Shown here: positions 1 through 47,431 of the stretch, one piece after another
How positions within the stretch are numbered: position 1 is the first letter of the stretch
Layout of the letters: each line of letters begins with the position of its first letter
Origin: Chitinophaga pinensis
Lineage (GTDB): Bacteria > Bacteroidota > Bacteroidia > SXHM01
Length of the DNA: 47,431 bases
NCBI GenBank assembly: GCA_945889235.1
Contig: CAMDBK010000003.1
Span: 1 to 47,431, forward strand
Reading direction: 5' to 3'
The notes under the pieces: model-generated
Database searches by the model: none
What the model was told of the DNA's origin: nothing
The model's input: the letters and a program-made list of their open reading frames with translations, nothing else
Translations under genes and position numbers: made by a program

Positions 1-73
1 TTTTTAAAAAAAACATTTATCTATAAAAAATTATTGCCTTGAAAAAATTATACAGTTCAAAACAAATGTAGTA

Positions 74-81
74 TATATTCG
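74..81 (+). promoter_or_regulatory. Possible Bacteroidota -7 promoter element (TATATTCG variant)
   Basis: One mismatch to TAnnTTTG, 22 nt upstream of the TTG start at 104. Confidence 0.35.
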
Positions 82-103
82 TACATTAATTTTTTAAAGA
101 AAT

Positions 104-844
104 TTGAAACTTTCTATAGTTATTCCTATTCATAATGAAGAAGGCAATATAGGAGAACTTATTGACCAAATTCATTATGAGTTAAAAAACATTGACCATG
201 AACTAATCCTTATAGATGATGGTTCTTCAGACAATACTGTGAATGAAATTCTTAAAAAAAAAGAGTGCTTTTCAAAATTGATTTTATTAACCAGAAAGTA
301 TGGACAAAGTACTGCCCTGAAAGCGGGATTGGATTATTGCTCAGGAGAATTAATTTGTATTCTTGACGGGGATTTGCAAAACAATCCTACAGAGATAGTG
401 CTGCTGATTTCGGAAATAAAAAAAAATAAAATTGATATGATTCAAGGCTTTAGAAAAAAAAGGCAAGATTCTGCATCAAAAAAAATAGCAAGTAAAGGGG
501 CAAATTATTTTATCCAATTACTATTTAAAACAAAGCTAAATGATGTAGGATGTTCATTGAAAATTTTTAAAAGGGAAATACTTAGTTCATTCATTTATTT
601 TGATGGCTTTCATCGGTTAATACCTTTGATTGCTCAAATAAAAGGATATACTGTTGCTGAAATGGGAGTATCGCATTTGCCAAGAAAGAGAGGAAAATCA
701 AAGTATGGAATAAGCAGATTTTTTAGTGTACTAATTCATTTGCTAAAGCTTAAGTTTATTCCAGAATCATTAAATCACGAAATAGTTTATTTAGTAAAGA
801 ATAAAAAAGTAACTTCAAGTTTGCAAGAACAACTAAAAGTTTAA
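104..844 (+). CDS. GT2 glycosyltransferase, DPM1/ArnC/GtrB-like polyprenyl-phosphate sugar transferase (short form without C-terminal TM helices)
   Basis: LSIVIPIHNEEGNI, ILIDDGSSDNT, RKYGQSTALKAG, DGDLQN, GFRKKRQDS, DVGCSLK, H-x-P-R-x-x-G-x-S-K-Y motifs; TTG start. Confidence 0.9.
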   Translation: MKLSIVIPIHNEEGNIGELIDQIHYELKNIDHELILIDDGSSDNTVNEILKKKECFSKLILLTRKYGQSTALKAGLDYCSGELICILDGDLQNNPTEIVLLISEIKKNKIDMIQGFRKKRQDSASKKIASKGANYFIQLLFKTKLNDVGCSLKIFKREILSSFIYFDGFHRLIPLIAQIKGYTVAEMGVSHLPRKRGKSKYGISRFFSVLIHLLKLKFIPESLNHEIVYLVKNKKVTSSLQEQLKV

Positions 845-851
845 TTTTAAT

Positions 852-1712
852 ATGAGTATACCAAAACCAGACTTCAAAATTTTAAAAAATAAAAAACAGA
901 ATGATGAACTCATTAAGAACGGATATATTGTTCTGCCAATTCTTGATGAAGAAGAAGTTTCTTTTTTCAAGAAGCTTTATAAAAAATGGCATCCAAAACC
1001 ACCCGATGAATTTTATAAATCCTATTTTAGTCAAAACAAAGAATATAAGCATGAAGTTGAGGATGCAATAATCAGTCATTTCAATCCTAAATTAAAAAAA
1101 TATTTTGAAGATAATATTACCTGTGGTGGAATGTTTGTTGTAAAACCAAAAGGTGAAAAAGGACATTTAAATCCACATCAAGACTGGAGCTTGGTAGATG
1201 AAACTAAAAACTGGTCGCTGAATGCATGGTGTCCGCTAATTAATGCAGAAGGAGAAAATGGAAATATGCAAATGTTACCGGGAAGTCATCTTTTTATGAA
1301 AAGCGAAAGAGGTGGCGGCACTCCTTTATTGTATGACCATCTTTGTGATGTAATAACTCCCAACTTAATTGATATACCCATGAAAGCAGGAGAAGCAATT
1401 TTCTTTTTTCACGGGATTGTTCATTGTTCAACAGATAATACAAAAAACGAAGAACGTGTTTGTGTTGGTATGTCACTTATTCAAAAAGATGCGCAACTCT
1501 ATTATTTTTCGCTTAAAGAAAATGAAACCCAACTTAATAAGTTCAAAGTTGACTCTGATTTTTATATTAATTTTGTAAGTAATCAAGATATGTTATTTGA
1601 AAAAGCTATGTATATAGGTAAAAGCAACATCCCAATTTTGATGTTTACAAAGGATGAATTGCTTGAGCATATTCAAAAATTTAATACTGAAGTGAAGTTA
1701 TCTTATTCTTAA
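852..1712 (+). CDS. Phytanoyl-CoA dioxygenase (PhyH)-family Fe(II)/2OG dioxygenase, copy 1
   Basis: PHQDW, NAWCPL, NGNMQMLPGSH, GEAIFFFHGIVHCS, downstream Arg (EERV). Confidence 0.9.
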   Translation: MSIPKPDFKILKNKKQNDELIKNGYIVLPILDEEEVSFFKKLYKKWHPKPPDEFYKSYFSQNKEYKHEVEDAIISHFNPKLKKYFEDNITCGGMFVVKPKGEKGHLNPHQDWSLVDETKNWSLNAWCPLINAEGENGNMQMLPGSHLFMKSERGGGTPLLYDHLCDVITPNLIDIPMKAGEAIFFFHGIVHCSTDNTKNEERVCVGMSLIQKDAQLYYFSLKENETQLNKFKVDSDFYINFVSNQDMLFEKAMYIGKSNIPILMFTKDELLEHIQKFNTEVKLSYS

Positions 1713-1728
1713 GCTTTCTACTGCTGAT

Positions 1729-2949
1729 ATGTCTTCCTATATTAAATGTCTAAATCTTTCTAAGCTTTACCATTTAAGCGGTAATACTAATCTAGAACAA
1801 TCCCAAACAGGAATATTAGGAGAAAATAGAATAAAGGATAACAAACTTTTTGCTTTAGATGATGTGTCATTTTATTTAAATGAAGGTGATAAGTTGGGTG
1901 TAATAGGGATGAATGGAGCAGGGAAATCTACTTTATTAAAAATCATTTCTGGTTTATTAAAGCCATCATCAGGGAGAATAGAAATTTCAGGAAATATTAC
2001 AGCGCTAATTGAACAAACATCTCTTCTTTTCCCTGAAATGACCGGGATAGAGAATATTTTTCTTCAGGGAAGTTTATTGGGTTATAATAATGATTTCATT
2101 CAAAGCAAAGTAGCTTCTATTATTGAATATTCAGGACTTCAACAATATATAAACGAGCCCGTAAAGAATTATTCAAGTGGTATGTCACTCAGACTTTCTT
2201 TTGCACTTATAAATGAATTAGCTCCTGAAATTTTAGTGCTTGATGAAGCTCTTAGTCCAAGTGATAAAGAATTTAGGCAACAAGCAACACTTTCAATAAA
2301 CGAACTTTTTAAAAAATCAAAAATTGTTATCCTTGCCAGCCACCAAATGGAAGAAATTGCTTCATTATGCAATAAATGTATGATATTAAATCAAGGTAAA
2401 GTATCTTTCTTTGGTGATATTGAATCAGCAATTTCATTATACTTTTCACAAAGCAAAATGGCAAATCTTGCTGAAGAAAATAATTTGTTTTCGGTAACAG
2501 AAATTAGTTTTTCAACCAATAAAAGTATTTTCCATACCGGTGAAAAAATTGGAATAAACATTTCATACATTAACAACCTGTCAGATGAAGAGATTTTACC
2601 TTTAATAAATATAACAGGCAGCTTTGGTCCGGTTTTAACTGACAGCCCTCTTTACAGAAAAGATTTCACCAATTATAAAATTAGTAACGGCAGTTGTACT
2701 TGTTACATTGAGATTCCATCTGATTTAATAAACATTGGGAAATATATTATTTCATTCACATTTGGAAACAGCAAAGAAATTTTTTTGCAAATGGATAATG
2801 TCTTATCTTTTAATATTATACCAAATGAATGGGAAAAAAGCAAACCGTGGGTAAGCATGGAGTATAACTTCCCTGTGAGATTCCCCTTAAAGTGGAACTT
2901 TGAAACAAAAAAAAGTAAGCCCGATACCCTATATAGTGCTACAACATAA
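1729..2949 (+). CDS. wzt: Polysaccharide ABC exporter ATP-binding subunit with C-terminal Wzt_C-like domain
   Basis: ALDDVSF, Walker A GMNGAGKST, signature YSSGMSLRL, VLDEAL, ASH; about 160-aa beta-rich C-terminal extension. Confidence 0.9.
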   Translation: MSSYIKCLNLSKLYHLSGNTNLEQSQTGILGENRIKDNKLFALDDVSFYLNEGDKLGVIGMNGAGKSTLLKIISGLLKPSSGRIEISGNITALIEQTSLLFPEMTGIENIFLQGSLLGYNNDFIQSKVASIIEYSGLQQYINEPVKNYSSGMSLRLSFALINELAPEILVLDEALSPSDKEFRQQATLSINELFKKSKIVILASHQMEEIASLCNKCMILNQGKVSFFGDIESAISLYFSQSKMANLAEENNLFSVTEISFSTNKSIFHTGEKIGINISYINNLSDEEILPLINITGSFGPVLTDSPLYRKDFTNYKISNGSCTCYIEIPSDLINIGKYIISFTFGNSKEIFLQMDNVLSFNIIPNEWEKSKPWVSMEYNFPVRFPLKWNFETKKSKPDTLYSATT

Positions 2950-3026
2950 ACTTTCTGAGACAACTGTTCTTTTCAAGATGTAGTTTTATAATTAATTATT
3001 AGTTTCATTCTATGTGAGAAAAATTT

Positions 3027-3974
3027 ATGAAAATAATTGAAGTTATCAAACAGATTTTTAAAAAACAACAACCGTTAGCCAATCCTGCTATTGAGTTGCG
3101 GAGAGATTCATTTTTCTTAGATAAGAATAAACATGACCAATTTTTGGAAAACGGATGGTGCACTGTTGAAAATGTAGTTAAAAATGAAGAAATAAAAATA
3201 TTTTTGGATACCTTTAATGAAATATCAAAACTGGATGGATTTGAATTGGATAAAAACTTATTAAACAGCGGAAGATTATTTAATCCTGAAATAAGAACAA
3301 AAACAAAGGATGTAATAAATTTAAATGCAAAAACAATTTTGCCGCGAATATTTAATATGGAAAAAGTGGCAGATCATACAGGTGGAGCATATCAGGTAAA
3401 ACCCCCGCATCCAAACAGCGATTTGCAAATACATCAGGATAGCACTGTAATTGATGAACAGAAGGATTATTGCTTATTTATTTGGATTCCCTTTTGCGAT
3501 GTAACAGAATTAAATGGCCCGATATGGGTGTTGCCCGGCAGTCATTTATGGGGAAATATCCAACGCTCTCTGGGAGTCCCTTGGAACTTTCTTAAACATA
3601 TTGATACCTTGAGAAAATATATGCACCCTGTACTTGTTAACAAAGGAGATATAATGATTTTCGATCCGGCACTTATCCATTCATCAGCCCCGAATTTGTC
3701 AACAGAAATACGTCATGCAATTACAATAACTGTTTTAAGAAAAAACTATCAATTAGTCTATTATTATAAAAACAAAAATGGAAAACAAAATAAAATAGAA
3801 AAATACGATGTAAATGAAACCTTTTACTATGACTATGATTTTATTTCGAAGCCTGATGAAACAAAATGGAATAAGACGATAGTTGATTACCAACCTTTTG
3901 ATCTTAAAAAAAGCGAATTACTAACTCTAATTAAGAAATATTTGCCTGTTAATTATTCACGCTCTTTTAAATAA
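3027..3974 (+). CDS. PhyH-family Fe(II)/2OG dioxygenase, copy 2
   Basis: IHQDS, IWIPFCDVTELNGPIWVLPGSH, GDIMIFDPALIHSS, EIRHA. Confidence 0.9.
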   Translation: MKIIEVIKQIFKKQQPLANPAIELRRDSFFLDKNKHDQFLENGWCTVENVVKNEEIKIFLDTFNEISKLDGFELDKNLLNSGRLFNPEIRTKTKDVINLNAKTILPRIFNMEKVADHTGGAYQVKPPHPNSDLQIHQDSTVIDEQKDYCLFIWIPFCDVTELNGPIWVLPGSHLWGNIQRSLGVPWNFLKHIDTLRKYMHPVLVNKGDIMIFDPALIHSSAPNLSTEIRHAITITVLRKNYQLVYYYKNKNGKQNKIEKYDVNETFYYDYDFISKPDETKWNKTIVDYQPFDLKKSELLTLIKKYLPVNYSRSFK

Positions 3975-4009
3975 ATTTGTCTGCTATATGATTCGTAGAT
4001 TTAAAAAAA

Positions 4010-5698
4010 TCACTTCATTTCATATAGCGTTAGTTCTCCGGTAAAACCTCTTAGTTTGAGTTGTAAACTATCTGCTTTGTTAATTATGGGAGCGCTATCA
4101 ATTTCATAATTCTTCCCCCATATTTCAGATAAATATTTTTTAAGTACATCCATCCTTTTTTCTTCGTCAAGAAGCAATACTTTACAATCCTTCTTTAACA
4201 AAAAATCATAAAAAGAATAAATGTTTCCAGGATTACAGTTACATTCTTTTTCAAGGAATGGGCGGTACCAAGGTGATAAATGAGATGCGTAATAATTAAA
4301 AAAATAAAAATTTTTAAAATACTTTTTTTGATAGAATGTTTCATATGGTCGGTTTTTAGTTACAAAGCCATCATTAATAACTAAAACCGCATCTCCATGA
4401 TTTTTACTAAGTAATTCAAATGAGTTTTTAAACTCTTGTGTTTCTTTTTTAGAAAATTCTATTTTTTGCCAAATGTAATAACCACTTAACGGAATAATCA
4501 GAAGAAGAAATACAATAAGATAAATGATATTTACTTTCTTGTAAAATAAATTGGGCTTATGTAATACAATTATTGTATAAAGAAACAATACCTGAAATGG
4601 TACCAAAAACCTGTTTTCCATTTTGATAAAACAAATGGCAAAAAGCACTGAATAGAAAAATAAAAACAATAAGAATGTTTTGAATTTATAGTGCTTTAAT
4701 TCAGCGCCTCCCAAAAAAACATAAAACAGGATTAATATAATATCAGCAACAATGAAATGAATATTTTCGAGCATTGCACCACCAAAAACATATACAGCAT
4801 AATATAGCTGGCTTGTACTGAATTTACTGAGATTGGTAAAAATTCCTATTCTTTTATAAAACTCAGGAGTTAAGTTAATCTCATCTGCTATAATATTATT
4901 TTTTACTGCCATATATTTTAGGGAATCTAAATGGTTTTCTAAATTTAAATCAGGCTTATAAGCTCCTACAAATTGGAGTTTAAATTCGGTATTATAAAGA
5001 AAATAATAATTAAGGTCGTGGTCGTAATTTGTCCAGAAAACCACATTGCAGTAATAGAGAAAGAAGAGAATAAATGCTAAATAAAAAGGCAGCAGTGGTT
5101 TTAATGATTTTCCATGTAGGAAAAATGCAGCAGAAACAAAAATAAGCACAAACAAATGCACGTTACATCGTATCCAAAGAGCTATAATAAAAAGCAGAAA
5201 AAAAGGAATCATTTTCTTGTTTAAATAATTTTTTTCGTCAGCAACAATTAGTCCCGATAAAGCTGCTATTCCGGCAAACATGGTAATACGTACCATGTGA
5301 TAAAGTACAACCGATTCAAAAAACAATACTGATAGGAATAATATAAGCAGAATTCTTGATAAAAGTGGCATCTCTTTAGTATGCTTAATAACCTGAAAGA
5401 ATAATATCCATATTGAAATGAATAATAATGAGTTTAAAAAAAAGGCTACCCAATGTATTGGATAAATTAATCCAAGCCAGTTAAATAAATAGGCAGAACC
5501 ACGCATGTATTCTGGAAAGGGATCGTAAGCAGCTGGTAAATAATAGTCAGTTAATTCACCTGAAGCAACAGAATCGTAAAAGTGCTGGTAATTATCTGTC
5601 CACCACCCTATTGTTAAATAACTTCCTGCAAATAATGATATGGTTAATAGTAATGCTTGTAACCAAACTTTTTCTTTAATATATTCTAATGGTTTCAT
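4010..5698 (-). CDS. Polytopic integral membrane protein, possibly GT-C-fold transferase
   Basis: About 10-11 hydrophobic segments, an acidic first loop (WWTDNYQHFYD), a large internal loop and a soluble C-terminal domain; the GT-C assignment is inference. Confidence 0.55.
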   Translation of the reverse strand: MKPLEYIKEKVWLQALLLTISLFAGSYLTIGWWTDNYQHFYDSVASGELTDYYLPAAYDPFPEYMRGSAYLFNWLGLIYPIHWVAFFLNSLLFISIWILFFQVIKHTKEMPLLSRILLILFLSVLFFESVVLYHMVRITMFAGIAALSGLIVADEKNYLNKKMIPFFLLFIIALWIRCNVHLFVLIFVSAAFFLHGKSLKPLLPFYLAFILFFLYYCNVVFWTNYDHDLNYYFLYNTEFKLQFVGAYKPDLNLENHLDSLKYMAVKNNIIADEINLTPEFYKRIGIFTNLSKFSTSQLYYAVYVFGGAMLENIHFIVADIILILFYVFLGGAELKHYKFKTFLLFLFFYSVLFAICFIKMENRFLVPFQVLFLYTIIVLHKPNLFYKKVNIIYLIVFLLLIIPLSGYYIWQKIEFSKKETQEFKNSFELLSKNHGDAVLVINDGFVTKNRPYETFYQKKYFKNFYFFNYYASHLSPWYRPFLEKECNCNPGNIYSFYDFLLKKDCKVLLLDEEKRMDVLKKYLSEIWGKNYEIDSAPIINKADSLQLKLRGFTGELTLYEMK

Positions 5699-5707
5699 TC
5701 TAAAATT

Positions 5708-6418
5708 TTATCGTTCTCTAAGTTTCTTCAACCCCGTTTGAACGTAGGGTGAAACACTTATTAGTTTAGTTAGAAGTTGCGATACTATTATTAATAGTTT
5801 AGGCATAGGTCTAATAAAATCAACATAAAGCACTACTCTTTCTAACGCGGAATTATTCCATACTTCATGTAAGTAGGTATCGTCAAAAATTAATGATTTT
5901 CCATTTTCCCAATGGTAAGTTTTGTCTTCTATTCTGATTCCACATTGATTAAATGAATCAGGGATTTTTACTCCAAAATGAAATCTCAAATAACCTTTAT
6001 AGGCTCCGCGATGCCGTTTTACATGAGCCCCTGGTTCTAAAACAGAAAAAAAGGCAGTTGTAAGTAATGGTATTTCTTTAAGTAGCCTTGCTGTTTCAGG
6101 GCATTCCTCAAGGTTTGAATTTATTTTATTTCCGTAGATATAGAATGGAAAAAAATGCCATTTATTTGTTTCAACTACTGGTTTTTGTTCATCTGATATT
6201 TCTGCAATATCCGGGAAATAATTTTTTCTTTTGACTTGAATAAATTCTTCTAAAATAATTTTATGATTGTTTTCAAATGAGCTAACCCATTTAAATTCTG
6301 AGCTATTAACAACAGGGATATTTAATATTTTTTTTTTTATAATTGCTTCAATCAGCCGGATTATTGCTTTTCCCGGATACACAAGCAGGGTATAAAAGAA
6401 TGATTTTTTGTTTTCCAT
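5708..6418 (-). CDS. Aspartyl/asparaginyl beta-hydroxylase family 2OG oxygenase (LpxO/OlsC-like)
   Basis: CPET, AFFSVLEPGAHVKRHRG, LRFHFG, WENGKSLIFDDTYLHEVWN, RVVLYVDFIRP. Confidence 0.88.
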   Translation of the reverse strand: MENKKSFFYTLLVYPGKAIIRLIEAIIKKKILNIPVVNSSEFKWVSSFENNHKIILEEFIQVKRKNYFPDIAEISDEQKPVVETNKWHFFPFYIYGNKINSNLEECPETARLLKEIPLLTTAFFSVLEPGAHVKRHRGAYKGYLRFHFGVKIPDSFNQCGIRIEDKTYHWENGKSLIFDDTYLHEVWNNSALERVVLYVDFIRPMPKLLIIVSQLLTKLISVSPYVQTGLKKLRER

Positions 6419-6473
6419 TCTATGCCACTTTTTTTAATTTACAGCAGAGAAATAATCAATTGAGAATCTGAAT

Positions 6474-7121
6474 TCACAGGTTTTCTTGAGAAACTATTTT
6501 CTTAATTGCCCTGCCTGGATTTCCGGCTATTAAATAGCTCGTGTCTATATTTTTTGTCACTACACTTCCAACACCTACAAATGAATATCCGGCAATTATT
6601 ACCCCTGGCTTAAAACTTGCACCTATTCCGATAGTTGAAAACTTCCCAATAGTAGTATCTGACATACAAACGTTTCCACTCACAAGAACATACTCTCCAA
6701 TAACTGAACCGTGACCTAAACTGGCATTTGTATAAATTATGCTTCCTCTGCCAATTGAACAGCCATTACCTATAGCTGCATGGTGAAGAATTATTACACC
6801 TGTTTTATCAATAAAAACATATTTGCCAACCAATGCTCTAGTAGATATATAATTTGAATTCACTCCTCCAAGGGTTTCAAATTTTTCAGCTATTTTTTCT
6901 CTAGTAATATTATCACCAATTCCAACAATAAATCTGGAATCATTTTTTTTAAAGTACTCTTTTGCTTCAGCTAAACTTGTTAATATTCTATAATTTTTTT
7001 TTATATATTCTTTAGAAGGTATCTCAGTATCATTATAAAAACACAAATCATCGAACCCTTCATCAAATTGAAATGAAGAAAGTATATCTGAAGCCAGGCC
7101 GCCTGTTCCTATGATTAACAT
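6474..7121 (-). CDS. NeuD/PglD-family sugar O/N-acetyltransferase (hexapeptide repeat)
   Basis: LIIGTGGLA, FIVGIGDN..R, left-handed beta-helix repeats with a His (ASLGHGSVIG), C-terminal AGNPGRAIK. Confidence 0.88.
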   Translation of the reverse strand: MLIIGTGGLASDILSSFQFDEGFDDLCFYNDTEIPSKEYIKKNYRILTSLAEAKEYFKKNDSRFIVGIGDNITREKIAEKFETLGGVNSNYISTRALVGKYVFIDKTGVIILHHAAIGNGCSIGRGSIIYTNASLGHGSVIGEYVLVSGNVCMSDTTIGKFSTIGIGASFKPGVIIAGYSFVGVGSVVTKNIDTSYLIAGNPGRAIKKIVSQENL

Positions 7122-7801
7122 TATTTGTTTTTATATAAATATTTTAACGTTTTGAATGCGTAAAAAACTCTCCTTAACATTGTCCATGAAGATTTGTCAA
7201 ATTTATCAATTATTCTTTCGGTAGGTAAGTAAAATGTTTGTTTGCTTACTCTTAATGCCTCTAATTGCAAAAAAATATTTGAAAAATCTTTCTGCAATAA
7301 TTTTTTCTTAATACTCTCATTAAATAAACCATAATCAAACCCACCTTCAGGCATTTTCTTTTCAAACAAAGATAATATCTTAAAAAACATTCTTGAAAGC
7401 AGCACTACAAAACCACTGTCACTTCGAACAGCCCTGTAACCAACAGCTAGATCATATCCATCCTGAATTGCATTGTAAAGCAAGGGGATGGTATGAAACG
7501 AGTTTTGCATATCACATGAGTAAATAGCAATAGTTTCACTTTTTGAAAACTTTAGTCCCGTTTCAATAGCTTTTAATTGACCTTGATTTTTTTGATGCCC
7601 GATTATTTTTATGAATGGGTCAGAAATAGTATTCAGTATTTGAAGAGATTCATCGGTGCTGCAATCATCAACACAAATTATTTCATAGTTAATAGTATGC
7701 AAATCATTTCCAATAACTTTTTTTATAGTTGAAAGAACATGTGCAATGGAATTTTGCTTGTTATATACAGGTAGAATTATGGAAAGTTTAATCGTAGTCA
7801 A
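7121..7801 (-). CDS. GT2 glycosyltransferase, short DPM1/GtrB-like
   Basis: LSIILPVYN, CVDDCSTDES, NQGQLKAIETG, SCDMQN, GYDLAVGYR; stop codon overlaps the acetyltransferase start. Confidence 0.85.
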   Translation of the reverse strand: MTTIKLSIILPVYNKQNSIAHVLSTIKKVIGNDLHTINYEIICVDDCSTDESLQILNTISDPFIKIIGHQKNQGQLKAIETGLKFSKSETIAIYSCDMQNSFHTIPLLYNAIQDGYDLAVGYRAVRSDSGFVVLLSRMFFKILSLFEKKMPEGGFDYGLFNESIKKKLLQKDFSNIFLQLEALRVSKQTFYLPTERIIDKFDKSSWTMLRRVFYAFKTLKYLYKNK

Positions 7802-7901
7802 AATCTGTTTTTTCTGTTAGCAAAACTTTATATTAGTAAAAGCATAGCTATAGAAAAATCACAAGGACTTTGTTGCTTAACAATTTATCTAATAAATTAT
7901 T

Positions 7902-9671
7902 TTATCTGATAAATATATGTTTTTTTCTGTAAACAAGTATATTATTTTGATCATACCCTTCAATGATGTAAACCCCAGATGTCTCAATTCCTGAGTTTGG
8001 AATAACGGTTCCAAAAATATCATGAATAAGCCAATTGTAGCGTGCTGGTAAAATTATATCGCCAATCTTTTGTATGGTAGAAAGAGCTATGTTCGGGTTA
8101 TTATTTTCTGATATTCCAATTGTAATATTTTTTTCTGTTACTCTCCATGCTCCTGTATAACCAGTTTTAATCCAGGCAGATATTTCATCAAGGCTATCTG
8201 AATACGAAAGGGGTAGGCTAAGTTCCTGCTGAACATATTTTAAATTTCCAATTGTCCAAAATACAAGCCCGGAATTAGTATGTGTTAATTTTATTGAATC
8301 TGAAAAAGATACTTCAATAGGTTCAAATGAAAGTATTCTTTCTTCATCAATAAATTCCATCATTGCAACATACATTGTACCGGTAAGATATATTCCTGCA
8401 ACTTTAGTATTAGTCCAGGGATTCCAGATTTGAAATTTTTCATAACTATTAGTTTCAATAGTATCACCTTGATTATCCACAGTAATACTATTGCCATTAC
8501 AGTTACCATGTGTTGTTAAAAGATATCTTCCATCGGCACTCCATTTTGCATAACCTTTACAAATACTTTGCACACCTATATCTGGAGTTTGCCAAATAAG
8601 TTCAGATTTATTGCCAACTACTTCCCATACCTGATGCCTGCCCCCTACAGCATCATTTTCGGGTTTATTATTATAAGTAGCAATAAAGGTAGTATCACCC
8701 TGAACAAATGCACTTGCCCCATGGCATGCATCTAATTGGTTAGTTGTTATTGTTTCTAAATACAATGAATTGTTATTTCTTTGGGGATACCCGAACATCC
8801 AAATAGGTGATATAGATGTATTAACACCATCCCAAAATAATTTATTTATAATTCCCGGATGTCTGGAAGAGGCATATATATTAACTCCGTTACCAGATTC
8901 AGTTTGAGGTTCAATTACATTAATGTGCGGGTGTGAATAGTATTTAAGTCCGCTGGGTAAGGTCTGTAGATGTTTAGGTAATCCAAAGTTTTCCAATGTG
9001 TAACCTTGATGTTAAGGTTCCCATCTAGCTAGTTCAATATTGTTGATTGCATCAATAATATGCAGGGTTGAAAACCGAACACGCATGCTGTCCTGATCTA
9101 TCCAACTTCCTGAGGCATCATACCATTCAAGGTGTGTGCCTATGGCAAGAATATAGTCACTGCCATTTAAATTAAAAGCATTACTATTATGAACATCGTA
9201 TAGAATGGATGTATTGTATTGCCTGCCATGATACATATAGGAATAAGGAATACTCATTGTTACTGTATTTGTCAGGTTGAGAAGCGAATCAAAGGTCATT
9301 ATAGATTCAAACCCTGTTGGCTGTAGTGGTACATCTATTGCTGTGTTTATTTTTGCCACTGACCATGAACTTCCGTTATTAACTGAGCCGAGTAAAAAAA
9401 GTTGGTTGAAACCCGACACGAGCGTATCAGTAGGATAGGGATAGTCAAGCAAACGTTTAAATTTTTTTGCAGGATCAACTATGCCTATAAAATTAGTATC
9501 AATTCCATTAGCAAAGGTTATTGCTCCTATATTTAATAATGGTAAATTTTGAAGCTCTGTAGAATCATATACAGTAACATAGTTATTAATGTCGTTAATA
9601 AAGTAAGGAGTTTGAGATTTTACCTTAGTAAAAAAAGAAAAGAAAAGAATTGTAAAAAATAATTTTTTCAT
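7902..9671 (-). pseudogene. Secreted arylsulfotransferase (ASST)-like gene of about 590 codons, interrupted by one in-frame TAA at 9014-9012 (track ORFs 9012..9671 and 7902..8996)
   Basis: The two ORFs share a frame (...ARWEP*HQGYTLENFG...). Signal peptide MKKLFFTILFFSFFTKVKSQ; ASST-like motifs DVHN, HIN, SSRH, IWMFG, CH..F...YNN; degenerate T9SS-like tail GVYIIEG...KKHIFIR. Confidence 0.7.
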
Positions 9672-9726
9672 GATAGACTAATTAATTAATTAATTCAATG
9701 TAAAAAAATATGTGTCAGCATAATCC

Positions 9727-9734
9727 TACTTTTG
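9727..9734 (+). promoter_or_regulatory. Bacteroidota -7 element TACTTTTG for the SDR/DprE1-like operon
   Basis: Exact TAnnTTTG, 25 nt before the ATG at 9760. Confidence 0.6.
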
Positions 9735-9740
9735 GGGCGT

Positions 9741-9748
9741 CAAAACTA
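9741..9748 (-). promoter_or_regulatory. Bacteroidota -7 element TAGTTTTG for the leftward block (ASST-like gene to membrane protein)
   Basis: Exact TAnnTTTG on the minus strand, 69 nt upstream of the ATG at 9671; forms an inverted repeat with 9727-9734. Confidence 0.5.
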
Positions 9749-9759
9749 GGAAAATAATT

Positions 9760-10641
9760 ATGCCCTATAATACTTTGTTTAGCAAGATATGCCTAGTAAC
9801 AGGAGCTAATTCAGGAATAGGTTTTAACACAGCTTTAACCATGGCAAAACAAAATTGTAAGGTGCTGGTATTGTGCAGAGATAAAGCGAAAGCTCAATAT
9901 GCTCGCAATAGAATAATAGAACTTAGTGGTAATAAAAGTATTATATGTTATTGGTCTGATCTTTCAGACAGAAATGAAATTAATAATATATCAAATCAAA
10001 TTAAATGTGATTTTAATAAAATAGATGTTATTATCCATAATGCTGCATGTGTTTCATCAAAATTCGAACTTACAAAACAGAGCATAGAACTTCAGTTTGC
10101 CGTCAATCATTTAGCACCTTTTTTGCTAACCCATCAACTGTTACCATTGCTTGAAAAAAGTAAAAACGCAAGAATTATTTCGGTAACTTCAAGGGCTCAT
10201 GGCAGAGGAACAATGCACTTTGATGATTTATTTCTGCAAAAAAATTATTCTATTTCTGCCGCTTATAACCAATCAAAATTGGCAAACCTGTTATTTACCT
10301 ACCATCTTGCAAAAAAATTAAAGGGCACAACAATTACAGTAAACGCCTTTCATCCAGGTTTGGTAAACTCGGATATAGGTAGTAAAAATGTTTCTCTTTT
10401 TCACGATTTGGTTTGGCGGATAATCAGGTTACTTGGAGCCTCTCCCGAAAAAGCTGCTGAAGATGCAGTTTTTCTTGCCCTTTCGGATGATATTTCACAG
10501 ATTACAGGTGGATACTTTCACAAAAAACAACAAATACATTCATCAAAAGATAGTTATAATAAAGAGTGGGCTGAACGGCTTTGGAAAATAAGCCTGGAAC
10601 TATGCGGAATTAAAGACGAATTGTATGGTAAAATATCCTGA
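9760..10641 (+). CDS. Classical short-chain dehydrogenase/reductase (retinol dehydrogenase-like subgroup)
   Basis: TGANSGIG, IHNAA, FAVNHLAPFLLT, VTSRAH, YNQSK catalytic YxxxK, HPGLVNSDI. Confidence 0.92.
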   Translation: MPYNTLFSKICLVTGANSGIGFNTALTMAKQNCKVLVLCRDKAKAQYARNRIIELSGNKSIICYWSDLSDRNEINNISNQIKCDFNKIDVIIHNAACVSSKFELTKQSIELQFAVNHLAPFLLTHQLLPLLEKSKNARIISVTSRAHGRGTMHFDDLFLQKNYSISAAYNQSKLANLLFTYHLAKKLKGTTITVNAFHPGLVNSDIGSKNVSLFHDLVWRIIRLLGASPEKAAEDAVFLALSDDISQITGGYFHKKQQIHSSKDSYNKEWAERLWKISLELCGIKDELYGKIS

Positions 10642-12013
10642 GAAAATAATTTCTTCTTACGGACTTTTAACAGCAAAGTCGTATTTATGTCAGCCTTCTT
10701 CTTACAAAGAAATAATTGAATGTATAAATTTTGCAAAAGCCAACGGATTAAAAATAAATCCGACAGGCAGCAGGTTAAGTTTCAGCGATGTTTGTTTGCT
10801 GAATGGACAAATTTCTATTGACTTAACCGGCTTAAATAAAACACTTCGCTTTGATAAAGAAAAAGCTCAAATAATTGTTCACTCAGGTGTGCTGACTTCG
10901 CAGATACTTACAACGATTATGCCAGAAGGTTTTACATTAATTGGTTTAACAGGTTCATTAGGAAATACTGTTGGTGGTGATATTGCAAACGATGTGAATG
11001 GAAAAGATTCATGGAAAAATGGGCATTTTGGTGAAAACGTAATTTCTCTGAAAATGATTACTGCCGATGGACAAATCAATGAATATAATCGTATTCATCA
11101 TACGGATGTAATGAATGCAGTTATTGGAGGAATGGGCTTAATCGGGATAATTATAGAGGTTACACTGAAACTGACTCCTATTAAATCATTTATGATAGAA
11201 ACTAATAGCATAAGAGTAGATAATATTGATGAGTTAGTGAATACCATGAATAGTTTACAGCAAAATGATTATGATTTTGCTTACTGCTGGACTGACCCAT
11301 GGGCTCCTGAAAAAAATTTTGGAAGAGGCTTTTGCGAAACAGCTAGATTTATTGATAATAAAGATGCTTATTCGTCAGAAAATTTTCTAAAAGGTTTTAA
11401 CGAAAAAAAAAAGATTGGTCCATTATCTCCCGAATTATTCTGGACACTATTCCGGAAAATTGATTTCCCTTTTTTCTATCAATGGGCAGGCTACCTGAAA
11501 TATTTTCTGCCCAAGTTACATCAACTTAAAACTGTTCCTTTTCCAGAATATCAATACCCTATGCTGAAATATTTTCCTAAATGGAACTTGAAGTATTATC
11601 CTCATGGCTTTAGAGAAATGCAAATTTTTTTACATGTTGAAAAATTTGCCATAGGCTATAGAAGCATATTATCTTTTTGTCGTGCCAATAACTTCACGCC
11701 TTATATCTGTGCGATACGAAAACATAAAAAGCAAACACCTTTTTTATCCTTTTCGGGCGATGGTTTTTCAATGACTCTAAACTATGGATTGAATGACCAT
11801 TCTGCAAAAGAAACAGAGGCATTTGAAAATAAAATCATTGAGAAAATCATTGAATTTGACGGCAAATTATACTTGGGGAAGTTTCCATTTTTGAACAAGT
11901 CAGCAATGAATAAAATGTATCCTGAGTTGGATAAATTTCTATCATTTAAACAGAAAATAGATTCTGAAAGTTTGTTCTGGTCAGATGCAGCGGAAAGGAT
12001 GTTAACTGATTAG
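10625..12013 (+). CDS. FAD-linked oxidoreductase, VAO/DprE1-like
   Basis: PTGSRLSFSD, TVGGDIANDVNGKD..GHFGENV (cf. DprE1 TVGGAIACDIHGKNHH..GSFGNHV), GGMGLIGII, C-terminal GKLYLGK; 17-bp overlap with the SDR. Confidence 0.8.
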   Translation: MVKYPEKIISSYGLLTAKSYLCQPSSYKEIIECINFAKANGLKINPTGSRLSFSDVCLLNGQISIDLTGLNKTLRFDKEKAQIIVHSGVLTSQILTTIMPEGFTLIGLTGSLGNTVGGDIANDVNGKDSWKNGHFGENVISLKMITADGQINEYNRIHHTDVMNAVIGGMGLIGIIIEVTLKLTPIKSFMIETNSIRVDNIDELVNTMNSLQQNDYDFAYCWTDPWAPEKNFGRGFCETARFIDNKDAYSSENFLKGFNEKKKIGPLSPELFWTLFRKIDFPFFYQWAGYLKYFLPKLHQLKTVPFPEYQYPMLKYFPKWNLKYYPHGFREMQIFLHVEKFAIGYRSILSFCRANNFTPYICAIRKHKKQTPFLSFSGDGFSMTLNYGLNDHSAKETEAFENKIIEKIIEFDGKLYLGKFPFLNKSAMNKMYPELDKFLSFKQKIDSESLFWSDAAERMLTD

Positions 12014-12016
12014 AGG

Positions 12017-12024
12017 TATCTTTG
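12017..12024 (+). promoter_or_regulatory. Bacteroidota -7 element TATCTTTG upstream of the radical SAM gene
   Basis: Exact TAnnTTTG in the 49-nt gap. Confidence 0.55.
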
Positions 12025-12062
12025 TTGATATTTGCAATAACTGATTTTACATACTAAAGAAT

Positions 12063-13475
12063 TTGATTAAAGGCTTATTGATAGACCTTCCTACAAGCCC
12101 GAAGGGAACTATATCGTTGTCATTATTTAATGTCGCTTCCTGCATTTCCGATGTTTGTGAAGTCACGTATCTTGATTTAAATTTTGAGAATGATTCAAAG
12201 ACACTGAAGATATCTGATTTTTCTTCTTTCGGTTTTGCGGGCTTAAAAGTTTCGTCACAAAATTTTCAGATTGCGCAGGAACTTACCCGTAAACTTAAGT
12301 CAAAACATAAACTAAAAATTGTTTGGGGTGGTGAGCTTCCAACCTTATTGCCAGAAGAATGCCTGAAATATGCAGACACTATTATTAATGGCTTGTTTGA
12401 ACCGGTTGCAGAACAATTCTCTCACGACCTTGCCAATAATTCACTAAAACAACATTACAAAGGAGATAACCTTCCTGTTTCAAATCTGAAACCACCTTTC
12501 TTGAGTTTAATTACTGACTTTGAGCGATACAATACCTTTATGGGATTGCCTCTGGAAACATCGCGTGGATGCCCTGAGAATTGCACGTTTTGTATGGTGC
12601 TGACTATGCAGCGGAAAAATTATTACCTGAAAAATATAGAACAATTGTCTAAAGAAATTGATTCTTATCATAACAGATTTATCAACATTATTGACTACAA
12701 CTTTGGTGTAGATTCTGAGCATGTAATCCGGGTTTCAAGTGTTATTGAAAAATCGACCGCATTGGGCTGGATGGCGGAAATGAATATTGAATTGCTTGAC
12801 AATGACGCAATGCTTCAGGCAATGGCAAATAGTCGTTGTAAAATGATTTATTGCGGACTTGAATCAATAGATGAAAAAGCGCTTGAGTCGGTGAATAAAG
12901 CAAGAGTAAATGTTGTAGAGAACTACAGGCGGATAATAAAAAAAGCGCAGTCATACGGCATTAATGTAGCTGCCGGCCTTATCCTCGGCTTAGAAGGCAT
13001 GAATGAAGACCTGACCAAACGAACTTTTCAATTTTATTCCGAAGTTGGTATCATCTACACCAAGCTTACTTTTTTAACATTTAATCCGGGAACACGGGTA
13101 AAAGATTTTATGTCAAAGAAAGGTGTTTTTGTAACCGAAGAAATTGAAAAATATGATGGGATTCACCTGACTTACTTAGCTCCTGGGATGAATGAAAAAG
13201 AAATTTATTCAGTTGGTAGATGGTATATCTTAAATTTTTATTCAATAAAAAATATTGTATCGAGATCATTGAAGACACCTATCTCATTGAAGAAAAAAAT
13301 AGAATTTATTTTATTCAACATTTGTTATAGGGCTGCTTACTTAGACTGGCTGAAATATGATATTTTTGAAAAGGAAGAAAATTTTACAAGAATGTTAACC
13401 TCTCACTATTCTAAGCCAATAAAGTTGAAGCTGGCAGAAAAAATGTTGAATTATATCAGAAAGTCTTACCTGTAA
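12063..13475 (+). CDS. Radical SAM enzyme with N-terminal cobalamin-binding-type domain (class B / HpnP-BchE-like architecture)
   Basis: ETSRGCPENCTFC (CxxxCxxC), KIVWGGELPTLLPEE, GCKMIYCGLES-like segment, AGLILGLEG, TFNPGT; TTG start. Confidence 0.85.
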   Translation: MIKGLLIDLPTSPKGTISLSLFNVASCISDVCEVTYLDLNFENDSKTLKISDFSSFGFAGLKVSSQNFQIAQELTRKLKSKHKLKIVWGGELPTLLPEECLKYADTIINGLFEPVAEQFSHDLANNSLKQHYKGDNLPVSNLKPPFLSLITDFERYNTFMGLPLETSRGCPENCTFCMVLTMQRKNYYLKNIEQLSKEIDSYHNRFINIIDYNFGVDSEHVIRVSSVIEKSTALGWMAEMNIELLDNDAMLQAMANSRCKMIYCGLESIDEKALESVNKARVNVVENYRRIIKKAQSYGINVAAGLILGLEGMNEDLTKRTFQFYSEVGIIYTKLTFLTFNPGTRVKDFMSKKGVFVTEEIEKYDGIHLTYLAPGMNEKEIYSVGRWYILNFYSIKNIVSRSLKTPISLKKKIEFILFNICYRAAYLDWLKYDIFEKEENFTRMLTSHYSKPIKLKLAEKMLNYIRKSYL

Positions 13476-13483
13476 TTTAAGGG

Positions 13484-14299
13484 TTAAGATATTTTATTAA
13501 TCACTTGCAACCACTTGTATTTCCACTTTCCAATTTTTGAGTCGTTCATTTTAACGGATGCTACTTTTTTCAAAATTTCAGGTCCTTTCTGAATATCTTC
13601 ATTGAGAAAAAAGTCAGGGCTGCTTTCATACATTTCCACATTTCCGTTATTGCCGCAGTAATAATACATCTGTGCTTTTTCTGAAATAATACCGAATACA
13701 GAGGCCAAACGTAAATCCTTTGTTTGATTGGGCTCAGAAGCATGGAACAGGCGGTGGTCATAAATCAATGCTTCTCCTGCTTTCATATAAAGTGGTTTCA
13801 TGGCATTCCAGATTTCTTCGTGCACATTCTCAAATGTATCGGGCAGGTTTGGTCCACGGAATGTTTTTATCCACCTATGACTTTTAGGCATCACTTTTAT
13901 CACCCCGTTTTCTTTGGTTAAATCAACCAAAGGAATCCAGATATTAAATGAGCGATGCTTTTCTTCATCCACTATATTCCAGTCCTGGTGCGGGTGTAAG
14001 CGTTCTTTCTGTGTATTTGATTTTACAACAAATGAGCCACCAAGTGGACTGCATTCATGAAAATAATCATCAACACTTCGCTGAAAAACACTCTTAATTC
14101 GTTCGTTCATTTTTTTACGAAACGAAATATCCTGAACGTGAGCAGTTGCATAAAACCCGTTGATTCCATCAGGATGATTTTCGTAAAAAAAATCTGTAAG
14201 ATTTTTGATTTCCGTTTCGTTCAGAAACGAAACAACAATATAGCCTTCTTTCAGCAAAAGCTTATCAAGAGCCGGGTTACTAAGAATTTTTTCAGCCAT
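13484..14299 (-). CDS. PhyH-family Fe(II)/2OG dioxygenase, copy 3
   Basis: PHQDW, NIWIPLVDLTKENG, PKSH, GEALIYDHRLFHAS, DLRLA. Confidence 0.9.
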   Translation of the reverse strand: MAEKILSNPALDKLLLKEGYIVVSFLNETEIKNLTDFFYENHPDGINGFYATAHVQDISFRKKMNERIKSVFQRSVDDYFHECSPLGGSFVVKSNTQKERLHPHQDWNIVDEEKHRSFNIWIPLVDLTKENGVIKVMPKSHRWIKTFRGPNLPDTFENVHEEIWNAMKPLYMKAGEALIYDHRLFHASEPNQTKDLRLASVFGIISEKAQMYYYCGNNGNVEMYESSPDFFLNEDIQKGPEILKKVASVKMNDSKIGKWKYKWLQVINKIS

Positions 14300-14300
14300 T

Positions 14301-15257
14301 TCAGTTGCTGAAAATAGAAGTTAATTTTTTCAAAAAAGATTTTTCTTTTCCTTTTGCAACAAGTATTTCAGGTGGAGCAGCAAACGGATTGGTTTTCATT
14401 TTATAACCGGCTGATGTTTTCATTTCCCGTATTTTTTCATACAACTCTTTACCTTTAAATTGTGGTAGTGTGTAAGGAATAAAACCAATGCTTTTCCCGT
14501 TTTTAGGACGAAGTGCAATGTCTTCTGCAAAATTTTCAAAGCGGATTAAAAAGTCATCATCTTCTTCAAAAACTTCGAGCTCATTTTTTACTAACGCTGA
14601 ATCTTTATAATGAAAATACATCTGCGCGCCTTTTGATTTTATTCCCGCGGTAATTGCTTTTCTTACAGTGCTTCCAAGATTAGGCAATGAATAGTGAATA
14701 ACGCTTTGATTTAAAATTACTGCTGTTCCCGCCTTTACAATCATGGGTTCCAGTTCATTGATAATCATTTTTTCTTCACCTGAAAAAAAGAAGGGTAGGG
14801 TAGGGGCGCGCACTACATTCAGGTTTTTAAAATGACTACCTGGGAGAATCATTAAAGGACCATTTTCAAGCGTTATGTCGCAAAGCGGAACCCAGCAATT
14901 AAGTGCAACGAATTTTTGCTCGTCAACAATTGTCCAGTCCTGGTGGGCAGCAAGCTCGCTGTTTGCACCGGGAACTTTGAAAAGAAACGCACCGCCAAAA
15001 GGAGTATAATCAACAAATAATTCCTGATAGCTCCGGCTGAATTTTTTTACAATCTCATCACTGGCTTTCTTTTTATAGTTGAGATCAGAAGAATAACTAC
15101 CTGAAAAAAAACCTGCGGAATTTGTTTCAGGATGAAGCTGGTCAAAGATTTTATTCAACTCTTCCAACTCACATGGATTTAGAAAAGGCAGCACAATAAA
15201 TCCCTGCTTGTCAAACAGGCTTTGATGTTCATCGCTTTTAAAAATCCGAACTGACAT
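14301..15257 (-). CDS. PhyH-family Fe(II)/2OG dioxygenase, copy 4
   Basis: AHQDW, NCWVPLCDITLENGPLMILPGSH, GTAVILNQSVIHYS, TVRKA. Confidence 0.9.
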   Translation of the reverse strand: MSVRIFKSDEHQSLFDKQGFIVLPFLNPCELEELNKIFDQLHPETNSAGFFSGSYSSDLNYKKKASDEIVKKFSRSYQELFVDYTPFGGAFLFKVPGANSELAAHQDWTIVDEQKFVALNCWVPLCDITLENGPLMILPGSHFKNLNVVRAPTLPFFFSGEEKMIINELEPMIVKAGTAVILNQSVIHYSLPNLGSTVRKAITAGIKSKGAQMYFHYKDSALVKNELEVFEEDDDFLIRFENFAEDIALRPKNGKSIGFIPYTLPQFKGKELYEKIREMKTSAGYKMKTNPFAAPPEILVAKGKEKSFLKKLTSIFSN

Positions 15258-16204
15258 TAGTTAATCAATTCCATTACACGTTTGAAAATGCTCTTTCGCT
15301 CAACTGTATTTTCAACAGGTTGCTTTGGAACAGCATTCAAAATCAATTCGCGGGCGTTTGTTTTCGTAAAATGTTTTTCAAGAAAATCGGTATCAATTTT
15401 TGGAAAATTGTATTCAACAAGACCTAATGAAGTGCCCACTTTCGGGCGGTCATGAATATTCTCACCGAATTGCTGAAAATTGGTCATAAAGCTATCATCC
15501 TGTGCAAATGCTTCTACATATCCCGGTTGGGTTTTATCAAAATAATAAGTGCGGTATTCGGTATTTTTATGTGTAAAATAAGTATTGGTAACAATTCTGA
15601 TTTTGTCAGAATAGTTTGGAGGAGAAAAATGAATAATGCTTTGGTCAAAAAATACAGCTTCACCGGCTTTCAATAAAACGGGTTGCAGGTAGTCAATCAT
15701 TTGCTCGCTTACATTTTGAAAAAATTCAGGAATGGAAGAACCTCTGTAAGTAGGAAAAACACGATGACTTCCGGGCAAAACAAATAATGCACCATTCTCA
15801 ATAGTCAAATCAACAAGCGGCACCCAGATATTAATTCCTGTAAAACGTGATTCATCTACCAGCGACATATCCTGGTGAACACACATGCCGCTTTCAGGTC
15901 CGGGACTTTTAACAATAAAACTTCCGCAAACTACTTTAATATTTTCGCAATACTTTTCAATGCCAGGCTCACACATTCTGCGGATTTCAGCATCTGCTAC
16001 CGTGCGGTAATTTTTATCTCCTGAAAATGTGCTGGGGAAAAAGCCTTTTTCATTTATTGGATGCAATCTGTAATACAGCGCCTCAAGTTCCTTTATTTCC
16101 TTTTCATTGTAAAAAGGTAAAATAACAAACCCGTTCTTTTCAAACTCATCCTGATGTTTTACGTCACAAAACAACTTAAGCATTTTATCAGGGAATTTGA
16201 ACAT
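15257..16204 (-). CDS. PhyH-family Fe(II)/2OG dioxygenase, copy 5
   Basis: VHQDM, NIWVPLVDLTIENGALFVLPGSH, GEAVFFDQSIIHFS, KIRIV; TAATG coupling on both sides. Confidence 0.9.
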   Translation of the reverse strand: MFKFPDKMLKLFCDVKHQDEFEKNGFVILPFYNEKEIKELEALYYRLHPINEKGFFPSTFSGDKNYRTVADAEIRRMCEPGIEKYCENIKVVCGSFIVKSPGPESGMCVHQDMSLVDESRFTGINIWVPLVDLTIENGALFVLPGSHRVFPTYRGSSIPEFFQNVSEQMIDYLQPVLLKAGEAVFFDQSIIHFSPPNYSDKIRIVTNTYFTHKNTEYRTYYFDKTQPGYVEAFAQDDSFMTNFQQFGENIHDRPKVGTSLGLVEYNFPKIDTDFLEKHFTKTNARELILNAVPKQPVENTVERKSIFKRVMELIN

Positions 16205-18120
16205 TATGATTGTGCTCCTACAAGCCTGCTTTTAATTTCTTTTACAATATTAAGCGGAGTATATTTTTTAAAAAAACTTCTGCTGTCTGGCCATTTTTCA
16301 ACAGGTTTTTGCTCTGTTGATATTATTTCCTGTTTCGGTTCTTCCACCTTTTTTTCCTGTGTAATGTTGCCAAAAAGTTTTGCTAATTTTTCAGTCATAG
16401 GAACATTGAAAACATTTCCTGCAGACTTAATAATATCAATCAATTCCTCACTTGAATATGTTGTATATTGATAAGGAACTTCAATTGGTTCACCATAACC
16501 TTCAATCAATTTTTTTTCATCAAACATTTTTGCAAGCGTAGCATTTTCATACTTTAAGAAAAAATCTTCATCTACGTTATAGCGTAGCATGGTTTTATAA
16601 GTGCCATCAGGCTTCATAAAATAATGTACTAGCTGTGCATCATTTTGTGTAACTCCAACACCTGCTGCAAGCCTTATTGCTGGGGTTGTATTAGGCGGTG
16701 AGGCATGAATAGTGCGGTTATCAAACATTAATACCTCGCCAGCTTTCATATCAATTGTATGCAGATATGGAAAAATACTGAACATATGTTCGCTCAGCGG
16801 AACCGGTGCTTGAGGTGATGGTGACGGGCGGTGGTTTTGCATAAATTTGTGGCTACCACGAATTACACCCATTTGTCCGTTGTCCAAATTTGTGTCTACC
16901 AAGGTAATCCAACAGGTTATGGACGAGTATCCATCCTCCTCTCTGTCAACAAAACTCCAGTCTTGATGTGCAGGAACAACCCCTTTAGGATTGGTTTCTT
17001 TTACTACAAAACTAGCTACAAAAGGTTTAAAATTTTTAAGATGTTCGCTCAGTTTTGGAAGAGCTGTATCCCAAATTTTCTCTCTTATCTGTCTGCACAG
17101 ATTCTTGTCTGCATTGTCCATACTTACATGAAAGCCCAATCCTTTCTCATCTCTAAGGTTTAATGATTCATAATACAATTTTAAATCATTCACTTCAGTT
17201 TCATTCAACAAAGGAAATACGGCAAAGCCTTCACGCTCAAAATATTTTTGCTTTTGCTCGTCAATAAATAGGGGAATCATTTTATACATGGCATTTTGCT
17301 TACGTGCAAAGTAAGAATTTTTTATCTTACGATATTCTTCAGTGTTTATCAGGTACTCATTATAGTTGAATTCTGCAACTTTTTTTCCTGTTGAAGGTGG
17401 TTGACCAATTTGTGTATTGTAGCGCTGAAAAAAATCAATTTCTACTTCATATTTCTCAACCAGATTAAGTTCATTTTTATGGTAAAAATACATTTGAGCT
17501 GAAGATGGAATTAACCCATAAGTTACTACCAGCCTTTGATTTGAACTTTTGTTTTGCGGGGAAGCATGTAGTAAAGCCTGACTGAAAATTAATGCGTCAC
17601 CTGCTTTCATCGCAATACTTTCTAAATCTTTTCTAACTTCAGTTTGAACATCCAGAAAAGGGTTTACCAATGAAGGTGAACGTAGTGCATCACTATACCT
17701 ATGACTGCCTTCCACAACCTGCATTGCTCCATTTTTTTCATTTACATCACAAAGTGGCACCCAAATGGTGAGTGAATCAAATTCAGGCTCATTAACAACT
17801 GTCCAATCTTGATGAATCGGCATTTCACCTTGCGGACCGGGAGATTTATTAAGAAAACAACTTCCTAATTTTTTTACTGCCTCAAACGTGCTTTTTATTT
17901 TTTCATCAAAGATTTTGTCAACACCTGCAATCAGTTTTTCTTTCACAACTGTATCGTTGCTGAAGCTGGTTGAGTAAAATCCTTCAGGTGTTTCTTTTAT
18001 TTCATTGCTGTAAAGTTCACTAAGGGCAAGTGTTTCAGAAGGCGATAAAAAGGGTATTACAACAAATCCTTTTAATTCAAATTGTTGTTGCCGGTTATCG
18101 TCTTTAAAAATTCTTGCCAT
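16204..18120 (-). CDS. Tandem two-domain PhyH-family dioxygenase, copy 6 (domains 6a and 6b)
   Basis: Two complete motif sets: IHQDW/VEGSH/LLHAS/NQRL and AHQDW/IRGSH/TIHAS/AIRL. Confidence 0.9.
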   Translation of the reverse strand: MARIFKDDNRQQQFELKGFVVIPFLSPSETLALSELYSNEIKETPEGFYSTSFSNDTVVKEKLIAGVDKIFDEKIKSTFEAVKKLGSCFLNKSPGPQGEMPIHQDWTVVNEPEFDSLTIWVPLCDVNEKNGAMQVVEGSHRYSDALRSPSLVNPFLDVQTEVRKDLESIAMKAGDALIFSQALLHASPQNKSSNQRLVVTYGLIPSSAQMYFYHKNELNLVEKYEVEIDFFQRYNTQIGQPPSTGKKVAEFNYNEYLINTEEYRKIKNSYFARKQNAMYKMIPLFIDEQKQKYFEREGFAVFPLLNETEVNDLKLYYESLNLRDEKGLGFHVSMDNADKNLCRQIREKIWDTALPKLSEHLKNFKPFVASFVVKETNPKGVVPAHQDWSFVDREEDGYSSITCWITLVDTNLDNGQMGVIRGSHKFMQNHRPSPSPQAPVPLSEHMFSIFPYLHTIDMKAGEVLMFDNRTIHASPPNTTPAIRLAAGVGVTQNDAQLVHYFMKPDGTYKTMLRYNVDEDFFLKYENATLAKMFDEKKLIEGYGEPIEVPYQYTTYSSEELIDIIKSAGNVFNVPMTEKLAKLFGNITQEKKVEEPKQEIISTEQKPVEKWPDSRSFFKKYTPLNIVKEIKSRLVGAQS

Positions 18121-18128
18121 ATTTTGAA

Positions 18129-19049
18129 TTATGAAAATACCTCTTTGAGTTTTGACATAAGGCCGTGTTTTGTTTTTTCTTCATCAAACCCCGGTGCATT
18201 TATGCGCTGCATAAATTCTTTTTCATCAATAAAATGATGGGTGTAAGGAATGCTTCTCAAAATTTTAACTCCCGTTGGTTTTTTCCAGGGATTGAACTGC
18301 ATGTAAAAATCAACATCTACCTCGAGTACATTTACCTTTTCGCTGCTAACCGATGGATCCATATGATAATGCAATGATGAAAACTCAGAAGGAATGCAAA
18401 TTAGTTGAATAGCAAGGCGCAAATCATTTGTTTTGTTTACAGCCGAATAGTGAACTATGCTGTCATCCAGTATCACACAATCTCCTGCTTTTGTTTCCAA
18501 AGGCACAAGGTGATTTTCAATTATTTCTTTTTTTATGTTATCCAACTCCCATGGAATCATTGGTCCGCGTAACTCACCAAAACGCTTATGGCTGCCGGGA
18601 ACTACCTGCAATGTTCCGTTCTCAACTGTGGAGTCAACCAACGGGCACCAGATGGAAACCGTTGAGCATTTGCGTTCATCTGCAAAAGCCCAGTTCTGAT
18701 GCAGAGGGACTTCACCGGTTTCATTTTTTTTACGGATATAATTGGCAATTATAGGGCGATAGTTGTCCAGCAATTTATCCATTGACGGTTTAAATTCTTT
18801 GGTGATGATATCAAAAACCCGTTGCTTATATTCAGGGTTTTTGTCAATGAAGGTAAAATCATAAGTAATTGCTCTTCCTTCTGCGATGCCTGTTTCTCCG
18901 GAGGTAATTTGCCCCCCGCTTTCAATAATGGAATCAAAAAATTTATCTTTTAGATTTTGAACTTCCTCTTTTGAAATAAAAGGAACTGAAACGTATCCGT
19001 TTTTCCTGAATTCAGATTCAAGTTTTATATCTGTAAAAACTTTTCTCAT
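18129..19049 (-). CDS. PhyH-family dioxygenase, copy 7, with HQN in place of HQD
   Basis: LHQNW (AAC at 18695-18693), SIWCPLVDSTVENGTLQVVPGSH, GDCVILDDSIVHYS, DLRLA. Confidence 0.88.
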   Translation of the reverse strand: MRKVFTDIKLESEFRKNGYVSVPFISKEEVQNLKDKFFDSIIESGGQITSGETGIAEGRAITYDFTFIDKNPEYKQRVFDIITKEFKPSMDKLLDNYRPIIANYIRKKNETGEVPLHQNWAFADERKCSTVSIWCPLVDSTVENGTLQVVPGSHKRFGELRGPMIPWELDNIKKEIIENHLVPLETKAGDCVILDDSIVHYSAVNKTNDLRLAIQLICIPSEFSSLHYHMDPSVSSEKVNVLEVDVDFYMQFNPWKKPTGVKILRSIPYTHHFIDEKEFMQRINAPGFDEEKTKHGLMSKLKEVFS

Positions 19050-19105
19050 GGTATTTGTTTATGCAAAGAAAGGGTTTAAAAATAGAAGATCAAAAATGAT
19101 TTTCA

Positions 19106-19954
19106 TCATAAATTATCAATCATTTCACCTTCTTTTTTTATAAAAAAGTGAATGGCAGATATAGTTAAACAAATTGCTAATAAACAACTCCACAAACAGG
19201 CTGCAATGTTTATTGCTTCTCCAAATAAAACAAAACGATACATGTTTAATACTCCTGTCATTGGGTTAATGCTTATTATCCATGAATAAGGTTGAGGTAT
19301 TATAGTTACCGGAAAAAAAACAGGAGTGAGCCAAATGCTGAAATTTACAAGATAGGGCACAAATTGATTTATATCTTTAAAGCGGATATTCAGTAGACTT
19401 AACCAAACTGCTGCTCCAAATCCCAAAAATATATTCACAACTAAAACTAAAGGAAGTAGCACAATGGTAGTATGTGGAAAATAGCCTAATAATGGCATAA
19501 GCAGTAGCATTAACAAAAATGAAATAACCCAATCATTAAGAGCGTCTGCAATTGTCAGAATAGGAAATAATAATAACGGAATATTTTTCTTTTTTATTAT
19601 TTCAGCATTCGATTTGATAGATTGGCTGCCAATATTAAATATTACTGTAAATAGGTTCCAAGCTATCAACCCTGAAAGGGCAAAGAGCGAATAAGGATAA
19701 TCACCGGTAGAAATTTTTATAAACCAGGAAAATAGAATAGTAAAAACTAAAACAACAATTCCAGGCTTTAATATTGCCCATGCAATCCCTAGTTTTGTTT
19801 GTACATATTGTTGCTTAATATTTCTTTCATAGAGGGCTGTTAGTATATGCCTGTTATTCCAAAGTTCTATAAAATATTCACGCCAAGATGGTGGTTCAGG
19901 AGTAATTATTTTTAGTGGACGTTGCAATTGAAAACAGGTTGTTTTTGGGTTCAA
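19106..19954 (-). CDS. wzm: Polysaccharide ABC exporter permease (ABC-2 type)
   Basis: YVQTKLGIAWAILKP, six hydrophobic segments, RFKDINQFVP, WLTPVFFP, NPMTGVLNMYR. The start may be the downstream TTG at 19927, because a TAATTTTG promoter motif overlaps 19959-19952. Confidence 0.9.
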   Translation of the reverse strand: MNPKTTCFQLQRPLKIITPEPPSWREYFIELWNNRHILTALYERNIKQQYVQTKLGIAWAILKPGIVVLVFTILFSWFIKISTGDYPYSLFALSGLIAWNLFTVIFNIGSQSIKSNAEIIKKKNIPLLLFPILTIADALNDWVISFLLMLLLMPLLGYFPHTTIVLLPLVLVVNIFLGFGAAVWLSLLNIRFKDINQFVPYLVNFSIWLTPVFFPVTIIPQPYSWIISINPMTGVLNMYRFVLFGEAINIAACLWSCLLAICLTISAIHFFIKKEGEMIDNL

Positions 19955-20003
19955 AATTATACATTTTGAATGAAGAATGTTTATGAGTTTAGGAATATAG
20001 CAC

Positions 20004-20011
20004 TAAATTTG
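20004..20011 (+). promoter_or_regulatory. Bacteroidota -7 element TAAATTTG for the fadI operon
   Basis: Exact TAnnTTTG, 25 nt before the ATG at 20037. Confidence 0.55.
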
Positions 20012-20036
20012 TTTTTTTATATACCAAATCTTTATC

Positions 20037-21317
20037 ATGAAAAAAGTAGTTGTCATTGACGGAACCCGCACGCCATTTTTAAAAAGCGGAACAGAATACA
20101 TGGATTTATTGTCCTACCAACTTGGACAATTTGCCATCAGCGGGCTTTTGAAAAAAACAGGAATTGACCCAAAATCGGTTGACCGTGTGATTCTGGGAAC
20201 CGTTATTTCTAATGTAAAAACCAGCAACGTGGCGCGTGAAGCCGCGCTGACTGCAGGAATTCCTTATACAACACCTTGCAGCACTGTTACGCAGGCTTGC
20301 ATTTCTGCCAACCAGGCTATTTCAAGCGGAGTTGAACAAATTCTGGCGGGGCAAGCCGACATTGTAATTGCAGGCGGAACCGATTGCACTTCTGATGCTC
20401 CTATTTTGTTCAATAAACCCATGCGCAAAAAGCTTTTCAATGCGCAAAAGCTGAAAGGTTTTGGTGATACTTTGAAGTTTGTAACCTCTTTGCGGTTGAA
20501 AGATTTTGTGCCGGATGCACCGGCTATTGCGGAATATACCACCGGAAAAACAATGGGTGTTGACTGCGATATTCTTGCAGCTAAATATTCTGTTGCTCGT
20601 GAAGATCAGGATAAATTTGCTTTGCGCTCACACACCCTTGCACAAAAAGCAATTGATGATGGTATTCTTGCACAGGAAATTACTGAAGTAGCACTGCCTC
20701 CAAAATTTGCTACTATAAAACAAGATAATGGCATTCGCGTTGGGAAATATGAAAAGCTGGCTTCACTGAAACCGGCTTTTGTAAAACCACATGGAACATT
20801 GACTGCCGCTAATTCTTCATTCCTGACTGATGGCGCAGCAGTTGTGTTATTAATGAGCGAGGACAAAGCAAAAGAACTTGGCTTGAAACCAAAAGCATAT
20901 ATCCACAATTACACCTTCACAGGTTCAGATTTAAAAGAAGAACTTTTATTAGGTCCAACTTATGCTATTTCAAAAGTGTTGAAACGCGCCAATCTGGAAC
21001 TGAAAGATATGGATGTTGTTGAACTGCACGAAGCGTTTGCCGGGCAGGTTTTGGCAAATATTAAATGCTTGGCTTCGGATGAGTTTGCAAAAGAAAAATT
21101 AGGGCGCGACAAAGCAGTTGGTGAAGTGAACATGGATAAACTCAATATTCATGGTGGCTCATTGGCTATCGGACATCCGTTTGGAGCAACAGGTGCGCGT
21201 TTGGTAACAACAGTTGCCAACCGCCTGCAACGCGAAAACGGAAAATACGGTTTGCTTGCTGCCTGCGCTGCAGGTGCTCACGGACATGCAATGATTTTGG
21301 AGCGTTACCCGAACTAA
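20037..21317 (+). CDS. fadI: 3-ketoacyl-CoA thiolase (FadI / trifunctional enzyme beta type)
   Basis: DGTRTPF, NVAREA, TVTQACIS (Cys), NSSFLTDGA, ELHEAFA, GHPFGATG, ACAAG. Confidence 0.93.
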   Translation: MKKVVVIDGTRTPFLKSGTEYMDLLSYQLGQFAISGLLKKTGIDPKSVDRVILGTVISNVKTSNVAREAALTAGIPYTTPCSTVTQACISANQAISSGVEQILAGQADIVIAGGTDCTSDAPILFNKPMRKKLFNAQKLKGFGDTLKFVTSLRLKDFVPDAPAIAEYTTGKTMGVDCDILAAKYSVAREDQDKFALRSHTLAQKAIDDGILAQEITEVALPPKFATIKQDNGIRVGKYEKLASLKPAFVKPHGTLTAANSSFLTDGAAVVLLMSEDKAKELGLKPKAYIHNYTFTGSDLKEELLLGPTYAISKVLKRANLELKDMDVVELHEAFAGQVLANIKCLASDEFAKEKLGRDKAVGEVNMDKLNIHGGSLAIGHPFGATGARLVTTVANRLQRENGKYGLLAACAAGAHGHAMILERYPN

Positions 21318-22049
21318 ATGAAAAGCGGAATCGTTTTTCTTCTCTTATTATTTCCGGTGTTGCTTGTTAAAAGCCAGATTTTTATACCCCAACTTTATGT
21401 CGGACAAAGTATTAATCAGGTAATTTATAACGGAACATATTCAAGTACCGGAACCTGCACCACCGGACAGGATTATGATTTTGACTTAGTGTATTCCCAG
21501 ATTTCGCCTTTTGCAACCGGAGTTGCACTCACTTTAGATATTTATTCCATGAGCGGAACTTTAACGCTGAACGGAAACTCGGTATCAGAAGGAAATACCT
21601 ATCCGTTAACAGAACCTGCTGTTCCCATGCAATTTAAATTCTCGGGGTCTGGTTCTATGGATTTCAGTGTTCATGCAACGGGAACTCCAACTGTTGCAGC
21701 AGAAATTTATCCCTGTTATGTAGTTGACAAAGTTTCACAGTTTACCTGCAACAATACATACACAATGATGCAAGGTGAAGTTTTTGTTCCATGCTCCATT
21801 GCAACACCAACAGGGATTTCAGAAAATGATTTACAACAGAAATTATTTTTCAGTGACGAAAGCCAATCGCTTTTTATTGCAACAGAAAACGAAAATGAAT
21901 TGATTGTTACGGATGTGCTTGGAAAAATAATTTTCACGCAAACATTGACAAAAGGGAAACATATTATTCCAATGCCACAACTTGCAATCGGTGTTTATAT
22001 CGCAAGGCTTGCGAGCGAAAATAGAATCTTAAAATTCATAAAACCTTAA
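21318..22049 (+). CDS. Secreted protein with T9SS type A C-terminal sorting domain
   Basis: Signal peptide MKSGIVFLLLLFPVLLVKSQ; PTGISEN linker; IVTDVLGKII...LAIGVYIARL...ILKFIK tail. Confidence 0.8.
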   Translation: MKSGIVFLLLLFPVLLVKSQIFIPQLYVGQSINQVIYNGTYSSTGTCTTGQDYDFDLVYSQISPFATGVALTLDIYSMSGTLTLNGNSVSEGNTYPLTEPAVPMQFKFSGSGSMDFSVHATGTPTVAAEIYPCYVVDKVSQFTCNNTYTMMQGEVFVPCSIATPTGISENDLQQKLFFSDESQSLFIATENENELIVTDVLGKIIFTQTLTKGKHIIPMPQLAIGVYIARLASENRILKFIKP

Positions 22050-22050
22050 T

Positions 22051-24180
22051 ATGAAAAACCAATACGCAGAAATTGAAAAACGTGGTAACATCGCCATTCT
22101 CTGGCTTGACCAGCAAGGAGAAAAAATCAACAAAATATCTCCTGAACTGATTGATGTCTTCACCAAACTGTTTGAAGAAGTTGAAAATGATTCTTCAGTA
22201 AAAGCCGCCATATTAATCAGCCGCAAAAAAGATTTTATTGCGGGTGCAGATATTGAAGCATTTCAGAAAGTGAAAAAGCCAGGCGACTTTGCGCCCGTTA
22301 CCCGCAAGGGACACGAAGGCTTAGCCAAAATTGCTAAATCTAAGAAGCCGGTGGTGGCTGCTATTCACGGTGCGTGCTTAGGTGCAGGATTAGAAATTGC
22401 CCTGGCTTGTCACGCCCGTATTTGTGCGGATGAAGGAACAAATCTTGCGCTTCCCGAAGTGCAGTTGGGTTTGCTTCCCGGTGGTGGCGGAACACAACGC
22501 TTGCCGCGCCTGGTAGGCATTCAAAAAGCATTGGATATGATGCTTACGGGCAAAACCATTTATGCACGACCTGCTTTGAAAATGGGCTTGGTTGATCGCG
22601 TTACTCAAAAATCAGAACTGCTGAACGGTGCTATTGCATTGGCTCAGGAACTGATCAAACGCCCTTTGGTTCGCAAGCGCAAAAAGACATTAGTTGATAC
22701 GTTGTTGGAAGATAACCCTATCGGGCGCAATCTTATTTTCAAGAAAGCAAAAGAGATGGTTGACCGCCAGACGCGGGGAAATTATCCTGCGCCTTATAAG
22801 ATTTTGGAGTGCGTTGAGATTGGTATGAACCAAGGCGAAAAAGCAGGTTATGAAGCCGAAGTAATAAAGTTTGAGCAACTGGTTCTTTCACCTGAAAGCG
22901 CACAGCTTATCAATATTTTCTTTGCCATGACGGAGATGAAAAAGAACCCGATGGCGGACAAAGTAAAACCGTATAACCGTGTTGGTATGTTGGGCGCGGG
23001 CTTTATGGGTGCAGGCATTGCGGAGGTTACTGCGGTGAAAGGCGTTCCCGTAATACTTAAAGACATAAAAGAAGAGTTTGTTGCCAACGGCAAAAAAACA
23101 ATCTGGGATAATCTTTACAAAAAAGTGAAGCGCAAAGCCCTTAACCGCACCGATGCCGACAGCATTATCGGGCGTGTTTGGGGACAAACGGATTTCACGG
23201 GGTTTCAACATTGCGATATTGTTATTGAAGCCGTACTTGAAGATATTAAGGTAAAACAAAACGTGCTTGCCGATGTGGAAGCCAACACCAAGGACACCTG
23301 CATTTTCGCATCCAACACTTCTTCGCTGCCCATTACGCAGATCGCAAAACATGCCAAACGCCCCGAAAACGTTATTGGTATGCACTACTTCTCCCCTGTT
23401 CCTAAAATGCCGTTGCTGGAAATTATTGTTACCGACAAAACTGCGGATTGGGTTACTGCAACCTGTCTTGAATTAGGTATCAAACAAGGCAAAACCTGTA
23501 TCGTTGTAAAAGATGGCCCGGGCTTTTACACCACGCGCATTCTTGCTCCTTATAGTAATGAAGCATTGCTGCTGCTTGACGAAGGCGGTGATGCTTTGCA
23601 AATAGATAAAGCGTTGAAAAAATTCGGTTTCCCGGTGGGACCAATAACGCTGATGGACGAAGTAGGCATTGATGTGGGCGCACATATTATGAAGGGCGAG
23701 CTGACCACCGAATTTGCGATGAAACGGGAAGGCGCGAAAATATCACAAGGTATTGCACGCCTCTATGATGCCGGTTTTAAAGGCCGTAAAAACAAGAAAG
23801 GCTTTTATAAATACGATGAGAAAGGCAAAAAGCTGAGCGGACAAATTGACCCCGAAATGTATAACCACTTTGGCGGCCCTAACCGCAAAAAGATGGACGA
23901 CCAAGAGATTCAACAACGCATGGCCATGCTTATGGTAAACGAGGCCGCACAATGTTTGCAGGAAGGCATTTTATCTTCAGCGCGCGATGGTGATATTGGC
24001 GCTATCTTCGGGTTGGGCTTTGCACCGTTTACAGGCGGACCTTTCCGCTACCTTGATACCTTGGGCGCACAAAAAGCAGTGGACATTATGAATGCGCTGA
24101 AAGACAAACACGGGCTGCGCTTTAAACCTGCTGATATTATTGTAGAGAAAGCGAAGAGCGGGAAGAAATTTTATGAGTAG
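22051..24180 (+). CDS. fadJ: Fatty-acid oxidation complex alpha subunit (enoyl-CoA hydratase / 3-hydroxyacyl-CoA dehydrogenase)
   Basis: FIAGADI, GACLGAGLEIALAC, LPEVQLGLLPGGGGTQRLPRLVG, VGMLGAGFMGAGIA, ASNTSSLPI, GMHYFSPV, GFAPFTGGPF. Confidence 0.95.
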   Translation: MKNQYAEIEKRGNIAILWLDQQGEKINKISPELIDVFTKLFEEVENDSSVKAAILISRKKDFIAGADIEAFQKVKKPGDFAPVTRKGHEGLAKIAKSKKPVVAAIHGACLGAGLEIALACHARICADEGTNLALPEVQLGLLPGGGGTQRLPRLVGIQKALDMMLTGKTIYARPALKMGLVDRVTQKSELLNGAIALAQELIKRPLVRKRKKTLVDTLLEDNPIGRNLIFKKAKEMVDRQTRGNYPAPYKILECVEIGMNQGEKAGYEAEVIKFEQLVLSPESAQLINIFFAMTEMKKNPMADKVKPYNRVGMLGAGFMGAGIAEVTAVKGVPVILKDIKEEFVANGKKTIWDNLYKKVKRKALNRTDADSIIGRVWGQTDFTGFQHCDIVIEAVLEDIKVKQNVLADVEANTKDTCIFASNTSSLPITQIAKHAKRPENVIGMHYFSPVPKMPLLEIIVTDKTADWVTATCLELGIKQGKTCIVVKDGPGFYTTRILAPYSNEALLLLDEGGDALQIDKALKKFGFPVGPITLMDEVGIDVGAHIMKGELTTEFAMKREGAKISQGIARLYDAGFKGRKNKKGFYKYDEKGKKLSGQIDPEMYNHFGGPNRKKMDDQEIQQRMAMLMVNEAAQCLQEGILSSARDGDIGAIFGLGFAPFTGGPFRYLDTLGAQKAVDIMNALKDKHGLRFKPADIIVEKAKSGKKFYE

Positions 24181-24197
24181 TGGCAGCCCTCGCGGCT

Positions 24198-24221
24198 GTC
24201 ACTTCGAGCGTAGTCGAGAAG
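24198..24221 (+). repeat. REP-like element GTCACTTCGAGCGTAGTCGAGAAG
   Basis: Shares the 12-bp core GAGCGTAGTCGA and a 5' GT(C/T)AC with the minus-strand copy at 36283-36304; follows a small hairpin after the fadJ stop. Confidence 0.65.
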
Positions 24222-24252
24222 TTTTAATCCCAGAGAGTGGCAGAAAAAAATT

Positions 24253-24287
24253 ACCACTAAGGCACAAAGAACACAAAGATGCACTAA
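24253..24287 (+). repeat. Short degenerate CAC(T/A)AAG tandem element
   Basis: ACCACTAAGGCACAAAGAACACAAAGATGCACTAA, period about 8-10 nt, upstream of the PorP/SprF gene. Confidence 0.6.
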
Positions 24288-24297
24288 TAAGAAAAAA

Positions 24298-25179
24298 ATG
24301 AAAAAACTCTTCACCACTTTTTTTCTTGTTTCTTTATTTTCGGTTGGCTATGCCCAACAAGATCCGCAGTTCAGCATGTATTTCAATAACCAGCTATTCT
24401 TTAATCCTGCTGCTGCCGGTGCTGAATACAATACTCAAATTGTTGGGCAGTTCAGAAAACAATGGACCGGTTTTGATGGTGCACCAACTACTGGGTCTCT
24501 AACGGGTGACCATTATTTTAAAAAGATACGAAGTTCATTCGGGCTCATAGGAATGTATGATGAAATTGGTTTTCAGAAAACAGGAAAAGCATTGTTGGTA
24601 TACGCATACCGCATTCCTATTAAGAAAACTTTCTTGCAAATTGGTGTTGACTTTGGAACAATGACCCAAACTATGGATGGCAACTTTGTTCCCATTCAGC
24701 CGGGCGACCCTAGTATTCCAACAGGAAGTTCTACGGACACAAAATTTATTTTTTCAAGTGGTCTTTATTTCTGGTCTAAACGTTTCAGTGCAGGTTTTTC
24801 TGCAAGAAATTTAAATGGTCCTAAATTAAAACTCGATAACCTGAATGGAGAACCTCTTACTATTGCACGCCACTATTATTTATACCTGCAATACCGTCAA
24901 CCTTTAGGTGAAGATTTTACACTTCGCCCTACTTTCCTTGTCAAGAGTGATGCTGCTTCTACACAATTAGATGCATCGCTGCTTTTCTATTATTTAGATT
25001 GGTGCTACCTTGGCGCATCCTACAGAATTGATGACGCTATAGTATTAACCACAGGAGGAAAAGCAGGAATAATTTGGCTGCAATATGCCTATGACATTAC
25101 TACTTCAAAACTTAGCGGGTACAGCAATGGTAGCCATGAAATTATGATACGGTATACTATTCCATACAAAAAAGATTAA
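24298..25179 (+). CDS. PorP/SprF-family type IX secretion system membrane protein
   Basis: Signal peptide, AQQDPQFSMYFNNQLFFNPAAAG, RKQWTGFDGAPTT, YAYRI, GASYR, YAYDITTSKL..YSNGSHEI. Confidence 0.92.
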   Translation: MKKLFTTFFLVSLFSVGYAQQDPQFSMYFNNQLFFNPAAAGAEYNTQIVGQFRKQWTGFDGAPTTGSLTGDHYFKKIRSSFGLIGMYDEIGFQKTGKALLVYAYRIPIKKTFLQIGVDFGTMTQTMDGNFVPIQPGDPSIPTGSSTDTKFIFSSGLYFWSKRFSAGFSARNLNGPKLKLDNLNGEPLTIARHYYLYLQYRQPLGEDFTLRPTFLVKSDAASTQLDASLLFYYLDWCYLGASYRIDDAIVLTTGGKAGIIWLQYAYDITTSKLSGYSNGSHEIMIRYTIPYKKD

Positions 25180-25183
25180 TTCA

Positions 25184-25540
25184 TCACCTCTTCCCAATCA
25201 CCTCCCAATACCTATCCCTCTCCTTCTTCACCTCTTCGAGTTCTTTTTTCAGGCTTTCAATTTCGTTCAATAGTTTTTGTTCTTTTTGGGTGGGTTTTAT
25301 AATGGGGTTGGCATCCAACAGAAGCAGATACGGTTCAAACAGGTTTACACCCAGCCAGCCGCTCAACTCAATAAGCAGTGAGGGGCGAATATCATTGCTT
25401 TTCAGGTTTTGCTGAAGGTAGTTTTCGCCTTGTCCCATCAGTTTACTAAGTTTGCGTAGCGACCTGCCGTTATATTTTACCCAACCTTTAATAATAGCAT
25501 GCATCTGAGGCAATTCCTTTTTTCGTTTTTTGAGTTTCAT
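25184..25540 (-). CDS. Putative XRE/Cro-like HTH regulator with C-terminal coiled coil
   Basis: SLRKLSKLMGQGENYLQQNL..NDIRPSLLIELSGWLGVNLF; EIESLKKELEEVKKERDRY heptads. Confidence 0.6.
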   Translation of the reverse strand: MKLKKRKKELPQMHAIIKGWVKYNGRSLRKLSKLMGQGENYLQQNLKSNDIRPSLLIELSGWLGVNLFEPYLLLLDANPIIKPTQKEQKLLNEIESLKKELEEVKKERDRYWEVIGKR

Positions 25541-25578
25541 TGGCTTACATATGGGTTTATTTAAATAATTTCACATAT

Positions 25579-25692
25579 ATGAACTATAAATTAAGTCAGA
25601 CACACGCAAAATTAAGTCACTTACATGATATATACAATCATATACACGGAAAACTAAGTCGCATACTTGAGAAATTACAACACTTGTTGTAG
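25579..25692 (+). CDS. Unlisted 37-aa His-rich heptad-repeat peptide MNYKLSQTHAKLSHLHDIYNHIHGKLSRILEKLQHLL
   Basis: ATG 25579 to TAG 25692; 21-nt DNA periodicity (AAATTAAGTCA at 25588 and 25609, AAACTAAGTC at 25651) matches in-frame heptads. Confidence 0.45.
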   Translation: MNYKLSQTHAKLSHLHDIYNHIHGKLSRILEKLQHLL

Positions 25693-25817
25693 AATTTGTA
25701 TCGCATGCATGAGAAATAGCGTCACCCACAAGAGAAATGCGTTCGCTGATTAAAGTGCCGGATAGCAGTAAAGAGCGGATTGAATTTTTATTCGAAGTAG
25801 TACAACCGACATTTATT

Positions 25818-25825
25818 TATTTTTG
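25818..25825 (+). promoter_or_regulatory. Bacteroidota -7 element TATTTTTG
   Basis: Exact TAnnTTTG, 23 nt before the ATG at 25849. Confidence 0.5.
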
Positions 25826-25848
25826 TCCCATAACCTAAAAACAAATCC

Positions 25849-26496
25849 ATGAGTAAAAAAACAACCTTCCTTATTCTCTGCTTAATAGCAACCACCAACC
25901 TCTTTGCCCAAAAAGTATTTGAAGGGCATATCAGTTATTCGTTTCAGATATTGGGTGAAAATTCTGAAATGGCGGCAGGCATGATGCCCACTTCCATGGA
26001 ATTTTATTCAAACAAAAAAAATACACTGGTAAAAATGGAAGGCGGACTTTTGGCAACCATGATGGGTGATATGCTTGCTACCTCTAAAGAATCATACCAG
26101 ATTAAGCATGAAGAAAAAATAGCTTATGTGATTAAAAAAACAGAACCTGCCAAAAACGATGGTGCAAAAGTGGTAAAGGAAGATGAGGTAATAACCTTAC
26201 AAGGACTTAGCTGCCAGAAATACAAGGTAACCAAAACAGATGACAAGGGCGAGCAACTGGTTTACATCTGGATTAGTACTGATTACATACTTCCCTTAAC
26301 AGGCGGTAAAGGAACCGAAAACCTTTCTGTTCCCGGAGTACCCGGAATGGCCATGAAAATTATGTCGAGCCAAATGGGGCTTACTGTTGTTATTACAGCT
26401 ACTGAAATGCAACAGACAAAGCAGGACAAAAAATATTTCAGCGTACCTAAAGGCTATGCAAAGAAAGATTTTGTACCCGGAGAAATGGGCATGTAA
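25849..26496 (+). CDS. Secreted DUF4412/GLPGLI-like protein
   Basis: Signal peptide, FEGHISY, EDEVITLQGLSCQKYKV, YIWIS, GVPGMAMKI, FSVPKGY. Confidence 0.7.
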   Translation: MSKKTTFLILCLIATTNLFAQKVFEGHISYSFQILGENSEMAAGMMPTSMEFYSNKKNTLVKMEGGLLATMMGDMLATSKESYQIKHEEKIAYVIKKTEPAKNDGAKVVKEDEVITLQGLSCQKYKVTKTDDKGEQLVYIWISTDYILPLTGGKGTENLSVPGVPGMAMKIMSSQMGLTVVITATEMQQTKQDKKYFSVPKGYAKKDFVPGEMGM

Positions 26497-26518
26497 TTGG
26501 TAAATTAACCTGTATTTT

Positions 26519-26526
26519 TACCTTTG
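26519..26526 (+). promoter_or_regulatory. Bacteroidota -7 element TACCTTTG for hpt-adk-obgE
   Basis: Exact consensus, 18 nt before the hpt ATG. Confidence 0.65.
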
Positions 26527-26544
26527 CTACCCCTTTAGCAAAAA

Positions 26545-27096
26545 ATGCAGGAAACAATTACAAAAACGGTTCAGCTTCACGACAAGAAATTTGCGCCTCA
26601 TATAAGTGCCACAGAAATTGAAAAAGCAGTTGTCCGTGTAGCTACAAAAATCAATACCGACCTTGCGGGAAAAAATCCCTTGTTTGTTTGTGTACTCAAT
26701 GGCGTTTTTCTTTTTGCCGCTGATTTGCTCCGCAAAATTGAAACCCCTTGCGAAATAAGTTTTGTTAAAGTTTCGTCTTATGAAGGAACTGCATCTTCAG
26801 GAGAAGTAAAAACCCAGATTGGTTTAAAAGAAGATATAAAAGGTAGAACCATAGTATTGGTAGAAGATATTATTGACAGCGGAAACACCATTGCCAAACT
26901 ATTGCCGATACTTGAAAGTCAGCAGCCGGCAGCAATTAAAATTGCAACACTGCTCTTTAAACCATCTGCTTTTAAAAGAGATTTTAAAATTGATTACATC
27001 GGGCTGGAAATTCCGAATGATTTTGTAGTAGGCTACGGATTAGACTACAACGGATTGGGACGTAACTTGCCCGAAATTTATAAGATAACTGAATAA
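26545..27096 (+). CDS. hpt: Hypoxanthine phosphoribosyltransferase
   Basis: VLNG..F.ADL, VSSYEGT.SSG, LVEDIIDSGNT, FVVGYGLDY. Confidence 0.96.
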   Translation: MQETITKTVQLHDKKFAPHISATEIEKAVVRVATKINTDLAGKNPLFVCVLNGVFLFAADLLRKIETPCEISFVKVSSYEGTASSGEVKTQIGLKEDIKGRTIVLVEDIIDSGNTIAKLLPILESQQPAAIKIATLLFKPSAFKRDFKIDYIGLEIPNDFVVGYGLDYNGLGRNLPEIYKITE

Positions 27097-27130
27097 TGAA
27101 TATCGAACAAGGAATGATGAATAATGAAGT
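27091..27130 (+). repeat. Short direct-repeat element GAATAATGAA-TATCGAACAAGGAATGAT-GAATAATGAA
   Basis: 10-bp direct repeat at 27091 and 27119, in the hpt-adk junction. Confidence 0.5.
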
Positions 27131-27174
27131 ATTGTCTGCATTTCTAAATTAGATATTTTTCAAATTTATATACC

Positions 27175-27744
27175 ATGCTTAACCTCGTTTTATTTGGTCC
27201 TCCGGGTGCAGGAAAAGGAACACAAAGTGAAAAACTGATTGCCAACTATCAATTGGTACATCTCTCAACAGGCTATATTCTGCGCAATGAAATTAAAAAC
27301 CAAACCGCACTTGGACTAGAAGCCAAAAAATTAATGGATGACGGAATTCTTGTTCCCGATGAAGTGGTTATAGGAATGATTGGCAACAAACTGGAAGAAA
27401 ATAAAAACGCGAAAGGATTTATTTTTGATGGGTTTCCGCGCACTACTGCACAAGCCGAAGCGTTAGATAAACTGCTTGCCGGAAAAAACACAGCGGTTAC
27501 CATGATGCTGGCGCTGGAAGTTGACAACGAAGAACTGACCAAACGTTTATTGCTTCGCGGAAAAGATTCAGGTCGCGCTGATGACAGTAATGAAAGCATT
27601 ATCCGTAACCGCATTAACGAATACAATAACAAAACAGCACCCCTTAAAAGCTATTACACTGCACAAGGAAAATTCCACGCAGTGAATGGTATTGGTAGCG
27701 TTGATGAGATTTTTACCGCGCTGTGTAAGTTGATTGATAAATAA
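27175..27744 (+). CDS. adk: Adenylate kinase (short-LID type), with STGY in place of the conserved STGD
   Basis: GPPGAGKGTQ, GILVPDEVV, IFDGFPRT..QA, RGK.SGRADD. Confidence 0.95.
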   Translation: MLNLVLFGPPGAGKGTQSEKLIANYQLVHLSTGYILRNEIKNQTALGLEAKKLMDDGILVPDEVVIGMIGNKLEENKNAKGFIFDGFPRTTAQAEALDKLLAGKNTAVTMMLALEVDNEELTKRLLLRGKDSGRADDSNESIIRNRINEYNNKTAPLKSYYTAQGKFHAVNGIGSVDEIFTALCKLIDK

Positions 27745-27748
27745 ATTG

Positions 27749-27820
27749 TCTCGCAAAGCCGCAAAGAGCGCAAAGCGAAAAATTGTGCAGAAACTTTGCG
27801 ACCTTTGCGCCTCTGCGAGA
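27749..27820. repeat. Imperfect inverted repeat with (CGCAAAG)n and (CTTTGCG)n arms
   Basis: TCTCGCAAAGCCGCAAAGAGCGCAAAG ... CTTTGCGACCTTTGCGCCTCTGCGAGA; 27-nt arms with an 18-nt loop, filling the adk-obgE gap. Confidence 0.8.
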
Positions 27821-27830
27821 AACCTAACCT

Positions 27831-28832
27831 ATGTCTGAATCTAATTTTGTTGATTATGTAAAAATCTGTTGCCGCTCGGGCGCAGGCGGACCGGGCTCAC
27901 GGCATTTCCACCGCGATAAGCAAAATGCCAAAGGCGGTCCCGATGGCGGTGATGGCGGACGGGGCGGACATATTATTCTGAAAGGCAGCAGTCAGGTTTG
28001 GACTCTTATTCACTTAAAATTTCGCAAACACGTAATTGCCGGTCCGGGTGAAAGTGGCGGTAGCTCACGCAAAACAGGTGCTGAAGGAAAAGACGAGGTA
28101 TTGGAAGTTCCGCTGGGAACCATTATAAAAGATGCCGAAACCGGTGAAGTAGAATTTGAAATAACACAAGAGGGAGAAGAAAAAGTATTGCTTGCCGGTG
28201 GGCGTGGCGGCTTGGGAAACGACCATTTTAAAACATCCACCAATCAGGCGCCTAAATATGCACAGCCCGGTGAAGATGGACAAGAGGTCTGGAAAATTCT
28301 GGAGTTAAAAATACTTGCCGATGTAGGTTTGGTGGGTTTCCCTAATGCCGGAAAATCTACGTTGCTATCGGTGGTTTCAGCTGCAAAACCTGAGATTGCG
28401 AATTACCCGTTTACCACATTGGTTCCCAATCTGGGCATTGTAAAATACCGCGATTACAAAAGTTTTGTAATGGCAGATATTCCCGGAATTATTGAAGGCG
28501 CGCACGAAGGCAAAGGACTTGGAATGCGCTTTCTGCGGCACATTGAGCGTAATTCTATTTTGTTGTTCATGGTTCCTGCCGACACGGGCGACATTGCAAA
28601 AGAGTATAAAATTCTGCTGAATGAATTGAAAGAATACAATCCTGAATTGCTGCATAAAAAACGTTTGCTCGCTATTTCAAAATGCGATTTGTTAGATGAT
28701 GAACTGGAAACAGAATTGAAAAAAGAAGTAAAAAAATCTGTGAAAGGAATTGAAATTCTTTTCATATCATCGCATACCGAAAAAGGAATTCTGAAGTTGA
28801 AAGATGCCATCTGGAAAAGTATAAACGGATGA
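27831..28832 (+). CDS. obgE: GTPase ObgE/CgtA
   Basis: [59 protein letters not shown]. Confidence 0.97.
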
Positions 28833-28841
28833 AAAATGTTA

Positions 28842-28901
28842 GCCACGAATTACACTAATTGAAACTAATTAATTTGTGATAAATTTGTGAAAATTAGTGG
28901 C
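28842..28901. repeat. Imperfect inverted repeat with CAC(G/T)AATT-type arms
   Basis: GCCACGAATTACACTAATT ... AATTTGTGAAAATTAGTGGC in the obgE-ispD gap. Confidence 0.75.
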
Positions 28902-28909
28902 AAAATAAA

Positions 28910-29593
28910 ATGAAACGATACGCGATAATAGTAGCAGGTGGTTCAGGAACACGGATGCATTCTTCTGTTCCCAAACAATTTTTGCCGCTTGCCGGAAAAC
29001 CTGTTTTGTTCTATTCATTAGAGGCGTTCTATAATTTTGATAACGATGTTGAAATCATCCTCGCCCTTCCGGCAGATTCATTTTCAGATTGGGAAAAACT
29101 ATGTTCAGATTATAATTTCAATATTGCTCACAAAGTTGTTACAGGTGGCGAAACCCGTTTTCAGTCCGTACAAAACGGACTTCAATCAGTAAGCGAGAAA
29201 GGAATTGTTGCCGTGCATGATGCAGCCCGTCCGTTGGTTTCGGTTGAAACAATTGCCCGCAGTTTTGAAGCGTCAGAGAAATTTGGTGCTGCTGTTCCTT
29301 TTATTCCTTTGAATGACTCTATACGTTTTTACAACGGGCACGAAAGCCGCTCATTAGACCGCAACAAACATGTATTGGTTCAAACGCCCCAATGTTTCCG
29401 TTCCGATGTGTTAATTTCTGCTTACCAAACTGAGTTTCAACCCTTTTTTACCGATGATGCCAGCGTTGTTGAATCAGCAGGTTTTACTGTTCATCTGGTA
29501 GATGGAAACGCTGAAAACATCAAAATCACTACTCCTTCAGACTTTATTATAGCCGAAACCCTTGCCAAATCTGTTAAATCAAAAGTGTTTTAA
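28910..29593 (+). CDS. ispD: 2-C-methyl-D-erythritol 4-phosphate cytidylyltransferase
   Basis: AGGSGTRM..PKQF, GGETRFQSVQNGL, VHDAARPLV, VQTPQCF, FTDDASVVE, NIKITTPSD. Confidence 0.96.
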   Translation: MKRYAIIVAGGSGTRMHSSVPKQFLPLAGKPVLFYSLEAFYNFDNDVEIILALPADSFSDWEKLCSDYNFNIAHKVVTGGETRFQSVQNGLQSVSEKGIVAVHDAARPLVSVETIARSFEASEKFGAAVPFIPLNDSIRFYNGHESRSLDRNKHVLVQTPQCFRSDVLISAYQTEFQPFFTDDASVVESAGFTVHLVDGNAENIKITTPSDFIIAETLAKSVKSKVF

Positions 29594-29711
29594 ACATTGG
29601 CATGTTGAGAATAACCTTTTAGGTTTAATTGCGTTTTAAGTTGCGTTGTTTTATACTTGCAGCCTTCAAATGCAATATTTAAGACAAAATAACGTTAACA
29701 TAATAAAAGCC

Positions 29712-30731
29712 ATGCGTAATTTCATAGCACCTGTTATTGTTGTTTTACTTATTCTTCTGCTTCCCGGAAGAATGCCCGGCATGGGCTATGGCAACGGCAT
29801 TATTTCCAGTGATACCACGGGTGTTCTGCGCACAAAAAAGAGCAATGAGTATGTACTTGCCATTGACACTTCACTTGGCTACAACGAAAAATATATGCGT
29901 AGTGCTTTAATTTATGACATGAACACCAATACGGTGGTTTGGGAAAAGCAGATGAAAACGCAGGTACCTATTGCCTCACTTACAAAAATGATGGTAGCAC
30001 TTCTTACCATTGAAGATATAAAAGCCGGTATTATTGACTGGAAAACTCCTGTAACTGTTACCAAAGAAGCAAGTCTTGTAATGGACTCGCGGGTTTTTTT
30101 GAAAGAAGGAGCGGTTCTTACTGTCGAAGAACTTTTTGAAGCTTCGATGATACGGTCAGCTAATGATGCAGCCTATCTTTTGGCTCAATGGGGTTGCGGC
30201 ACTGAAGAATATTTTGTTCAACGTATGAACGAAAAAGCAAAGGAACTCGGAATGAAAAACACCCATTACTGGAATTCAAATGGCTTACCCGGAAAAATGT
30301 TTGGCACAAAAGACAATTACTCAACAGCCGAAGATTTATTGATACTTGCCCGCGAAGCCCTCAAACATCCTGAATATATTGAGATAGCCAGCCGCGAAAA
30401 AGAAACGCTTAACAATGGCTATAATCAACTTGAATATGAAAACCGCAACAAACTTGTTAAATATTACAAAGATGAAATTGACGGGTTGAAAACGGGATAC
30501 ACCAAAAATGCAAAAACCTGTATTGTTGCTACTTCAAAGCGTTGTGACCACCGCGTCATTTCTATTATTTTGGGTGTTGAAAGTTCTACCACACGCAACG
30601 ATATTGCAGTAAACCTCTTCAATAATTATTACAAAAGCATCGGCCTCGGTGTTTTGGGACAAGACCTTGAACCCCCTGTCGCAAATGAACAGGAATGCAT
30701 TGAAGAAACGAACGAGAACGGTTCGAATTAA
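29712..30731 (+). CDS. D-alanyl-D-alanine carboxypeptidase, peptidase S11 (low-MW PBP)
   Basis: SxxK (ASLTK), SxN (SAN), KTG (GLKTGYT). The signal peptide starts at M23 of the track ORF, so ATG 29712 is preferred over TTG 29646. Confidence 0.9.
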   Translation: MRNFIAPVIVVLLILLLPGRMPGMGYGNGIISSDTTGVLRTKKSNEYVLAIDTSLGYNEKYMRSALIYDMNTNTVVWEKQMKTQVPIASLTKMMVALLTIEDIKAGIIDWKTPVTVTKEASLVMDSRVFLKEGAVLTVEELFEASMIRSANDAAYLLAQWGCGTEEYFVQRMNEKAKELGMKNTHYWNSNGLPGKMFGTKDNYSTAEDLLILAREALKHPEYIEIASREKETLNNGYNQLEYENRNKLVKYYKDEIDGLKTGYTKNAKTCIVATSKRCDHRVISIILGVESSTTRNDIAVNLFNNYYKSIGLGVLGQDLEPPVANEQECIEETNENGSN

Positions 30732-30781
30732 TTTTTTTGATTTCGTTACCCTTGTATAATTTAAGGGCTTTATTCTGACAA

Positions 30782-32956
30782 ATGACCATTCGCAAGTTTG
30801 CAGACCTTTTTTTCTCCGGTGTAATCAACAGTTATTCGCAGATATTTTTCAGCAATAACAAATGGTTTGCATTGCTGTTGATTATTACTTCTTTCATTGA
30901 CCCGTATGCAGGTCTGGGTGGAATTGTCGCGGTGGTAGTCAGCAATCTGTTTGCTTATTATATCGGCCTAAGTCCTGATAATATCCGGAACGGAGTGTAT
31001 GGCTTTAACTCAGCCATGATAGGAATGGTGCTGGGTGTTTATTTCAAACTCAGCGCTGAATCAATTTTGATTTTATGCATGGCTTCGCTGTTCACGTTAT
31101 TGTTAACAGTTGCATTCCTTGCATGGGCTTCAAAGTATGGAGTGCCGTTTATGAGCTTTCCTTTTCTCATTTGTATCTGGACGGTGTTACTTACTACACG
31201 CACCTACTCATCACTTGAATTAAGCGAGCGCGGAATTTATACCATTAATGAACTCTGGTTTCTTGGCGGTGAAAATCTTGTGGGGTTTTACAACTTCCTG
31301 AATGATCCGCCAATTCCGCAATACATGGATGTATACCTGAAATCACTGGGAGCAATTTTCTTCCAATACAACCTGATTGCAGGAGTTTTAATTTTTGTCG
31401 GCATGTTGATTTTCTCACGCATTTCGTTGGTGCTTTCCATTGTCGGTTTTGCAACAGGCTATGCATATTACAAAATTACCGGAGCAGATTTTACACAGCT
31501 GCAATACAGTTATATCGGCTTTAATTTTATTCTTTCTGCCATTGCGTTGGGTGGTTTTTTTCTCATCCCTTCACCGCGTTCTTTTCTGGCGGTATTGCTT
31601 TCCATTCCTTTGATTGCATTGTTGATTGGAGCTTGTGCATATGTTTTAGGAATGTATCAGTTACCAACGTATTCATTGCCCTTTAACATAATTGTGATGT
31701 TAGTTTTGTATGTGTTGCAATTGCGTTATGTAAACTACGGACCATACCTTGTGCAGGAACAATTTTTTTCTCCCGAAAAAAATCTTTACAGTTTTTTATA
31801 TCGAAAAGAACGCTATTACAATCAAACGTATTATCACATTCATCTTCCGTTTTTTGGTGAATGGAAAGTCTCTCAGGGACATAGTGGAAATATTACCCAC
31901 AAAGGCGATTGGAAAGAAGCATGGGATTTTGTGGTAACAGATGAACACGATAAAACCTGGCGTTCACCGGGAACAAATGTGACGGATTTTTATTGCTACA
32001 ATCTTCCGGTTCTTGCTCCGCAAGCGGGTTATGTAATTAAAGTTGAGGACAACGTAGATGATAACACAATTGGCGGTGTTGACCTTGAACACAATTGGGG
32101 AAACACCATTATCATCAAGCACGGTGAAGACCTTTACAGCAAATTGAGCCACATAAAAAAAGGCAGTTATAAAGTAAAGGAAGGTGATTATGTGCATAAA
32201 GGTGATGTACTGGCAACCTGCGGAAACAGTGGTCGTTCACCAGAGCCACATATTCATTTTCAATTGCAGGTAACACCATTTGTTGCATCAAAAACGATTA
32301 AATATCCAATTAGTTATTACGTTAGCAAAAAGAAAGATGCGTATGATTTTCACTCATTTGATTATCCGAAAGAAGGTGAATTGATTTCGCGTGTAGCAGG
32401 AACAAAACTATTGAAAGACGCATTTTATTTTATCCCTGGAAAAAGTATTTCATGGAATTTTGAAGGTGAAGCTTTTGAGTGGGAAATTTTTACGAACGCT
32501 TATAACCAGGCTTATATTTATTGTCGGAAAACCAATTCTGTAGCCTATTTCGTGAACAATGACACGCTGCATTACTTCACCGAATTTTATGGTGACAAAA
32601 AATCATTGCTCTATTATTTTTACCTCGGTGCGCACAAAATTTTGCTGGGCTATTATCAGAATATGGAAGTGAATGATTTGCTTCCTGTGGAAGGTTTTTA
32701 TTCAGGTCCTGCAAAATTCTTTCAGGATTTTATTGCACCGTTTTACATTTTCCTGAAGACAAACTATGTTTCGCGCTTTGTTTCGGTTGATGATGTAAAT
32801 TATCCGCAGCAGATTAAACTAAGTTCGGTTGCCGAAGTCAGAGCATACGGAATGGAGAACAGGAAAATTGAGTTTGACTTGACGCTGAGCGTAAATAAAA
32901 TTTCATCATTCACCATTACCGAGAAAGGAAAGAAAAGGGAAGCGGTATGCGATTGA
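30782..32956 (+). CDS. Urea-transporter-family membrane domain fused to an M23 metallopeptidase domain and an unknown C-terminal domain
   Basis: SYSQIFF, GVYGFNS, GFNFILSAIALG, PFMSFPF/PTYSLPF repeats; then THKG...AWDF, WGNTIIIKH, SKLSH, CGNSGRSPEPHIHFQ. Confidence 0.85.
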   Translation: MTIRKFADLFFSGVINSYSQIFFSNNKWFALLLIITSFIDPYAGLGGIVAVVVSNLFAYYIGLSPDNIRNGVYGFNSAMIGMVLGVYFKLSAESILILCMASLFTLLLTVAFLAWASKYGVPFMSFPFLICIWTVLLTTRTYSSLELSERGIYTINELWFLGGENLVGFYNFLNDPPIPQYMDVYLKSLGAIFFQYNLIAGVLIFVGMLIFSRISLVLSIVGFATGYAYYKITGADFTQLQYSYIGFNFILSAIALGGFFLIPSPRSFLAVLLSIPLIALLIGACAYVLGMYQLPTYSLPFNIIVMLVLYVLQLRYVNYGPYLVQEQFFSPEKNLYSFLYRKERYYNQTYYHIHLPFFGEWKVSQGHSGNITHKGDWKEAWDFVVTDEHDKTWRSPGTNVTDFYCYNLPVLAPQAGYVIKVEDNVDDNTIGGVDLEHNWGNTIIIKHGEDLYSKLSHIKKGSYKVKEGDYVHKGDVLATCGNSGRSPEPHIHFQLQVTPFVASKTIKYPISYYVSKKKDAYDFHSFDYPKEGELISRVAGTKLLKDAFYFIPGKSISWNFEGEAFEWEIFTNAYNQAYIYCRKTNSVAYFVNNDTLHYFTEFYGDKKSLLYYFYLGAHKILLGYYQNMEVNDLLPVEGFYSGPAKFFQDFIAPFYIFLKTNYVSRFVSVDDVNYPQQIKLSSVAEVRAYGMENRKIEFDLTLSVNKISSFTITEKGKKREAVCD

Positions 32957-34167
32957 TTCTTGTTGTAGTATTTCTTTTGCAAATAATAAATTCCGCAAAA
33001 GCCCAGTCACAACTCACATTCAGTGAAGTTGAAAGCCGCAGTTATAAACTTTACTTAGAACAAAAATGGGATTCACTGATTGATTATGTTCATACTGCAA
33101 ACAAAGCCGGTATAGAATATTATTACTTACAGGCGCGACTTGGTGCAGCATTGTATGAAAAGAAAAAATACCGCAGCGCGGCATTCACTTTTCAAAAAGC
33201 ATTGAAATATAATTCCTCAGACAGTTATGCAAAAAGAAGTTTGTATTACAGTTTACTGAACTCAAACAATACCACTGCATCGCGCTACCTGAGCGGAAAG
33301 TCAGAAAGCATCAGAAAAGAAACGGATACACTTCGTTACAACAGAATTGGTTTTATTTATGCCGAAGGCGGAGTAAAAATCTGCAACAAAAAGGAGCCGC
33401 TTGGTAATATGAATTATCTCAACCTTGGCTTGCGACACAGCCTTGGAAGAAGAATTAATTTGTATCACGCGTTTACATTTCTTGGTCAATACAAACACTA
33501 CCAGCAAATAAAACAGTCAAGCTACTATTTGGGCGCATGGATTCAATTGGGAGTGAACTGGAAAGTTTGTCCTTCTGCTCACTTATTCTGGATTACTAAA
33601 AGTCAACAAACTGAAATCCCCATTGGTCCACCGCGTCCTTTGGCAAGAGCAAGCAAATCAAATGAGCAGGCAGTTTCCTTAGTGTTGCAACGCAGTTTCC
33701 GGGTTTTTGATTTGGGTGCAATGGCGAGTTACAATAATTTCGACAGCATTTCTGCTGGACAGTTTGGAGGATATGTAACGCTATATCCTTTTGGCAGCAA
33801 TGTTTTCAGCGCAACTACAACAGTTGTTTATCACACCCGGAAAATGTCAACCTACCAAACGATTTTAAAAGAAACAATCAATTTAAGACTGCTGAAATTT
33901 CTGTGGATCACCGGTGAATATGCTTATGGAAATGAACAGGTTCAATTTAACCCGGAAGCAGCTTTTCCCGCCAACAACAGCATTGATCCTAATAACTACC
34001 GATATTCAATATTATTAACTTCGCCAGTTTCAAAATCGGTTTCGCTGTATGGATTTTATCAGCATGAAGACAAGGATGAAATAATTACTGACCCAATATC
34101 GCACAATATCACAAGAATCAATTATACTTTTAATTCAATTATTTTCGGACTAAAAATTAAACTATGA
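32947..34167 (+). CDS. Secreted protein with N-terminal TPR-like region and probable C-terminal outer-membrane beta-barrel
   Basis: Signal peptide; YYLQARLGAALYEKKKYRSAA..FQKAL TPR; alternating amphipathic strands ending FNSIIFGLKIKL; overlaps the upstream gene by 10 bp. Confidence 0.6.
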   Translation: MRLILVVVFLLQIINSAKAQSQLTFSEVESRSYKLYLEQKWDSLIDYVHTANKAGIEYYYLQARLGAALYEKKKYRSAAFTFQKALKYNSSDSYAKRSLYYSLLNSNNTTASRYLSGKSESIRKETDTLRYNRIGFIYAEGGVKICNKKEPLGNMNYLNLGLRHSLGRRINLYHAFTFLGQYKHYQQIKQSSYYLGAWIQLGVNWKVCPSAHLFWITKSQQTEIPIGPPRPLARASKSNEQAVSLVLQRSFRVFDLGAMASYNNFDSISAGQFGGYVTLYPFGSNVFSATTTVVYHTRKMSTYQTILKETINLRLLKFLWITGEYAYGNEQVQFNPEAAFPANNSIDPNNYRYSILLTSPVSKSVSLYGFYQHEDKDEIITDPISHNITRINYTFNSIIFGLKIKL

Positions 34168-34811
34168 ACTATTCAAACAAACTATTAGCGCTTTTACTGA
34201 TTACTGTAAACTTCGTATGTACGGACATGCCATGGCATGTCCCTGCAATTTTCGCGCAGGATAATGACAAAATAACCGCTGCCTTTAAAAACAGCTATAC
34301 CAATGAGTATGCTGCTGAATACACTAAAGCCATTCAGAATATGAAAGAGGTTTATGCTGCGGATAATTATGAAATAAATCTGCGCCTTGGCTGGTTGCAT
34401 TACATGGGCGGTTTGTTTACCGAATCACAAACCTATTACCAGACTGCGATGAACCTGAGACCGTATTCCATTGAAGCAAAGTTTGGTTATGTATATCCCG
34501 CTGCTGCGCTTGGAAACTGGGAGCAAGTGAAAAAACAATACATGGATATTTTGAAAATTGATGCCAACAATACCACTGCATTATATCGCCTCGGCTTGAT
34601 TTATTATGGTGCGGAAGATTACATGAAAGCGTTTACCAATTTTGAAAAAGTAGTAAACCTTTACCCGTTTGATTACAATTCTTTGTTGATGCTTGCCTGG
34701 TCAAATTTTAAATTAGGCAAAACACGCGAATCAAAAATTCTTTTTCAAAAAGTATTATGGGCTTCGCCTTCGGATGCAAGTGCATTAGAAGGGTTGGGGT
34801 ATATTAAATAG
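34164..34811 (+). CDS. Secreted tetratricopeptide-repeat protein
   Basis: Signal-like N-terminus; repeated helical TPR units (YEINLRLGWLHY, ALYRLGLIYY, SLLMLAWSNF); 4-bp overlap. Confidence 0.8.
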   Translation: MNYSNKLLALLLITVNFVCTDMPWHVPAIFAQDNDKITAAFKNSYTNEYAAEYTKAIQNMKEVYAADNYEINLRLGWLHYMGGLFTESQTYYQTAMNLRPYSIEAKFGYVYPAAALGNWEQVKKQYMDILKIDANNTTALYRLGLIYYGAEDYMKAFTNFEKVVNLYPFDYNSLLMLAWSNFKLGKTRESKILFQKVLWASPSDASALEGLGYIK

Positions 34812-34818
34812 TAATCTC

Positions 34819-34874
34819 GTCATGCTGAACTTGTTTCAGCATCTAAAATGACTCCGAAACAAGTTCGGAGTGAC
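34819..34874. repeat. Paired inverted REP-like hairpins (BIME-like) between convergent genes
   Basis: GTCATGCTGAACTTGTTTCAGCAT and, on the reverse strand, GTCACTCCGAACTTGTTTCGGAGT; each is a hairpin with a CTTGT loop and 5' GTCA. Confidence 0.75.
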
Positions 34875-34877
34875 GTT

Positions 34878-35819
34878 TCACTTCTTCCTATTTTTTAGAT
34901 TCAACTTCTCTCCAGCCTTTGGCTGAGTGCCTGAAACCATATTATTCTTTTTGTAAAGGGTTTTTAAACGTATTCCATGTTGTTGTGAAATATCACGCAT
35001 GGTTTCACCTTGCTTTACAATATGAAACTCTTCATCTCCATTGTAACGCTTGGGTTGTAGATAGATTTTTTGTCCGGGGTTTAGGGCTTCATCTTTATTT
35101 AAATCGTTGTATTTATAAATCTGCCACAACATCATTTCGTATTTTTTGCAGATGGTGAAATACGTATCGCCCGGCTGCACCGAAATATATTTTATGCGGT
35201 TGTGCAGCAATATTTTTCCGGCAGATGCAACAACAGTTGCATCCGTTTTTGTTGTGCTTTGTTTTACAAAAGGCTTGTCAAAATCTTTCGGAACTTCGGT
35301 CAGCAAATCGTATTGATGCAATTGATTTTCTTCAATTATTTTAATCAGCAACTCAGGATATTTTGGGTTGGTGGCATAGCCTGCATCTTTCAAACCCTGC
35401 GCCCAGCCTTTGTAATCTGTTTTCTCTAACTTGAAAAGGGTTTCGTACCGACTGCGTGTTTTTAAAAATTGAGAATGGTCATCATATGAATCAAAAACAG
35501 ATTTATACACACGGAAACATTCACCTTTCGCATCATCATCCATGTGAAACGTTTCACCTTCCCATTCACCGTGACATTTAATTCCAAAGTGATTGTTGGC
35601 TTTAGTAGCAAGTGTGCTGTTGCCATCACCAGATTCCAAAATCCCCTGCGAAAGTGTGATGCTTGCGGGCACTCCGCTCATGAGCATTTCTTTAACCGCT
35701 GAGCCGCGATACATCTTTATATAATCTTGTCGAGAATAGCGTTCCTGCGCAGGTTGTGTTTGCGCAACAGAACTTGCAACTACACTAAAAATAAAGGAAA
35801 GTGAAAGAATTTTTTTCAT
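34878..35819 (-). CDS. GH73 glucosaminidase with two LysM domains
   Basis: GVPASITLSQGILESG, NNHFGIKC, GYATNPKY; VQPGDTYFTI and VKQGETMRDISQ LysM repeats. Confidence 0.93.
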   Translation of the reverse strand: MKKILSLSFIFSVVASSVAQTQPAQERYSRQDYIKMYRGSAVKEMLMSGVPASITLSQGILESGDGNSTLATKANNHFGIKCHGEWEGETFHMDDDAKGECFRVYKSVFDSYDDHSQFLKTRSRYETLFKLEKTDYKGWAQGLKDAGYATNPKYPELLIKIIEENQLHQYDLLTEVPKDFDKPFVKQSTTKTDATVVASAGKILLHNRIKYISVQPGDTYFTICKKYEMMLWQIYKYNDLNKDEALNPGQKIYLQPKRYNGDEEFHIVKQGETMRDISQQHGIRLKTLYKKNNMVSGTQPKAGEKLNLKNRKK

Positions 35820-35913
35820 CAGTATTCAAAAGTACCCTGATCATATAAACGGAAATCAGAATGATTTCTTATTTTTTCACAAACACATGTTAATCGGTTT
35901 GCCTTTAAGAATT

Positions 35914-35955
35914 TCTCTGCGTCCACTGCGGGCTGCTCTCTGCGAACTCTGCGGT
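35914..35955 (-). repeat. (CGCAGAG)n single-arm element downstream of the DUF4286 gene
   Basis: Minus strand ACCGCAGAGTTCGCAGAGAGCAGCCCGCAGTGGACGCAGAGA. Confidence 0.65.
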
Positions 35956-35964
35956 AAGATTTAA

Positions 35965-36264
35965 TTACACCACCTCCATCAGCGAGCGGAACGCGACAAA
36001 TTTATCGCTGTATTTATCCGCCACTTCTTTCTGCAATGCAGGTGCATGAAGGCTTTGATACTCTTCATAGTCAGCCATGTTTTTCAACGTGTATTGAATG
36101 GTATAACTTGTTCCGGTTTCTTCTTCCACCATCAAACGGCACATGCGGTGTTCAAGAAAATAGCCCGTTGCCATTACTCTCGGAATGTGTTCATTTTTCA
36201 TCCATTCTACCCATTCCAGGTGAACATCGTCTTCAATATTTATGGTTACGTTGTAAATAATCAT
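35965..36264 (-). CDS. DUF4286 family protein
   Basis: MIIYNVT..I, W..WMK..HIP, TSYTIQY, LQKEV..KY.DKFVAFRSLMEVV. Confidence 0.85.
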   Translation of the reverse strand: MIIYNVTINIEDDVHLEWVEWMKNEHIPRVMATGYFLEHRMCRLMVEEETGTSYTIQYTLKNMADYEEYQSLHAPALQKEVADKYSDKFVAFRSLMEVV

Positions 36265-36282
36265 GAGTTCAATTTTGAGTAC

Positions 36283-36304
36283 CTTCGACTACGCTCAGGG
36301 TAAC
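36283..36304 (-). repeat. REP-like element GTTACCCTGAGCGTAGTCGAAG
   Basis: Second copy of the GAGCGTAGTCGA core (see 24198-24221). Confidence 0.65.
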
Positions 36305-36309
36305 AGTTC

Positions 36310-38157
36310 TTAATTAATTTTATCACCACGCAATGCACGGTAACGCACGCGGGCTTCAACAGTATAAAGGCTTCCCGGAAATTTCAGTAATAAATCCTGG
36401 TAGAGTTCCATTGCTTTTTCTTTGTTGTTCAAACGGTTTTCAAAAATGTTGGCAAGCATGTAAAGCGCATCGTCTGCAAGTATGTCGTAAAAATAATCAT
36501 CCACAATTTTTTGCAGGTTGCTTACTGCTTCTTCAACATGTTGTTTCTTCAGAAACACCTGTGCTTTTTTGTAGAGCACATCATCCGTTAATGAATGACC
36601 GGGAAACTGTGTTTCAATTGAATCCAATGTTGCCAGTGCAATAGAATCTTTGTTTTGGAAATACAATAAATCAGCGCGGGCAAACATTTGCAAAGGAACT
36701 GTGTTTGTATCAATAACAATATTATCCGAAATCAGCAAAGCCAGATACAGTGCATCGTTGGCAATGAGCTGCGAAGTAGCAGATTTCAGAACATCTAACT
36801 GCGCCTGCGCCCAATCAAACTGCCCGATGTAGAACGAAAGTTTTGCGTTTTTCAGTTTTGCTTCCTGCCCCAGCTCATCGTTCTTAAACATTTTATCTAC
36901 TTGCGAATACAGTAAAGTTGCTTCCCAAACTTCGTTGGTAAACAATAACACATCACCCATTTCTAATTTACAATATGCCAGTTCTTTTTGTCGTATACCC
37001 GGCAGTTCCATACATTGCTGCAAGATCTTTACAGACTCTTCACTTTTATGCTGATAAAAAGTCAGGTGATGCGCTAATCCACGCATTAATCCTACAGTTT
37101 CTTCGTAGCTGCCAAGTTCATCTAAGGTAGAACGATAAAGGGCTTCCAGTTCATCCAGATCGGCTTGTATATAATCTCCTTTTTCGGTAATTTTTTTGTT
37201 CATCACATTCACCAATTCCATTTTTGCAGTGGTGTAGAAATAATTTTCCGCACCTTTTTTTATCACATATTGCAGACACTTGATAGCAGTTTCGTATTCT
37301 TTATTGGCGTTGCAGATATTGGAAAGTTCAATCAATCGTGAACCGTCTTCTTTCAGTTTTTTATCCAGTGCGCGCGCCTGAATAAACGCACCTTCAAAAT
37401 TATTCTGCTGAATATAATGCCATACCAGAAGTTGCGCGAACATCTTGTTGTCAGGGTTTTCCTGCACTTTTTGGATGAGCGCAGTTTCAAGGTATTCTTT
37501 CTTTTTATTGTTCACATCATCTGTGAGTGCAGTCTGTATGGCGTTCTCCACTTTTTCCTGATAAGCTTCATTGAACAACAACGCATCCATATATTCATTG
37601 AACATGGCCGGAGTATCTTTTTTGTATGAATAAACTTCTGCCAGTTCAAAGTTGAATGGATAAATTCCGGTAAATAATTTTCGGCCGCGCAAATAAGTTT
37701 TTATGGCAAAATCATATTCCTGTTTTGCAATAAACATATTTGCTAAATCAGTAATCATTTGTTGATCGGGCTGCAAATATTTTATTGCGTTGTTATATTG
37801 TTTCTCTGCTTCATCGCGCTTGCCCGAAATGTTGTAAATGTTTCCTAAGTCAACGAGGTAGTGGAAATTCTCAGGTTCTTTTTTCAGCAATTTTTTTACG
37901 GTTTCTTCTGCCTGCGGATAATCTTCAAGCGCAATTAAGCAGTTCAGGTAATACGTGTAATGTATTTCGCTTTTACTTTTTTTGAAAAGCTTTTCATAGA
38001 GTTCAGCAGCCTTTGCGTATTCATGATCTTCGAAATATTGTGCTGCTAATTGTTCGTCCTGGGTTTGAGCAAAAGAAGAAAAAGAAATCACAACACAGAG
38101 AAGCACAGAGAATACACAGAGTTTCACAGAGAAAAAATTATAATTTTTTTTACTCAT
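36310..38157 (-). CDS. Secreted tetratricopeptide-repeat protein
   Basis: Signal peptide ending SSFAQ; many TPR units (EQLAAQYF..HEYAKA, LELGD/EMGDVLL, NDALYL, ARVRYRALRGD). Confidence 0.85.
   Translation of the reverse strand: MSKKNYNFFSVKLCVFSVLLCVVISFSSFAQTQDEQLAAQYFEDHEYAKAAELYEKLFKKSKSEIHYTYYLNCLIALEDYPQAEETVKKLLKKEPENFHYLVDLGNIYNISGKRDEAEKQYNNAIKYLQPDQQMITDLANMFIAKQEYDFAIKTYLRGRKLFTGIYPFNFELAEVYSYKKDTPAMFNEYMDALLFNEAYQEKVENAIQTALTDDVNNKKKEYLETALIQKVQENPDNKMFAQLLVWHYIQQNNFEGAFIQARALDKKLKEDGSRLIELSNICNANKEYETAIKCLQYVIKKGAENYFYTTAKMELVNVMNKKITEKGDYIQADLDELEALYRSTLDELGSYEETVGLMRGLAHHLTFYQHKSEESVKILQQCMELPGIRQKELAYCKLEMGDVLLFTNEVWEATLLYSQVDKMFKNDELGQEAKLKNAKLSFYIGQFDWAQAQLDVLKSATSQLIANDALYLALLISDNIVIDTNTVPLQMFARADLLYFQNKDSIALATLDSIETQFPGHSLTDDVLYKKAQVFLKKQHVEEAVSNLQKIVDDYFYDILADDALYMLANIFENRLNNKEKAMELYQDLLLKFPGSLYTVEARVRYRALRGDKIN
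38089..38132 (-). repeat. (CTCTGTG)x4 element inside the signal-peptide coding region of the TPR gene
   Basis: CACAGAG on + at 38094, 38104, 38115 and 38125; encodes FSVKLCVFSVLLCVV. Confidence 0.8.
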
Positions 38158-38716
38158 TGTTTTTCAGTTTCATTATCACCGAATCAACTTCGGGTGCATA
38201 GTGTTGAACAAGCTCTGCCTGTTGTCGCGCAAAATTTGTTTTGGCAGCAACTGCCTCATTTAATATCTGTAAATTTTTTTCTTCGCGGGTAACAAATACT
38301 TTGATGCTGTCCAACGGTTGTGCCTGTTTTGTGAAATCTACTTTCAGTTTATTTACTTGTTCTGCCGCCAGACTCACCTGTTGTTTTATCGTTGAAAAAT
38401 CATTGACAAAACCTTCCAGCGTTTTTGCTGCACGTGCGTAGTTATCAATTACCAATGCAGTTTCACGGCTCATTGTATCTTTGAAATTGAAGTTGATAAA
38501 TTCCACATTCTGTTTTGCTTCAACACATAAATTTTTCCAACTTTCTGTTTCAACTCCTGTTATTTCTGCTTCTGCTTCCCACGCATTAAGTGCTAATGAA
38601 TCTAACGTCTGTTCGGTTGGTTTAGTATCGGGTTTGCAGGAATTCAGCAATAAATTTCCGACAAGAAGAGTAAAAATAAATTTACCGCAAAGACGCAAAG
38701 GCGCTAAGTTTTTCAT
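38150..38716 (-). CDS. Lipoprotein, predicted coiled-coil/helical, function unknown
   Basis: Lipobox LLLNSC; heptad-rich body; TAATG coupling to serS. Confidence 0.7.
   Translation of the reverse strand: MKNLAPLRLCGKFIFTLLVGNLLLNSCKPDTKPTEQTLDSLALNAWEAEAEITGVETESWKNLCVEAKQNVEFINFNFKDTMSRETALVIDNYARAAKTLEGFVNDFSTIKQQVSLAAEQVNKLKVDFTKQAQPLDSIKVFVTREEKNLQILNEAVAAKTNFARQQAELVQHYAPEVDSVIMKLKNNE
38684..38708 (-). repeat. (CTTTGCG)n arm inside the lipoprotein signal peptide
   Basis: Minus strand CTTAGCGCCTTTGCGTCTTTGCGGT, encoding LAPLRLCG; same core as the right arm at 27794-27820. Confidence 0.75.
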
Positions 38717-39987
38717 TAGTCAATTCTGTCAAAACCGATGTAAGGCTGCAGCACCGCAGGAATTTTTATTCCATTTTCGTCCTGATTGTTTTCAAGCAAT
38801 GATGCTACAATACGCGGCAGAGCCAACGCACTTCCGTTTAAGGTATGGCAGAGTTGTGTTTTTCCGTTACTGTCTTTATAGCGCAGTTTCAAACGGTTTG
38901 CCTGAAACGTTTCAAAGTTCGAAACTGAACTTACTTCCAGCCACATTTTCTGTGCAGCAGAAAAAACTTCAAAGTCGTAAGTCATGGCAGATGCAAAGCC
39001 CATATCACCTCCACAGAGTTTCAATACGCGGAAAGGCAAATCCAATTTCTTCAAAATTCCTGCAACATAGTCACGCATTTGTTCCAACGTTTCATAAGAT
39101 TTCTCTGGCAACTGTATTTGAACAATTTCCACTTTATCAAACTGATGAAGGCGGTTCAAACCTTTCACATCTTTCCCGTAAGAACCTGCTTCTCTGCGGA
39201 AACAAGGCGTATAACCCGTTTGCTTAATCGGTAAATCTTCGGACTTATAAATCAAATCACGATGCAAATTGGTAATAGGAACTTCAGCAGTTGGTATCAG
39301 ATACAAATTATCAACTCCAACATGATACATCTGTCCTTCTTTATCAGGAAGCTGACCTGTCCCGTAACCGGAATCTTCATTTACTAAAAGCGGTGGCTGC
39401 ACCTCTCCATAACCTGCTTTTGTTGCTTCATCTAAGAAAAAATTAATCAGAGCGCGTTGCAGTTTTGCACCTTTTCCTTTGTAAACAGGAAAACCGGCAC
39501 CCGTAATTTTTACGCCTAATTTAAAATCAATCAGATCGAATTTATCAGCCAGCTCCCAATGAGGAATTGCTTTTGCGTGAAGCGTTGGAACTTCACCAAC
39601 GGTTTCTACTGTTTCATTGTCTTCTGCACTTTTCCCTTTTGGAACACTTTGATGCGGTGCATTCGGAATTTGTAAAAGCAACTTGCGCAGTTCAGCTTCC
39701 GTTTCTGAAAGTTGTGTTGTTAACTGACCTGATTGTTCTTTCAGCGCGGCAGTTTTTTCTTTCAGTGCAGTGGCTTCAGCGGCTTTACCACTTTTAAATA
39801 AATCACCAATTTGTTTGGCAATTGCATTTTGCTGTGCCAGTAAATCATCATTCAGTGTTTGAATTTCGCGTCTTTTAGTATCGGTTTGCAGAATGTTTTC
39901 AAGTTGCTGCGTTGCATCAAAATTGCGTTTGGCAAGGCGCGCAATTACTTCTTCTTTATTGTCGCGGATGTAGGCTGTCTGTAACAT
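38716..39987 (-). CDS. serS: Seryl-tRNA synthetase
   Basis: N-terminal coiled arm, IPNAPH, GAGFPVYKG, LIPTAEVP, CFRREAGSYGKD..GLNRLHQFDKVE, EVSSVSNF..FQANR, TLNGSALA. Confidence 0.97.
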   Translation of the reverse strand: MLQTAYIRDNKEEVIARLAKRNFDATQQLENILQTDTKRREIQTLNDDLLAQQNAIAKQIGDLFKSGKAAEATALKEKTAALKEQSGQLTTQLSETEAELRKLLLQIPNAPHQSVPKGKSAEDNETVETVGEVPTLHAKAIPHWELADKFDLIDFKLGVKITGAGFPVYKGKGAKLQRALINFFLDEATKAGYGEVQPPLLVNEDSGYGTGQLPDKEGQMYHVGVDNLYLIPTAEVPITNLHRDLIYKSEDLPIKQTGYTPCFRREAGSYGKDVKGLNRLHQFDKVEIVQIQLPEKSYETLEQMRDYVAGILKKLDLPFRVLKLCGGDMGFASAMTYDFEVFSAAQKMWLEVSSVSNFETFQANRLKLRYKDSNGKTQLCHTLNGSALALPRIVASLLENNQDENGIKIPAVLQPYIGFDRID

Positions 39988-40009
39988 TTGGTCTGAAAAA
40001 TTTAGTCTG

Positions 40010-40017
40010 CAAAGATA
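40010..40017 (-). promoter_or_regulatory. Bacteroidota -7 element TATCTTTG for serS
   Basis: Exact consensus, 22 nt upstream of the serS ATG. Confidence 0.65.
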
Positions 40018-40060
40018 GTATTAAACGTATTTGGCTTGCGATTTGCTAATTTAGTGGCGC

Positions 40061-40855
40061 ATGAAAAGAGTTGCCGTTTTATTTCTTGTCTGGAATTTAC
40101 TTGTTTCTTTTGGCTACACGCAGCCATACAGAATTATTGAAAACACTTCGTTTCAGAAAGGCGAGAAACTCACATTCCGTATTCACTATGGATGGATAGA
40201 TGCAGGTGAAGCTACCATGGAAGTGGTAAATAAAGAATTGTATCACAATGGAAGAAAAGTGCATCACATCATTGGTAAAGGATACACCACCGGCTCATTT
40301 GATTACTTCTTTAAAATTCGCGATACTTACGAAACCTATTTAGATGAGCAATCACTTATTCCCTGGGTTTTTGAGCGCAATGTGGATGAAGGCGGTTATT
40401 TTATCAGGCACAAACAGATATTTAATCATCGTGCCAAAAAAGTGATTGTTACTGACTATGTAAATAAATCTGTAAAAACGTTTGATGTTCCAATTAATAT
40501 TCAGGACCTCGTTTCGGCCTATTACTATGCCCGTTGTCTTAATTACGATACCATAAAAGTAGGCGACACAGTTTCGGTAATCACTTTTTTTGACAGCGAA
40601 ATTTTTCCACTGAAAGTGAAATTTTCAGGAAGAGAAACCATACACACTACTTTCGGAAAAATACCTTGTTTGAAGTTTCATCCTATGCTGCAAACAGGCA
40701 GAGTTTTTACCGAGCAGGAAGATATGTCGGTTTGGTTCAGTGATGACGGCAACCATATTCCTGTTAGGATGGAAGCGCAGATTGTTGTGGGCTCTGTAAA
40801 AGCAGATTTAAAGGGCTATCAGGGTTTGAAGTACCCTCTCGGAAATAAGAATTAA
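40061..40855 (+). CDS. DUF3108 family secreted protein
   Basis: Signal peptide, FQKGEKLTFRIHYG, FFKIRDTYE, QDLVSAYYYAR, GRVF...SVWFSDDGNHIPVR, VGSVKADL. Confidence 0.85.
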   Translation: MKRVAVLFLVWNLLVSFGYTQPYRIIENTSFQKGEKLTFRIHYGWIDAGEATMEVVNKELYHNGRKVHHIIGKGYTTGSFDYFFKIRDTYETYLDEQSLIPWVFERNVDEGGYFIRHKQIFNHRAKKVIVTDYVNKSVKTFDVPINIQDLVSAYYYARCLNYDTIKVGDTVSVITFFDSEIFPLKVKFSGRETIHTTFGKIPCLKFHPMLQTGRVFTEQEDMSVWFSDDGNHIPVRMEAQIVVGSVKADLKGYQGLKYPLGNKN

Positions 40856-40934
40856 CACCCCCATGTTTACAGTTTATACTCCGCGGTAAAATATCCCCTT
40901 TCTTTTTGCTCTAATTTTCCCACAAAATCAGAAC

Positions 40935-41942
40935 ATGAAGTTACGACCTGAATTTGTTGAGCGGGTAAATAAACTGGAAGAAAAGTATGCAGTTATTGGG
41001 CAGGACATGAATTCCTACCTTGATGGTTTGTTGTATTCCAACGTTACTAACTATTGGGATTATATTAATGTAGACACGTTGCTTTCGTTGCAGCATCCAA
41101 AAACTGATTATCCCGATGAATTGATTTTCATCATGTACCATCAGGTTACGGAATTGTATTTCAGGTTGGCGCTGCATGAGCTGGAGCAAATTGCAAATAA
41201 CGGTCGAGATTTGGTGATGGAAACAGGTGAAGATAAAGGCTGGAATAAAAAATTAGACGTTAACTATTTTGCTGAACGTGTAACCCGCATCAACAATTAT
41301 TTTGAGGCACTTACCAAGTCCTTTGACATTATGGGAAGCGGAATGGAGAAGCAGCAGTTTCTGCGTTTCCGCATGGCGCTGTTGCCGGCAAGCGGTTTTC
41401 AGTCAGCACAATACCGCATGATAGAAATCTGCGCTACCGATTTTATCCGTTTGGTAGATAAAGACGAGCGCAAAAAATTTGAAGGGAAGAAAGCGTCAAT
41501 AGAAAAAATGTTTGAAAACATCTACTGGAAAAAAGGCGCAACTGAACTTGAAACAGGGCAAAAAACACTGACCTTAAAACATTTTGAAAAAAAATATTCT
41601 GCTAAACTGATTGCACTGGCAAACGATTACAAAGGCAAAAACCTGTGGGCGAAATACAAATCACTTAACAAAGCAGACCAAAAAAACAGTCAACTTATTA
41701 CCGCACTCAAACAATTAGATGTGAATGTAAATGTAAACTGGCCATTGGTGCATTACCGCTCCGCAGCAAAGTATTTAGAAAAAGGCAAGAACGAAGATAT
41801 TGCAGCAACTGGTGGAACCAACTGGCAGAAATATCTTCCTCCACGTTTTCAAAAGAGGATGTTTTATCCTGAACTTTGGAGCGAACAAGAAAAAAATAAC
41901 TGGGGAAAATCCTGGGTTGAATCAGTAGTCAATAAAAAATAA
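40935..41942 (+). CDS. kynA: Tryptophan 2,3-dioxygenase family protein
   Basis: YWDYI..DTLLSLQ, DELIFIMYHQVTEL, FR..L.PASGFQS.QYR.IE, LVH, ATGGT. Confidence 0.85.
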   Translation: MKLRPEFVERVNKLEEKYAVIGQDMNSYLDGLLYSNVTNYWDYINVDTLLSLQHPKTDYPDELIFIMYHQVTELYFRLALHELEQIANNGRDLVMETGEDKGWNKKLDVNYFAERVTRINNYFEALTKSFDIMGSGMEKQQFLRFRMALLPASGFQSAQYRMIEICATDFIRLVDKDERKKFEGKKASIEKMFENIYWKKGATELETGQKTLTLKHFEKKYSAKLIALANDYKGKNLWAKYKSLNKADQKNSQLITALKQLDVNVNVNWPLVHYRSAAKYLEKGKNEDIAATGGTNWQKYLPPRFQKRMFYPELWSEQEKNNWGKSWVESVVNKK

Positions 41943-41946
41943 CAGC

Positions 41947-43614
41947 ATGAAAAAAATCCTATTCTTTTTAATTATCAATTATCAATTATCAATTATCAAT
42001 TCCTTTGCACAATCCTATCAGGTAAATGGAAATGCATCACAATTAAGTTGCAACTGTTACAGACTTACTCCTGATTTAAATACGCAGGGCGGTTCGGTAT
42101 GGAACGTAAATCAAATAAGTTTAGTTGATTCATTTGATTTTACTTTTGATGTATTCCTCGGCTACAATGATGGCGGTGCAGATGGAATTGCTTTTGTGCT
42201 TCAACCGGTAAGCACCAGCATCGGCTCCAATGGCGGTGGTTTAGGATATCTGGGAATTACACCTTCAGTGGCGATAGAAATTGACACCTACATGAACGGA
42301 AATTACGGTGACCCGATTTACGACCATATTGGAATACAATCCAATGGTGATGTAGACCACAACGGAATAAATAATCTTGCCGGTCCCACGTCTGCACTTA
42401 CAAGTACCGGAAATATTGAAGACGGACAAAATCATTTGCTCCGCGTAAAATGGAATGCAGGAACACAAACACTTGAAGCGTATTTTGACGGAGTGTTGCG
42501 CGTTACCTACACCGGAAATATTGTAGCGAATATTTTTAGTAACAATCCAAACGTATATTGGGGTTTTACAGGAAGTACAGGTGGTTCAATTAACGAACAG
42601 CGTTTTTGTTTGTCCATAGTTCCTGATTTTTCCACCAATGTTGCCACCCTTTGCCAGGGTGAAACGCTTCAGCTGACTGACAGTTCATACAGCGGATTAG
42701 GAAGCATTGCTTCATGGAGTTGGGATTTCGGAAACGGAACAGCATCTACGGATACAAATCCTTCTGTAGTTTATAACAGCGCAGGAACTTTTCAGATTGT
42801 GCAAACCGTAGTTGACCAGGCGGGCTGCAGCGATTCAAATACTACAACTATCACCGTTCTTCCTTTACCCGATGTTGGTTTTACAGTTGACAATAATTGT
42901 TCGGGCAATCCTATTCTGTTCACGGATACCACACTTATTCCAAGCGGAACACTTAGTACATGGAACTGGAGTTTTGGCGATGGCGAAAGTTCAACCGACC
43001 AGAATCCAATTCATAATTATGCAACGGATGCAACTTATATTGTAAGCCTCACCGTTGTATCAACAGATGGATGTTCTTCAACCCAAAATAGTAATGTGGT
43101 AATTAATCCTTCGCCAACTGCATCGGCTGATATGCAAACTTCATTGCTTACTGTAAATTTCACCAACACAAGCACTGGTGCTGAAAGTTATGAATGGATT
43201 TTTCCTGATACAACACTAACAACTACCAGCCCATCCTACACTTTTCCCGATACCGGACATTATCCTGTAATCCTTGTTGCAACAAGCGCAAACGGCTGCA
43301 CTGATACAATTGTTTTTGATGTTTATGTTGACAACACAATACTGATTGAAGTGCCTAATGTATTTACTCCCAATGGAGATTTATCAAACGATGTATGGAT
43401 ACCAACTTTAAAAGGAGTTGAAAAAGCGGAAGGAAGAATTTTTAACCGCTGGGGAATGCTGATGGCTGAAATTACTGAAACTGCAAATACTTGGGACGGT
43501 AAAACAAAAGGTGGAAATGATGCTCCGGATGGAACGTACTTTTATATTCTTCAATATTCAACCATTGACGGAAATTCAGATAAGAAAAAAGGAACGATAA
43601 CCGTTTTGCGTTAA
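41947..43614 (+). CDS. T9SS type B (gliding-motility-associated CTD) protein with L-type lectin domain and about three PKD domains
   Basis: YRLTPD..QGGSVW, GADGIAFVLQP, AIEIDTY, WGFTGSTGG; WSWDFGNG/WNWSFGDG PKD motifs; VPNVFTPNGD..ND, IFNRWG, WDG, DGTYFY tail. Confidence 0.9.
   Translation: MKKILFFLIINYQLSIINSFAQSYQVNGNASQLSCNCYRLTPDLNTQGGSVWNVNQISLVDSFDFTFDVFLGYNDGGADGIAFVLQPVSTSIGSNGGGLGYLGITPSVAIEIDTYMNGNYGDPIYDHIGIQSNGDVDHNGINNLAGPTSALTSTGNIEDGQNHLLRVKWNAGTQTLEAYFDGVLRVTYTGNIVANIFSNNPNVYWGFTGSTGGSINEQRFCLSIVPDFSTNVATLCQGETLQLTDSSYSGLGSIASWSWDFGNGTASTDTNPSVVYNSAGTFQIVQTVVDQAGCSDSNTTTITVLPLPDVGFTVDNNCSGNPILFTDTTLIPSGTLSTWNWSFGDGESSTDQNPIHNYATDATYIVSLTVVSTDGCSSTQNSNVVINPSPTASADMQTSLLTVNFTNTSTGAESYEWIFPDTTLTTTSPSYTFPDTGHYPVILVATSANGCTDTIVFDVYVDNTILIEVPNVFTPNGDLSNDVWIPTLKGVEKAEGRIFNRWGMLMAEITETANTWDGKTKGGNDAPDGTYFYILQYSTIDGNSDKKKGTITVLR
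41970..42001 (+). repeat. Heptanucleotide tandem repeat (AATTATC)4-AATT inside the signal peptide
   Basis: Four perfect units from 41970 plus a partial unit; encodes IINYQLSIIN. Confidence 0.9.
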
Positions 43615-44876
43615 TGGAACTAGACAAAAAAAAAGTAATCCTTTTTTCTGCAACAGGTTTTTTGTTGCTTGCATTTTCGTTGTTAGTTATTCAACTCATA
43701 ACATTTGAAGCTGATTACAGCAAAGCAGAAGAAGTTGAAAACGCTGACTCCGGTGAAGAATATGGCTTTGATGTAGATTCATTTTATATGGTGAAAGGGA
43801 AAGTTCAACGCAACGAAAATCTTTCAACCATTCTGCAGAAGCATAAAATTTCGTTGGGCATGATTGATAAGATGAACAAAAGTTCACGTGAACTTTTTGA
43901 TGCCCGTAAAATTACAGCCGGCAACGAATACACCGTTTTCTGCACCAAAGATTCAAACCAGATTGCTCAGTGTTTTGTGTATGAAATAAACGCCAGCGAT
44001 TATATTGTTTTTGATTTCCGCGATACACTCAATATTTATAAAGGCGAAAAACCGGTGGAAATAAAGATGGCCACTGTAAGCGGAAAAATTTATTCATCAC
44101 TTTACGCTACCATGGAAGCCAACAACATCAACCTTGGTCTGGCAAAGGAGCTTTCCACCATTTACGCCTGGACAGTTGACTTTTACAAAATTCAAAAAGG
44201 CGACTATTTCAAAGTTATTTACGAAGAAAAATTTGTTGACGGACATTCCATTGGTGTAAGCCGCATTCACGCAGCGCTCTTTAATAATGACGGAAAAGAT
44301 TTTTATTCCTTTTGGTCAGATATAAAAGGTGCTACCGGCTATTATGATGAGAACGGTGAAAGTTTGAAAAAACTTTTTTTGAAAGCACCGTTGAAATTTT
44401 CACGCATCAGTTCTTCGTATTCTGCAAAGCGTTTGCATCCTGTTTTAAAAATAAATCGTCCGCACCTTGGTACCGATTATGCAGCACCAACCGGAACACC
44501 CATTATGGCTACTGCTGACGGCAAAGTGATTGCAGCAGCTTACACTGCCGGCAATGGTAACTACGTAAAAATAAAACACAACGGAACTTATACAACACAG
44601 TATTTACACATGAGTAAAATTGCAAAAGGAATTAAAAATGGTTCGCATGTAAGACAAGGTGATATTATAGGTTATGTGGGCAGTACCGGACTTGCAACCG
44701 GACCTCACGTATGTTACCGCTTCTGGAAAAACGGAAGACAGGTTGACCCTAAAAAAGATGTGGTGTCGCAACCTGCAGACCCGATTAATAAAGCTCACCT
44801 TGGTGAATATAAAGCCCGCGTAAAAGAATTGCGCGAAAAACTCGACAGCGAAAAGCTGAACGGAAGAGAGAGTTAA
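43614..44876 (+). CDS. M23 family peptidoglycan DD-metalloendopeptidase (MepM-like)
   Basis: N-terminal TM, LKAPLKFSRISS, HLGTD (HxxxD), GNGNYVKIKH, GLATGPHVCY; TAATG coupling. Confidence 0.92.
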   Translation: MELDKKKVILFSATGFLLLAFSLLVIQLITFEADYSKAEEVENADSGEEYGFDVDSFYMVKGKVQRNENLSTILQKHKISLGMIDKMNKSSRELFDARKITAGNEYTVFCTKDSNQIAQCFVYEINASDYIVFDFRDTLNIYKGEKPVEIKMATVSGKIYSSLYATMEANNINLGLAKELSTIYAWTVDFYKIQKGDYFKVIYEEKFVDGHSIGVSRIHAALFNNDGKDFYSFWSDIKGATGYYDENGESLKKLFLKAPLKFSRISSSYSAKRLHPVLKINRPHLGTDYAAPTGTPIMATADGKVIAAAYTAGNGNYVKIKHNGTYTTQYLHMSKIAKGIKNGSHVRQGDIIGYVGSTGLATGPHVCYRFWKNGRQVDPKKDVVSQPADPINKAHLGEYKARVKELREKLDSEKLNGRES

Positions 44877-44934
44877 GTCAAAAAAAGCCTCAAAAAAAAT
44901 TGATTTTATTAATTTGTTCTTTCAGGACAATTAA

Positions 44935-44942
44935 TACCTTTG
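44935..44942 (+). promoter_or_regulatory. Bacteroidota promoter, -7 TACCTTTG with TTTG at 44913-44916
   Basis: Both elements present with an 18-nt spacer, upstream of the ATG at 44995. Confidence 0.65.
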
Positions 44943-44994
44943 CCGCCCATTTCCAATAATTCATATCTATAAAACTAACTCTTAACGAACAAAA

Positions 44995-45447
44995 ATGAAA
45001 AACAATTACTATTTTCCTGTCATGCTAATGATTGGAATGCTTTTCACTGGCTTTTCTTCTTTCAGCCAAAGTGTAAACAGCCTTAATCCGCAACAAAAGA
45101 AAGATGCAGCCTACATTAATGCACAGCAAGAGCAAATTAATCAGGGCGTAAAAACAGAAGTGAAAGCTAAGACTTCAGGAACTTCAGTAGTTTCTGCTTC
45201 TCCTAAAAAAGATGAAAGTGCAGTCATTAATAACGAACCTGCAATTTCTCCTAACTATTACAATGCACGCAGCATTATTTATACTGATGCCCGCACACCC
45301 CGTTATCCTATTACAGGAAACAAAGAGCAGGACATTGCAAACTACAACAAAGCAAAAGAAGTGTGGATGAATAACAACCAGCAACAAAATGCTAAAGTTT
45401 CAATGACTGAACAACAGGCTGCTGAAAGACAATTAAAAGGAAAATAA
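44995..45447 (+). CDS. Hypothetical secreted protein
   Basis: Signal peptide ending SFSQ; low-complexity linker; PRYPITGNKEQDIANYNKAKEVW motif. Confidence 0.7.
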   Translation: MKNNYYFPVMLMIGMLFTGFSSFSQSVNSLNPQQKKDAAYINAQQEQINQGVKTEVKAKTSGTSVVSASPKKDESAVINNEPAISPNYYNARSIIYTDARTPRYPITGNKEQDIANYNKAKEVWMNNNQQQNAKVSMTEQQAAERQLKGK

Positions 45448-45474
45448 TAATCTACCCGAAAAAAAAATATTAAA

Positions 45475-47431
45475 ATGAAAACATTTTTTACAAAAATAAC
45501 AGGATTGCTCTTCATAGCAGGAGCAATGCTAATCAGCACAGGTGCTACAGCACAGTGTACCTACAATAATAATATATACCTTACATGGGATGCCTCAACA
45601 CAATTAGTAAATGTGGCTGATCAGGTTTCTTCCGTCTGCACCTATGCTGGTGAAATGAACCGCGTTACTAATATGATAGCCGGAAACACTTACCGCATCA
45701 GCACTTGTACCAACACCGCCTTTGACACGCAGATTACTATTTTCACTGCAGGTGGGGGAACTCAGGTTGCTTATTCTGATGACGATTGCGGCACCCAAAC
45801 TGAAATATTTTTCACTCCGGGAAGTACAGGTGACTATGATATTCAAATCAACGAATACAATTGCCTTACCAATACAACCTGCATGGATATGGTTGTAGAA
45901 CTTACTGCGATAGGAACAGGAGTAGGATGCACCTCGTCAGGGACTAATTACCCTACAGGGACAATGAACCCTACAACTTCATGGCAAACAGCTTCAACTC
46001 TTATTTATGCAGGTGAGTATTCTTTGTATAATGTAGTATCAGGAACTGTTTACGAATGGTCGCTTTGCGCAGCCGATGGAGGAAACGCAAGTTATGATTC
46101 AGAATTAACACTTTTCAATAATGCAGTTCTTGCTACAGGACTTGCTTACGCTGACGATGTTTGCGGTGATGATGCAAAATTAAACTGGACAGCAACTTTT
46201 ACAGGTGTTGCAAGAGTGATGGTTAACCAATACAACTGCACTACTAACAGTACTGCAAGTACATTGGTTTACCGCAGTGTAGGAGTTAGCGCACCGGCAA
46301 ATGATAATTGCTTAGGATCATATTCACTTTCAACTGCAACAACATGTATATCGGTTTCGGGTACAACTCAAGGTGCAACGCAGTCACTTCCCGCTCTTAG
46401 CTGCGATGGATTTACGAGTGGAGCCAGCCTTGATGTTTGGTATTCATTTACAGCAGACAATACAACTGCAACAGTTACCGTTGTTGGTTCAGCAGACATT
46501 GATGCTGTAGTGGAAGTGCTTACCGGAACATGCGGTTCACAAACCAATGTTTCCTGCGCTGACGCAACCGTTTCAGCTGGAACCGAAACTATTTCACTTA
46601 CAGGTTTAACTATAGGCAATACTTATTTTATAAGAGTTTATGATTTCGGAACAACACTTTCAACAACCTTTACATTTGATATTTGTGTAGTATCAACTCC
46701 CGCAGGTCCAGCAAACGACAATTGTGCTGGAGCCATTGCTTTAACAGTTGGTAACGCAGAATGTACCCCTATTCCGGGAACAGTTGCTTCAGCAACACAA
46801 TCACCAAACACAGGATGCGGAACAGGAACACCTAACGATGACGTTTGGTATAAATTTGTTGCAACAGGTCCGACAGCAATTATTGATGTATTAGGCGGAA
46901 CAGGTTTTGATGCTGTAGTTGATGTTTATGCAGGAACAACTTGTGCAGATATTGCCTCTATCGGTTGTATTGATGCTTCGCTTGCAGGAGAACTTGAATC
47001 CGGAGAAATTACCGGACTTACAAACGGTGAAACAATCTGGCTTCGTGTTTACGATTATTTTTCAGGCGTTCCAACAGGAACTGATTTTACTGTTTGTGTT
47101 TTCAATCCTTGTGCTGTAACACCTCCCGGTGCTGCAACTGCTGAGATTGAAACCTGCGGTGCTGATGCTAATGGCGGATGTAATATGGTTACACCGGCAT
47201 ATCAGAATATTACTTGTAACCAATCAGTATTAGGTACAATGTGGGCTGATACAAGTTCACGTGATACAGACTGGTATATGTTTACAGTAGCTGCAAATAC
47301 AACAGCAACATGGACTGCTTCAGCAGAAATTCCTTTTGCAATTTGCATCATTAATATTGCAAATTGTGCTTCGCCAACTATTCTTAGCAATGGAGGTGCA
47401 CTTACAACTGGTTTACCTTGCACAACTGCAA
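45475..47431 (+). CDS. Large Cys-rich secreted repeat protein, 3' end beyond the window (not in the ORF track)
   Basis: ATG 45475, MKTFFTKITGLLFIAGAMLISTGATAQ; read in frame with no stop to the window end (652 codons). Two YAGE...C...D(T/S)..T.F...AY.DD.CG repeats, two PANDNC repeats (46294, 46708), then CGADANGGCN. Confidence 0.88.
   Translation, partial: MKTFFTKITGLLFIAGAMLISTGATAQCTYNNNIYLTWDASTQLVNVADQVSSVCTYAGEMNRVTNMIAGNTYRISTCTNTAFDTQITIFTAGGGTQVAYSDDDCGTQTEIFFTPGSTGDYDIQINEYNCLTNTTCMDMVVELTAIGTGVGCTSSGTNYPTGTMNPTTSWQTASTLIYAGEYSLYNVVSGTVYEWSLCAADGGNASYDSELTLFNNAVLATGLAYADDVCGDDAKLNWTATFTGVARVMVNQYNCTTNSTASTLVYRSVGVSAPANDNCLGSYSLSTATTCISVSGTTQGATQSLPALSCDGFTSGASLDVWYSFTADNTTATVTVVGSADIDAVVEVLTGTCGSQTNVSCADATVSAGTETISLTGLTIGNTYFIRVYDFGTTLSTTFTFDICVVSTPAGPANDNCAGAIALTVGNAECTPIPGTVASATQSPNTGCGTGTPNDDVWYKFVATGPTAIIDVLGGTGFDAVVDVYAGTTCADIASIGCIDASLAGELESGEITGLTNGETIWLRVYDYFSGVPTGTDFTVCVFNPCAVTPPGAATAEIETCGADANGGCNMVTPAYQNITCNQSVLGTMWADTSSRDTDWYMFTVAANTTATWTASAEIPFAICIINIANCASPTILSNGGALTTGLPCTTA

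What the first reader, a model, noticed from the sequence alone, without database searches (positions are those of the whole stretch)
13484..18170. MinD-like amphipathic membrane-targeting tails on the PhyH paralogs
Seen: the minus-strand paralogs end, mostly after a low-complexity linker, in short basic amphipathic helices. These are EKSFLKKLTSIFSN (14301-14345), RKSIFKRVMELIN (15257-15298), KHGLMSKLKEVFS (18129-18170), RSFFKKYTPLNIVKEIKSRL (16204-16281) and KWKYKWLQVINKIS (13484-13528). Copy 2 instead has an N-terminal MKIIEVIKQIFKK (3027-3065). Established: the E. coli MinD tail KKGFLKRLFGG is a membrane-targeting sequence of this pattern. Inference: these cytoplasmic enzymes (no signal peptides) dock on the inner membrane, implying a lipid or polyprenyl-linked substrate.
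Basis: partly seen in the sequence, partly recalled or inferred. Interest (0 to 1): 0.62.

Follow-up and report, generated by a model that had tools for sequence, protein, structure and literature searches.

The report
Membrane-anchor tails on clustered PhyH dioxygenases
Five neighbouring iron/2-oxoglutarate dioxygenases in a sugar-polymer export gene cluster each end in a floppy linker plus a short basic, greasy helix that most likely parks them on the inner face of the cell membrane; the trick is familiar, but I found no report of it in this enzyme family.

Summary
All six quoted peptides translate exactly at the quoted coordinates. Their 11-residue hydrophobic moments (0.57-0.81) match MinD, FtsA and MreB reference anchors. 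Only about 5% of 1980 crude ORFs of this genome have such a C-end.

The tails are conserved in character but not in sequence. 92 of 120 close homologues of one paralogue pass the same strict test. All five orthologue groups in 63 related Bacteroidota loci keep a tail, and their moment peaks at 90-110 degrees against a flat background. A 71% GC relative beside Wzm-Wzt has an Arg/Val/Leu version.

AlphaFold2 models of two paralogues show a confident core, a disordered linker and a free terminal helix. Three distant relatives carry a 19-residue hydrophobic anchor instead.

The best reading is a set of in-plane membrane anchors. They would hold a battery of cytoplasmic PhyH dioxygenases beside a Wzm/Wzt exporter, acting on a lipid-linked glycan as WbdD and TagA do.

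Caveats:
- Three tails look weak on their own.
- The two-domain protein has a separate, sequence-conserved motif (FFxKYTPxNIxREIKxRLxG).
- Nothing has been tested experimentally.

This is a new member of a known kind and of moderate interest.

The parts
13484..13528 (-). C-terminal tail KWKYKWLQVINKIS of the 271-aa PhyH protein (gene 13484-14299)
   Evidence: Translation confirmed. Moment 0.61, charge +2 to +5. Wimley-White estimate -6.8 kcal/mol including helix folding. 32 of 48 group members in related loci pass the strict test.
14301..14345 (-). C-terminal tail EKSFLKKLTSIFSN of the 318-aa PhyH protein (gene 14301-15257)
   Evidence: Moment 0.71, charge +3. The AF2 helix spans residues 309-316. 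92 of 120 homologues and 53 of 65 locus orthologues pass.
14337..14387 (-). Disordered linker (residues 291-307) between the PhyH core and the tail of the 14301 protein
   Evidence: AF2 pLDDT is below 50-62 here and above 90 in the core. In 118 homologues the stretch after the last conserved helix is 4-50 residues long and rich in E/K/P/T/S.
15257..15298 (-). C-terminal tail RKSIFKRVMELIN of the 315-aa PhyH protein (gene 15257-16204)
   Evidence: Moment 0.72. About 50 of 55 true orthologues end in a KSFFQRIKELVS-like helix.
16204..16281 (-). C-terminal tail RSFFKKYTPLNIVKEIKSRLVGAQS of the two-domain 638-aa PhyH protein (gene 16204-18120). This is the class II, sequence-conserved motif.
   Evidence: The motif WxWxDDRxFFxKYTPxNIxREIKxRLxG is kept in about 47 orthologues. 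AF2 helices span residues 616-619 and 622-634, with pLDDT 66-74. In two distant relatives the motif lies just before a hydrophobic anchor.
16288..16359 (-). Disordered linker (residues 588-611) of the two-domain protein
   Evidence: AF2 pLDDT is below 50.
18129..18170 (-). C-terminal tail KHGLMSKLKEVFS of the 306-aa PhyH protein (gene 18129-19049)
   Evidence: Moment 0.60. Orthologues end in G(F/L)(V/I)SKLKA(V/M)F. 23 of 54 pass the strict test, and most of the true orthologues that fail miss only narrowly, on net charge or moment.
3027..3065 (+). N-terminal amphipathic helix MKIIEVIKQIFKK of the 315-aa PhyH protein (gene 3027-3974), followed by a roughly 15-residue extension absent from the other paralogues
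   Evidence: Moment 0.81. Five of six orthologues keep an N-terminal helix with moment 0.58-0.68, against a genome 90th percentile of 0.56.
852..1712 (+). PhyH paralogue without a tail (an internal negative example)
   Evidence: Pfam hit. The protein ends just after the last structural helix.
19106..19954 (-). Wzm-type ABC-2 permease, directly upstream of the five PhyH genes in the same operon direction
   Evidence: PF01061. Syntenic with the PhyH genes in 34 of 63 loci and in L001 and L002.
1729..2949 (+). Wzt-type ABC ATPase with a C-terminal extension of about 150 aa
   Evidence: PF00005. The best NCBIfam matches are galactan Wzt/RfbE and TagH, both below their curated cut-offs.

Best explanation
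Each tail is an in-plane, cationic amphipathic helix on a flexible tether. It acts as a membrane-targeting sequence that holds a cytoplasmic PhyH-family Fe(II)/2-oxoglutarate dioxygenase at the inner leaflet of the cytoplasmic membrane.

Five co-transcribed genes carrying six catalytic domains follow the Wzm permease gene. The enzymes would therefore act as a membrane-bound tailoring battery on a lipid-linked substrate before Wzm/Wzt exports it. That substrate is most likely a polyprenyl-phosphate-linked glycan.

The individual tails are short and three are weak. Stable binding probably needs avidity, through several tails in an oligomer or fused domains, and anionic lipids, as it does for MinD.

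Shown here: the sequence features, their conservation, the predicted disorder plus helix, and the gene context. Inferred: actual membrane binding, complex formation and the nature of the substrate.
For: - The tails are exactly as quoted. Their moments of 0.57-0.81 equal or exceed those of reference anchors. The genome background pass rate is 5.2%.
- The paralogues are only 23-41% identical to each other, yet each keeps a tail.
- Conservation is of character, not sequence. 92 of 120 close homologues pass. Orthologues of all five in a Flavobacteriales MAG have tails, and four of five in another genome do.
- Across 63 loci the strict pass rates are 53/65, 57/86, 32/48 and 23/54, with a conserved motif in the fifth group.
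- The mean moment peaks at 90-110 degrees in all five groups against a flat background. Mean net charge is +1.6 to +2.9 against +0.7.
- The linkers are indel-rich (4-50 residues) and rich in E/K/P/T/S. The tails are rich in K/L/F/S/I/R/W.
- AF2 gives a confident core, a linker with pLDDT below 50 and a terminal helix, in two different paralogues.
- Three 50%-cluster representatives carry a hydrophobic 19-residue C-terminal anchor instead. In two of them it follows the YTPxN..EI motif directly.
- A 71% GC contig has Wzm-Wzt-PhyH2x-PhyH, and the two-domain protein ends in RRVARRVRRLVRR. AT-rich codon bias therefore does not explain the tails.
[quoted passage not shown] TagA lacking its C-terminal appendage becomes mostly soluble (PMC6493773).
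Against: - There is no experiment. All related loci come from uncultured MAGs.
- Wimley-White estimates for the 15257, 18129 and 3027 helices are only -1.2 to -2.2 kcal/mol, against -4 to -6 for the references.
- Within single sequences the arrangement often does not beat shuffles of the same 12 residues. Between 4/47 and 27/56 orthologues per group do so, with a crude fixed window.
- The 16204-type tail is conserved in sequence, which suggests a specific partner rather than generic lipid binding.
- Several paralogues in the same genome have no tail: 852-1712 and three on contig C158.
- My strict test also scores the C-terminal structural helix of 3027-type proteins as positive, so it produces false positives.
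Confidence: 0.7

Rival explanations
1. The tails are docking peptides for a protein partner (the Wzm/Wzt exporter, a scaffold or another PhyH paralogue) rather than lipid binders. Membrane localisation would then be indirect.
For: - The tail of the two-domain protein is conserved in sequence (FFxKYTPxNIxREIKxRLxG) across about 47 orthologues. It also appears on other paralogues in L051, L052 and L056, like a portable module.
- AF2 gives it a moderate pLDDT of 66-74.
- The PhyH genes always sit next to Wzm.
- Fusions of two or three domains are common, so the paralogues probably interact.
Against: - The other four tail classes vary freely in sequence while keeping charge and periodicity. That is typical of lipid binding, not of a specific interface.
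- Some relatives replace the tail with a hydrophobic anchor.
- The TM-anchored relative P0155 is not next to an exporter.
Confidence: 0.15
2. The C-terminal helix is a lid or regulatory appendage. It would fold back over the active site or a dimer interface, as the C-terminal appendage of TagA also does, and membrane contact would be secondary or absent.
For: TagA's appendage is needed for catalysis as well as for membrane binding (PMC6493773). C-terminal lids are known in PhyH-type enzymes; for example, a 9-residue truncation mutant of SptF was crystallised (listed).
Against: - AF2 does not dock the helix on the core with confidence, and the linker is disordered.
- Linker length ranges from 4 to 50 residues.
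- The tail can be N-terminal instead, or be replaced by a hydrophobic anchor.
Confidence: 0.08
3. The tails are a by-product of composition: an AT-rich, Lys/Ile/Phe-rich genome, plus constraints from the translation-initiation region of the next overlapping gene. They would have no function.
For: The genes overlap or abut (TAATG junctions at 16204 and 15257), so the tail codons lie in the upstream region of the next gene. The cluster is 29-37% GC.
Against: - Only 5% of this genome's ORFs have such ends.
- The last gene of the row (13484) has a tail although no gene follows it.
- A 71% GC relative has an Arg/Val/Leu tail.
- The moment peaks at the alpha-helical angle in all five groups.
Confidence: 0.03

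Closest known systems
WbdD C-terminal amphipathic helix (E. coli O9a O-antigen chain terminator, Wzm/Wzt pathway)
   Same: A cytoplasmic tailoring enzyme of an ABC-transporter-dependent glycan pathway. [quoted passage not shown]
   Different: WbdD is a kinase/methyltransferase with long coiled coils that recruits the polymerase WbdA. Here the carriers are PhyH dioxygenases with a short disordered tether, and five to six of them sit in a row.
MinD membrane-targeting sequence (E. coli KKGFLKRLFGG; B. subtilis KGMMAKIKSFFG), with the FtsA C-terminal and MreB N-terminal helices
   Same: A short (about 10-15 residues) cationic amphipathic helix at the extreme end of a soluble protein, conserved in character rather than sequence, and weak enough to depend on multivalency. 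The moments are comparable.
   Different: There is no homology to ParA/MinD or actin-like proteins (Pfam finds only PhyH). There is no ATP-driven dimerisation switch. The function would be enzyme placement, not pattern formation.
TagA C-terminal appendage (wall teichoic acid glycosyltransferase)
   Same: An enzyme acting on an undecaprenyl-linked substrate that is later exported by an ABC-2 type transporter. Helix H11 in its C-terminal appendage is amphipathic, and the truncated protein is mostly soluble (PMC6493773).
   Different: In TagA the appendage also completes the active site and competes with dimerisation. There is no sign of that here.
Soluble PhyH-family sugar-tailoring oxygenases (SnoK/SnoN, HygX/EvdO2, MysH, PHYHD1)
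   Same: The same double-stranded beta-helix fold. These are the best Foldseek and HMM matches. Several of them act on sugar moieties.
   Different: The matches are weak (TM 0.45-0.59, 14-21% identity). They cover the catalytic core only, not the linker and tail. From general knowledge, not tested here, those enzymes are soluble.

Membership tests
Terminal amphipathic membrane-targeting sequence (functional class typified by MinD, FtsA, MreB and WbdD) | Lies at the extreme N- or C-terminus of an otherwise soluble protein | tested here: met
   The tails end 0-5 residues from the stop codon, and there are no signal peptides or TM segments.
Terminal amphipathic membrane-targeting sequence (functional class typified by MinD, FtsA, MreB and WbdD) | A segment of about 10-15 residues with alpha-helical amphipathic periodicity and large apolar residues on one face | tested here: met
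   Moments are 0.57-0.81, within the range of the references. Ortholog-group means peak at 90-110 degrees. AF2 predicts helices.
Terminal amphipathic membrane-targeting sequence (functional class typified by MinD, FtsA, MreB and WbdD) | Net positive charge | tested here: met
   +1 to +5 in the window. Group means are +1.6 to +2.9 against +0.7 for the background.
Terminal amphipathic membrane-targeting sequence (functional class typified by MinD, FtsA, MreB and WbdD) | Separated from the folded domain by a flexible linker and not part of the fold | tested here: met
   AF2 gives low-pLDDT linkers in two paralogues. Linker length is 4-50 residues and rich in E/K/P/T/S. The other three proteins were not modelled.
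Terminal amphipathic membrane-targeting sequence (functional class typified by MinD, FtsA, MreB and WbdD) | Conserved in physicochemical character across orthologues | tested here: met
   plus the Arg-based version in a 71% GC relative.
Terminal amphipathic membrane-targeting sequence (functional class typified by MinD, FtsA, MreB and WbdD) | Necessary and sufficient for membrane localisation (GFP fusion, fractionation, liposome binding) | not testable with these tools
   This needs bench work. Only a rough Wimley-White estimate was possible: three tails fall in the reference range and three are weaker.
MinD/ParA ATPase family (homology) | Deviant Walker A ATPase domain carrying the tail | tested here: not met
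   Pfam finds only PF05721 PhyH, plus weak matches to other 2OG oxygenase families. The resemblance is one of mechanism only.
PhyH family Fe(II)/2-oxoglutarate dioxygenases (PF05721) | Pfam match above the gathering score | tested here: met
   45-153 bits against a cut-off of 22 for all seven proteins.
PhyH family Fe(II)/2-oxoglutarate dioxygenases (PF05721) | HxD/E...H iron-binding facial triad | tested here: inconclusive
   HQD(W/M/S) plus a distal H is present in six proteins. The 18129 group has H(Q/E)NW, with Asn for the carboxylate, in about 46 orthologues.
PhyH family Fe(II)/2-oxoglutarate dioxygenases (PF05721) | Double-stranded beta-helix fold | tested here: met
   AF2 mean pLDDT is 88.6 and 90.6. 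Foldseek finds SnoK, MysH, PHYHD1 and HygX at E of about 1e-10.
ABC-transporter-dependent (Wzm/Wzt) lipid-linked glycan assembly locus | ABC-2 permease and a Wzt/TagH-like ATPase in the locus | tested here: met
   PF01061 at 19106-19954 and PF00005 at 1729-2949. The best NCBIfam matches are galactan Wzt and TagH, below their cut-offs.
ABC-transporter-dependent (Wzm/Wzt) lipid-linked glycan assembly locus | Initiating phosphoglycosyltransferase and chain-extending glycosyltransferases | tested here: inconclusive
   Only two short GT2 genes are present (104-844 and 7121-7801), and the locus is cut by the contig end at base 1. No initiating transferase (WecA or WbaP type) was among the Pfam hits of the 20 cluster ORFs scanned; the rest of the genome was not searched.

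The most novel reading that the evidence does not exclude
The tails are the assembly code of a so far undescribed membrane-bound 'dioxygenase battery'. Six or more PhyH domains, including one with an Asn-for-Asp iron site, would be tethered around a Wzm/Wzt exporter. The class II motif (FFxKYTPxNIxREIKxRLxG) would dock the two-domain enzyme to the transporter or to a specific lipid. Together the enzymes would make a heavily oxidised lipid-linked glycan or lipid that is unknown from cultured bacteria. The module is widespread in uncultured freshwater and wastewater Bacteroidota, and it also occurs in a 71% GC contig of unknown lineage.
Probability: 0.2. Interest if true: 0.7.

Novelty: new member of a known kind. 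Interest (0 to 1): 0.42.

Why it matters
Terminal amphipathic helices are a well-known way to place soluble proteins on the bacterial membrane. WbdD and TagA show that enzymes of ABC-transporter-dependent glycan pathways use them. I found no report of the PhyH family of Fe/2-oxoglutarate dioxygenases doing so.

The tails narrow the substrate of an unusually large, conserved and uncharacterised set of dioxygenases. It should be something anchored in the membrane, not a soluble nucleotide sugar or metabolite. That is a useful constraint for anyone trying to reconstitute the pathway.

They also give a simple, cheap experimental handle, through GFP fusions and tail deletions, on a gene module known only from metagenome-assembled genomes.

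Tried and rejected
- **Literature.** Four full-text searches for PhyH or 2OG dioxygenases combined with Wzm/Wzt, Bacteroidetes clusters or amphipathic helices found nothing relevant.
- **Specific family names.** NCBIfam gave only sub-threshold hits, such as the sporadic carbohydrate cluster oxygenase, chlorinating enzyme and methylphosphonate hydroxylase.
- **PDB sequence and fold searches.** These found only generic PhyH-type natural-product oxygenases at TM 0.45-0.59. That is too distant to assign a reaction.
- **Positive control.** FtsA of this genome has its amphipathic helix about 10 residues from the C-end and fails my strict last-16-residue filter. The filter is therefore conservative and misses real anchors. 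E. coli MinD (moment 0.41) would also fail it.
- **False positives.** The strict filter passes the structural C-terminal helix of 3027-type proteins. Pass rates are therefore indicative only.
- **Per-sequence shuffles.** Shuffling a fixed 12-residue window gave weak per-sequence significance, from 4/47 to 27/56. The group-level angle scan is the more informative result.
- **Composition or codon-bias explanation.** Rejected.
- **Secretion signal or T9SS C-terminal domain.** Rejected on general knowledge: the tails are 13-25 residues, far shorter than a T9SS domain, and the enzymes need cytoplasmic 2-oxoglutarate and Fe(II).
- **Paralogue tree.** I considered building a tree to date the origin of the tail and did not, because the per-orthogroup conservation already answered the question.
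Full report
**What is there**

The window is contig C3 of a 2.98-Mb, 340-contig draft genome. Its first 20 kb is lower in GC than the rest, 29-37% against 38-45%. This stretch is an envelope-glycan type locus. It contains:
- two GT2 glycosyltransferases;
- a Wzt-like ABC ATPase and a Wzm ABC-2 permease;
- an AspH/LpxO-like hydroxylase;
- a PglD-like acetyltransferase;
- an SDR plus a FAD/ALO oxidase;
- a B12-radical SAM enzyme;
- seven PhyH (PF05721) genes carrying eight catalytic domains.

Five of the PhyH genes form a tight row on the minus strand directly after wzm: 18129-19049, 16204-18120 (two domains), 15257-16204, 14301-15257 and 13484-14299. Two junctions are TAATG overlaps.

**Check of the observation**

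Every quoted peptide translates exactly at the quoted coordinates.

On the Fauchere-Pliska scale, the best 11-residue helical hydrophobic moment is 0.57-0.72 for the five C-tails and 0.81 for the N-terminal helix of the 3027 protein. The reference anchors give 0.41 (E. coli MinD), 0.57 (B. subtilis MinD), 0.84 (FtsA) and 0.66 (MreB N-terminus).

Among 1980 crude ORFs of the same genome, 102 (5.2%) have a C-end with moment >=0.57, net charge >=+1 and mean hydrophobicity >=0.3. Four of the five adjacent genes pass and the fifth sits on the threshold. The filter is conservative. The genome's own FtsA carries its helix about 10 residues from the end and fails, and so would E. coli MinD.

**Conservation**

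The paralogues are only 23-41% identical to one another. A shared tail is therefore not a trivial consequence of recent duplication.

- Of 120 close homologues of the 14301 protein (60-81% identical in the core), 92 pass the strict test.
- In that set, the stretch after the last conserved helix is 4-50 residues long. The linker is rich in E/K/P/T/S and the last 12 residues are rich in K/L/F/S/I/R/W.
- A scan of species-representative genomes found 63 loci, all from uncultured Bacteroidota MAGs: Chitinophagales, Flavobacteriales and one labelled Verrucomicrobia.
- Most loci keep the same gene order: Wzm, the 18129-type gene, the two-domain gene, then the 15257-, 14301- and 13484-type genes.
- Strict pass rates by group are 53/65 (14301), 57/86 (15257; about 50 of 55 true orthologues), 32/48 (13484) and 23/54 (18129).
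- In the 18129 group, most of the true orthologues that fail keep a G(F/L)(V/I)SKLKA(V/M)F-like ending and miss narrowly on net charge or moment.
- The mean moment of each group peaks at 90-110 degrees (0.43-0.55). The genome background is flat at 0.26-0.30. Mean net charge is +1.6 to +2.9 against +0.7.

**Two kinds of tail**

Four groups have a generic tail of the form (K/R)-x-phi-phi-x-(K/R/Q)-phi-x-x-phi-phi, which varies freely in sequence.

The two-domain protein has a sequence-conserved motif instead: WxWxDDRxFFxKYTPxNIxREIKxRLxG. This motif also ends other paralogues in three loci, L051, L052 and L056. It is still a cationic amphipathic helix preceded by an aromatic patch. Its conservation leaves room for a specific partner.

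**Structure**

AlphaFold2 on the 14301 protein used 53 sequences and gave a mean pLDDT of 88.6. The core is confident up to about residue 290, residues 291-307 are disordered, and residues 309-316 form a helix.

The two-domain protein was modelled with 41 sequences and gave a mean pLDDT of 90.6. It has two confident domains, a disordered stretch at residues 588-611, and helices at 616-619 and 622-634 with pLDDT 66-74. Both models therefore show a tethered terminal helix.

**Independent pointers to the membrane**

A profile-free search of 1.84 billion representatives with the 15257 protein gave 3224 relatives. Many are fusions of two or three domains. Of the best 150, 40 pass the strict test, and several others are plainly MinD-like, for example ...KAGFWKRLFGR.

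Three representatives (P0126, P0127 and P0155) end in a 19-residue hydrophobic segment with a Kyte-Doolittle mean of 2.6-2.7. In two of them it directly follows the YTPxN..EI motif. The amphipathic tail and a true hydrophobic anchor therefore appear interchangeable.

A 71% GC contig carries Wzm-Wzt-PhyH2x-PhyH, and its two-domain protein ends in ...ARRVARRVRRLVRR. This removes the AT-rich composition explanation. It also shows that the link to the exporter reaches beyond Bacteroidota.

**The N-terminal case**

The 3027 protein has an N-terminal extension of about 25 residues relative to its paralogues, made of a helix plus a linker. Five of its six orthologues keep an N-terminal amphipathic helix, MSI(L/I)xF(I/F)K..., with moments of 0.58-0.68 against a genome 90th percentile of 0.56. 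Its C-end is simply the last structural helix, as in the 852 protein.

**Limits**

- A Wimley-White interfacial estimate puts the 13484, 14301 and 16204 tails in the range of the reference anchors: -5.0 to -6.8 kcal/mol including helix folding, against -4.0 to -6.0.
- The 15257, 18129 and 3027 helices come out at only -1.2 to -2.2 kcal/mol, because each contains a Glu. Single tails may bind weakly, and fusion or oligomerisation would help.
- The genome has 16 PhyH domain hits in all, against none in 14 control genomes. On contig C158, three paralogues have tails and three do not. The one on C72 does not.
- Nothing here has been tested experimentally.

**Mechanism and comparison**

The best reading is that the tails are in-plane membrane anchors. 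They would keep cytoplasmic Fe/2OG dioxygenases at the inner leaflet, next to Wzm/Wzt, where a lipid-linked glycan is built and tailored before export.

The closest functional precedents come from the same type of pathway. [quoted passage not shown] TagA becomes mostly soluble without its C-terminal appendage (PMC6493773). MinD, FtsA and MreB are mechanistic analogues only, since Pfam finds nothing but PhyH in these proteins.

The nearest structures are soluble PhyH-type oxygenases that tailor sugars of natural products: SnoK/SnoN, HygX/EvdO2 and MysH. They fit a glycan substrate but do not define a reaction.

Literature searches found no report of PhyH enzymes with such anchors or of this gene module.

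**Earlier notes of this scan**

Notes on three other genomes reached the same reading. They are not independent evidence. I tested the claim afresh here.

**Verdict**

This is a new member of a known kind and of moderate interest. The more novel question is what the dioxygenase battery makes, and that remains open.

Noticed in passing
window 18129-19049 (-), and orthologues in L004-L065: The first PhyH of the row has H-Q-N-W where the others have H-Q-D-W. Asn replaces the iron-binding carboxylate of the facial triad. About 46 orthologues keep this as HQNW or HENW. The protein could be a non-canonical iron site, a halogenase-like variant or a pseudoenzyme.
   Followed up: partly
G000 contigs C158 (7.2 kb) and C72: The genome has 16 PhyH domain hits: 8 in the window, 7 on the short contig C158 and 1 on C72. 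None occurs in 14 well-known control genomes. C158 may continue this locus, since the window starts at a contig end. Three C158 paralogues have tails and three do not.
   Followed up: partly
L004-L066 (genome contigs): All 63 related loci come from metagenome-assembled genomes of uncultured Bacteroidota, mostly from lakes, bogs and wastewater. No cultured isolate carries the module.
   Followed up: no
L051, L052, L056; P0126, P0155: The class II tail motif (F/W)xxYTPxN(I/V)xxE(I/V)xxR is modular. It ends 15257-type fusions and 13484-type proteins in some loci. In two distant relatives it sits directly before a hydrophobic anchor.
   Followed up: partly
L069 (5.4-kb contig, 71% GC): The order Wzm - Wzt - two-domain PhyH - PhyH occurs in a high-GC organism of unknown lineage, with an Arg-rich tail. 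The PhyH/exporter association is therefore not confined to Bacteroidota.
   Followed up: partly
window 12063-13475 (+): The B12-binding radical SAM enzyme also ends in a cationic amphipathic stretch, KLAEKMLNYIRKSYL (moment 0.68, charge +2), and passes the strict tail test. A B12-rSAM gene accompanies the PhyH row in about 17 of 63 loci.
   Followed up: no
window 15257 and 16204 (-): The stop and start codons of consecutive PhyH genes overlap as TAATG, which suggests translational coupling and equimolar synthesis.
   Followed up: no
window 1-20000 versus 20000-47431: The glycan locus is 29-37% GC and the rest of the window is 38-45% GC. This is typical of horizontally exchanged surface-glycan loci.
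   Followed up: no
related loci (clusters c2, c4, c6, c12, c13, c21): Accessory genes recur near the PhyH row in other genomes: a SAM methyltransferase (15 loci), a UbiA-like polytopic prenyltransferase (12), a DegT aminotransferase (10), a GFO/IDH/MocA oxidoreductase, KAS III, and a membrane protein that looks like a fatty-acid desaturase from its histidine boxes. Clusters c2, c4 and c21 were named by reading the sequences; the others match Pfam calls in L001 and L002. The window instead has a DprE1/DprE2-like pair.
   Followed up: no

Follow-up and report, generated by a model that had tools for sequence, protein, structure and literature searches.

A 17.8 kb region (positions 24198-42001) of the window, the 47,431-nucleotide stretch of Chitinophaga pinensis DNA that we analysed, carries seven short repeat elements (Table 1). 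They probably derive from small selfish cassettes, as hairpins that lack the gene or as remnants with a single arm. The cargo of such cassettes is a GxxExxY or a four-helix-bundle gene, and the GxxExxY kind is presumably moved by a nuclease of its own. A complete cassette, apparently mobile, would consist of a left arm, a gene of ~125 codons and a right arm. Arms built from the degenerate core CRCNRAK (CGCAAAG, CACAAAG, CGCAGAG, CACAGAG and CACGAAT/CACTAAT) would be the ends of cassettes with a GxxExxY gene, and the GAATAATGAA element would be the end of a cassette with a four-helix-bundle gene (PF05635, the Avd/23S-IVS protein family). Arms and gene are gained and lost jointly at short gene spacers, and the class of arm unit is specific to the cargo family and tracks the GxxExxY protein tree. 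Solo arms are decay products, left by loss of the other arm, and some of them, two in the window, have been absorbed into signal-peptide coding sequence.

Table 1. Repeat elements of the window and cargo genes found elsewhere in the same genome.
Position or contig	Strand	Feature	Location or state	Basis
24253..24287	+	solo purine arm, 4 units (CACTAAG, CACAAAG, CACAAAG, CACTAAT)		sequence, cluster detection; unfolded
27091..27150	+	four-helix-bundle-type hairpin, left arm and loop (AATATCGAACAAGGAATGATGAATAATGAAG)	~28 nt of right arm deleted	
27749..27820	.	full gene-less hairpin, CGCAAAG x3 / CTTTGCG x3	fills adk-obg spacer	sequence, folding
28842..28901	.	full but mismatched gene-less hairpin, GCCACGAATT/CACTAATT type	obg-ispD spacer	sequence, folding
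35914..35955	-	solo purine arm (CGCAGAG, CGCAGAG, CGCAGTG, CGCAGAG)	just past DUF4286 gene stop	sequence; unfolded
38089..38132	-	solo pyrimidine arm, CTCTGTG x4 in gene sense	signal-peptide coding sequence of TPR protein starting 38157	
38684..38708	-	solo pyrimidine arm, CTTAGCG CCTTTGCG TCTTTGCGG in gene sense	codons 4-11 of lipoprotein starting 38716	
C83, C234		GxxExxY genes		
C136, C232, C25, C75		four-helix-bundle (PF05635) cassettes	complementary ends around ORF	

The original prediction had placed such repeats at most gene junctions of this region. All seven elements are real and lie at the predicted coordinates, and the phasing and fixed polarity of CRCNRAK are far beyond chance, but elements occupy 7 of the 19 junctions, and the prediction was in this respect overstated. 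Across the whole genome (2.98 Mb, 79% complete), same-strand recurrence of CRCNRAK at 8-10 nt spacing was ~7-fold above background. Successive same-strand matches at 8, 9 and 10 nt numbered 61, 71 and 44 on the forward and 71, 74 and 48 on the reverse strand, compared to ~8 per spacing elsewhere, and 176 phased pairs were observed versus 15-36 in second-order Markov simulations. Single 7-mers were by themselves not enriched genome-wide; the non-random part is the phasing. The genome contains 55 hairpins in which, on either strand, the purine arm precedes its complement (at most one has the opposite order), as well as 44 solo arms of at least three units. The 17.8 kb region holds at least five elements (5-6) where 0.59 were expected (P = 4e-4). 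Cores are conserved, in contrast to the drifting spacers and central N position, though pattern-based detection produces part of this contrast. No pair of hairpins in the genome is >93% identical, and thus there is no sign of recent copying in it.

The window copies differ in completeness. The hairpin in the adk-obg spacer (27745-27825) folded with -32.6 kcal/mol (z = -4.4) and that in the obg-ispD spacer (28838-28906) weakly, with -12.9 kcal/mol (z = -2.9), whereas the solo arms do not fold. The outer unit of the obg-ispD hairpin is identical to an arm of GxxExxY cassette L109 (genome G002). The first solo arm is separated by 74 nt from the preceding gene's stop codon and by 9 nt from the start of a PorP/SprF gene downstream; in the arm at 35914, the strict pattern calls two of the units. 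The GAATAATGAA element is present at 27091-27130 as predicted, but belongs to a separate arm class, the four-helix-bundle type, and its motif recurs in the arms of four-helix-bundle cassettes at C136 and L136. The two pyrimidine arms had been described as right arms at gene starts; they are there, but form part of the coding sequence for N-terminal signal peptides in genes on the minus strand and do not lie in spacers. No GxxExxY gene lies between arms within 24198-42001, the window copies being gene-less or one-armed, and the predicted lack of a transposase or nuclease gene was confirmed for this region.

Cargo genes and arms were then compared on a larger scale. The original prediction had linked such arms to both GxxExxY and four-helix-bundle genes, and this link proved strong. 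In this genome all such genes (6/6) are flanked by inverted tandem-unit arms. Arms with CRCNRAK are specific to the GxxExxY genes: the core was found on both sides of 29/52 GxxExxY loci, of 0/30 four-helix-bundle loci and of 2/3000 random segments (Fisher p = 3e-8). In same-genus genomes, inverted arms flank 17/24 GxxExxY loci and ~24/27 usable four-helix-bundle loci. In a set of 78 GxxExxY loci from Bacteroidota, Acidobacteriota, Planctomycetota, Verrucomicrobiota, Cyanobacteria, Desulfobacterota, Ignavibacteria and others, inverted arms were present at 63, nearly all of the CGCAAAG/CGCAGAG kind, with proteins only 52-70% identical; left arm, gene, right arm was the most frequent layout. Loci without flanking inverted arms amounted to 7/24 in the genus and 15/78 across phyla. 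CGCAAAG arms accompany the GxxExxY protein in at least eight phyla. On the protein tree, unit class requires 8 changes, compared to a mean of 20.4 after shuffling, with 0/200 shuffles as low. Co-inheritance alone can account for a clustering of unit types on the tree.

The unit types of the window have cognate cassettes in the genus, namely L109 (CACGAAT), L095 (CACAAAG), L097 and L110 (CGCAGAG) and L098 (CGCAAAG). The hairpin classes CACTAAT and CACAGAT are without a cognate gene in this 79%-complete genome and have cognate cassettes in the genus (L109, L096, L112). Gene-less and solo copies outnumber the genes ~50 to 1.

The GxxExxY protein (TIGR04256/PF13366) has 125 residues, with D67, E77 and K79 invariant (D...ExK motif). 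Its AF2 model (pLDDT 90.6) was most similar in a fold search to Cas4 SSO0001, lambda and alkaline exonucleases, Bax1 and the R2 endonuclease domain; these matches were weak (best E about 1e-3, TM 0.4-0.5), and a PDB sequence search with the protein gave no match. As modelled, it has a PD-(D/E)XK nuclease fold and is nuclease-like. The family comprises at least 8000 clusters among the matches listed. We propose that each arm acts as a terminal inverted repeat with three helically phased 7-bp putative binding or cleavage sites for the cassette's nuclease, which would mobilise full cassettes and gene-less hairpins in trans, as an autonomous element does MITEs. The four-helix-bundle cassettes share the layout yet carry no nuclease.

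A bolder version seems to us possible but doubtful as a whole. The GxxExxY cassette (~450 bp) might be mobile on its own, at a size below that of all known insertion sequences. Its 125-residue PD-(D/E)XK protein would recognise six 7-bp sites in helical phase through contacts to C1, C3 and A6, and not to the central base. Cutting at the arms would then drive excision, insertion or homing of the cassette and of the ~50-fold more numerous gene-less hairpins, and protein specificity and unit sequence would co-evolve, for example from CACTAAG to CACGGAG at one orthologous locus. If true, and with a four-helix-bundle protein as reader, this scheme would also explain 23S rRNA intervening sequences and cyanobacterial heptamer repeats.

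A literature search found no paper that describes this cassette, and full-text searching for 'GxxExxY' returned scarcely any papers and none on the flanks of the gene. GxxExxY and the four-helix-bundle/23S-IVS proteins are two very large orphan families, and the tie of gene to arm makes both directly testable at the bench, by asking whether the arms are bound or cut by the protein encoded between them. A type of intergenic repeat that is frequent in Bacteroidota and in seven or more further phyla would be explained by the link to gene-less hairpins. For annotation, arms cause false N-terminal extensions, sometimes turn into real signal-peptide sequence, and mark junctions with fast turnover between species.

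To follow gain and loss, we compared orthologous junctions in five same-genus genomes (G001, G003, G004, G005 and G007). As the original prediction had expected, presence/absence polymorphism was found, at three window junctions, at the lipoprotein start and at five gene-carrying cassettes. At the three window junctions (hpt-adk, adk-obg and obg-ispD) the element is missing, different or decayed in relatives. The hpt-adk junction holds a full hairpin in G001 and G007, of which 28 nt of right arm are missing in this genome, and a spacer of 10-12 nt in G003, G004 and G005. At adk-obg, G003 has the orthologous hairpin, whereas the copy in G004 is decayed and of CACAAAG type; in G001, G005 and G007 a CGTC-REP-type element takes the place of the CRCNRAK hairpin. 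At obg-ispD there is no element in G003 (18 nt spacer) or in G004 and G005, whose two genes overlap (ATGA), and G001 and G007 have a CGCAGAT/GCGGATT array. A small gene, which had been anticipated at the window's own junctions in relatives, was found in none of the five genomes.

The half-sites proved to be leftovers, as had been suggested, both at hpt-adk with its truncated hairpin and at the C234 site, where arm, gene and arm are present in this genome and G003 and a decayed right arm alone in G001 and G006. At C234, three of four units on both arms read CACGGAG in this genome (36/36 positions complementary) and CACTAAG in G003. Such identical unit changes in both arms at one orthologous locus may reflect gene conversion between units or co-adaptation to the protein. 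G003, G001 and G007 conserve, in frame, the arm in the signal peptide of the TPR protein, whereas G006 has CTCTGCG x3 instead and G005 a decayed version; the cleavage motif (F/I)AQ(T/A)QD is retained in 6/6 genomes. At the lipoprotein start, this genome has 21 additional in-frame nt where five same-genus genomes have ATGAGATTTGCTGCTGCA...; the serS-lipoprotein TAATG overlap is preserved.

The arms could instead act at the RNA level, pairing in the transcript so that RNase III cuts the stem and frees the cargo mRNA, which would leave the host operon unharmed by the insertion; hairpins without a gene would then serve in processing or stability. This model, which is compatible with mobile cassettes, we consider unlikely. 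The layout resembles that of ORF-bearing intervening sequences (IVS), which are excised by RNase III (PMC4990558), and PF05635 is the IVS protein family (PMC10053308, PMC11270868). Moreover, the elements lie within operons, 5-20 nt off the flanking genes, and the hairpin at 27749-27820 is highly stable as RNA. Against this, G.U and A.C mismatches are equally frequent on the sense strand at tandem junctions (39 vs 40), with no wobble excess, and the central position of the unit is paired in just 50-69% of cases. The 28842 hairpin is weak, partnerless solo arms persist, and hairpins occur at divergent junctions as often as background predicts (37 tandem, 7 divergent and 6 convergent, background 1623/357/349).

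Among the closest known systems is the ORF-bearing IVS of 23S rRNA, found in helix 45 of Coxiella burnetii and in Leptospira, with S23p corresponding to PF05635 (PMC4990558, PMC11270868). It is likewise a small selfish insert (~430 nt in Coxiella) with complementary ends around one small ORF, has ORF-less versions, and its ORF and the four-helix-bundle cargo here belong to one family; a PF05635 ORF lies within complementary ends at all four cassettes of this genome, and the window copy at 27091 is without ORF. In contrast to the IVS, the elements described here lie between or inside protein-coding genes and not in rRNA helix 25 or 45, each of their ends is a phased array of short units, and their cargo is more often an unrelated protein of nuclease fold. 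By the wobble test there was no indication that an RNA stem is under selection.

Alternatively, hairpins may be pre-existing recombination sites for small gene cassettes (cf. integron attC/attI), an empty hairpin being a vacated site, as the original prediction had proposed. C83 and C25, with the order left arm, right arm, gene, second right arm, look like a gene and one arm added beside a hairpin, and the same junctions are repeatedly occupied by different small elements. Nevertheless, we regard docking as improbable. Across the five gene-carrying cassettes and the window hairpins, most empty orthologous sites lack any recognisable arm and consist of a short spacer, or even just an overlap of stop and start codon (ATGA, TAATG), indicating that arms arrive together with the element. 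Among the same-genus junctions compared, none had a gene in one genome and a same-armed gene-less hairpin in another, and no integrase-like gene lies within 24198-42001. The hairpins are probably gene-less copies and not docking sites.

That the elements are regulatory or structural sites of the host (intrinsic terminators, attenuators or arrays bound by a host protein) is very unlikely. They are intergenic and helically phased, and TTTG-containing pyrimidine arms just upstream of gene starts outnumber purine arms (20 vs 8). However, they are not conserved at orthologous junctions in one genus, the same arms accompany one small gene in eight phyla, gene 3' ends are not enriched for hairpins, and Rfam at gathering thresholds matched no family in the whole window. 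Intrinsic terminators were rejected: no T-tract follows the stems in the window sequence, and junction types are as in the background, including divergent ones.

The preferred reading, remnants of selfish cassettes, also invites comparison with other repeats. The short tandemly repeated repetitive (STRR) heptamers of filamentous cyanobacteria were reportedly first described by Mazel et al. in 1990. Like the present elements, STRR (as cited in PMC2670836) are short-unit tandem arrays between genes, able to form hairpins, and Nostoc GxxExxY genes have CGCAAAG arms (L181, L192); the CRCNRAK arrays are spaced, with a period of 8-11 nt, whereas STRR repeat 7 bp contiguously and were reportedly described without a cargo gene. 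MITEs and their autonomous transposons likewise combine many short gene-less palindromic copies with few gene-carrying ones, and some Rickettsia palindromic elements lie in frame inside genes. MITE-like inverted ends are present here, but the ends consist of multiple repeated units and there is no DDE transposase. No consistent target-site duplication or target motif was seen in the four filled/empty pairs compared; with flanks ~20% diverged, there was a possible duplication of ATGAA at obg-ispD and of TTAAA at C232, and none at C77.

REP/REPIN elements mobilised by a RAYT (IS200-like Y1 transposase) deserve hardly any credence as an explanation and were rejected: the elements are extragenic palindromes like REPs, and a RAYT-like protein (judged by eye from sequence) is encoded at C160 1256-1681 with palindromes on its flanks, but that palindrome (GCCACGCCCTTCAGGGCGTGG) is a different REP, unrelated to the tandem-unit arms, between which the cargo is GxxExxY or four-helix-bundle and never a Y1 transposase. 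REP/REPIN and BIME clusters with RAYT resemble the cassettes in being short extragenic palindromes with tens to hundreds of copies and no clear target-site duplication, and in having one protein gene flanked by the same repeats, with gene-less copies far more numerous. They differ in the protein (HUH/Y1 fold, compared to the predicted PD-(D/E)XK fold here) and in the repeat, a REP being a single palindrome tagged with GTAG or CGTC and an arm three phased 7-nt cores with free spacers. Three further junctions of the 17.8 kb region hold unrelated CGTC-type REP hairpins.

The genome assembly under study comprises 2.98 Mb in 340 contigs (38.7% G+C, 79% complete); homology of the encoded proteins suggests an uncultured member of the Bacteroidota. 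The region at 24198-42001 of the window contains 20 genes and 19 gene junctions; among the genes are hpt, adk, obg and ispD (names by reading and synteny), serS, and genes for a PorP/SprF protein, a D-Ala-D-Ala carboxypeptidase, a LysM muramidase, a DUF4286 protein, a TPR protein and a lipoprotein. As the original prediction had it, no transposase or nuclease gene was present in this region, and each of the predicted repeat elements was found in place (see table). The elements do lie at gene junctions, but not at most of them as had been proposed (7 of 19). Note that the window also encodes an unusual 724-residue protein (30782-32956), in which a urea transporter domain (PF03253, residues 14-311) is fused to an M23 peptidase (residues 407-497).

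Repeat features of the window and GxxExxY cassettes with the same arm unit in the genus
Feature	Window position	Cognate GxxExxY cassette
Element	24253-24287	
Element, hpt-adk	27091-27150	
Hairpin, adk-obg	27749-27820	
Hairpin, obg-ispD	28842-28901	
Element	35914-35955	
Array, TPR protein gene	38089-38132	
Array, lipoprotein gene	38684-38708	
Unit GCCACGAATT		L109
Unit CACAAAG		L095
Unit CGCAGAG		L097, L110
Unit CGCAAAG		L098, L107
CGTC-type REP hairpin	24181-24230	
CGTC-type REP hairpin	34815-34877	
CGTC-type REP hairpin	36265-36309	

Counted genome-wide, the six 7-mers of the family showed no enrichment when taken singly. With the degenerate core CRCNRAK, the distances between successive same-strand copies peaked sharply at 8, 9 and 10 nt (61/71/44 and 71/74/48 on the two strands, compared with ~8 per distance elsewhere), and 176 phased pairs were observed versus 15-36 in second-order Markov simulations. 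It is thus the phased arrangement that exceeds randomised DNA. Clustering of the cores resulted in 204 loci. At 55 of these a purine array is followed by its complement, forming a gene-less hairpin (median length 56 nt), whereas the opposite order occurs at most once, indicating a fixed outside-to-inside polarity of the elements. Solo arms with at least three units number 44. Within the 17.8 kb region there are at least five elements, with 0.59 expected (P = 4e-4).

An association of such arms with GxxExxY and four-helix-bundle genes, suggested in the original prediction, held for the entire genome: all six cargo genes, four of PF05635 (four-helix-bundle, TIGR02436) and two of PF13366 (GxxExxY, TIGR04256), are enclosed by inverted arms of tandem units. 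The arms of the GxxExxY cassette on contig C83 consist of CGCAAAG units, identical in type to the window hairpin, and those of the second GxxExxY cassette (contig C234) are of CCACGGAG type and complementary at 36 of 36 positions. A further cassette (contig C136) has ATCGAACAAGG in its arms in common with the GAATAATGAA element of the window. Seven same-genus genomes (G001-G007) showed such arms at 17 of 24 loci for GxxExxY and at ~24 of 27 usable ones for four-helix-bundle genes. A CRCNRAK array on each side was present at 29 of 52 GxxExxY loci, none of 30 four-helix-bundle loci and 2 of 3000 random 350-nt segments (Fisher p = 3e-8). The four-helix-bundle arms use different units, among them CAAAGTT, GGAAGTT, GTTATGA, ATAGAAA, GGTAATT and TGTCGAA. 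Arm unit classes are cargo-specific, and for every unit type of the window the genus contains a matching GxxExxY cassette. At C161:4187-5481, a 357-residue gene, a fatty-acid desaturase by eye, is bracketed by inverted arms of 33 nt (GATAGAACGCTGATTATTAAGATCATTATGATT), the kind also found at GxxExxY cassette L090 of G002; this may be an ordinary gene captured between two arms.

Five same-genus genomes are collinear with the window at 25840-30734 (Obg protein 92-95% identical), and all three element-bearing junctions in this interval vary between genomes. The hpt-adk junction is a spacer of 10-12 nt in three genomes; G001 and G007 carry a complete hairpin there, and the window has the same hairpin minus 28 nt of its right arm. 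At adk-obg, the CGCAAAG hairpin is shared by the window and G003, G004 has a decayed CACAAAG version, and G001, G005 and G007 have an unrelated CGTC-type REP element. The obg and ispD genes overlap (ATGA) in G004 and G005 and are separated by 18 nt in G003, while the junction carries a CACGAAT hairpin in the window and a CGCAGAT/GCGGATT array in G001 and G007.

The CGTC-type REP hairpins (GTCATGCTGAACTTGTTTCAGCATC, GCTGTCACTTCGAGCGTAGTCGAGAAG and relatives) constitute a second, unrelated repeat family, present at three more junctions of the window and often as inverted dimers. In the genome under study, such dimers occupy junctions on contigs C113, C143, C185, C183 and C10 where same-genus genomes have a cargo cassette. 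A third, separate palindrome system is a perfect 27-nt inverted repeat (AGTTGCCACGCCCTTCAGGGCGTGGAT) enclosing a gene at C160:1193-1761 for a 141-residue protein that by eye resembles an IS200-type (RAYT) transposase (MPFTKIIIHAVWATKDR...HLHCLL). In addition, a 300-nt A+T-rich spacer in the window (25541-25848), upstream of an unassigned minus-strand ORF of 118 residues (25184-25540), contains three AAAWTAAGTCR copies (aaattaagtca, aaattaagtca, aaactaagtcg) ~27-35 nt apart, which may be an operator or iteron array.

We searched the seven same-genus genomes for the flanks of five gene-carrying cassettes. Each cassette was absent from most genomes, with the flanks adjoining; that on contig C232 was shared only with G002 and that on C136 only with G001. 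At the C83 junction (C83:5545-6100), G007 has a solo AATCTGTG arm and G003 (L078, C9:48218-49778) an approximately cassette-sized insert of 577 nt with two small ORFs, one of which (MNKGDIVLVPFPFTDLSGNKNRPALI...) is MazF/PemK-like by eye. Different small selfish genes seem to be drawn to this spacer. Conversely, where relatives have a cassette, the genome under study has clean empty sites (C77:692, a TAATG stop/start overlap; C2:52475; C245:3694; C99:4278), solo-arm remnants (C99:1481-1543, C9:8449-8541), a CGTC-type REP dimer or a different hairpin. The filled form of the C77 site reads cttcaTGGTTGCTCGCAAAG...CTTTGCGAGAAATttataacc and the empty form cttca|ttacaatc; no consistent target-site duplication was detected between the filled and empty sites compared. 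The repeats of the window represent hairpins that lack a gene and single arms in decay, from cassettes of the GxxExxY type, together with one arm of four-helix-bundle type; they are inserted at gene boundaries and turn over within the genus.

A role as host regulatory sites is contradicted by this within-genus variability, by junction types resembling the genome background, and by the lack of a T-run 3' of the window stems and of any Rfam match. Of the 55 hairpins, 45 are wholly intergenic, with only 5-20 nt left on each side. The junctions (37 tandem, 7 divergent and 6 convergent) mirror the background (1623/357/349), and hairpins are thus not concentrated at gene 3' ends. The sense strand at tandem junctions contains 39 G.U versus 40 A.C mismatched pairs, giving no sign of selection on an RNA stem in the host transcript.

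We compared each left arm with the reverse complement of its right arm, unit by unit. In gene-less hairpins, unit pairs agreed at 87-100% for core positions, at only 50% for the central N and at 40-70% for spacers, a contrast inflated to some degree by pattern-based detection. In gene-carrying cassettes, agreement was 69% at the N position and 55-79% in spacers. Drift of N and spacers while cores hold indicates that the arms are inverted repeats by descent. At the C234 junction, the genome under study and G003 have orthologous GxxExxY genes, gene and flanks being similarly diverged. The arms read CCACGGAG GCACGGAG GGCACTTAG ATACACGGAG on both sides in the former and CCACTAAG ACACTAAG TTCACTAAG AAACACTAAG in G003. 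Judging from these sequences, independent drift cannot account for the same TA-to-GG change in three units on each arm. At the same site, G001 and G006 retain a decayed right arm alone, and G004 has a solo CGCAAAG array. The 5' array of the TPR gene in G006 displays a similar switch (four CTCTGTG to three CTCTGCG).

The family is widespread. PF13366 was present in 78 of 121 genomes sampled from the class (1-18 copies each), and a scan of named genomes yielded 80 GxxExxY loci (protein 52-70% identical to the C83 copy) from Bacteroidota, Acidobacteriota, Planctomycetota, Verrucomicrobiota, Cyanobacteria (Nostoc), Desulfobacterota, Ignavibacteria, Chloroflexota and others. Inverted arms, almost all of the (C)TCACGCAAAGGCGCAAAGACGCAAAG kind, flank 63 of the 78 usable loci, most commonly as left arm, gene and right arm, with ~26 nt upstream of the ATG and ~22 nt downstream of the stop. 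That a non-coding 7-mer has persisted in several phyla, next to a protein that itself differs by 30-48%, points to constraint on the cores. Mapped onto a tree of 60 GxxExxY proteins, the four classes of unit require 8 changes, compared with a mean of 20.4 after shuffling, and none of the 200 shuffles reached so low a number; ...GAT/...AAT units are used by one deep clade with good support. This pattern is compatible with recognition of the units by the protein but is no proof of it, as co-inheritance could produce the same.

GxxExxY homologues form at least 8000 clusters. The C83 protein is 125 residues long. Across 34 aligned homologues, residues G24, E27, Y30, E31, D67, E77 and K79 never vary, defining the GxxExxY motif and a classical D...ExK nuclease motif. 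A PDB sequence search returned no match. The best PDB fold matches of the AF2 model (pLDDT 90.6), with weak scores, were PD-(D/E)XK nucleases: Cas4 SSO0001, alkaline and lambda exonucleases, Bax1 and the R2 endonuclease domain. Most likely, the cassette's own nuclease would bind or cleave at the phased cores. Full-text search located 'GxxExxY' in three papers, which contained nothing on gene flanks, and we found no published description of nuclease cassettes with phased-unit arms. PF05635, the Avd-like IVS protein, is functionally uncharacterised according to the literature; the IVS of Coxiella, 428 nt long, is a selfish element carrying an S23p ORF (PMC4990558). In cyanobacteria, STRR heptamers give rise to hairpins between genes, described as having no known function (PMC2670836).

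Some arms lie within genes. The TPR gene array is an in-frame part of the signal peptide (FFSVKLCVFSVLLCVV...SFAQTQD); it is kept in four of six members of the genus, and the cleavage motif is conserved. The lipoprotein array lies within 21 extra in-frame nt of the signal peptide, found in this genome only. Genome-wide, solo arms at or just before starts are pyrimidine-rich in gene sense in 20 cases versus purine-rich in 8, an excess that fits tolerance of T-rich codons in hydrophobic leaders. Pyrimidine arms near starts could mislead start-codon calling, or supply hydrophobic leader sequence. Eight of these arms lie inside N-terminal coding sequence.

What the first reader, a model, noticed from the sequence alone, without database searches (positions are those of the whole stretch)
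38089..38708. Repeat arms co-opted as signal-peptide sequence in two adjacent genes
Seen: the (CTCTGTG)4 arm encodes the hydrophobic core FSVKLCVFSVLLCVV of the TPR protein's signal peptide. The (CTTTGCG)n arm encodes LAPLRLCG in the n-region of the upstream lipoprotein's signal peptide. Both are the pyrimidine-rich arm in the sense orientation, which yields mostly L/C/V/F/S/A. Inference: signal peptides are permissive landing sites for, or are rebuilt from, these elements. This would be a route by which repeats create or retune secretion signals.
Basis: partly seen in the sequence, partly recalled or inferred. Interest (0 to 1): 0.62.

Follow-up and report, generated by a model that had tools for sequence, protein, structure and literature searches.

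The report
Repeat arrays translated into signal peptides
Two neighbouring genes for exported proteins in an uncultured freshwater Bacteroidota bacterium carry short 7-base repeat arrays, normally found between genes, inside their start regions, where the arrays are read as part of the disposable export signal; the same occurs in at least seven more genes of this genome.

Summary
On the minus strand, four CTCTGTG units (spaced 10, 11 and 10 nt, not contiguous) encode residues 9-22 of the TPR protein's signal peptide. Three units (CTTAGCG, CTTTGCG, CTTTGCG; 8-nt period) encode LAPLRLCG of the lipoprotein's.

- **Family membership.** Both are one-armed members of a genome-wide family: 139 arms against 4 in a control. 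Most sit at gene junctions, often as hairpins.
- **Translation.** Both start codons overlap the upstream stop codon and are conserved. The frame stays open in all 13 related sequences examined.
- **Orthologs.** Close relatives of the lipoprotein have a plain, repeat-free signal peptide at the same ATG. TPR orthologs carry different arm versions at the same site. Distant orthologs have ordinary signals.
- **Other genes.** At least seven more exported-protein genes here carry such arms. In two gene families the whole signal peptide is a two-armed element in every congener.
- **Why signal peptides.** CTTTGCG-type arms are almost stop-free: the pyrimidine arm reads as hydrophobic, the purine arm as basic.

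No case of a secretion signal created from nothing was found. The heptamer cores are conserved beyond what the coding needs, which remains unexplained. This is a new variant of a known kind: single cases of repeat-derived signal peptides have been published.

The parts
38094..38131 (-). One-armed repeat array in the TPR gene: four CTCTGTG units with spacers AAA, TATT, CTT. It encodes residues 9-22 (FSVKLCVFSVLLCV), the hydrophobic core of the signal peptide.
   Evidence: The same array is present in orthologs L001, L002, L007 and L105. The canonical 3 x 8-nt form (CTCTGCGT)x3-GTG sits at the same site in L004 and L106, and CTCTGTG/CTTTGTG/CTCTGTG in L107. Core sites are 26/28 invariant against 5/10 for spacer sites.
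38681..38708 (-). One-armed repeat array in the lipoprotein gene: CTTAGCG-C-CTTTGCG-T-CTTTGCG plus the family's usual GGTAAA end. It encodes L4-APLRLC-G11 (then K12) in the n-region.
   Evidence: It is near-identical to intergenic family members such as C24:11099 CTTAGCGCCCTTTGCGTCTTTGCGgtgaaaac. It is absent from 5 congeneric orthologs and present in 5 other lineages.
38068..38157 (-). Signal-peptide coding region of the TPR protein (MSKKNYNFFSVKLCVFSVLLCVVISFSSFA | QTQDEQ). The ATG overlaps the lipoprotein stop.
   Evidence: The SFAQTQDEQLAAQYFED junction is conserved in all close orthologs.
38639..38716 (-). Signal-peptide coding region of the lipoprotein (MKNLAPLRLCGKFIFTLLVGNLLLNS | C, lipobox Cys27). 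The ATG overlaps the serS stop (TAATG).
36310..38157 (-). Gene for a 615-aa exported TPR-repeat protein.
   Evidence: TPR_14, TPR_16, TPR_19 and others; orthologs.
38150..38716 (-). Gene for a 188-aa lipoprotein of unknown function.
   Evidence: no Pfam family above cut-off; 17 homologs.
38716..39987 (-). serS (seryl-tRNA synthetase), first gene of the tightly packed serS-lipoprotein-TPR row.
   Evidence: The same gene order is seen.
27752..27817 (.). Reference two-armed member of the same family, between adk and obg: (CGCAAAG)x3, loop, (CTTTGCG)x2-CTCTGCG. It ends 13 nt before the obg ATG.
   Evidence: fold -33.2 kcal/mol, z -5.6. Congeners carry other element types at this junction.
28842..28901 (.). 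Two-armed member of the CACNAAT/ATTNGTG subtype, ending about 10 nt before the ATG of the next gene (28911, +).
24253..24288 (+). Four-unit purine-type arm (CACTAAG, CACAAAG, CACAAAG, CACTAAT) lying 9 nt upstream of the ATG of a PorP/SprF-like exported protein.

Best explanation
**What the arrays are (shown).** The two arrays are genuine one-armed copies of a family of short 'unit-array' elements. Each has 3-4 heptamer units of the form MTNNGYG (complement CRCNNAK) at an 8-11 nt period. They occur alone or as two complementary arms forming a hairpin.

**Where they normally sit (shown).** In this genome and its genus these elements occupy gene junctions. They usually start within about 12 nt of the upstream stop codon and end 10-15 nt before the next ATG.

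**Why they are inside these two genes (shown).** The lipoprotein and TPR genes begin on top of the preceding stop codon, so there is no spacer. The array lies just inside the downstream ORF and is read in frame as part of the cleavable signal peptide.

**Why this is tolerated (inferred).**
- A signal peptide needs only a basic head and a hydrophobic core, and it is cut off afterwards.
- The pyrimidine-type arms of the CTTTGCG/CTCTGTG kind have no stop codon in almost any frame.
- These arms read as L/C/F/A/V/S plus one Arg.

**History (shown by comparison).**
- The lipoprotein arm belongs to one of two alternative 5' ends, arm-type and plain, that are scattered across the lineage.
- The TPR arm is ancestral to the genus and has since been kept, remodelled or eroded.

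**Constraint on the units (inferred).** Something acting on the nucleotide sequence, either a function of the units or homogenisation, keeps the heptamer cores intact inside the codons.
For: **Family.**
- 139 arms against 4 in the control; 31 pairs in purine-then-pyrimidine (R..Y) order and none in the opposite order.
- The exact CTTTGCG x3 pattern occurs 24 times in this genome and in 14 of 41 genomes searched. The backwards control pattern gave 0-1 hits.

**Junction position.**
- Distance from the Y-arm end to the ATG has a mode of 10 nt, and 22 of 51 cases lie at 10-15 nt.
- Median distance from the upstream stop to the element is 12 nt.

**Translation.** The ATGs are conserved and overlap the upstream stops. 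The frames are open in WIN, L001-L005, L007 and L105-L110.

**Orthologs.**
- Plain lipoprotein signal peptides without an arm occur in 5 congeners.
- Arm-type and plain-type ends are interleaved on the tree of the mature domain. Three arm/plain sister pairs have support 87/87, 99/98 and 94/84.
- TPR arm variants sit at the same site in different lineages. Distant TPR orthologs have plain signals.

**Other genes.**
- C127: empty site in 5 species, filled in 2.
- C194: empty in 4 species, filled in 3.
- C19: a different element in each species group.
- C214 and C13: the whole signal peptide is a two-armed element in 7-8 species.

**Enrichment.** At least 3 units occur in the first 150 nt of 7 of 998 signal-peptide-like ORFs, against 2 of 1490 others. 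Both of those two are doubtful.

**Coding compatibility.** CTTTGCG-type Y frames are open in 136 of 147 cases, with mean hydropathy +1.56. R frames are open in 137 of 147, with hydropathy -2.15 and net charge +3.1. ATTAGTG-type arms are open in only 23 of 72 frames and are never found in genes.

**Core conservation.** Core sites are 26/28 invariant, against 5/10 for spacers (p = 0.008). Third codon positions of the mature region are 101/220 invariant (p = 1e-6).
Against: - There is no direct evidence of translation, export or cleavage.
- Signal-peptide calls rest on my own hydropathy heuristic and on lipobox or AXA-like motifs, not on SignalP.
- Gene calls for the genome-wide statistics are simple longest-ORF calls.
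- How the elements arise or move is unknown. No target-site duplication is visible at the one clean filled/empty site (C127).
- In another family of the class (G032), 30 of 38 copies of a related element were examined and none lies in a signal peptide. The phenomenon is therefore lineage-dependent.
- The core-conservation statistics rest on four sequences and 38 sites.
Confidence: 0.8

Rival explanations
1. **Functional cis-element hosted by the signal peptide (dual coding).** The unit arrays would be binding sites or structures needed at gene junctions, for example for mRNA processing, mRNA stability or re-initiation. They would be kept by selection, and the signal peptide would be the only coding sequence able to carry them. 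This overlaps with the main explanation and differs only in claiming a function.
For: - Heptamer cores are conserved beyond coding needs. Heptamer third codon positions are 9/10 invariant, against 46% in the mature region.
- In six lipoprotein lineages only core positions 3, 4 and 6 vary. Those are exactly the variable positions of the family pattern.
- Single intergenic arms point in sense direction toward a gene start 29 times, against 10 toward a gene end.
- Spacing to start and stop codons is fixed.
- Two-armed elements inside signal peptides keep strong hairpins (-27 to -52 kcal/mol) while the unit type changes in both arms.
Against: - Many orthologs do without the arm: the plain lipoprotein ends, and the eroded TPR arms in L003 and L005.
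- The same junction carries unrelated element types in congeners.
- No trans-factor was identified and no Rfam family matches.
- The focal arms are unstructured.
Confidence: 0.35
2. **Local slippage.** The periodicity would have arisen in place by replication slippage within low-complexity hydrophobic codons. It would have nothing to do with the intergenic elements.
For: Signal-peptide cores are low-complexity and tolerate duplications. The window's TPR array has an unusual 10/11-nt period and no canonical end.
Against: - The lipoprotein arm matches intergenic family members, including the GGTAAA end.
- TPR orthologs carry the canonical 3 x 8-nt arm with a GGTG/GGTT end at the same site.
- The same TTCTCTGTGAAACTCTGTG module occurs in signal peptides of unrelated genes of congeners, there with a partner arm.
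- Whole two-armed elements sit in other signal peptides.
Confidence: 0.06
3. **Phase-variation switch.** Gain or loss of an 8-nt or 10-nt unit would shift the frame and turn the exported protein on or off. Neisseria opa CTCTT repeats in the leader-peptide region work this way.
For: The arrays lie in 5' coding regions of surface or exported proteins. One unit is not a multiple of three. L004 and L106 carry a perfect (CTCTGCGT)x3.
Against: - There are only 3-4 units, and in most copies the spacers differ, which disfavours slipped pairing.
- All 13 TPR and lipoprotein alleles examined are in frame.
- Unit number is 3 in all six arm-type lipoprotein alleles.
- The same arrays are common in front of housekeeping genes.
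Confidence: 0.06
4. **Not translated.** The true starts would lie downstream, or the ORF 5' ends would be gene-calling artefacts, so the arms would be 5' UTR as in most other genes.
For: In most genes the arm is untranslated and ends 10-15 nt before the ATG. For some ORFs that read through an arm, the real start is clearly downstream (C9, C166, C108, C223).
Against: - Downstream of the focal arms there is no ATG before the mature protein, and no start that leaves an n-region.
- The upstream ATGs are conserved and coupled to the previous stop codon.
- Indels among 13 alleles always keep the frame.
- In the C214 and C13 families the arm is the only hydrophobic segment.
Confidence: 0.04

Closest known systems
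Enterobacterial small mobile intergenic repeat units (RU-1/ERIC, RU-2) found inside ORFs (Delihas 2007, PMC2759123)
   Same: [quoted passage not shown] Homologs in other genera have unrelated signal peptides.
   Different: Those are 100-170 bp MITE-like units described as isolated in-silico cases. Here the elements are 24-100 nt arrays of heptamer units. The phenomenon recurs in at least 9 genes of one genome. Filled, empty and swapped states occur among congeners, and the two arms map onto the two halves of the signal peptide.
Rickettsia palindromic elements (RPEs; Ogata et al. 2000, as summarised in PMC10969869)
   Same: Short palindromic repeats inserted in frame into protein-coding genes and translated; compatibility with the host protein decides where they survive.
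   Different: RPEs are about 150 bp, encode a conserved peptide and sit in surface loops of many metabolic enzymes. Here the elements are far shorter, lie almost only at gene junctions and signal peptides, and the encoded peptide varies with frame and unit type.
Intergenic heptamer direct repeats (TAACTGA) of Beggiatoaceae, Cyanobacteria and some Bacteroidetes (MacGregor 2015, PMC4679880)
   Same: Short arrays (2-6 copies) of a 7-nt unit, mostly intergenic, in forward orientation a few nucleotides upstream of start codons. They have been proposed as sites for a post-transcriptional factor. The one-armed arrays here show the same position and orientation bias.
   Different: TAACTGA repeats are contiguous (period 7), contain stop codons in forward orientation and are not described as paired hairpin arms or as coding for signal peptides. 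Here units are spaced 8-11 nt, come in several sequence subtypes and are often paired.
Neisseria opa CTCTT 'coding repeats' in the leader-peptide region (my own knowledge; reviews listed, e.g. PMC3960869)
   Same: A pyrimidine-rich short repeat lies inside signal-peptide codons and encodes hydrophobic residues.
   Different: The opa repeats are perfect, numerous and variable in number, and they switch the frame. Here there are 3-4 units with differing spacers, always in frame in 13 alleles.
REP / BIME and GTAG- or CGTC-tagged palindromic repeats (Di Nocera et al. 2013, PMC3733652)
   Same: High-copy short imperfect palindromes at gene ends and junctions.
   Different: The arms carry no GTAG or CGTC tag and are internally triplicated. 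The genome's one clear Y1-transposase (RAYT-like) gene is flanked by a different palindrome.

Membership tests
Unit-array junction elements of this genome (CRCNNAK / MTNNGYG arms) | At least 3 units matching MTNNGYG at a 7-12 nt period | tested here: met
   TPR: 4 units at 10/11/10 nt. Lipoprotein: 3 units at 8 nt.
Unit-array junction elements of this genome (CRCNNAK / MTNNGYG arms) | Canonical outer end (GCG/GTG followed by GT or AG and an A-rich tail) | tested here: met
   Lipoprotein: CTTTGCG-GTAAA. The window's TPR arm ends GTG-TTGTG, which is not canonical. Orthologous TPR arms end GCG-GTGTAA (L004, L106) and GTG-GTTTA (L107).
Unit-array junction elements of this genome (CRCNNAK / MTNNGYG arms) | Position at a gene junction, close behind the upstream stop codon | tested here: met
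   The arm starts 7 nt after the serS stop (lipoprotein) and 18 nt after the lipoprotein stop (TPR). The family median is 12 nt.
Unit-array junction elements of this genome (CRCNNAK / MTNNGYG arms) | Complementary partner arm forming a hairpin (two-armed form only; 55 of 139 arms lack a partner) | tested here: not met
   No purine-type arm lies upstream and the folds are no better than shuffles (z -0.8). The focal copies belong to the one-armed form.
REP / RAYT system | GTAG or CGTC tetranucleotide tag at the palindrome head | tested here: not met
   Arms are flanked by ACC/CTC/GCC ... GGT/GAG/GGC.
REP / RAYT system | Cognate Y1 transposase flanked by the same repeats | tested here: not met
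   The best PF01797 hit (C160) is flanked by CCACGCCCTTCAGGGCGTGG hairpins, not unit arrays.
MITE | Terminal inverted repeats plus a target-site duplication at filled against empty sites | tested here: inconclusive
   The two-armed form is an inverted repeat. At the C127 filled/empty site no clear duplication is visible, and the surrounding signal-peptide codons have also diverged.
Phase-variable simple sequence repeat (opa-like) | Perfect tandem units whose number varies between alleles and shifts the frame | tested here: not met
   Spacers differ within arrays. All 13 alleles are in frame. All six arm-type lipoprotein alleles have 3 units. Within-population variation could not be tested.
PF05635 (23S rRNA intervening-sequence protein) cassettes with unit-array arms | A PF05635 gene enclosed by the arms | tested here: not met
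   The genome has four PF05635 genes. Three are flanked by arrays of other short units (CAAGAAN, AATTACC, GATATACC-like) and the fourth (C136) by a simple inverted repeat. None carries CRCNNAK units and none is near the focal genes.
Rfam RNA families | Match at the gathering threshold | tested here: not met
   No match anywhere in the window, which holds five family copies.
Sec/SPII signal peptides (the host feature) | Basic n-region, uncharged hydrophobic core, then a cleavage motif (AXA-like or a lipobox Cys) | tested here: met
   TPR: MSKK..., core FFSV(K)LCVFSVLLCVVISFSSFA (one Lys at position 12), then Q. Lipoprotein: K2, R8, K12, core FIFTLLVGNLLL, then NS-C27. This is by inspection and a hydropathy heuristic only; SignalP was not available.

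The most novel reading that the evidence does not exclude
The unit arrays would be sequence-specific cis-elements of gene junctions, recognised in trans through the invariant C-T-x-x-G-x-G / C-x-C-x-x-A-G positions. In this lineage they would double as portable signal-peptide modules.
- The purine arm would give the basic head and the pyrimidine arm the hydrophobic core.
- Both arms would switch unit type together.
- Whole 5' ends would be exchanged between lineages as cassettes.

This would explain why arm-type and plain-type signal peptides are interleaved on the tree of the mature protein. It would be a dual code in which a nucleic-acid signal and an export signal share the same bases.
Probability: 0.25. 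Interest if true: 0.8.

Novelty: new variant of a known kind. Interest (0 to 1): 0.64.

Why it matters
Signal peptides evolve fast, and this is usually put down to weak constraint and point mutation. In this genus a substantial part of the change comes from a different source. Short junction repeats are inserted, swapped and eroded inside the signal-peptide codons, and sometimes they supply the entire signal.

- **Annotation.** Start-site prediction, repeat masking and ortholog alignment at N-termini are all affected.
- **Evolution.** This is a concrete case of non-coding repeats feeding coding sequence.
- **Open question on the repeats.** Heptamer-type repeats at gene junctions have no known function. 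Their cores stay intact inside codons where synonymous change would be free. That gives a clean experimental handle: recode the codons synonymously and measure the effect.

Tried and rejected
- **Rfam scan of the window:** no match.
- **Partner arm or local structure around the two focal arms:** none.
- **RAYT link:** the Y1 transposase has its own, different palindromes.
- **PF05635/IVS link suggested by earlier notes:** four genes are present, three flanked by arrays of unrelated short units. Nothing ties them to the CRCNNAK family.
- **Terminator idea:** the elements are not enriched at convergent junctions (7 of 80, against 12% of all spacers).
- **Bacteroidota promoter idea (TTTG boxes):** spacing and flanks do not fit the -33/-7 consensus. 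This was judged by eye only.
- **Second test genome from another family (G032):** 30 of its 38 copies of a uniform ~100-nt CGCAAAG-type palindrome were examined and none is in a signal peptide. The claim is therefore limited to this genus.
- **Literature searches:** I found no description of heptamer arrays coding signal peptides in Bacteroidota. The closest precedent is Delihas 2007.
Full report
**1. Observation.**
The focal stretch lies in a tightly packed minus-strand gene row.
- serS occupies 38716-39987.
- A 188-aa lipoprotein gene occupies 38150-38716. Its ATG overlaps the serS stop (TAATG).
- A 615-aa TPR protein gene occupies 36310-38157. Its ATG overlaps the lipoprotein stop.

In the TPR gene the sense strand reads TTTTTT CTCTGTG AAA CTCTGTG TATT CTCTGTG CTT CTCTGTG TTGTG.
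- That is four units at a 10/11/10-nt period, not a contiguous heptamer run.
- Because the period is not a multiple of three, the unit is read alternately as S-V and L-C-V. The result is FSVKLCVFSVLLCV, residues 9-22.

In the lipoprotein gene the sense strand reads ATGAAAAA CTTAGCG C CTTTGCG T CTTTGCG GTAAA, giving M-K-N-LAPLRLCG-K.

**2. What the repeats are.**
The genome is a 2.98-Mb, 340-contig MAG with 38.7% GC. Its relatives are labelled as uncultured Bacteroidetes/Bacteroidia lake MAGs. Arrays of at least 3 units matching C[GA]CNNA[GT] or the complement, at 7-12 nt spacing, occur 139 times. The reversed-sequence control gives 4.
- Thirty-one pairs are arranged purine arm, loop, pyrimidine arm. 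None has the opposite order.
- By a relaxed test, 55 arms have no partner.
- The subtypes are CTTTGCG (49 arms), ATTAGTG/ATTCGTG, ATCTGTG, CTTAGTG and CTCTGTG.
- The palindrome extends into the flanks (ACC...GGT, CTC...GAG, GCC...GGC), with T-rich and A-rich tails.
- The window's adk-obg copy folds at -33.2 kcal/mol (z -5.6).
- The exact CTTTGCG x3 pattern occurs in 14 of 41 genomes searched in the class. The control pattern gives 0-1 hits.

**3. Where the elements normally sit.**
Using simple longest-ORF gene calls, 112 of 139 arms are intergenic.
- The pyrimidine arm typically ends 10-15 nt before the next ATG (22 of 51 cases, mode 10).
- Between co-directional genes the element starts a median of 12 nt after the upstream stop.
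- Single arms have a gene start on their 3' side 29 times and a gene end 10 times.
- The elements are not enriched at convergent junctions, so they do not look like plain terminators.

**4. Are the focal arms translated?**
Downstream of either arm there is no start codon that would leave a signal peptide. The two ATGs are coupled to the preceding stop codons. They are conserved in six congeneric genomes (L001-L005, L007; 92-95% amino-acid identity in the mature TPR part) and in six further metagenome contigs (L105-L110). In all of these the frame stays open through arm variants of different length.

**5. Lipoprotein orthologs.**
- Five congeners have MRFAAAILFLFTGILFMDSC at the same ATG, with no repeat.
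- A wider protein search found both kinds of 5' end. Arm-type examples are MKNFAPLRLCVKLF..., MKKLAASLRLCVK..., MKNSVPLRLSGK... and MKNFASLRLCVK.... Plain-type examples are MRFVASILF..., MKSAAAILF... and MRTTVPILVF....
- On a tree of the mature domain the two kinds are interleaved. Three arm/plain sister pairs have support 87/87, 99/98 and 94/84.
- This points to exchange of the 5' end between lineages, or to repeated gain and loss.
- At DNA level, all six arm-type copies keep ATGAA(A/G)AA, three units, and (G)TGAAA or GTAAA. Core positions 1, 2, 5 and 7 (C, T, G, G) are invariant. Only positions 3, 4 and 6 vary, and these are the variable positions of the genome-wide family.

**6. TPR orthologs.**
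Distant orthologs (33-46% identity, several orders) have ordinary signal peptides without periodicity. Within the genus the array always begins at the same nucleotide but differs between lineages.
- WIN, L001, L002, L007 and L105 carry four CTCTGTG units at a 10/11-nt period.
- L004 and L106 carry (CTCTGCGT)x3-GTG.
- L107 carries CTCTGTG/CTTTGTG/CTCTGTG at an 8-nt period with a GGTT end.
- L003, L005 and L110 carry eroded versions.

The 4-unit form occurs on both sides of the genus tree and is therefore old. Among the four genome copies, 26 of 28 core sites are invariant.
- Spacer sites are 5/10 invariant (Fisher p = 0.008).
- Third codon positions in 660 nt of the mature region are 101/220 invariant (p = 1e-6).
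- Third codon positions inside the cores are 9/10 invariant.

The cores are thus held by something other than the protein sequence.

**7. The same phenomenon in other genes.** Within this genome, arms lie in the first codons of seven further exported-protein genes (C5, C13, C19, C31, C127, C194, C214). Several more genes carry two-unit arrays (C1:53228, C11, C35, C47, C138). Ortholog checks within the genus gave the following results.
- **C127 (1757 aa).** Five species have MRGLLRALLFLLLPFAASAQ. This genome and its sister G003 carry a whole two-armed element in frame after codon 5.
- **C194.** Four species have a plain signal. Three carry an arm, one of them with a further GC-rich hairpin nested in it.
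- **C19 lipoprotein.** All six copies carry an element, but of three different kinds. One is ATGAAAAACTTTGCGCCTTTGCGCCTTTGCG, almost the same start as in the focal lipoprotein family. Another is a full CACAAAG-type palindrome.
- **C214 and C13.**
  - In all 7-8 species the signal peptide consists of, or retains remnants of, the element: purine arm (n-region, e.g. FTTKALRSLRSTK or FTAKAQRRK), loop, and pyrimidine arm (core, e.g. FLSVLSVLSG or FSASLRLCG).
  - In a few species the element is reduced: only the pyrimidine arm remains (C214 in G007), the purine arm is mostly deleted (C214 in G001), or only pyrimidine-arm remnants are left (C13 in G005).
  - The unit type differs between species (CACTAAG, CGCAAAG, CACGGAG) and changes in both arms together.
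  - The two-armed hairpins remain strong, at -27 to -52 kcal/mol with z -2 to -8.
  - The C13 orthologs of two congeners contain TTCTC(T/C)GTGAAACTCTGTG, the module seen in the window's TPR arm.

**8. Why signal peptides.**
- For CTTTGCG-type arms, 136 of 147 pyrimidine-sense frames are open. Their mean hydropathy is +1.56 and their net charge +0.5.
- For the same arms, 137 of 147 purine-sense frames are open. Their hydropathy is -2.15 and their net charge +3.1.
- ATTAGTG-type arms are open in only a third of frames and are not found inside genes.
- With an 8-nt period, three units pass through all three frames. Every reading is therefore a permutation of L-C, F-A and L-R.
- Arrays of at least 3 units occur in the first 150 nt of 7 of 998 signal-peptide-like ORFs and 2 of 1490 others. 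Those two are a 92-aa doubtful ORF and a loose pattern match (Fisher p = 0.035). With at least 2 units the counts are 20 against 10 (p = 0.004).
- All focal and most additional cases have the upstream stop within 0-10 nt of the ATG. This fits a junction element that has no spacer to sit in.

**9. Mechanism: shown and inferred.**
- *Shown.* The arrays are family members. They lie in frame at conserved starts. Presence, absence and replacement occur among close relatives. The arms are compatible with coding. The cores are conserved.
- *Inferred.* The arms are translated and cleaved off with the signal peptide, and they are tolerated for that reason.
- *Unknown.* How the elements are generated or moved, and what keeps the cores intact. 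No target-site duplication is visible at the C127 site. There is no link to the genome's Y1 transposase or to its four PF05635 genes, three of which are flanked by arrays of unrelated short units.
- *No de novo origin.* Every ortholog without an arm already has a signal peptide.

**10. Comparison with the literature.**
[quoted passage not shown] Homologs elsewhere have unrelated signals.
- RPEs show in-frame survival of palindromic repeats (PMC10969869).
- TAACTGA arrays show heptamer repeats just upstream of start codons (PMC4679880).
- I found no paper describing unit-array elements that recurrently encode signal peptides.
- Earlier AI notes of this scan describe the same phenomenon in other phyla. 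I used them as leads only. I tested on this genus the points I could: the unit type switching in both arms, fast turnover, position at the stop codon, and PF05635 flanks.

**11. Limits.**
- Signal peptides were judged by a heuristic and by eye.
- Gene calls are crude.
- The conservation statistics rest on few sequences.
- The genome is 79% complete.
- A related element in another family of the class shows no signal-peptide copies among the 30 of 38 examined. The frequency of the phenomenon is therefore lineage-specific.

Noticed in passing
L005:2319-2510 (and proteins P0004, P0014): At the same serS-lipoprotein junction some lineages carry a ~140-nt insertion of a different hairpin repeat (AGGTCGCTCCTACGGAGC ... 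AGGTCGTTCCTACGGAAC). It is read in frame and lengthens the lipoprotein N-terminus to 229-234 aa.
   Followed up: no
L109:701-800 (P0012) and L034 (G007 ortholog of C194): A GC-rich small palindrome (CCTGCCTGCC...GGCAGGCAGG) is nested inside a heptamer arm that itself lies in signal-peptide codons, still in frame. This is a repeat within a repeat within a signal peptide.
   Followed up: no
window 27752-27817 and L051-L055: The adk-obg junction carries a CGCAAAG element in this genome and in G003. G004 has a CACAAAG-type version, with all three purine-arm units changed together. G005, G001 and G007 have an unrelated palindrome (GTCATTCCGAACTTGTTTCGGAATC...).
   Followed up: partly
window 24253-24288: A four-unit purine-type arm sits 9 nt upstream of the ATG of a PorP/SprF-like exported protein (24298, +). 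No recognisable pyrimidine arm is left in its signal-peptide codons.
   Followed up: partly
G000 C217:1753-1776 and C48:10286-10309: CTTAGTG-type and CTCTGTG/CTTTGCG-type arms lie in frame in the middle of ORFs. One is a shikimate-dehydrogenase-like gene, with the arm just before the GxGG motif. These are possible in-frame insertions into cytoplasmic proteins.
   Followed up: no
G000 C232:3153-3467, C25:13144-13461, C75:10076-10378, C136:2247-2540: Of four PF05635 (23S rRNA IVS protein) genes, three are bracketed by inverted arrays of other short units (CAAGAAN, AATTACC, GATATACC-like) that end right at the next gene's ATG. The fourth (C136) is bracketed by a simple inverted repeat.
   Followed up: partly
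G032 (another family of the class), e.g. L061, L066, L071: A uniform ~100-nt palindromic element has 3-4 CGCAAAG units per arm and a TCATTAATGA centre. There are 38 arm hits, all apparently intergenic.
   Followed up: partly
L028, L029, L030 (C19 orthologs) against window 38686-38716: Two unrelated lipoprotein families start with almost the same DNA: ATGAAAAACTTTGCGCCTTTGCGCCTTTGCG (MKNFAPLRLC) against ATGAAAAACTTAGCGCCTTTGCGTCTTTGCG. It looks as if 'ATGAAAAA + arm' were a recurrent module.
   Followed up: partly
G000 C160:1331-1672: A Y1-transposase (RAYT/IS200-like) gene is flanked on both sides by CCACGCCCTTCAGGGCGTGG-type hairpins. This is a separate REP system in the same genome.
   Followed up: no
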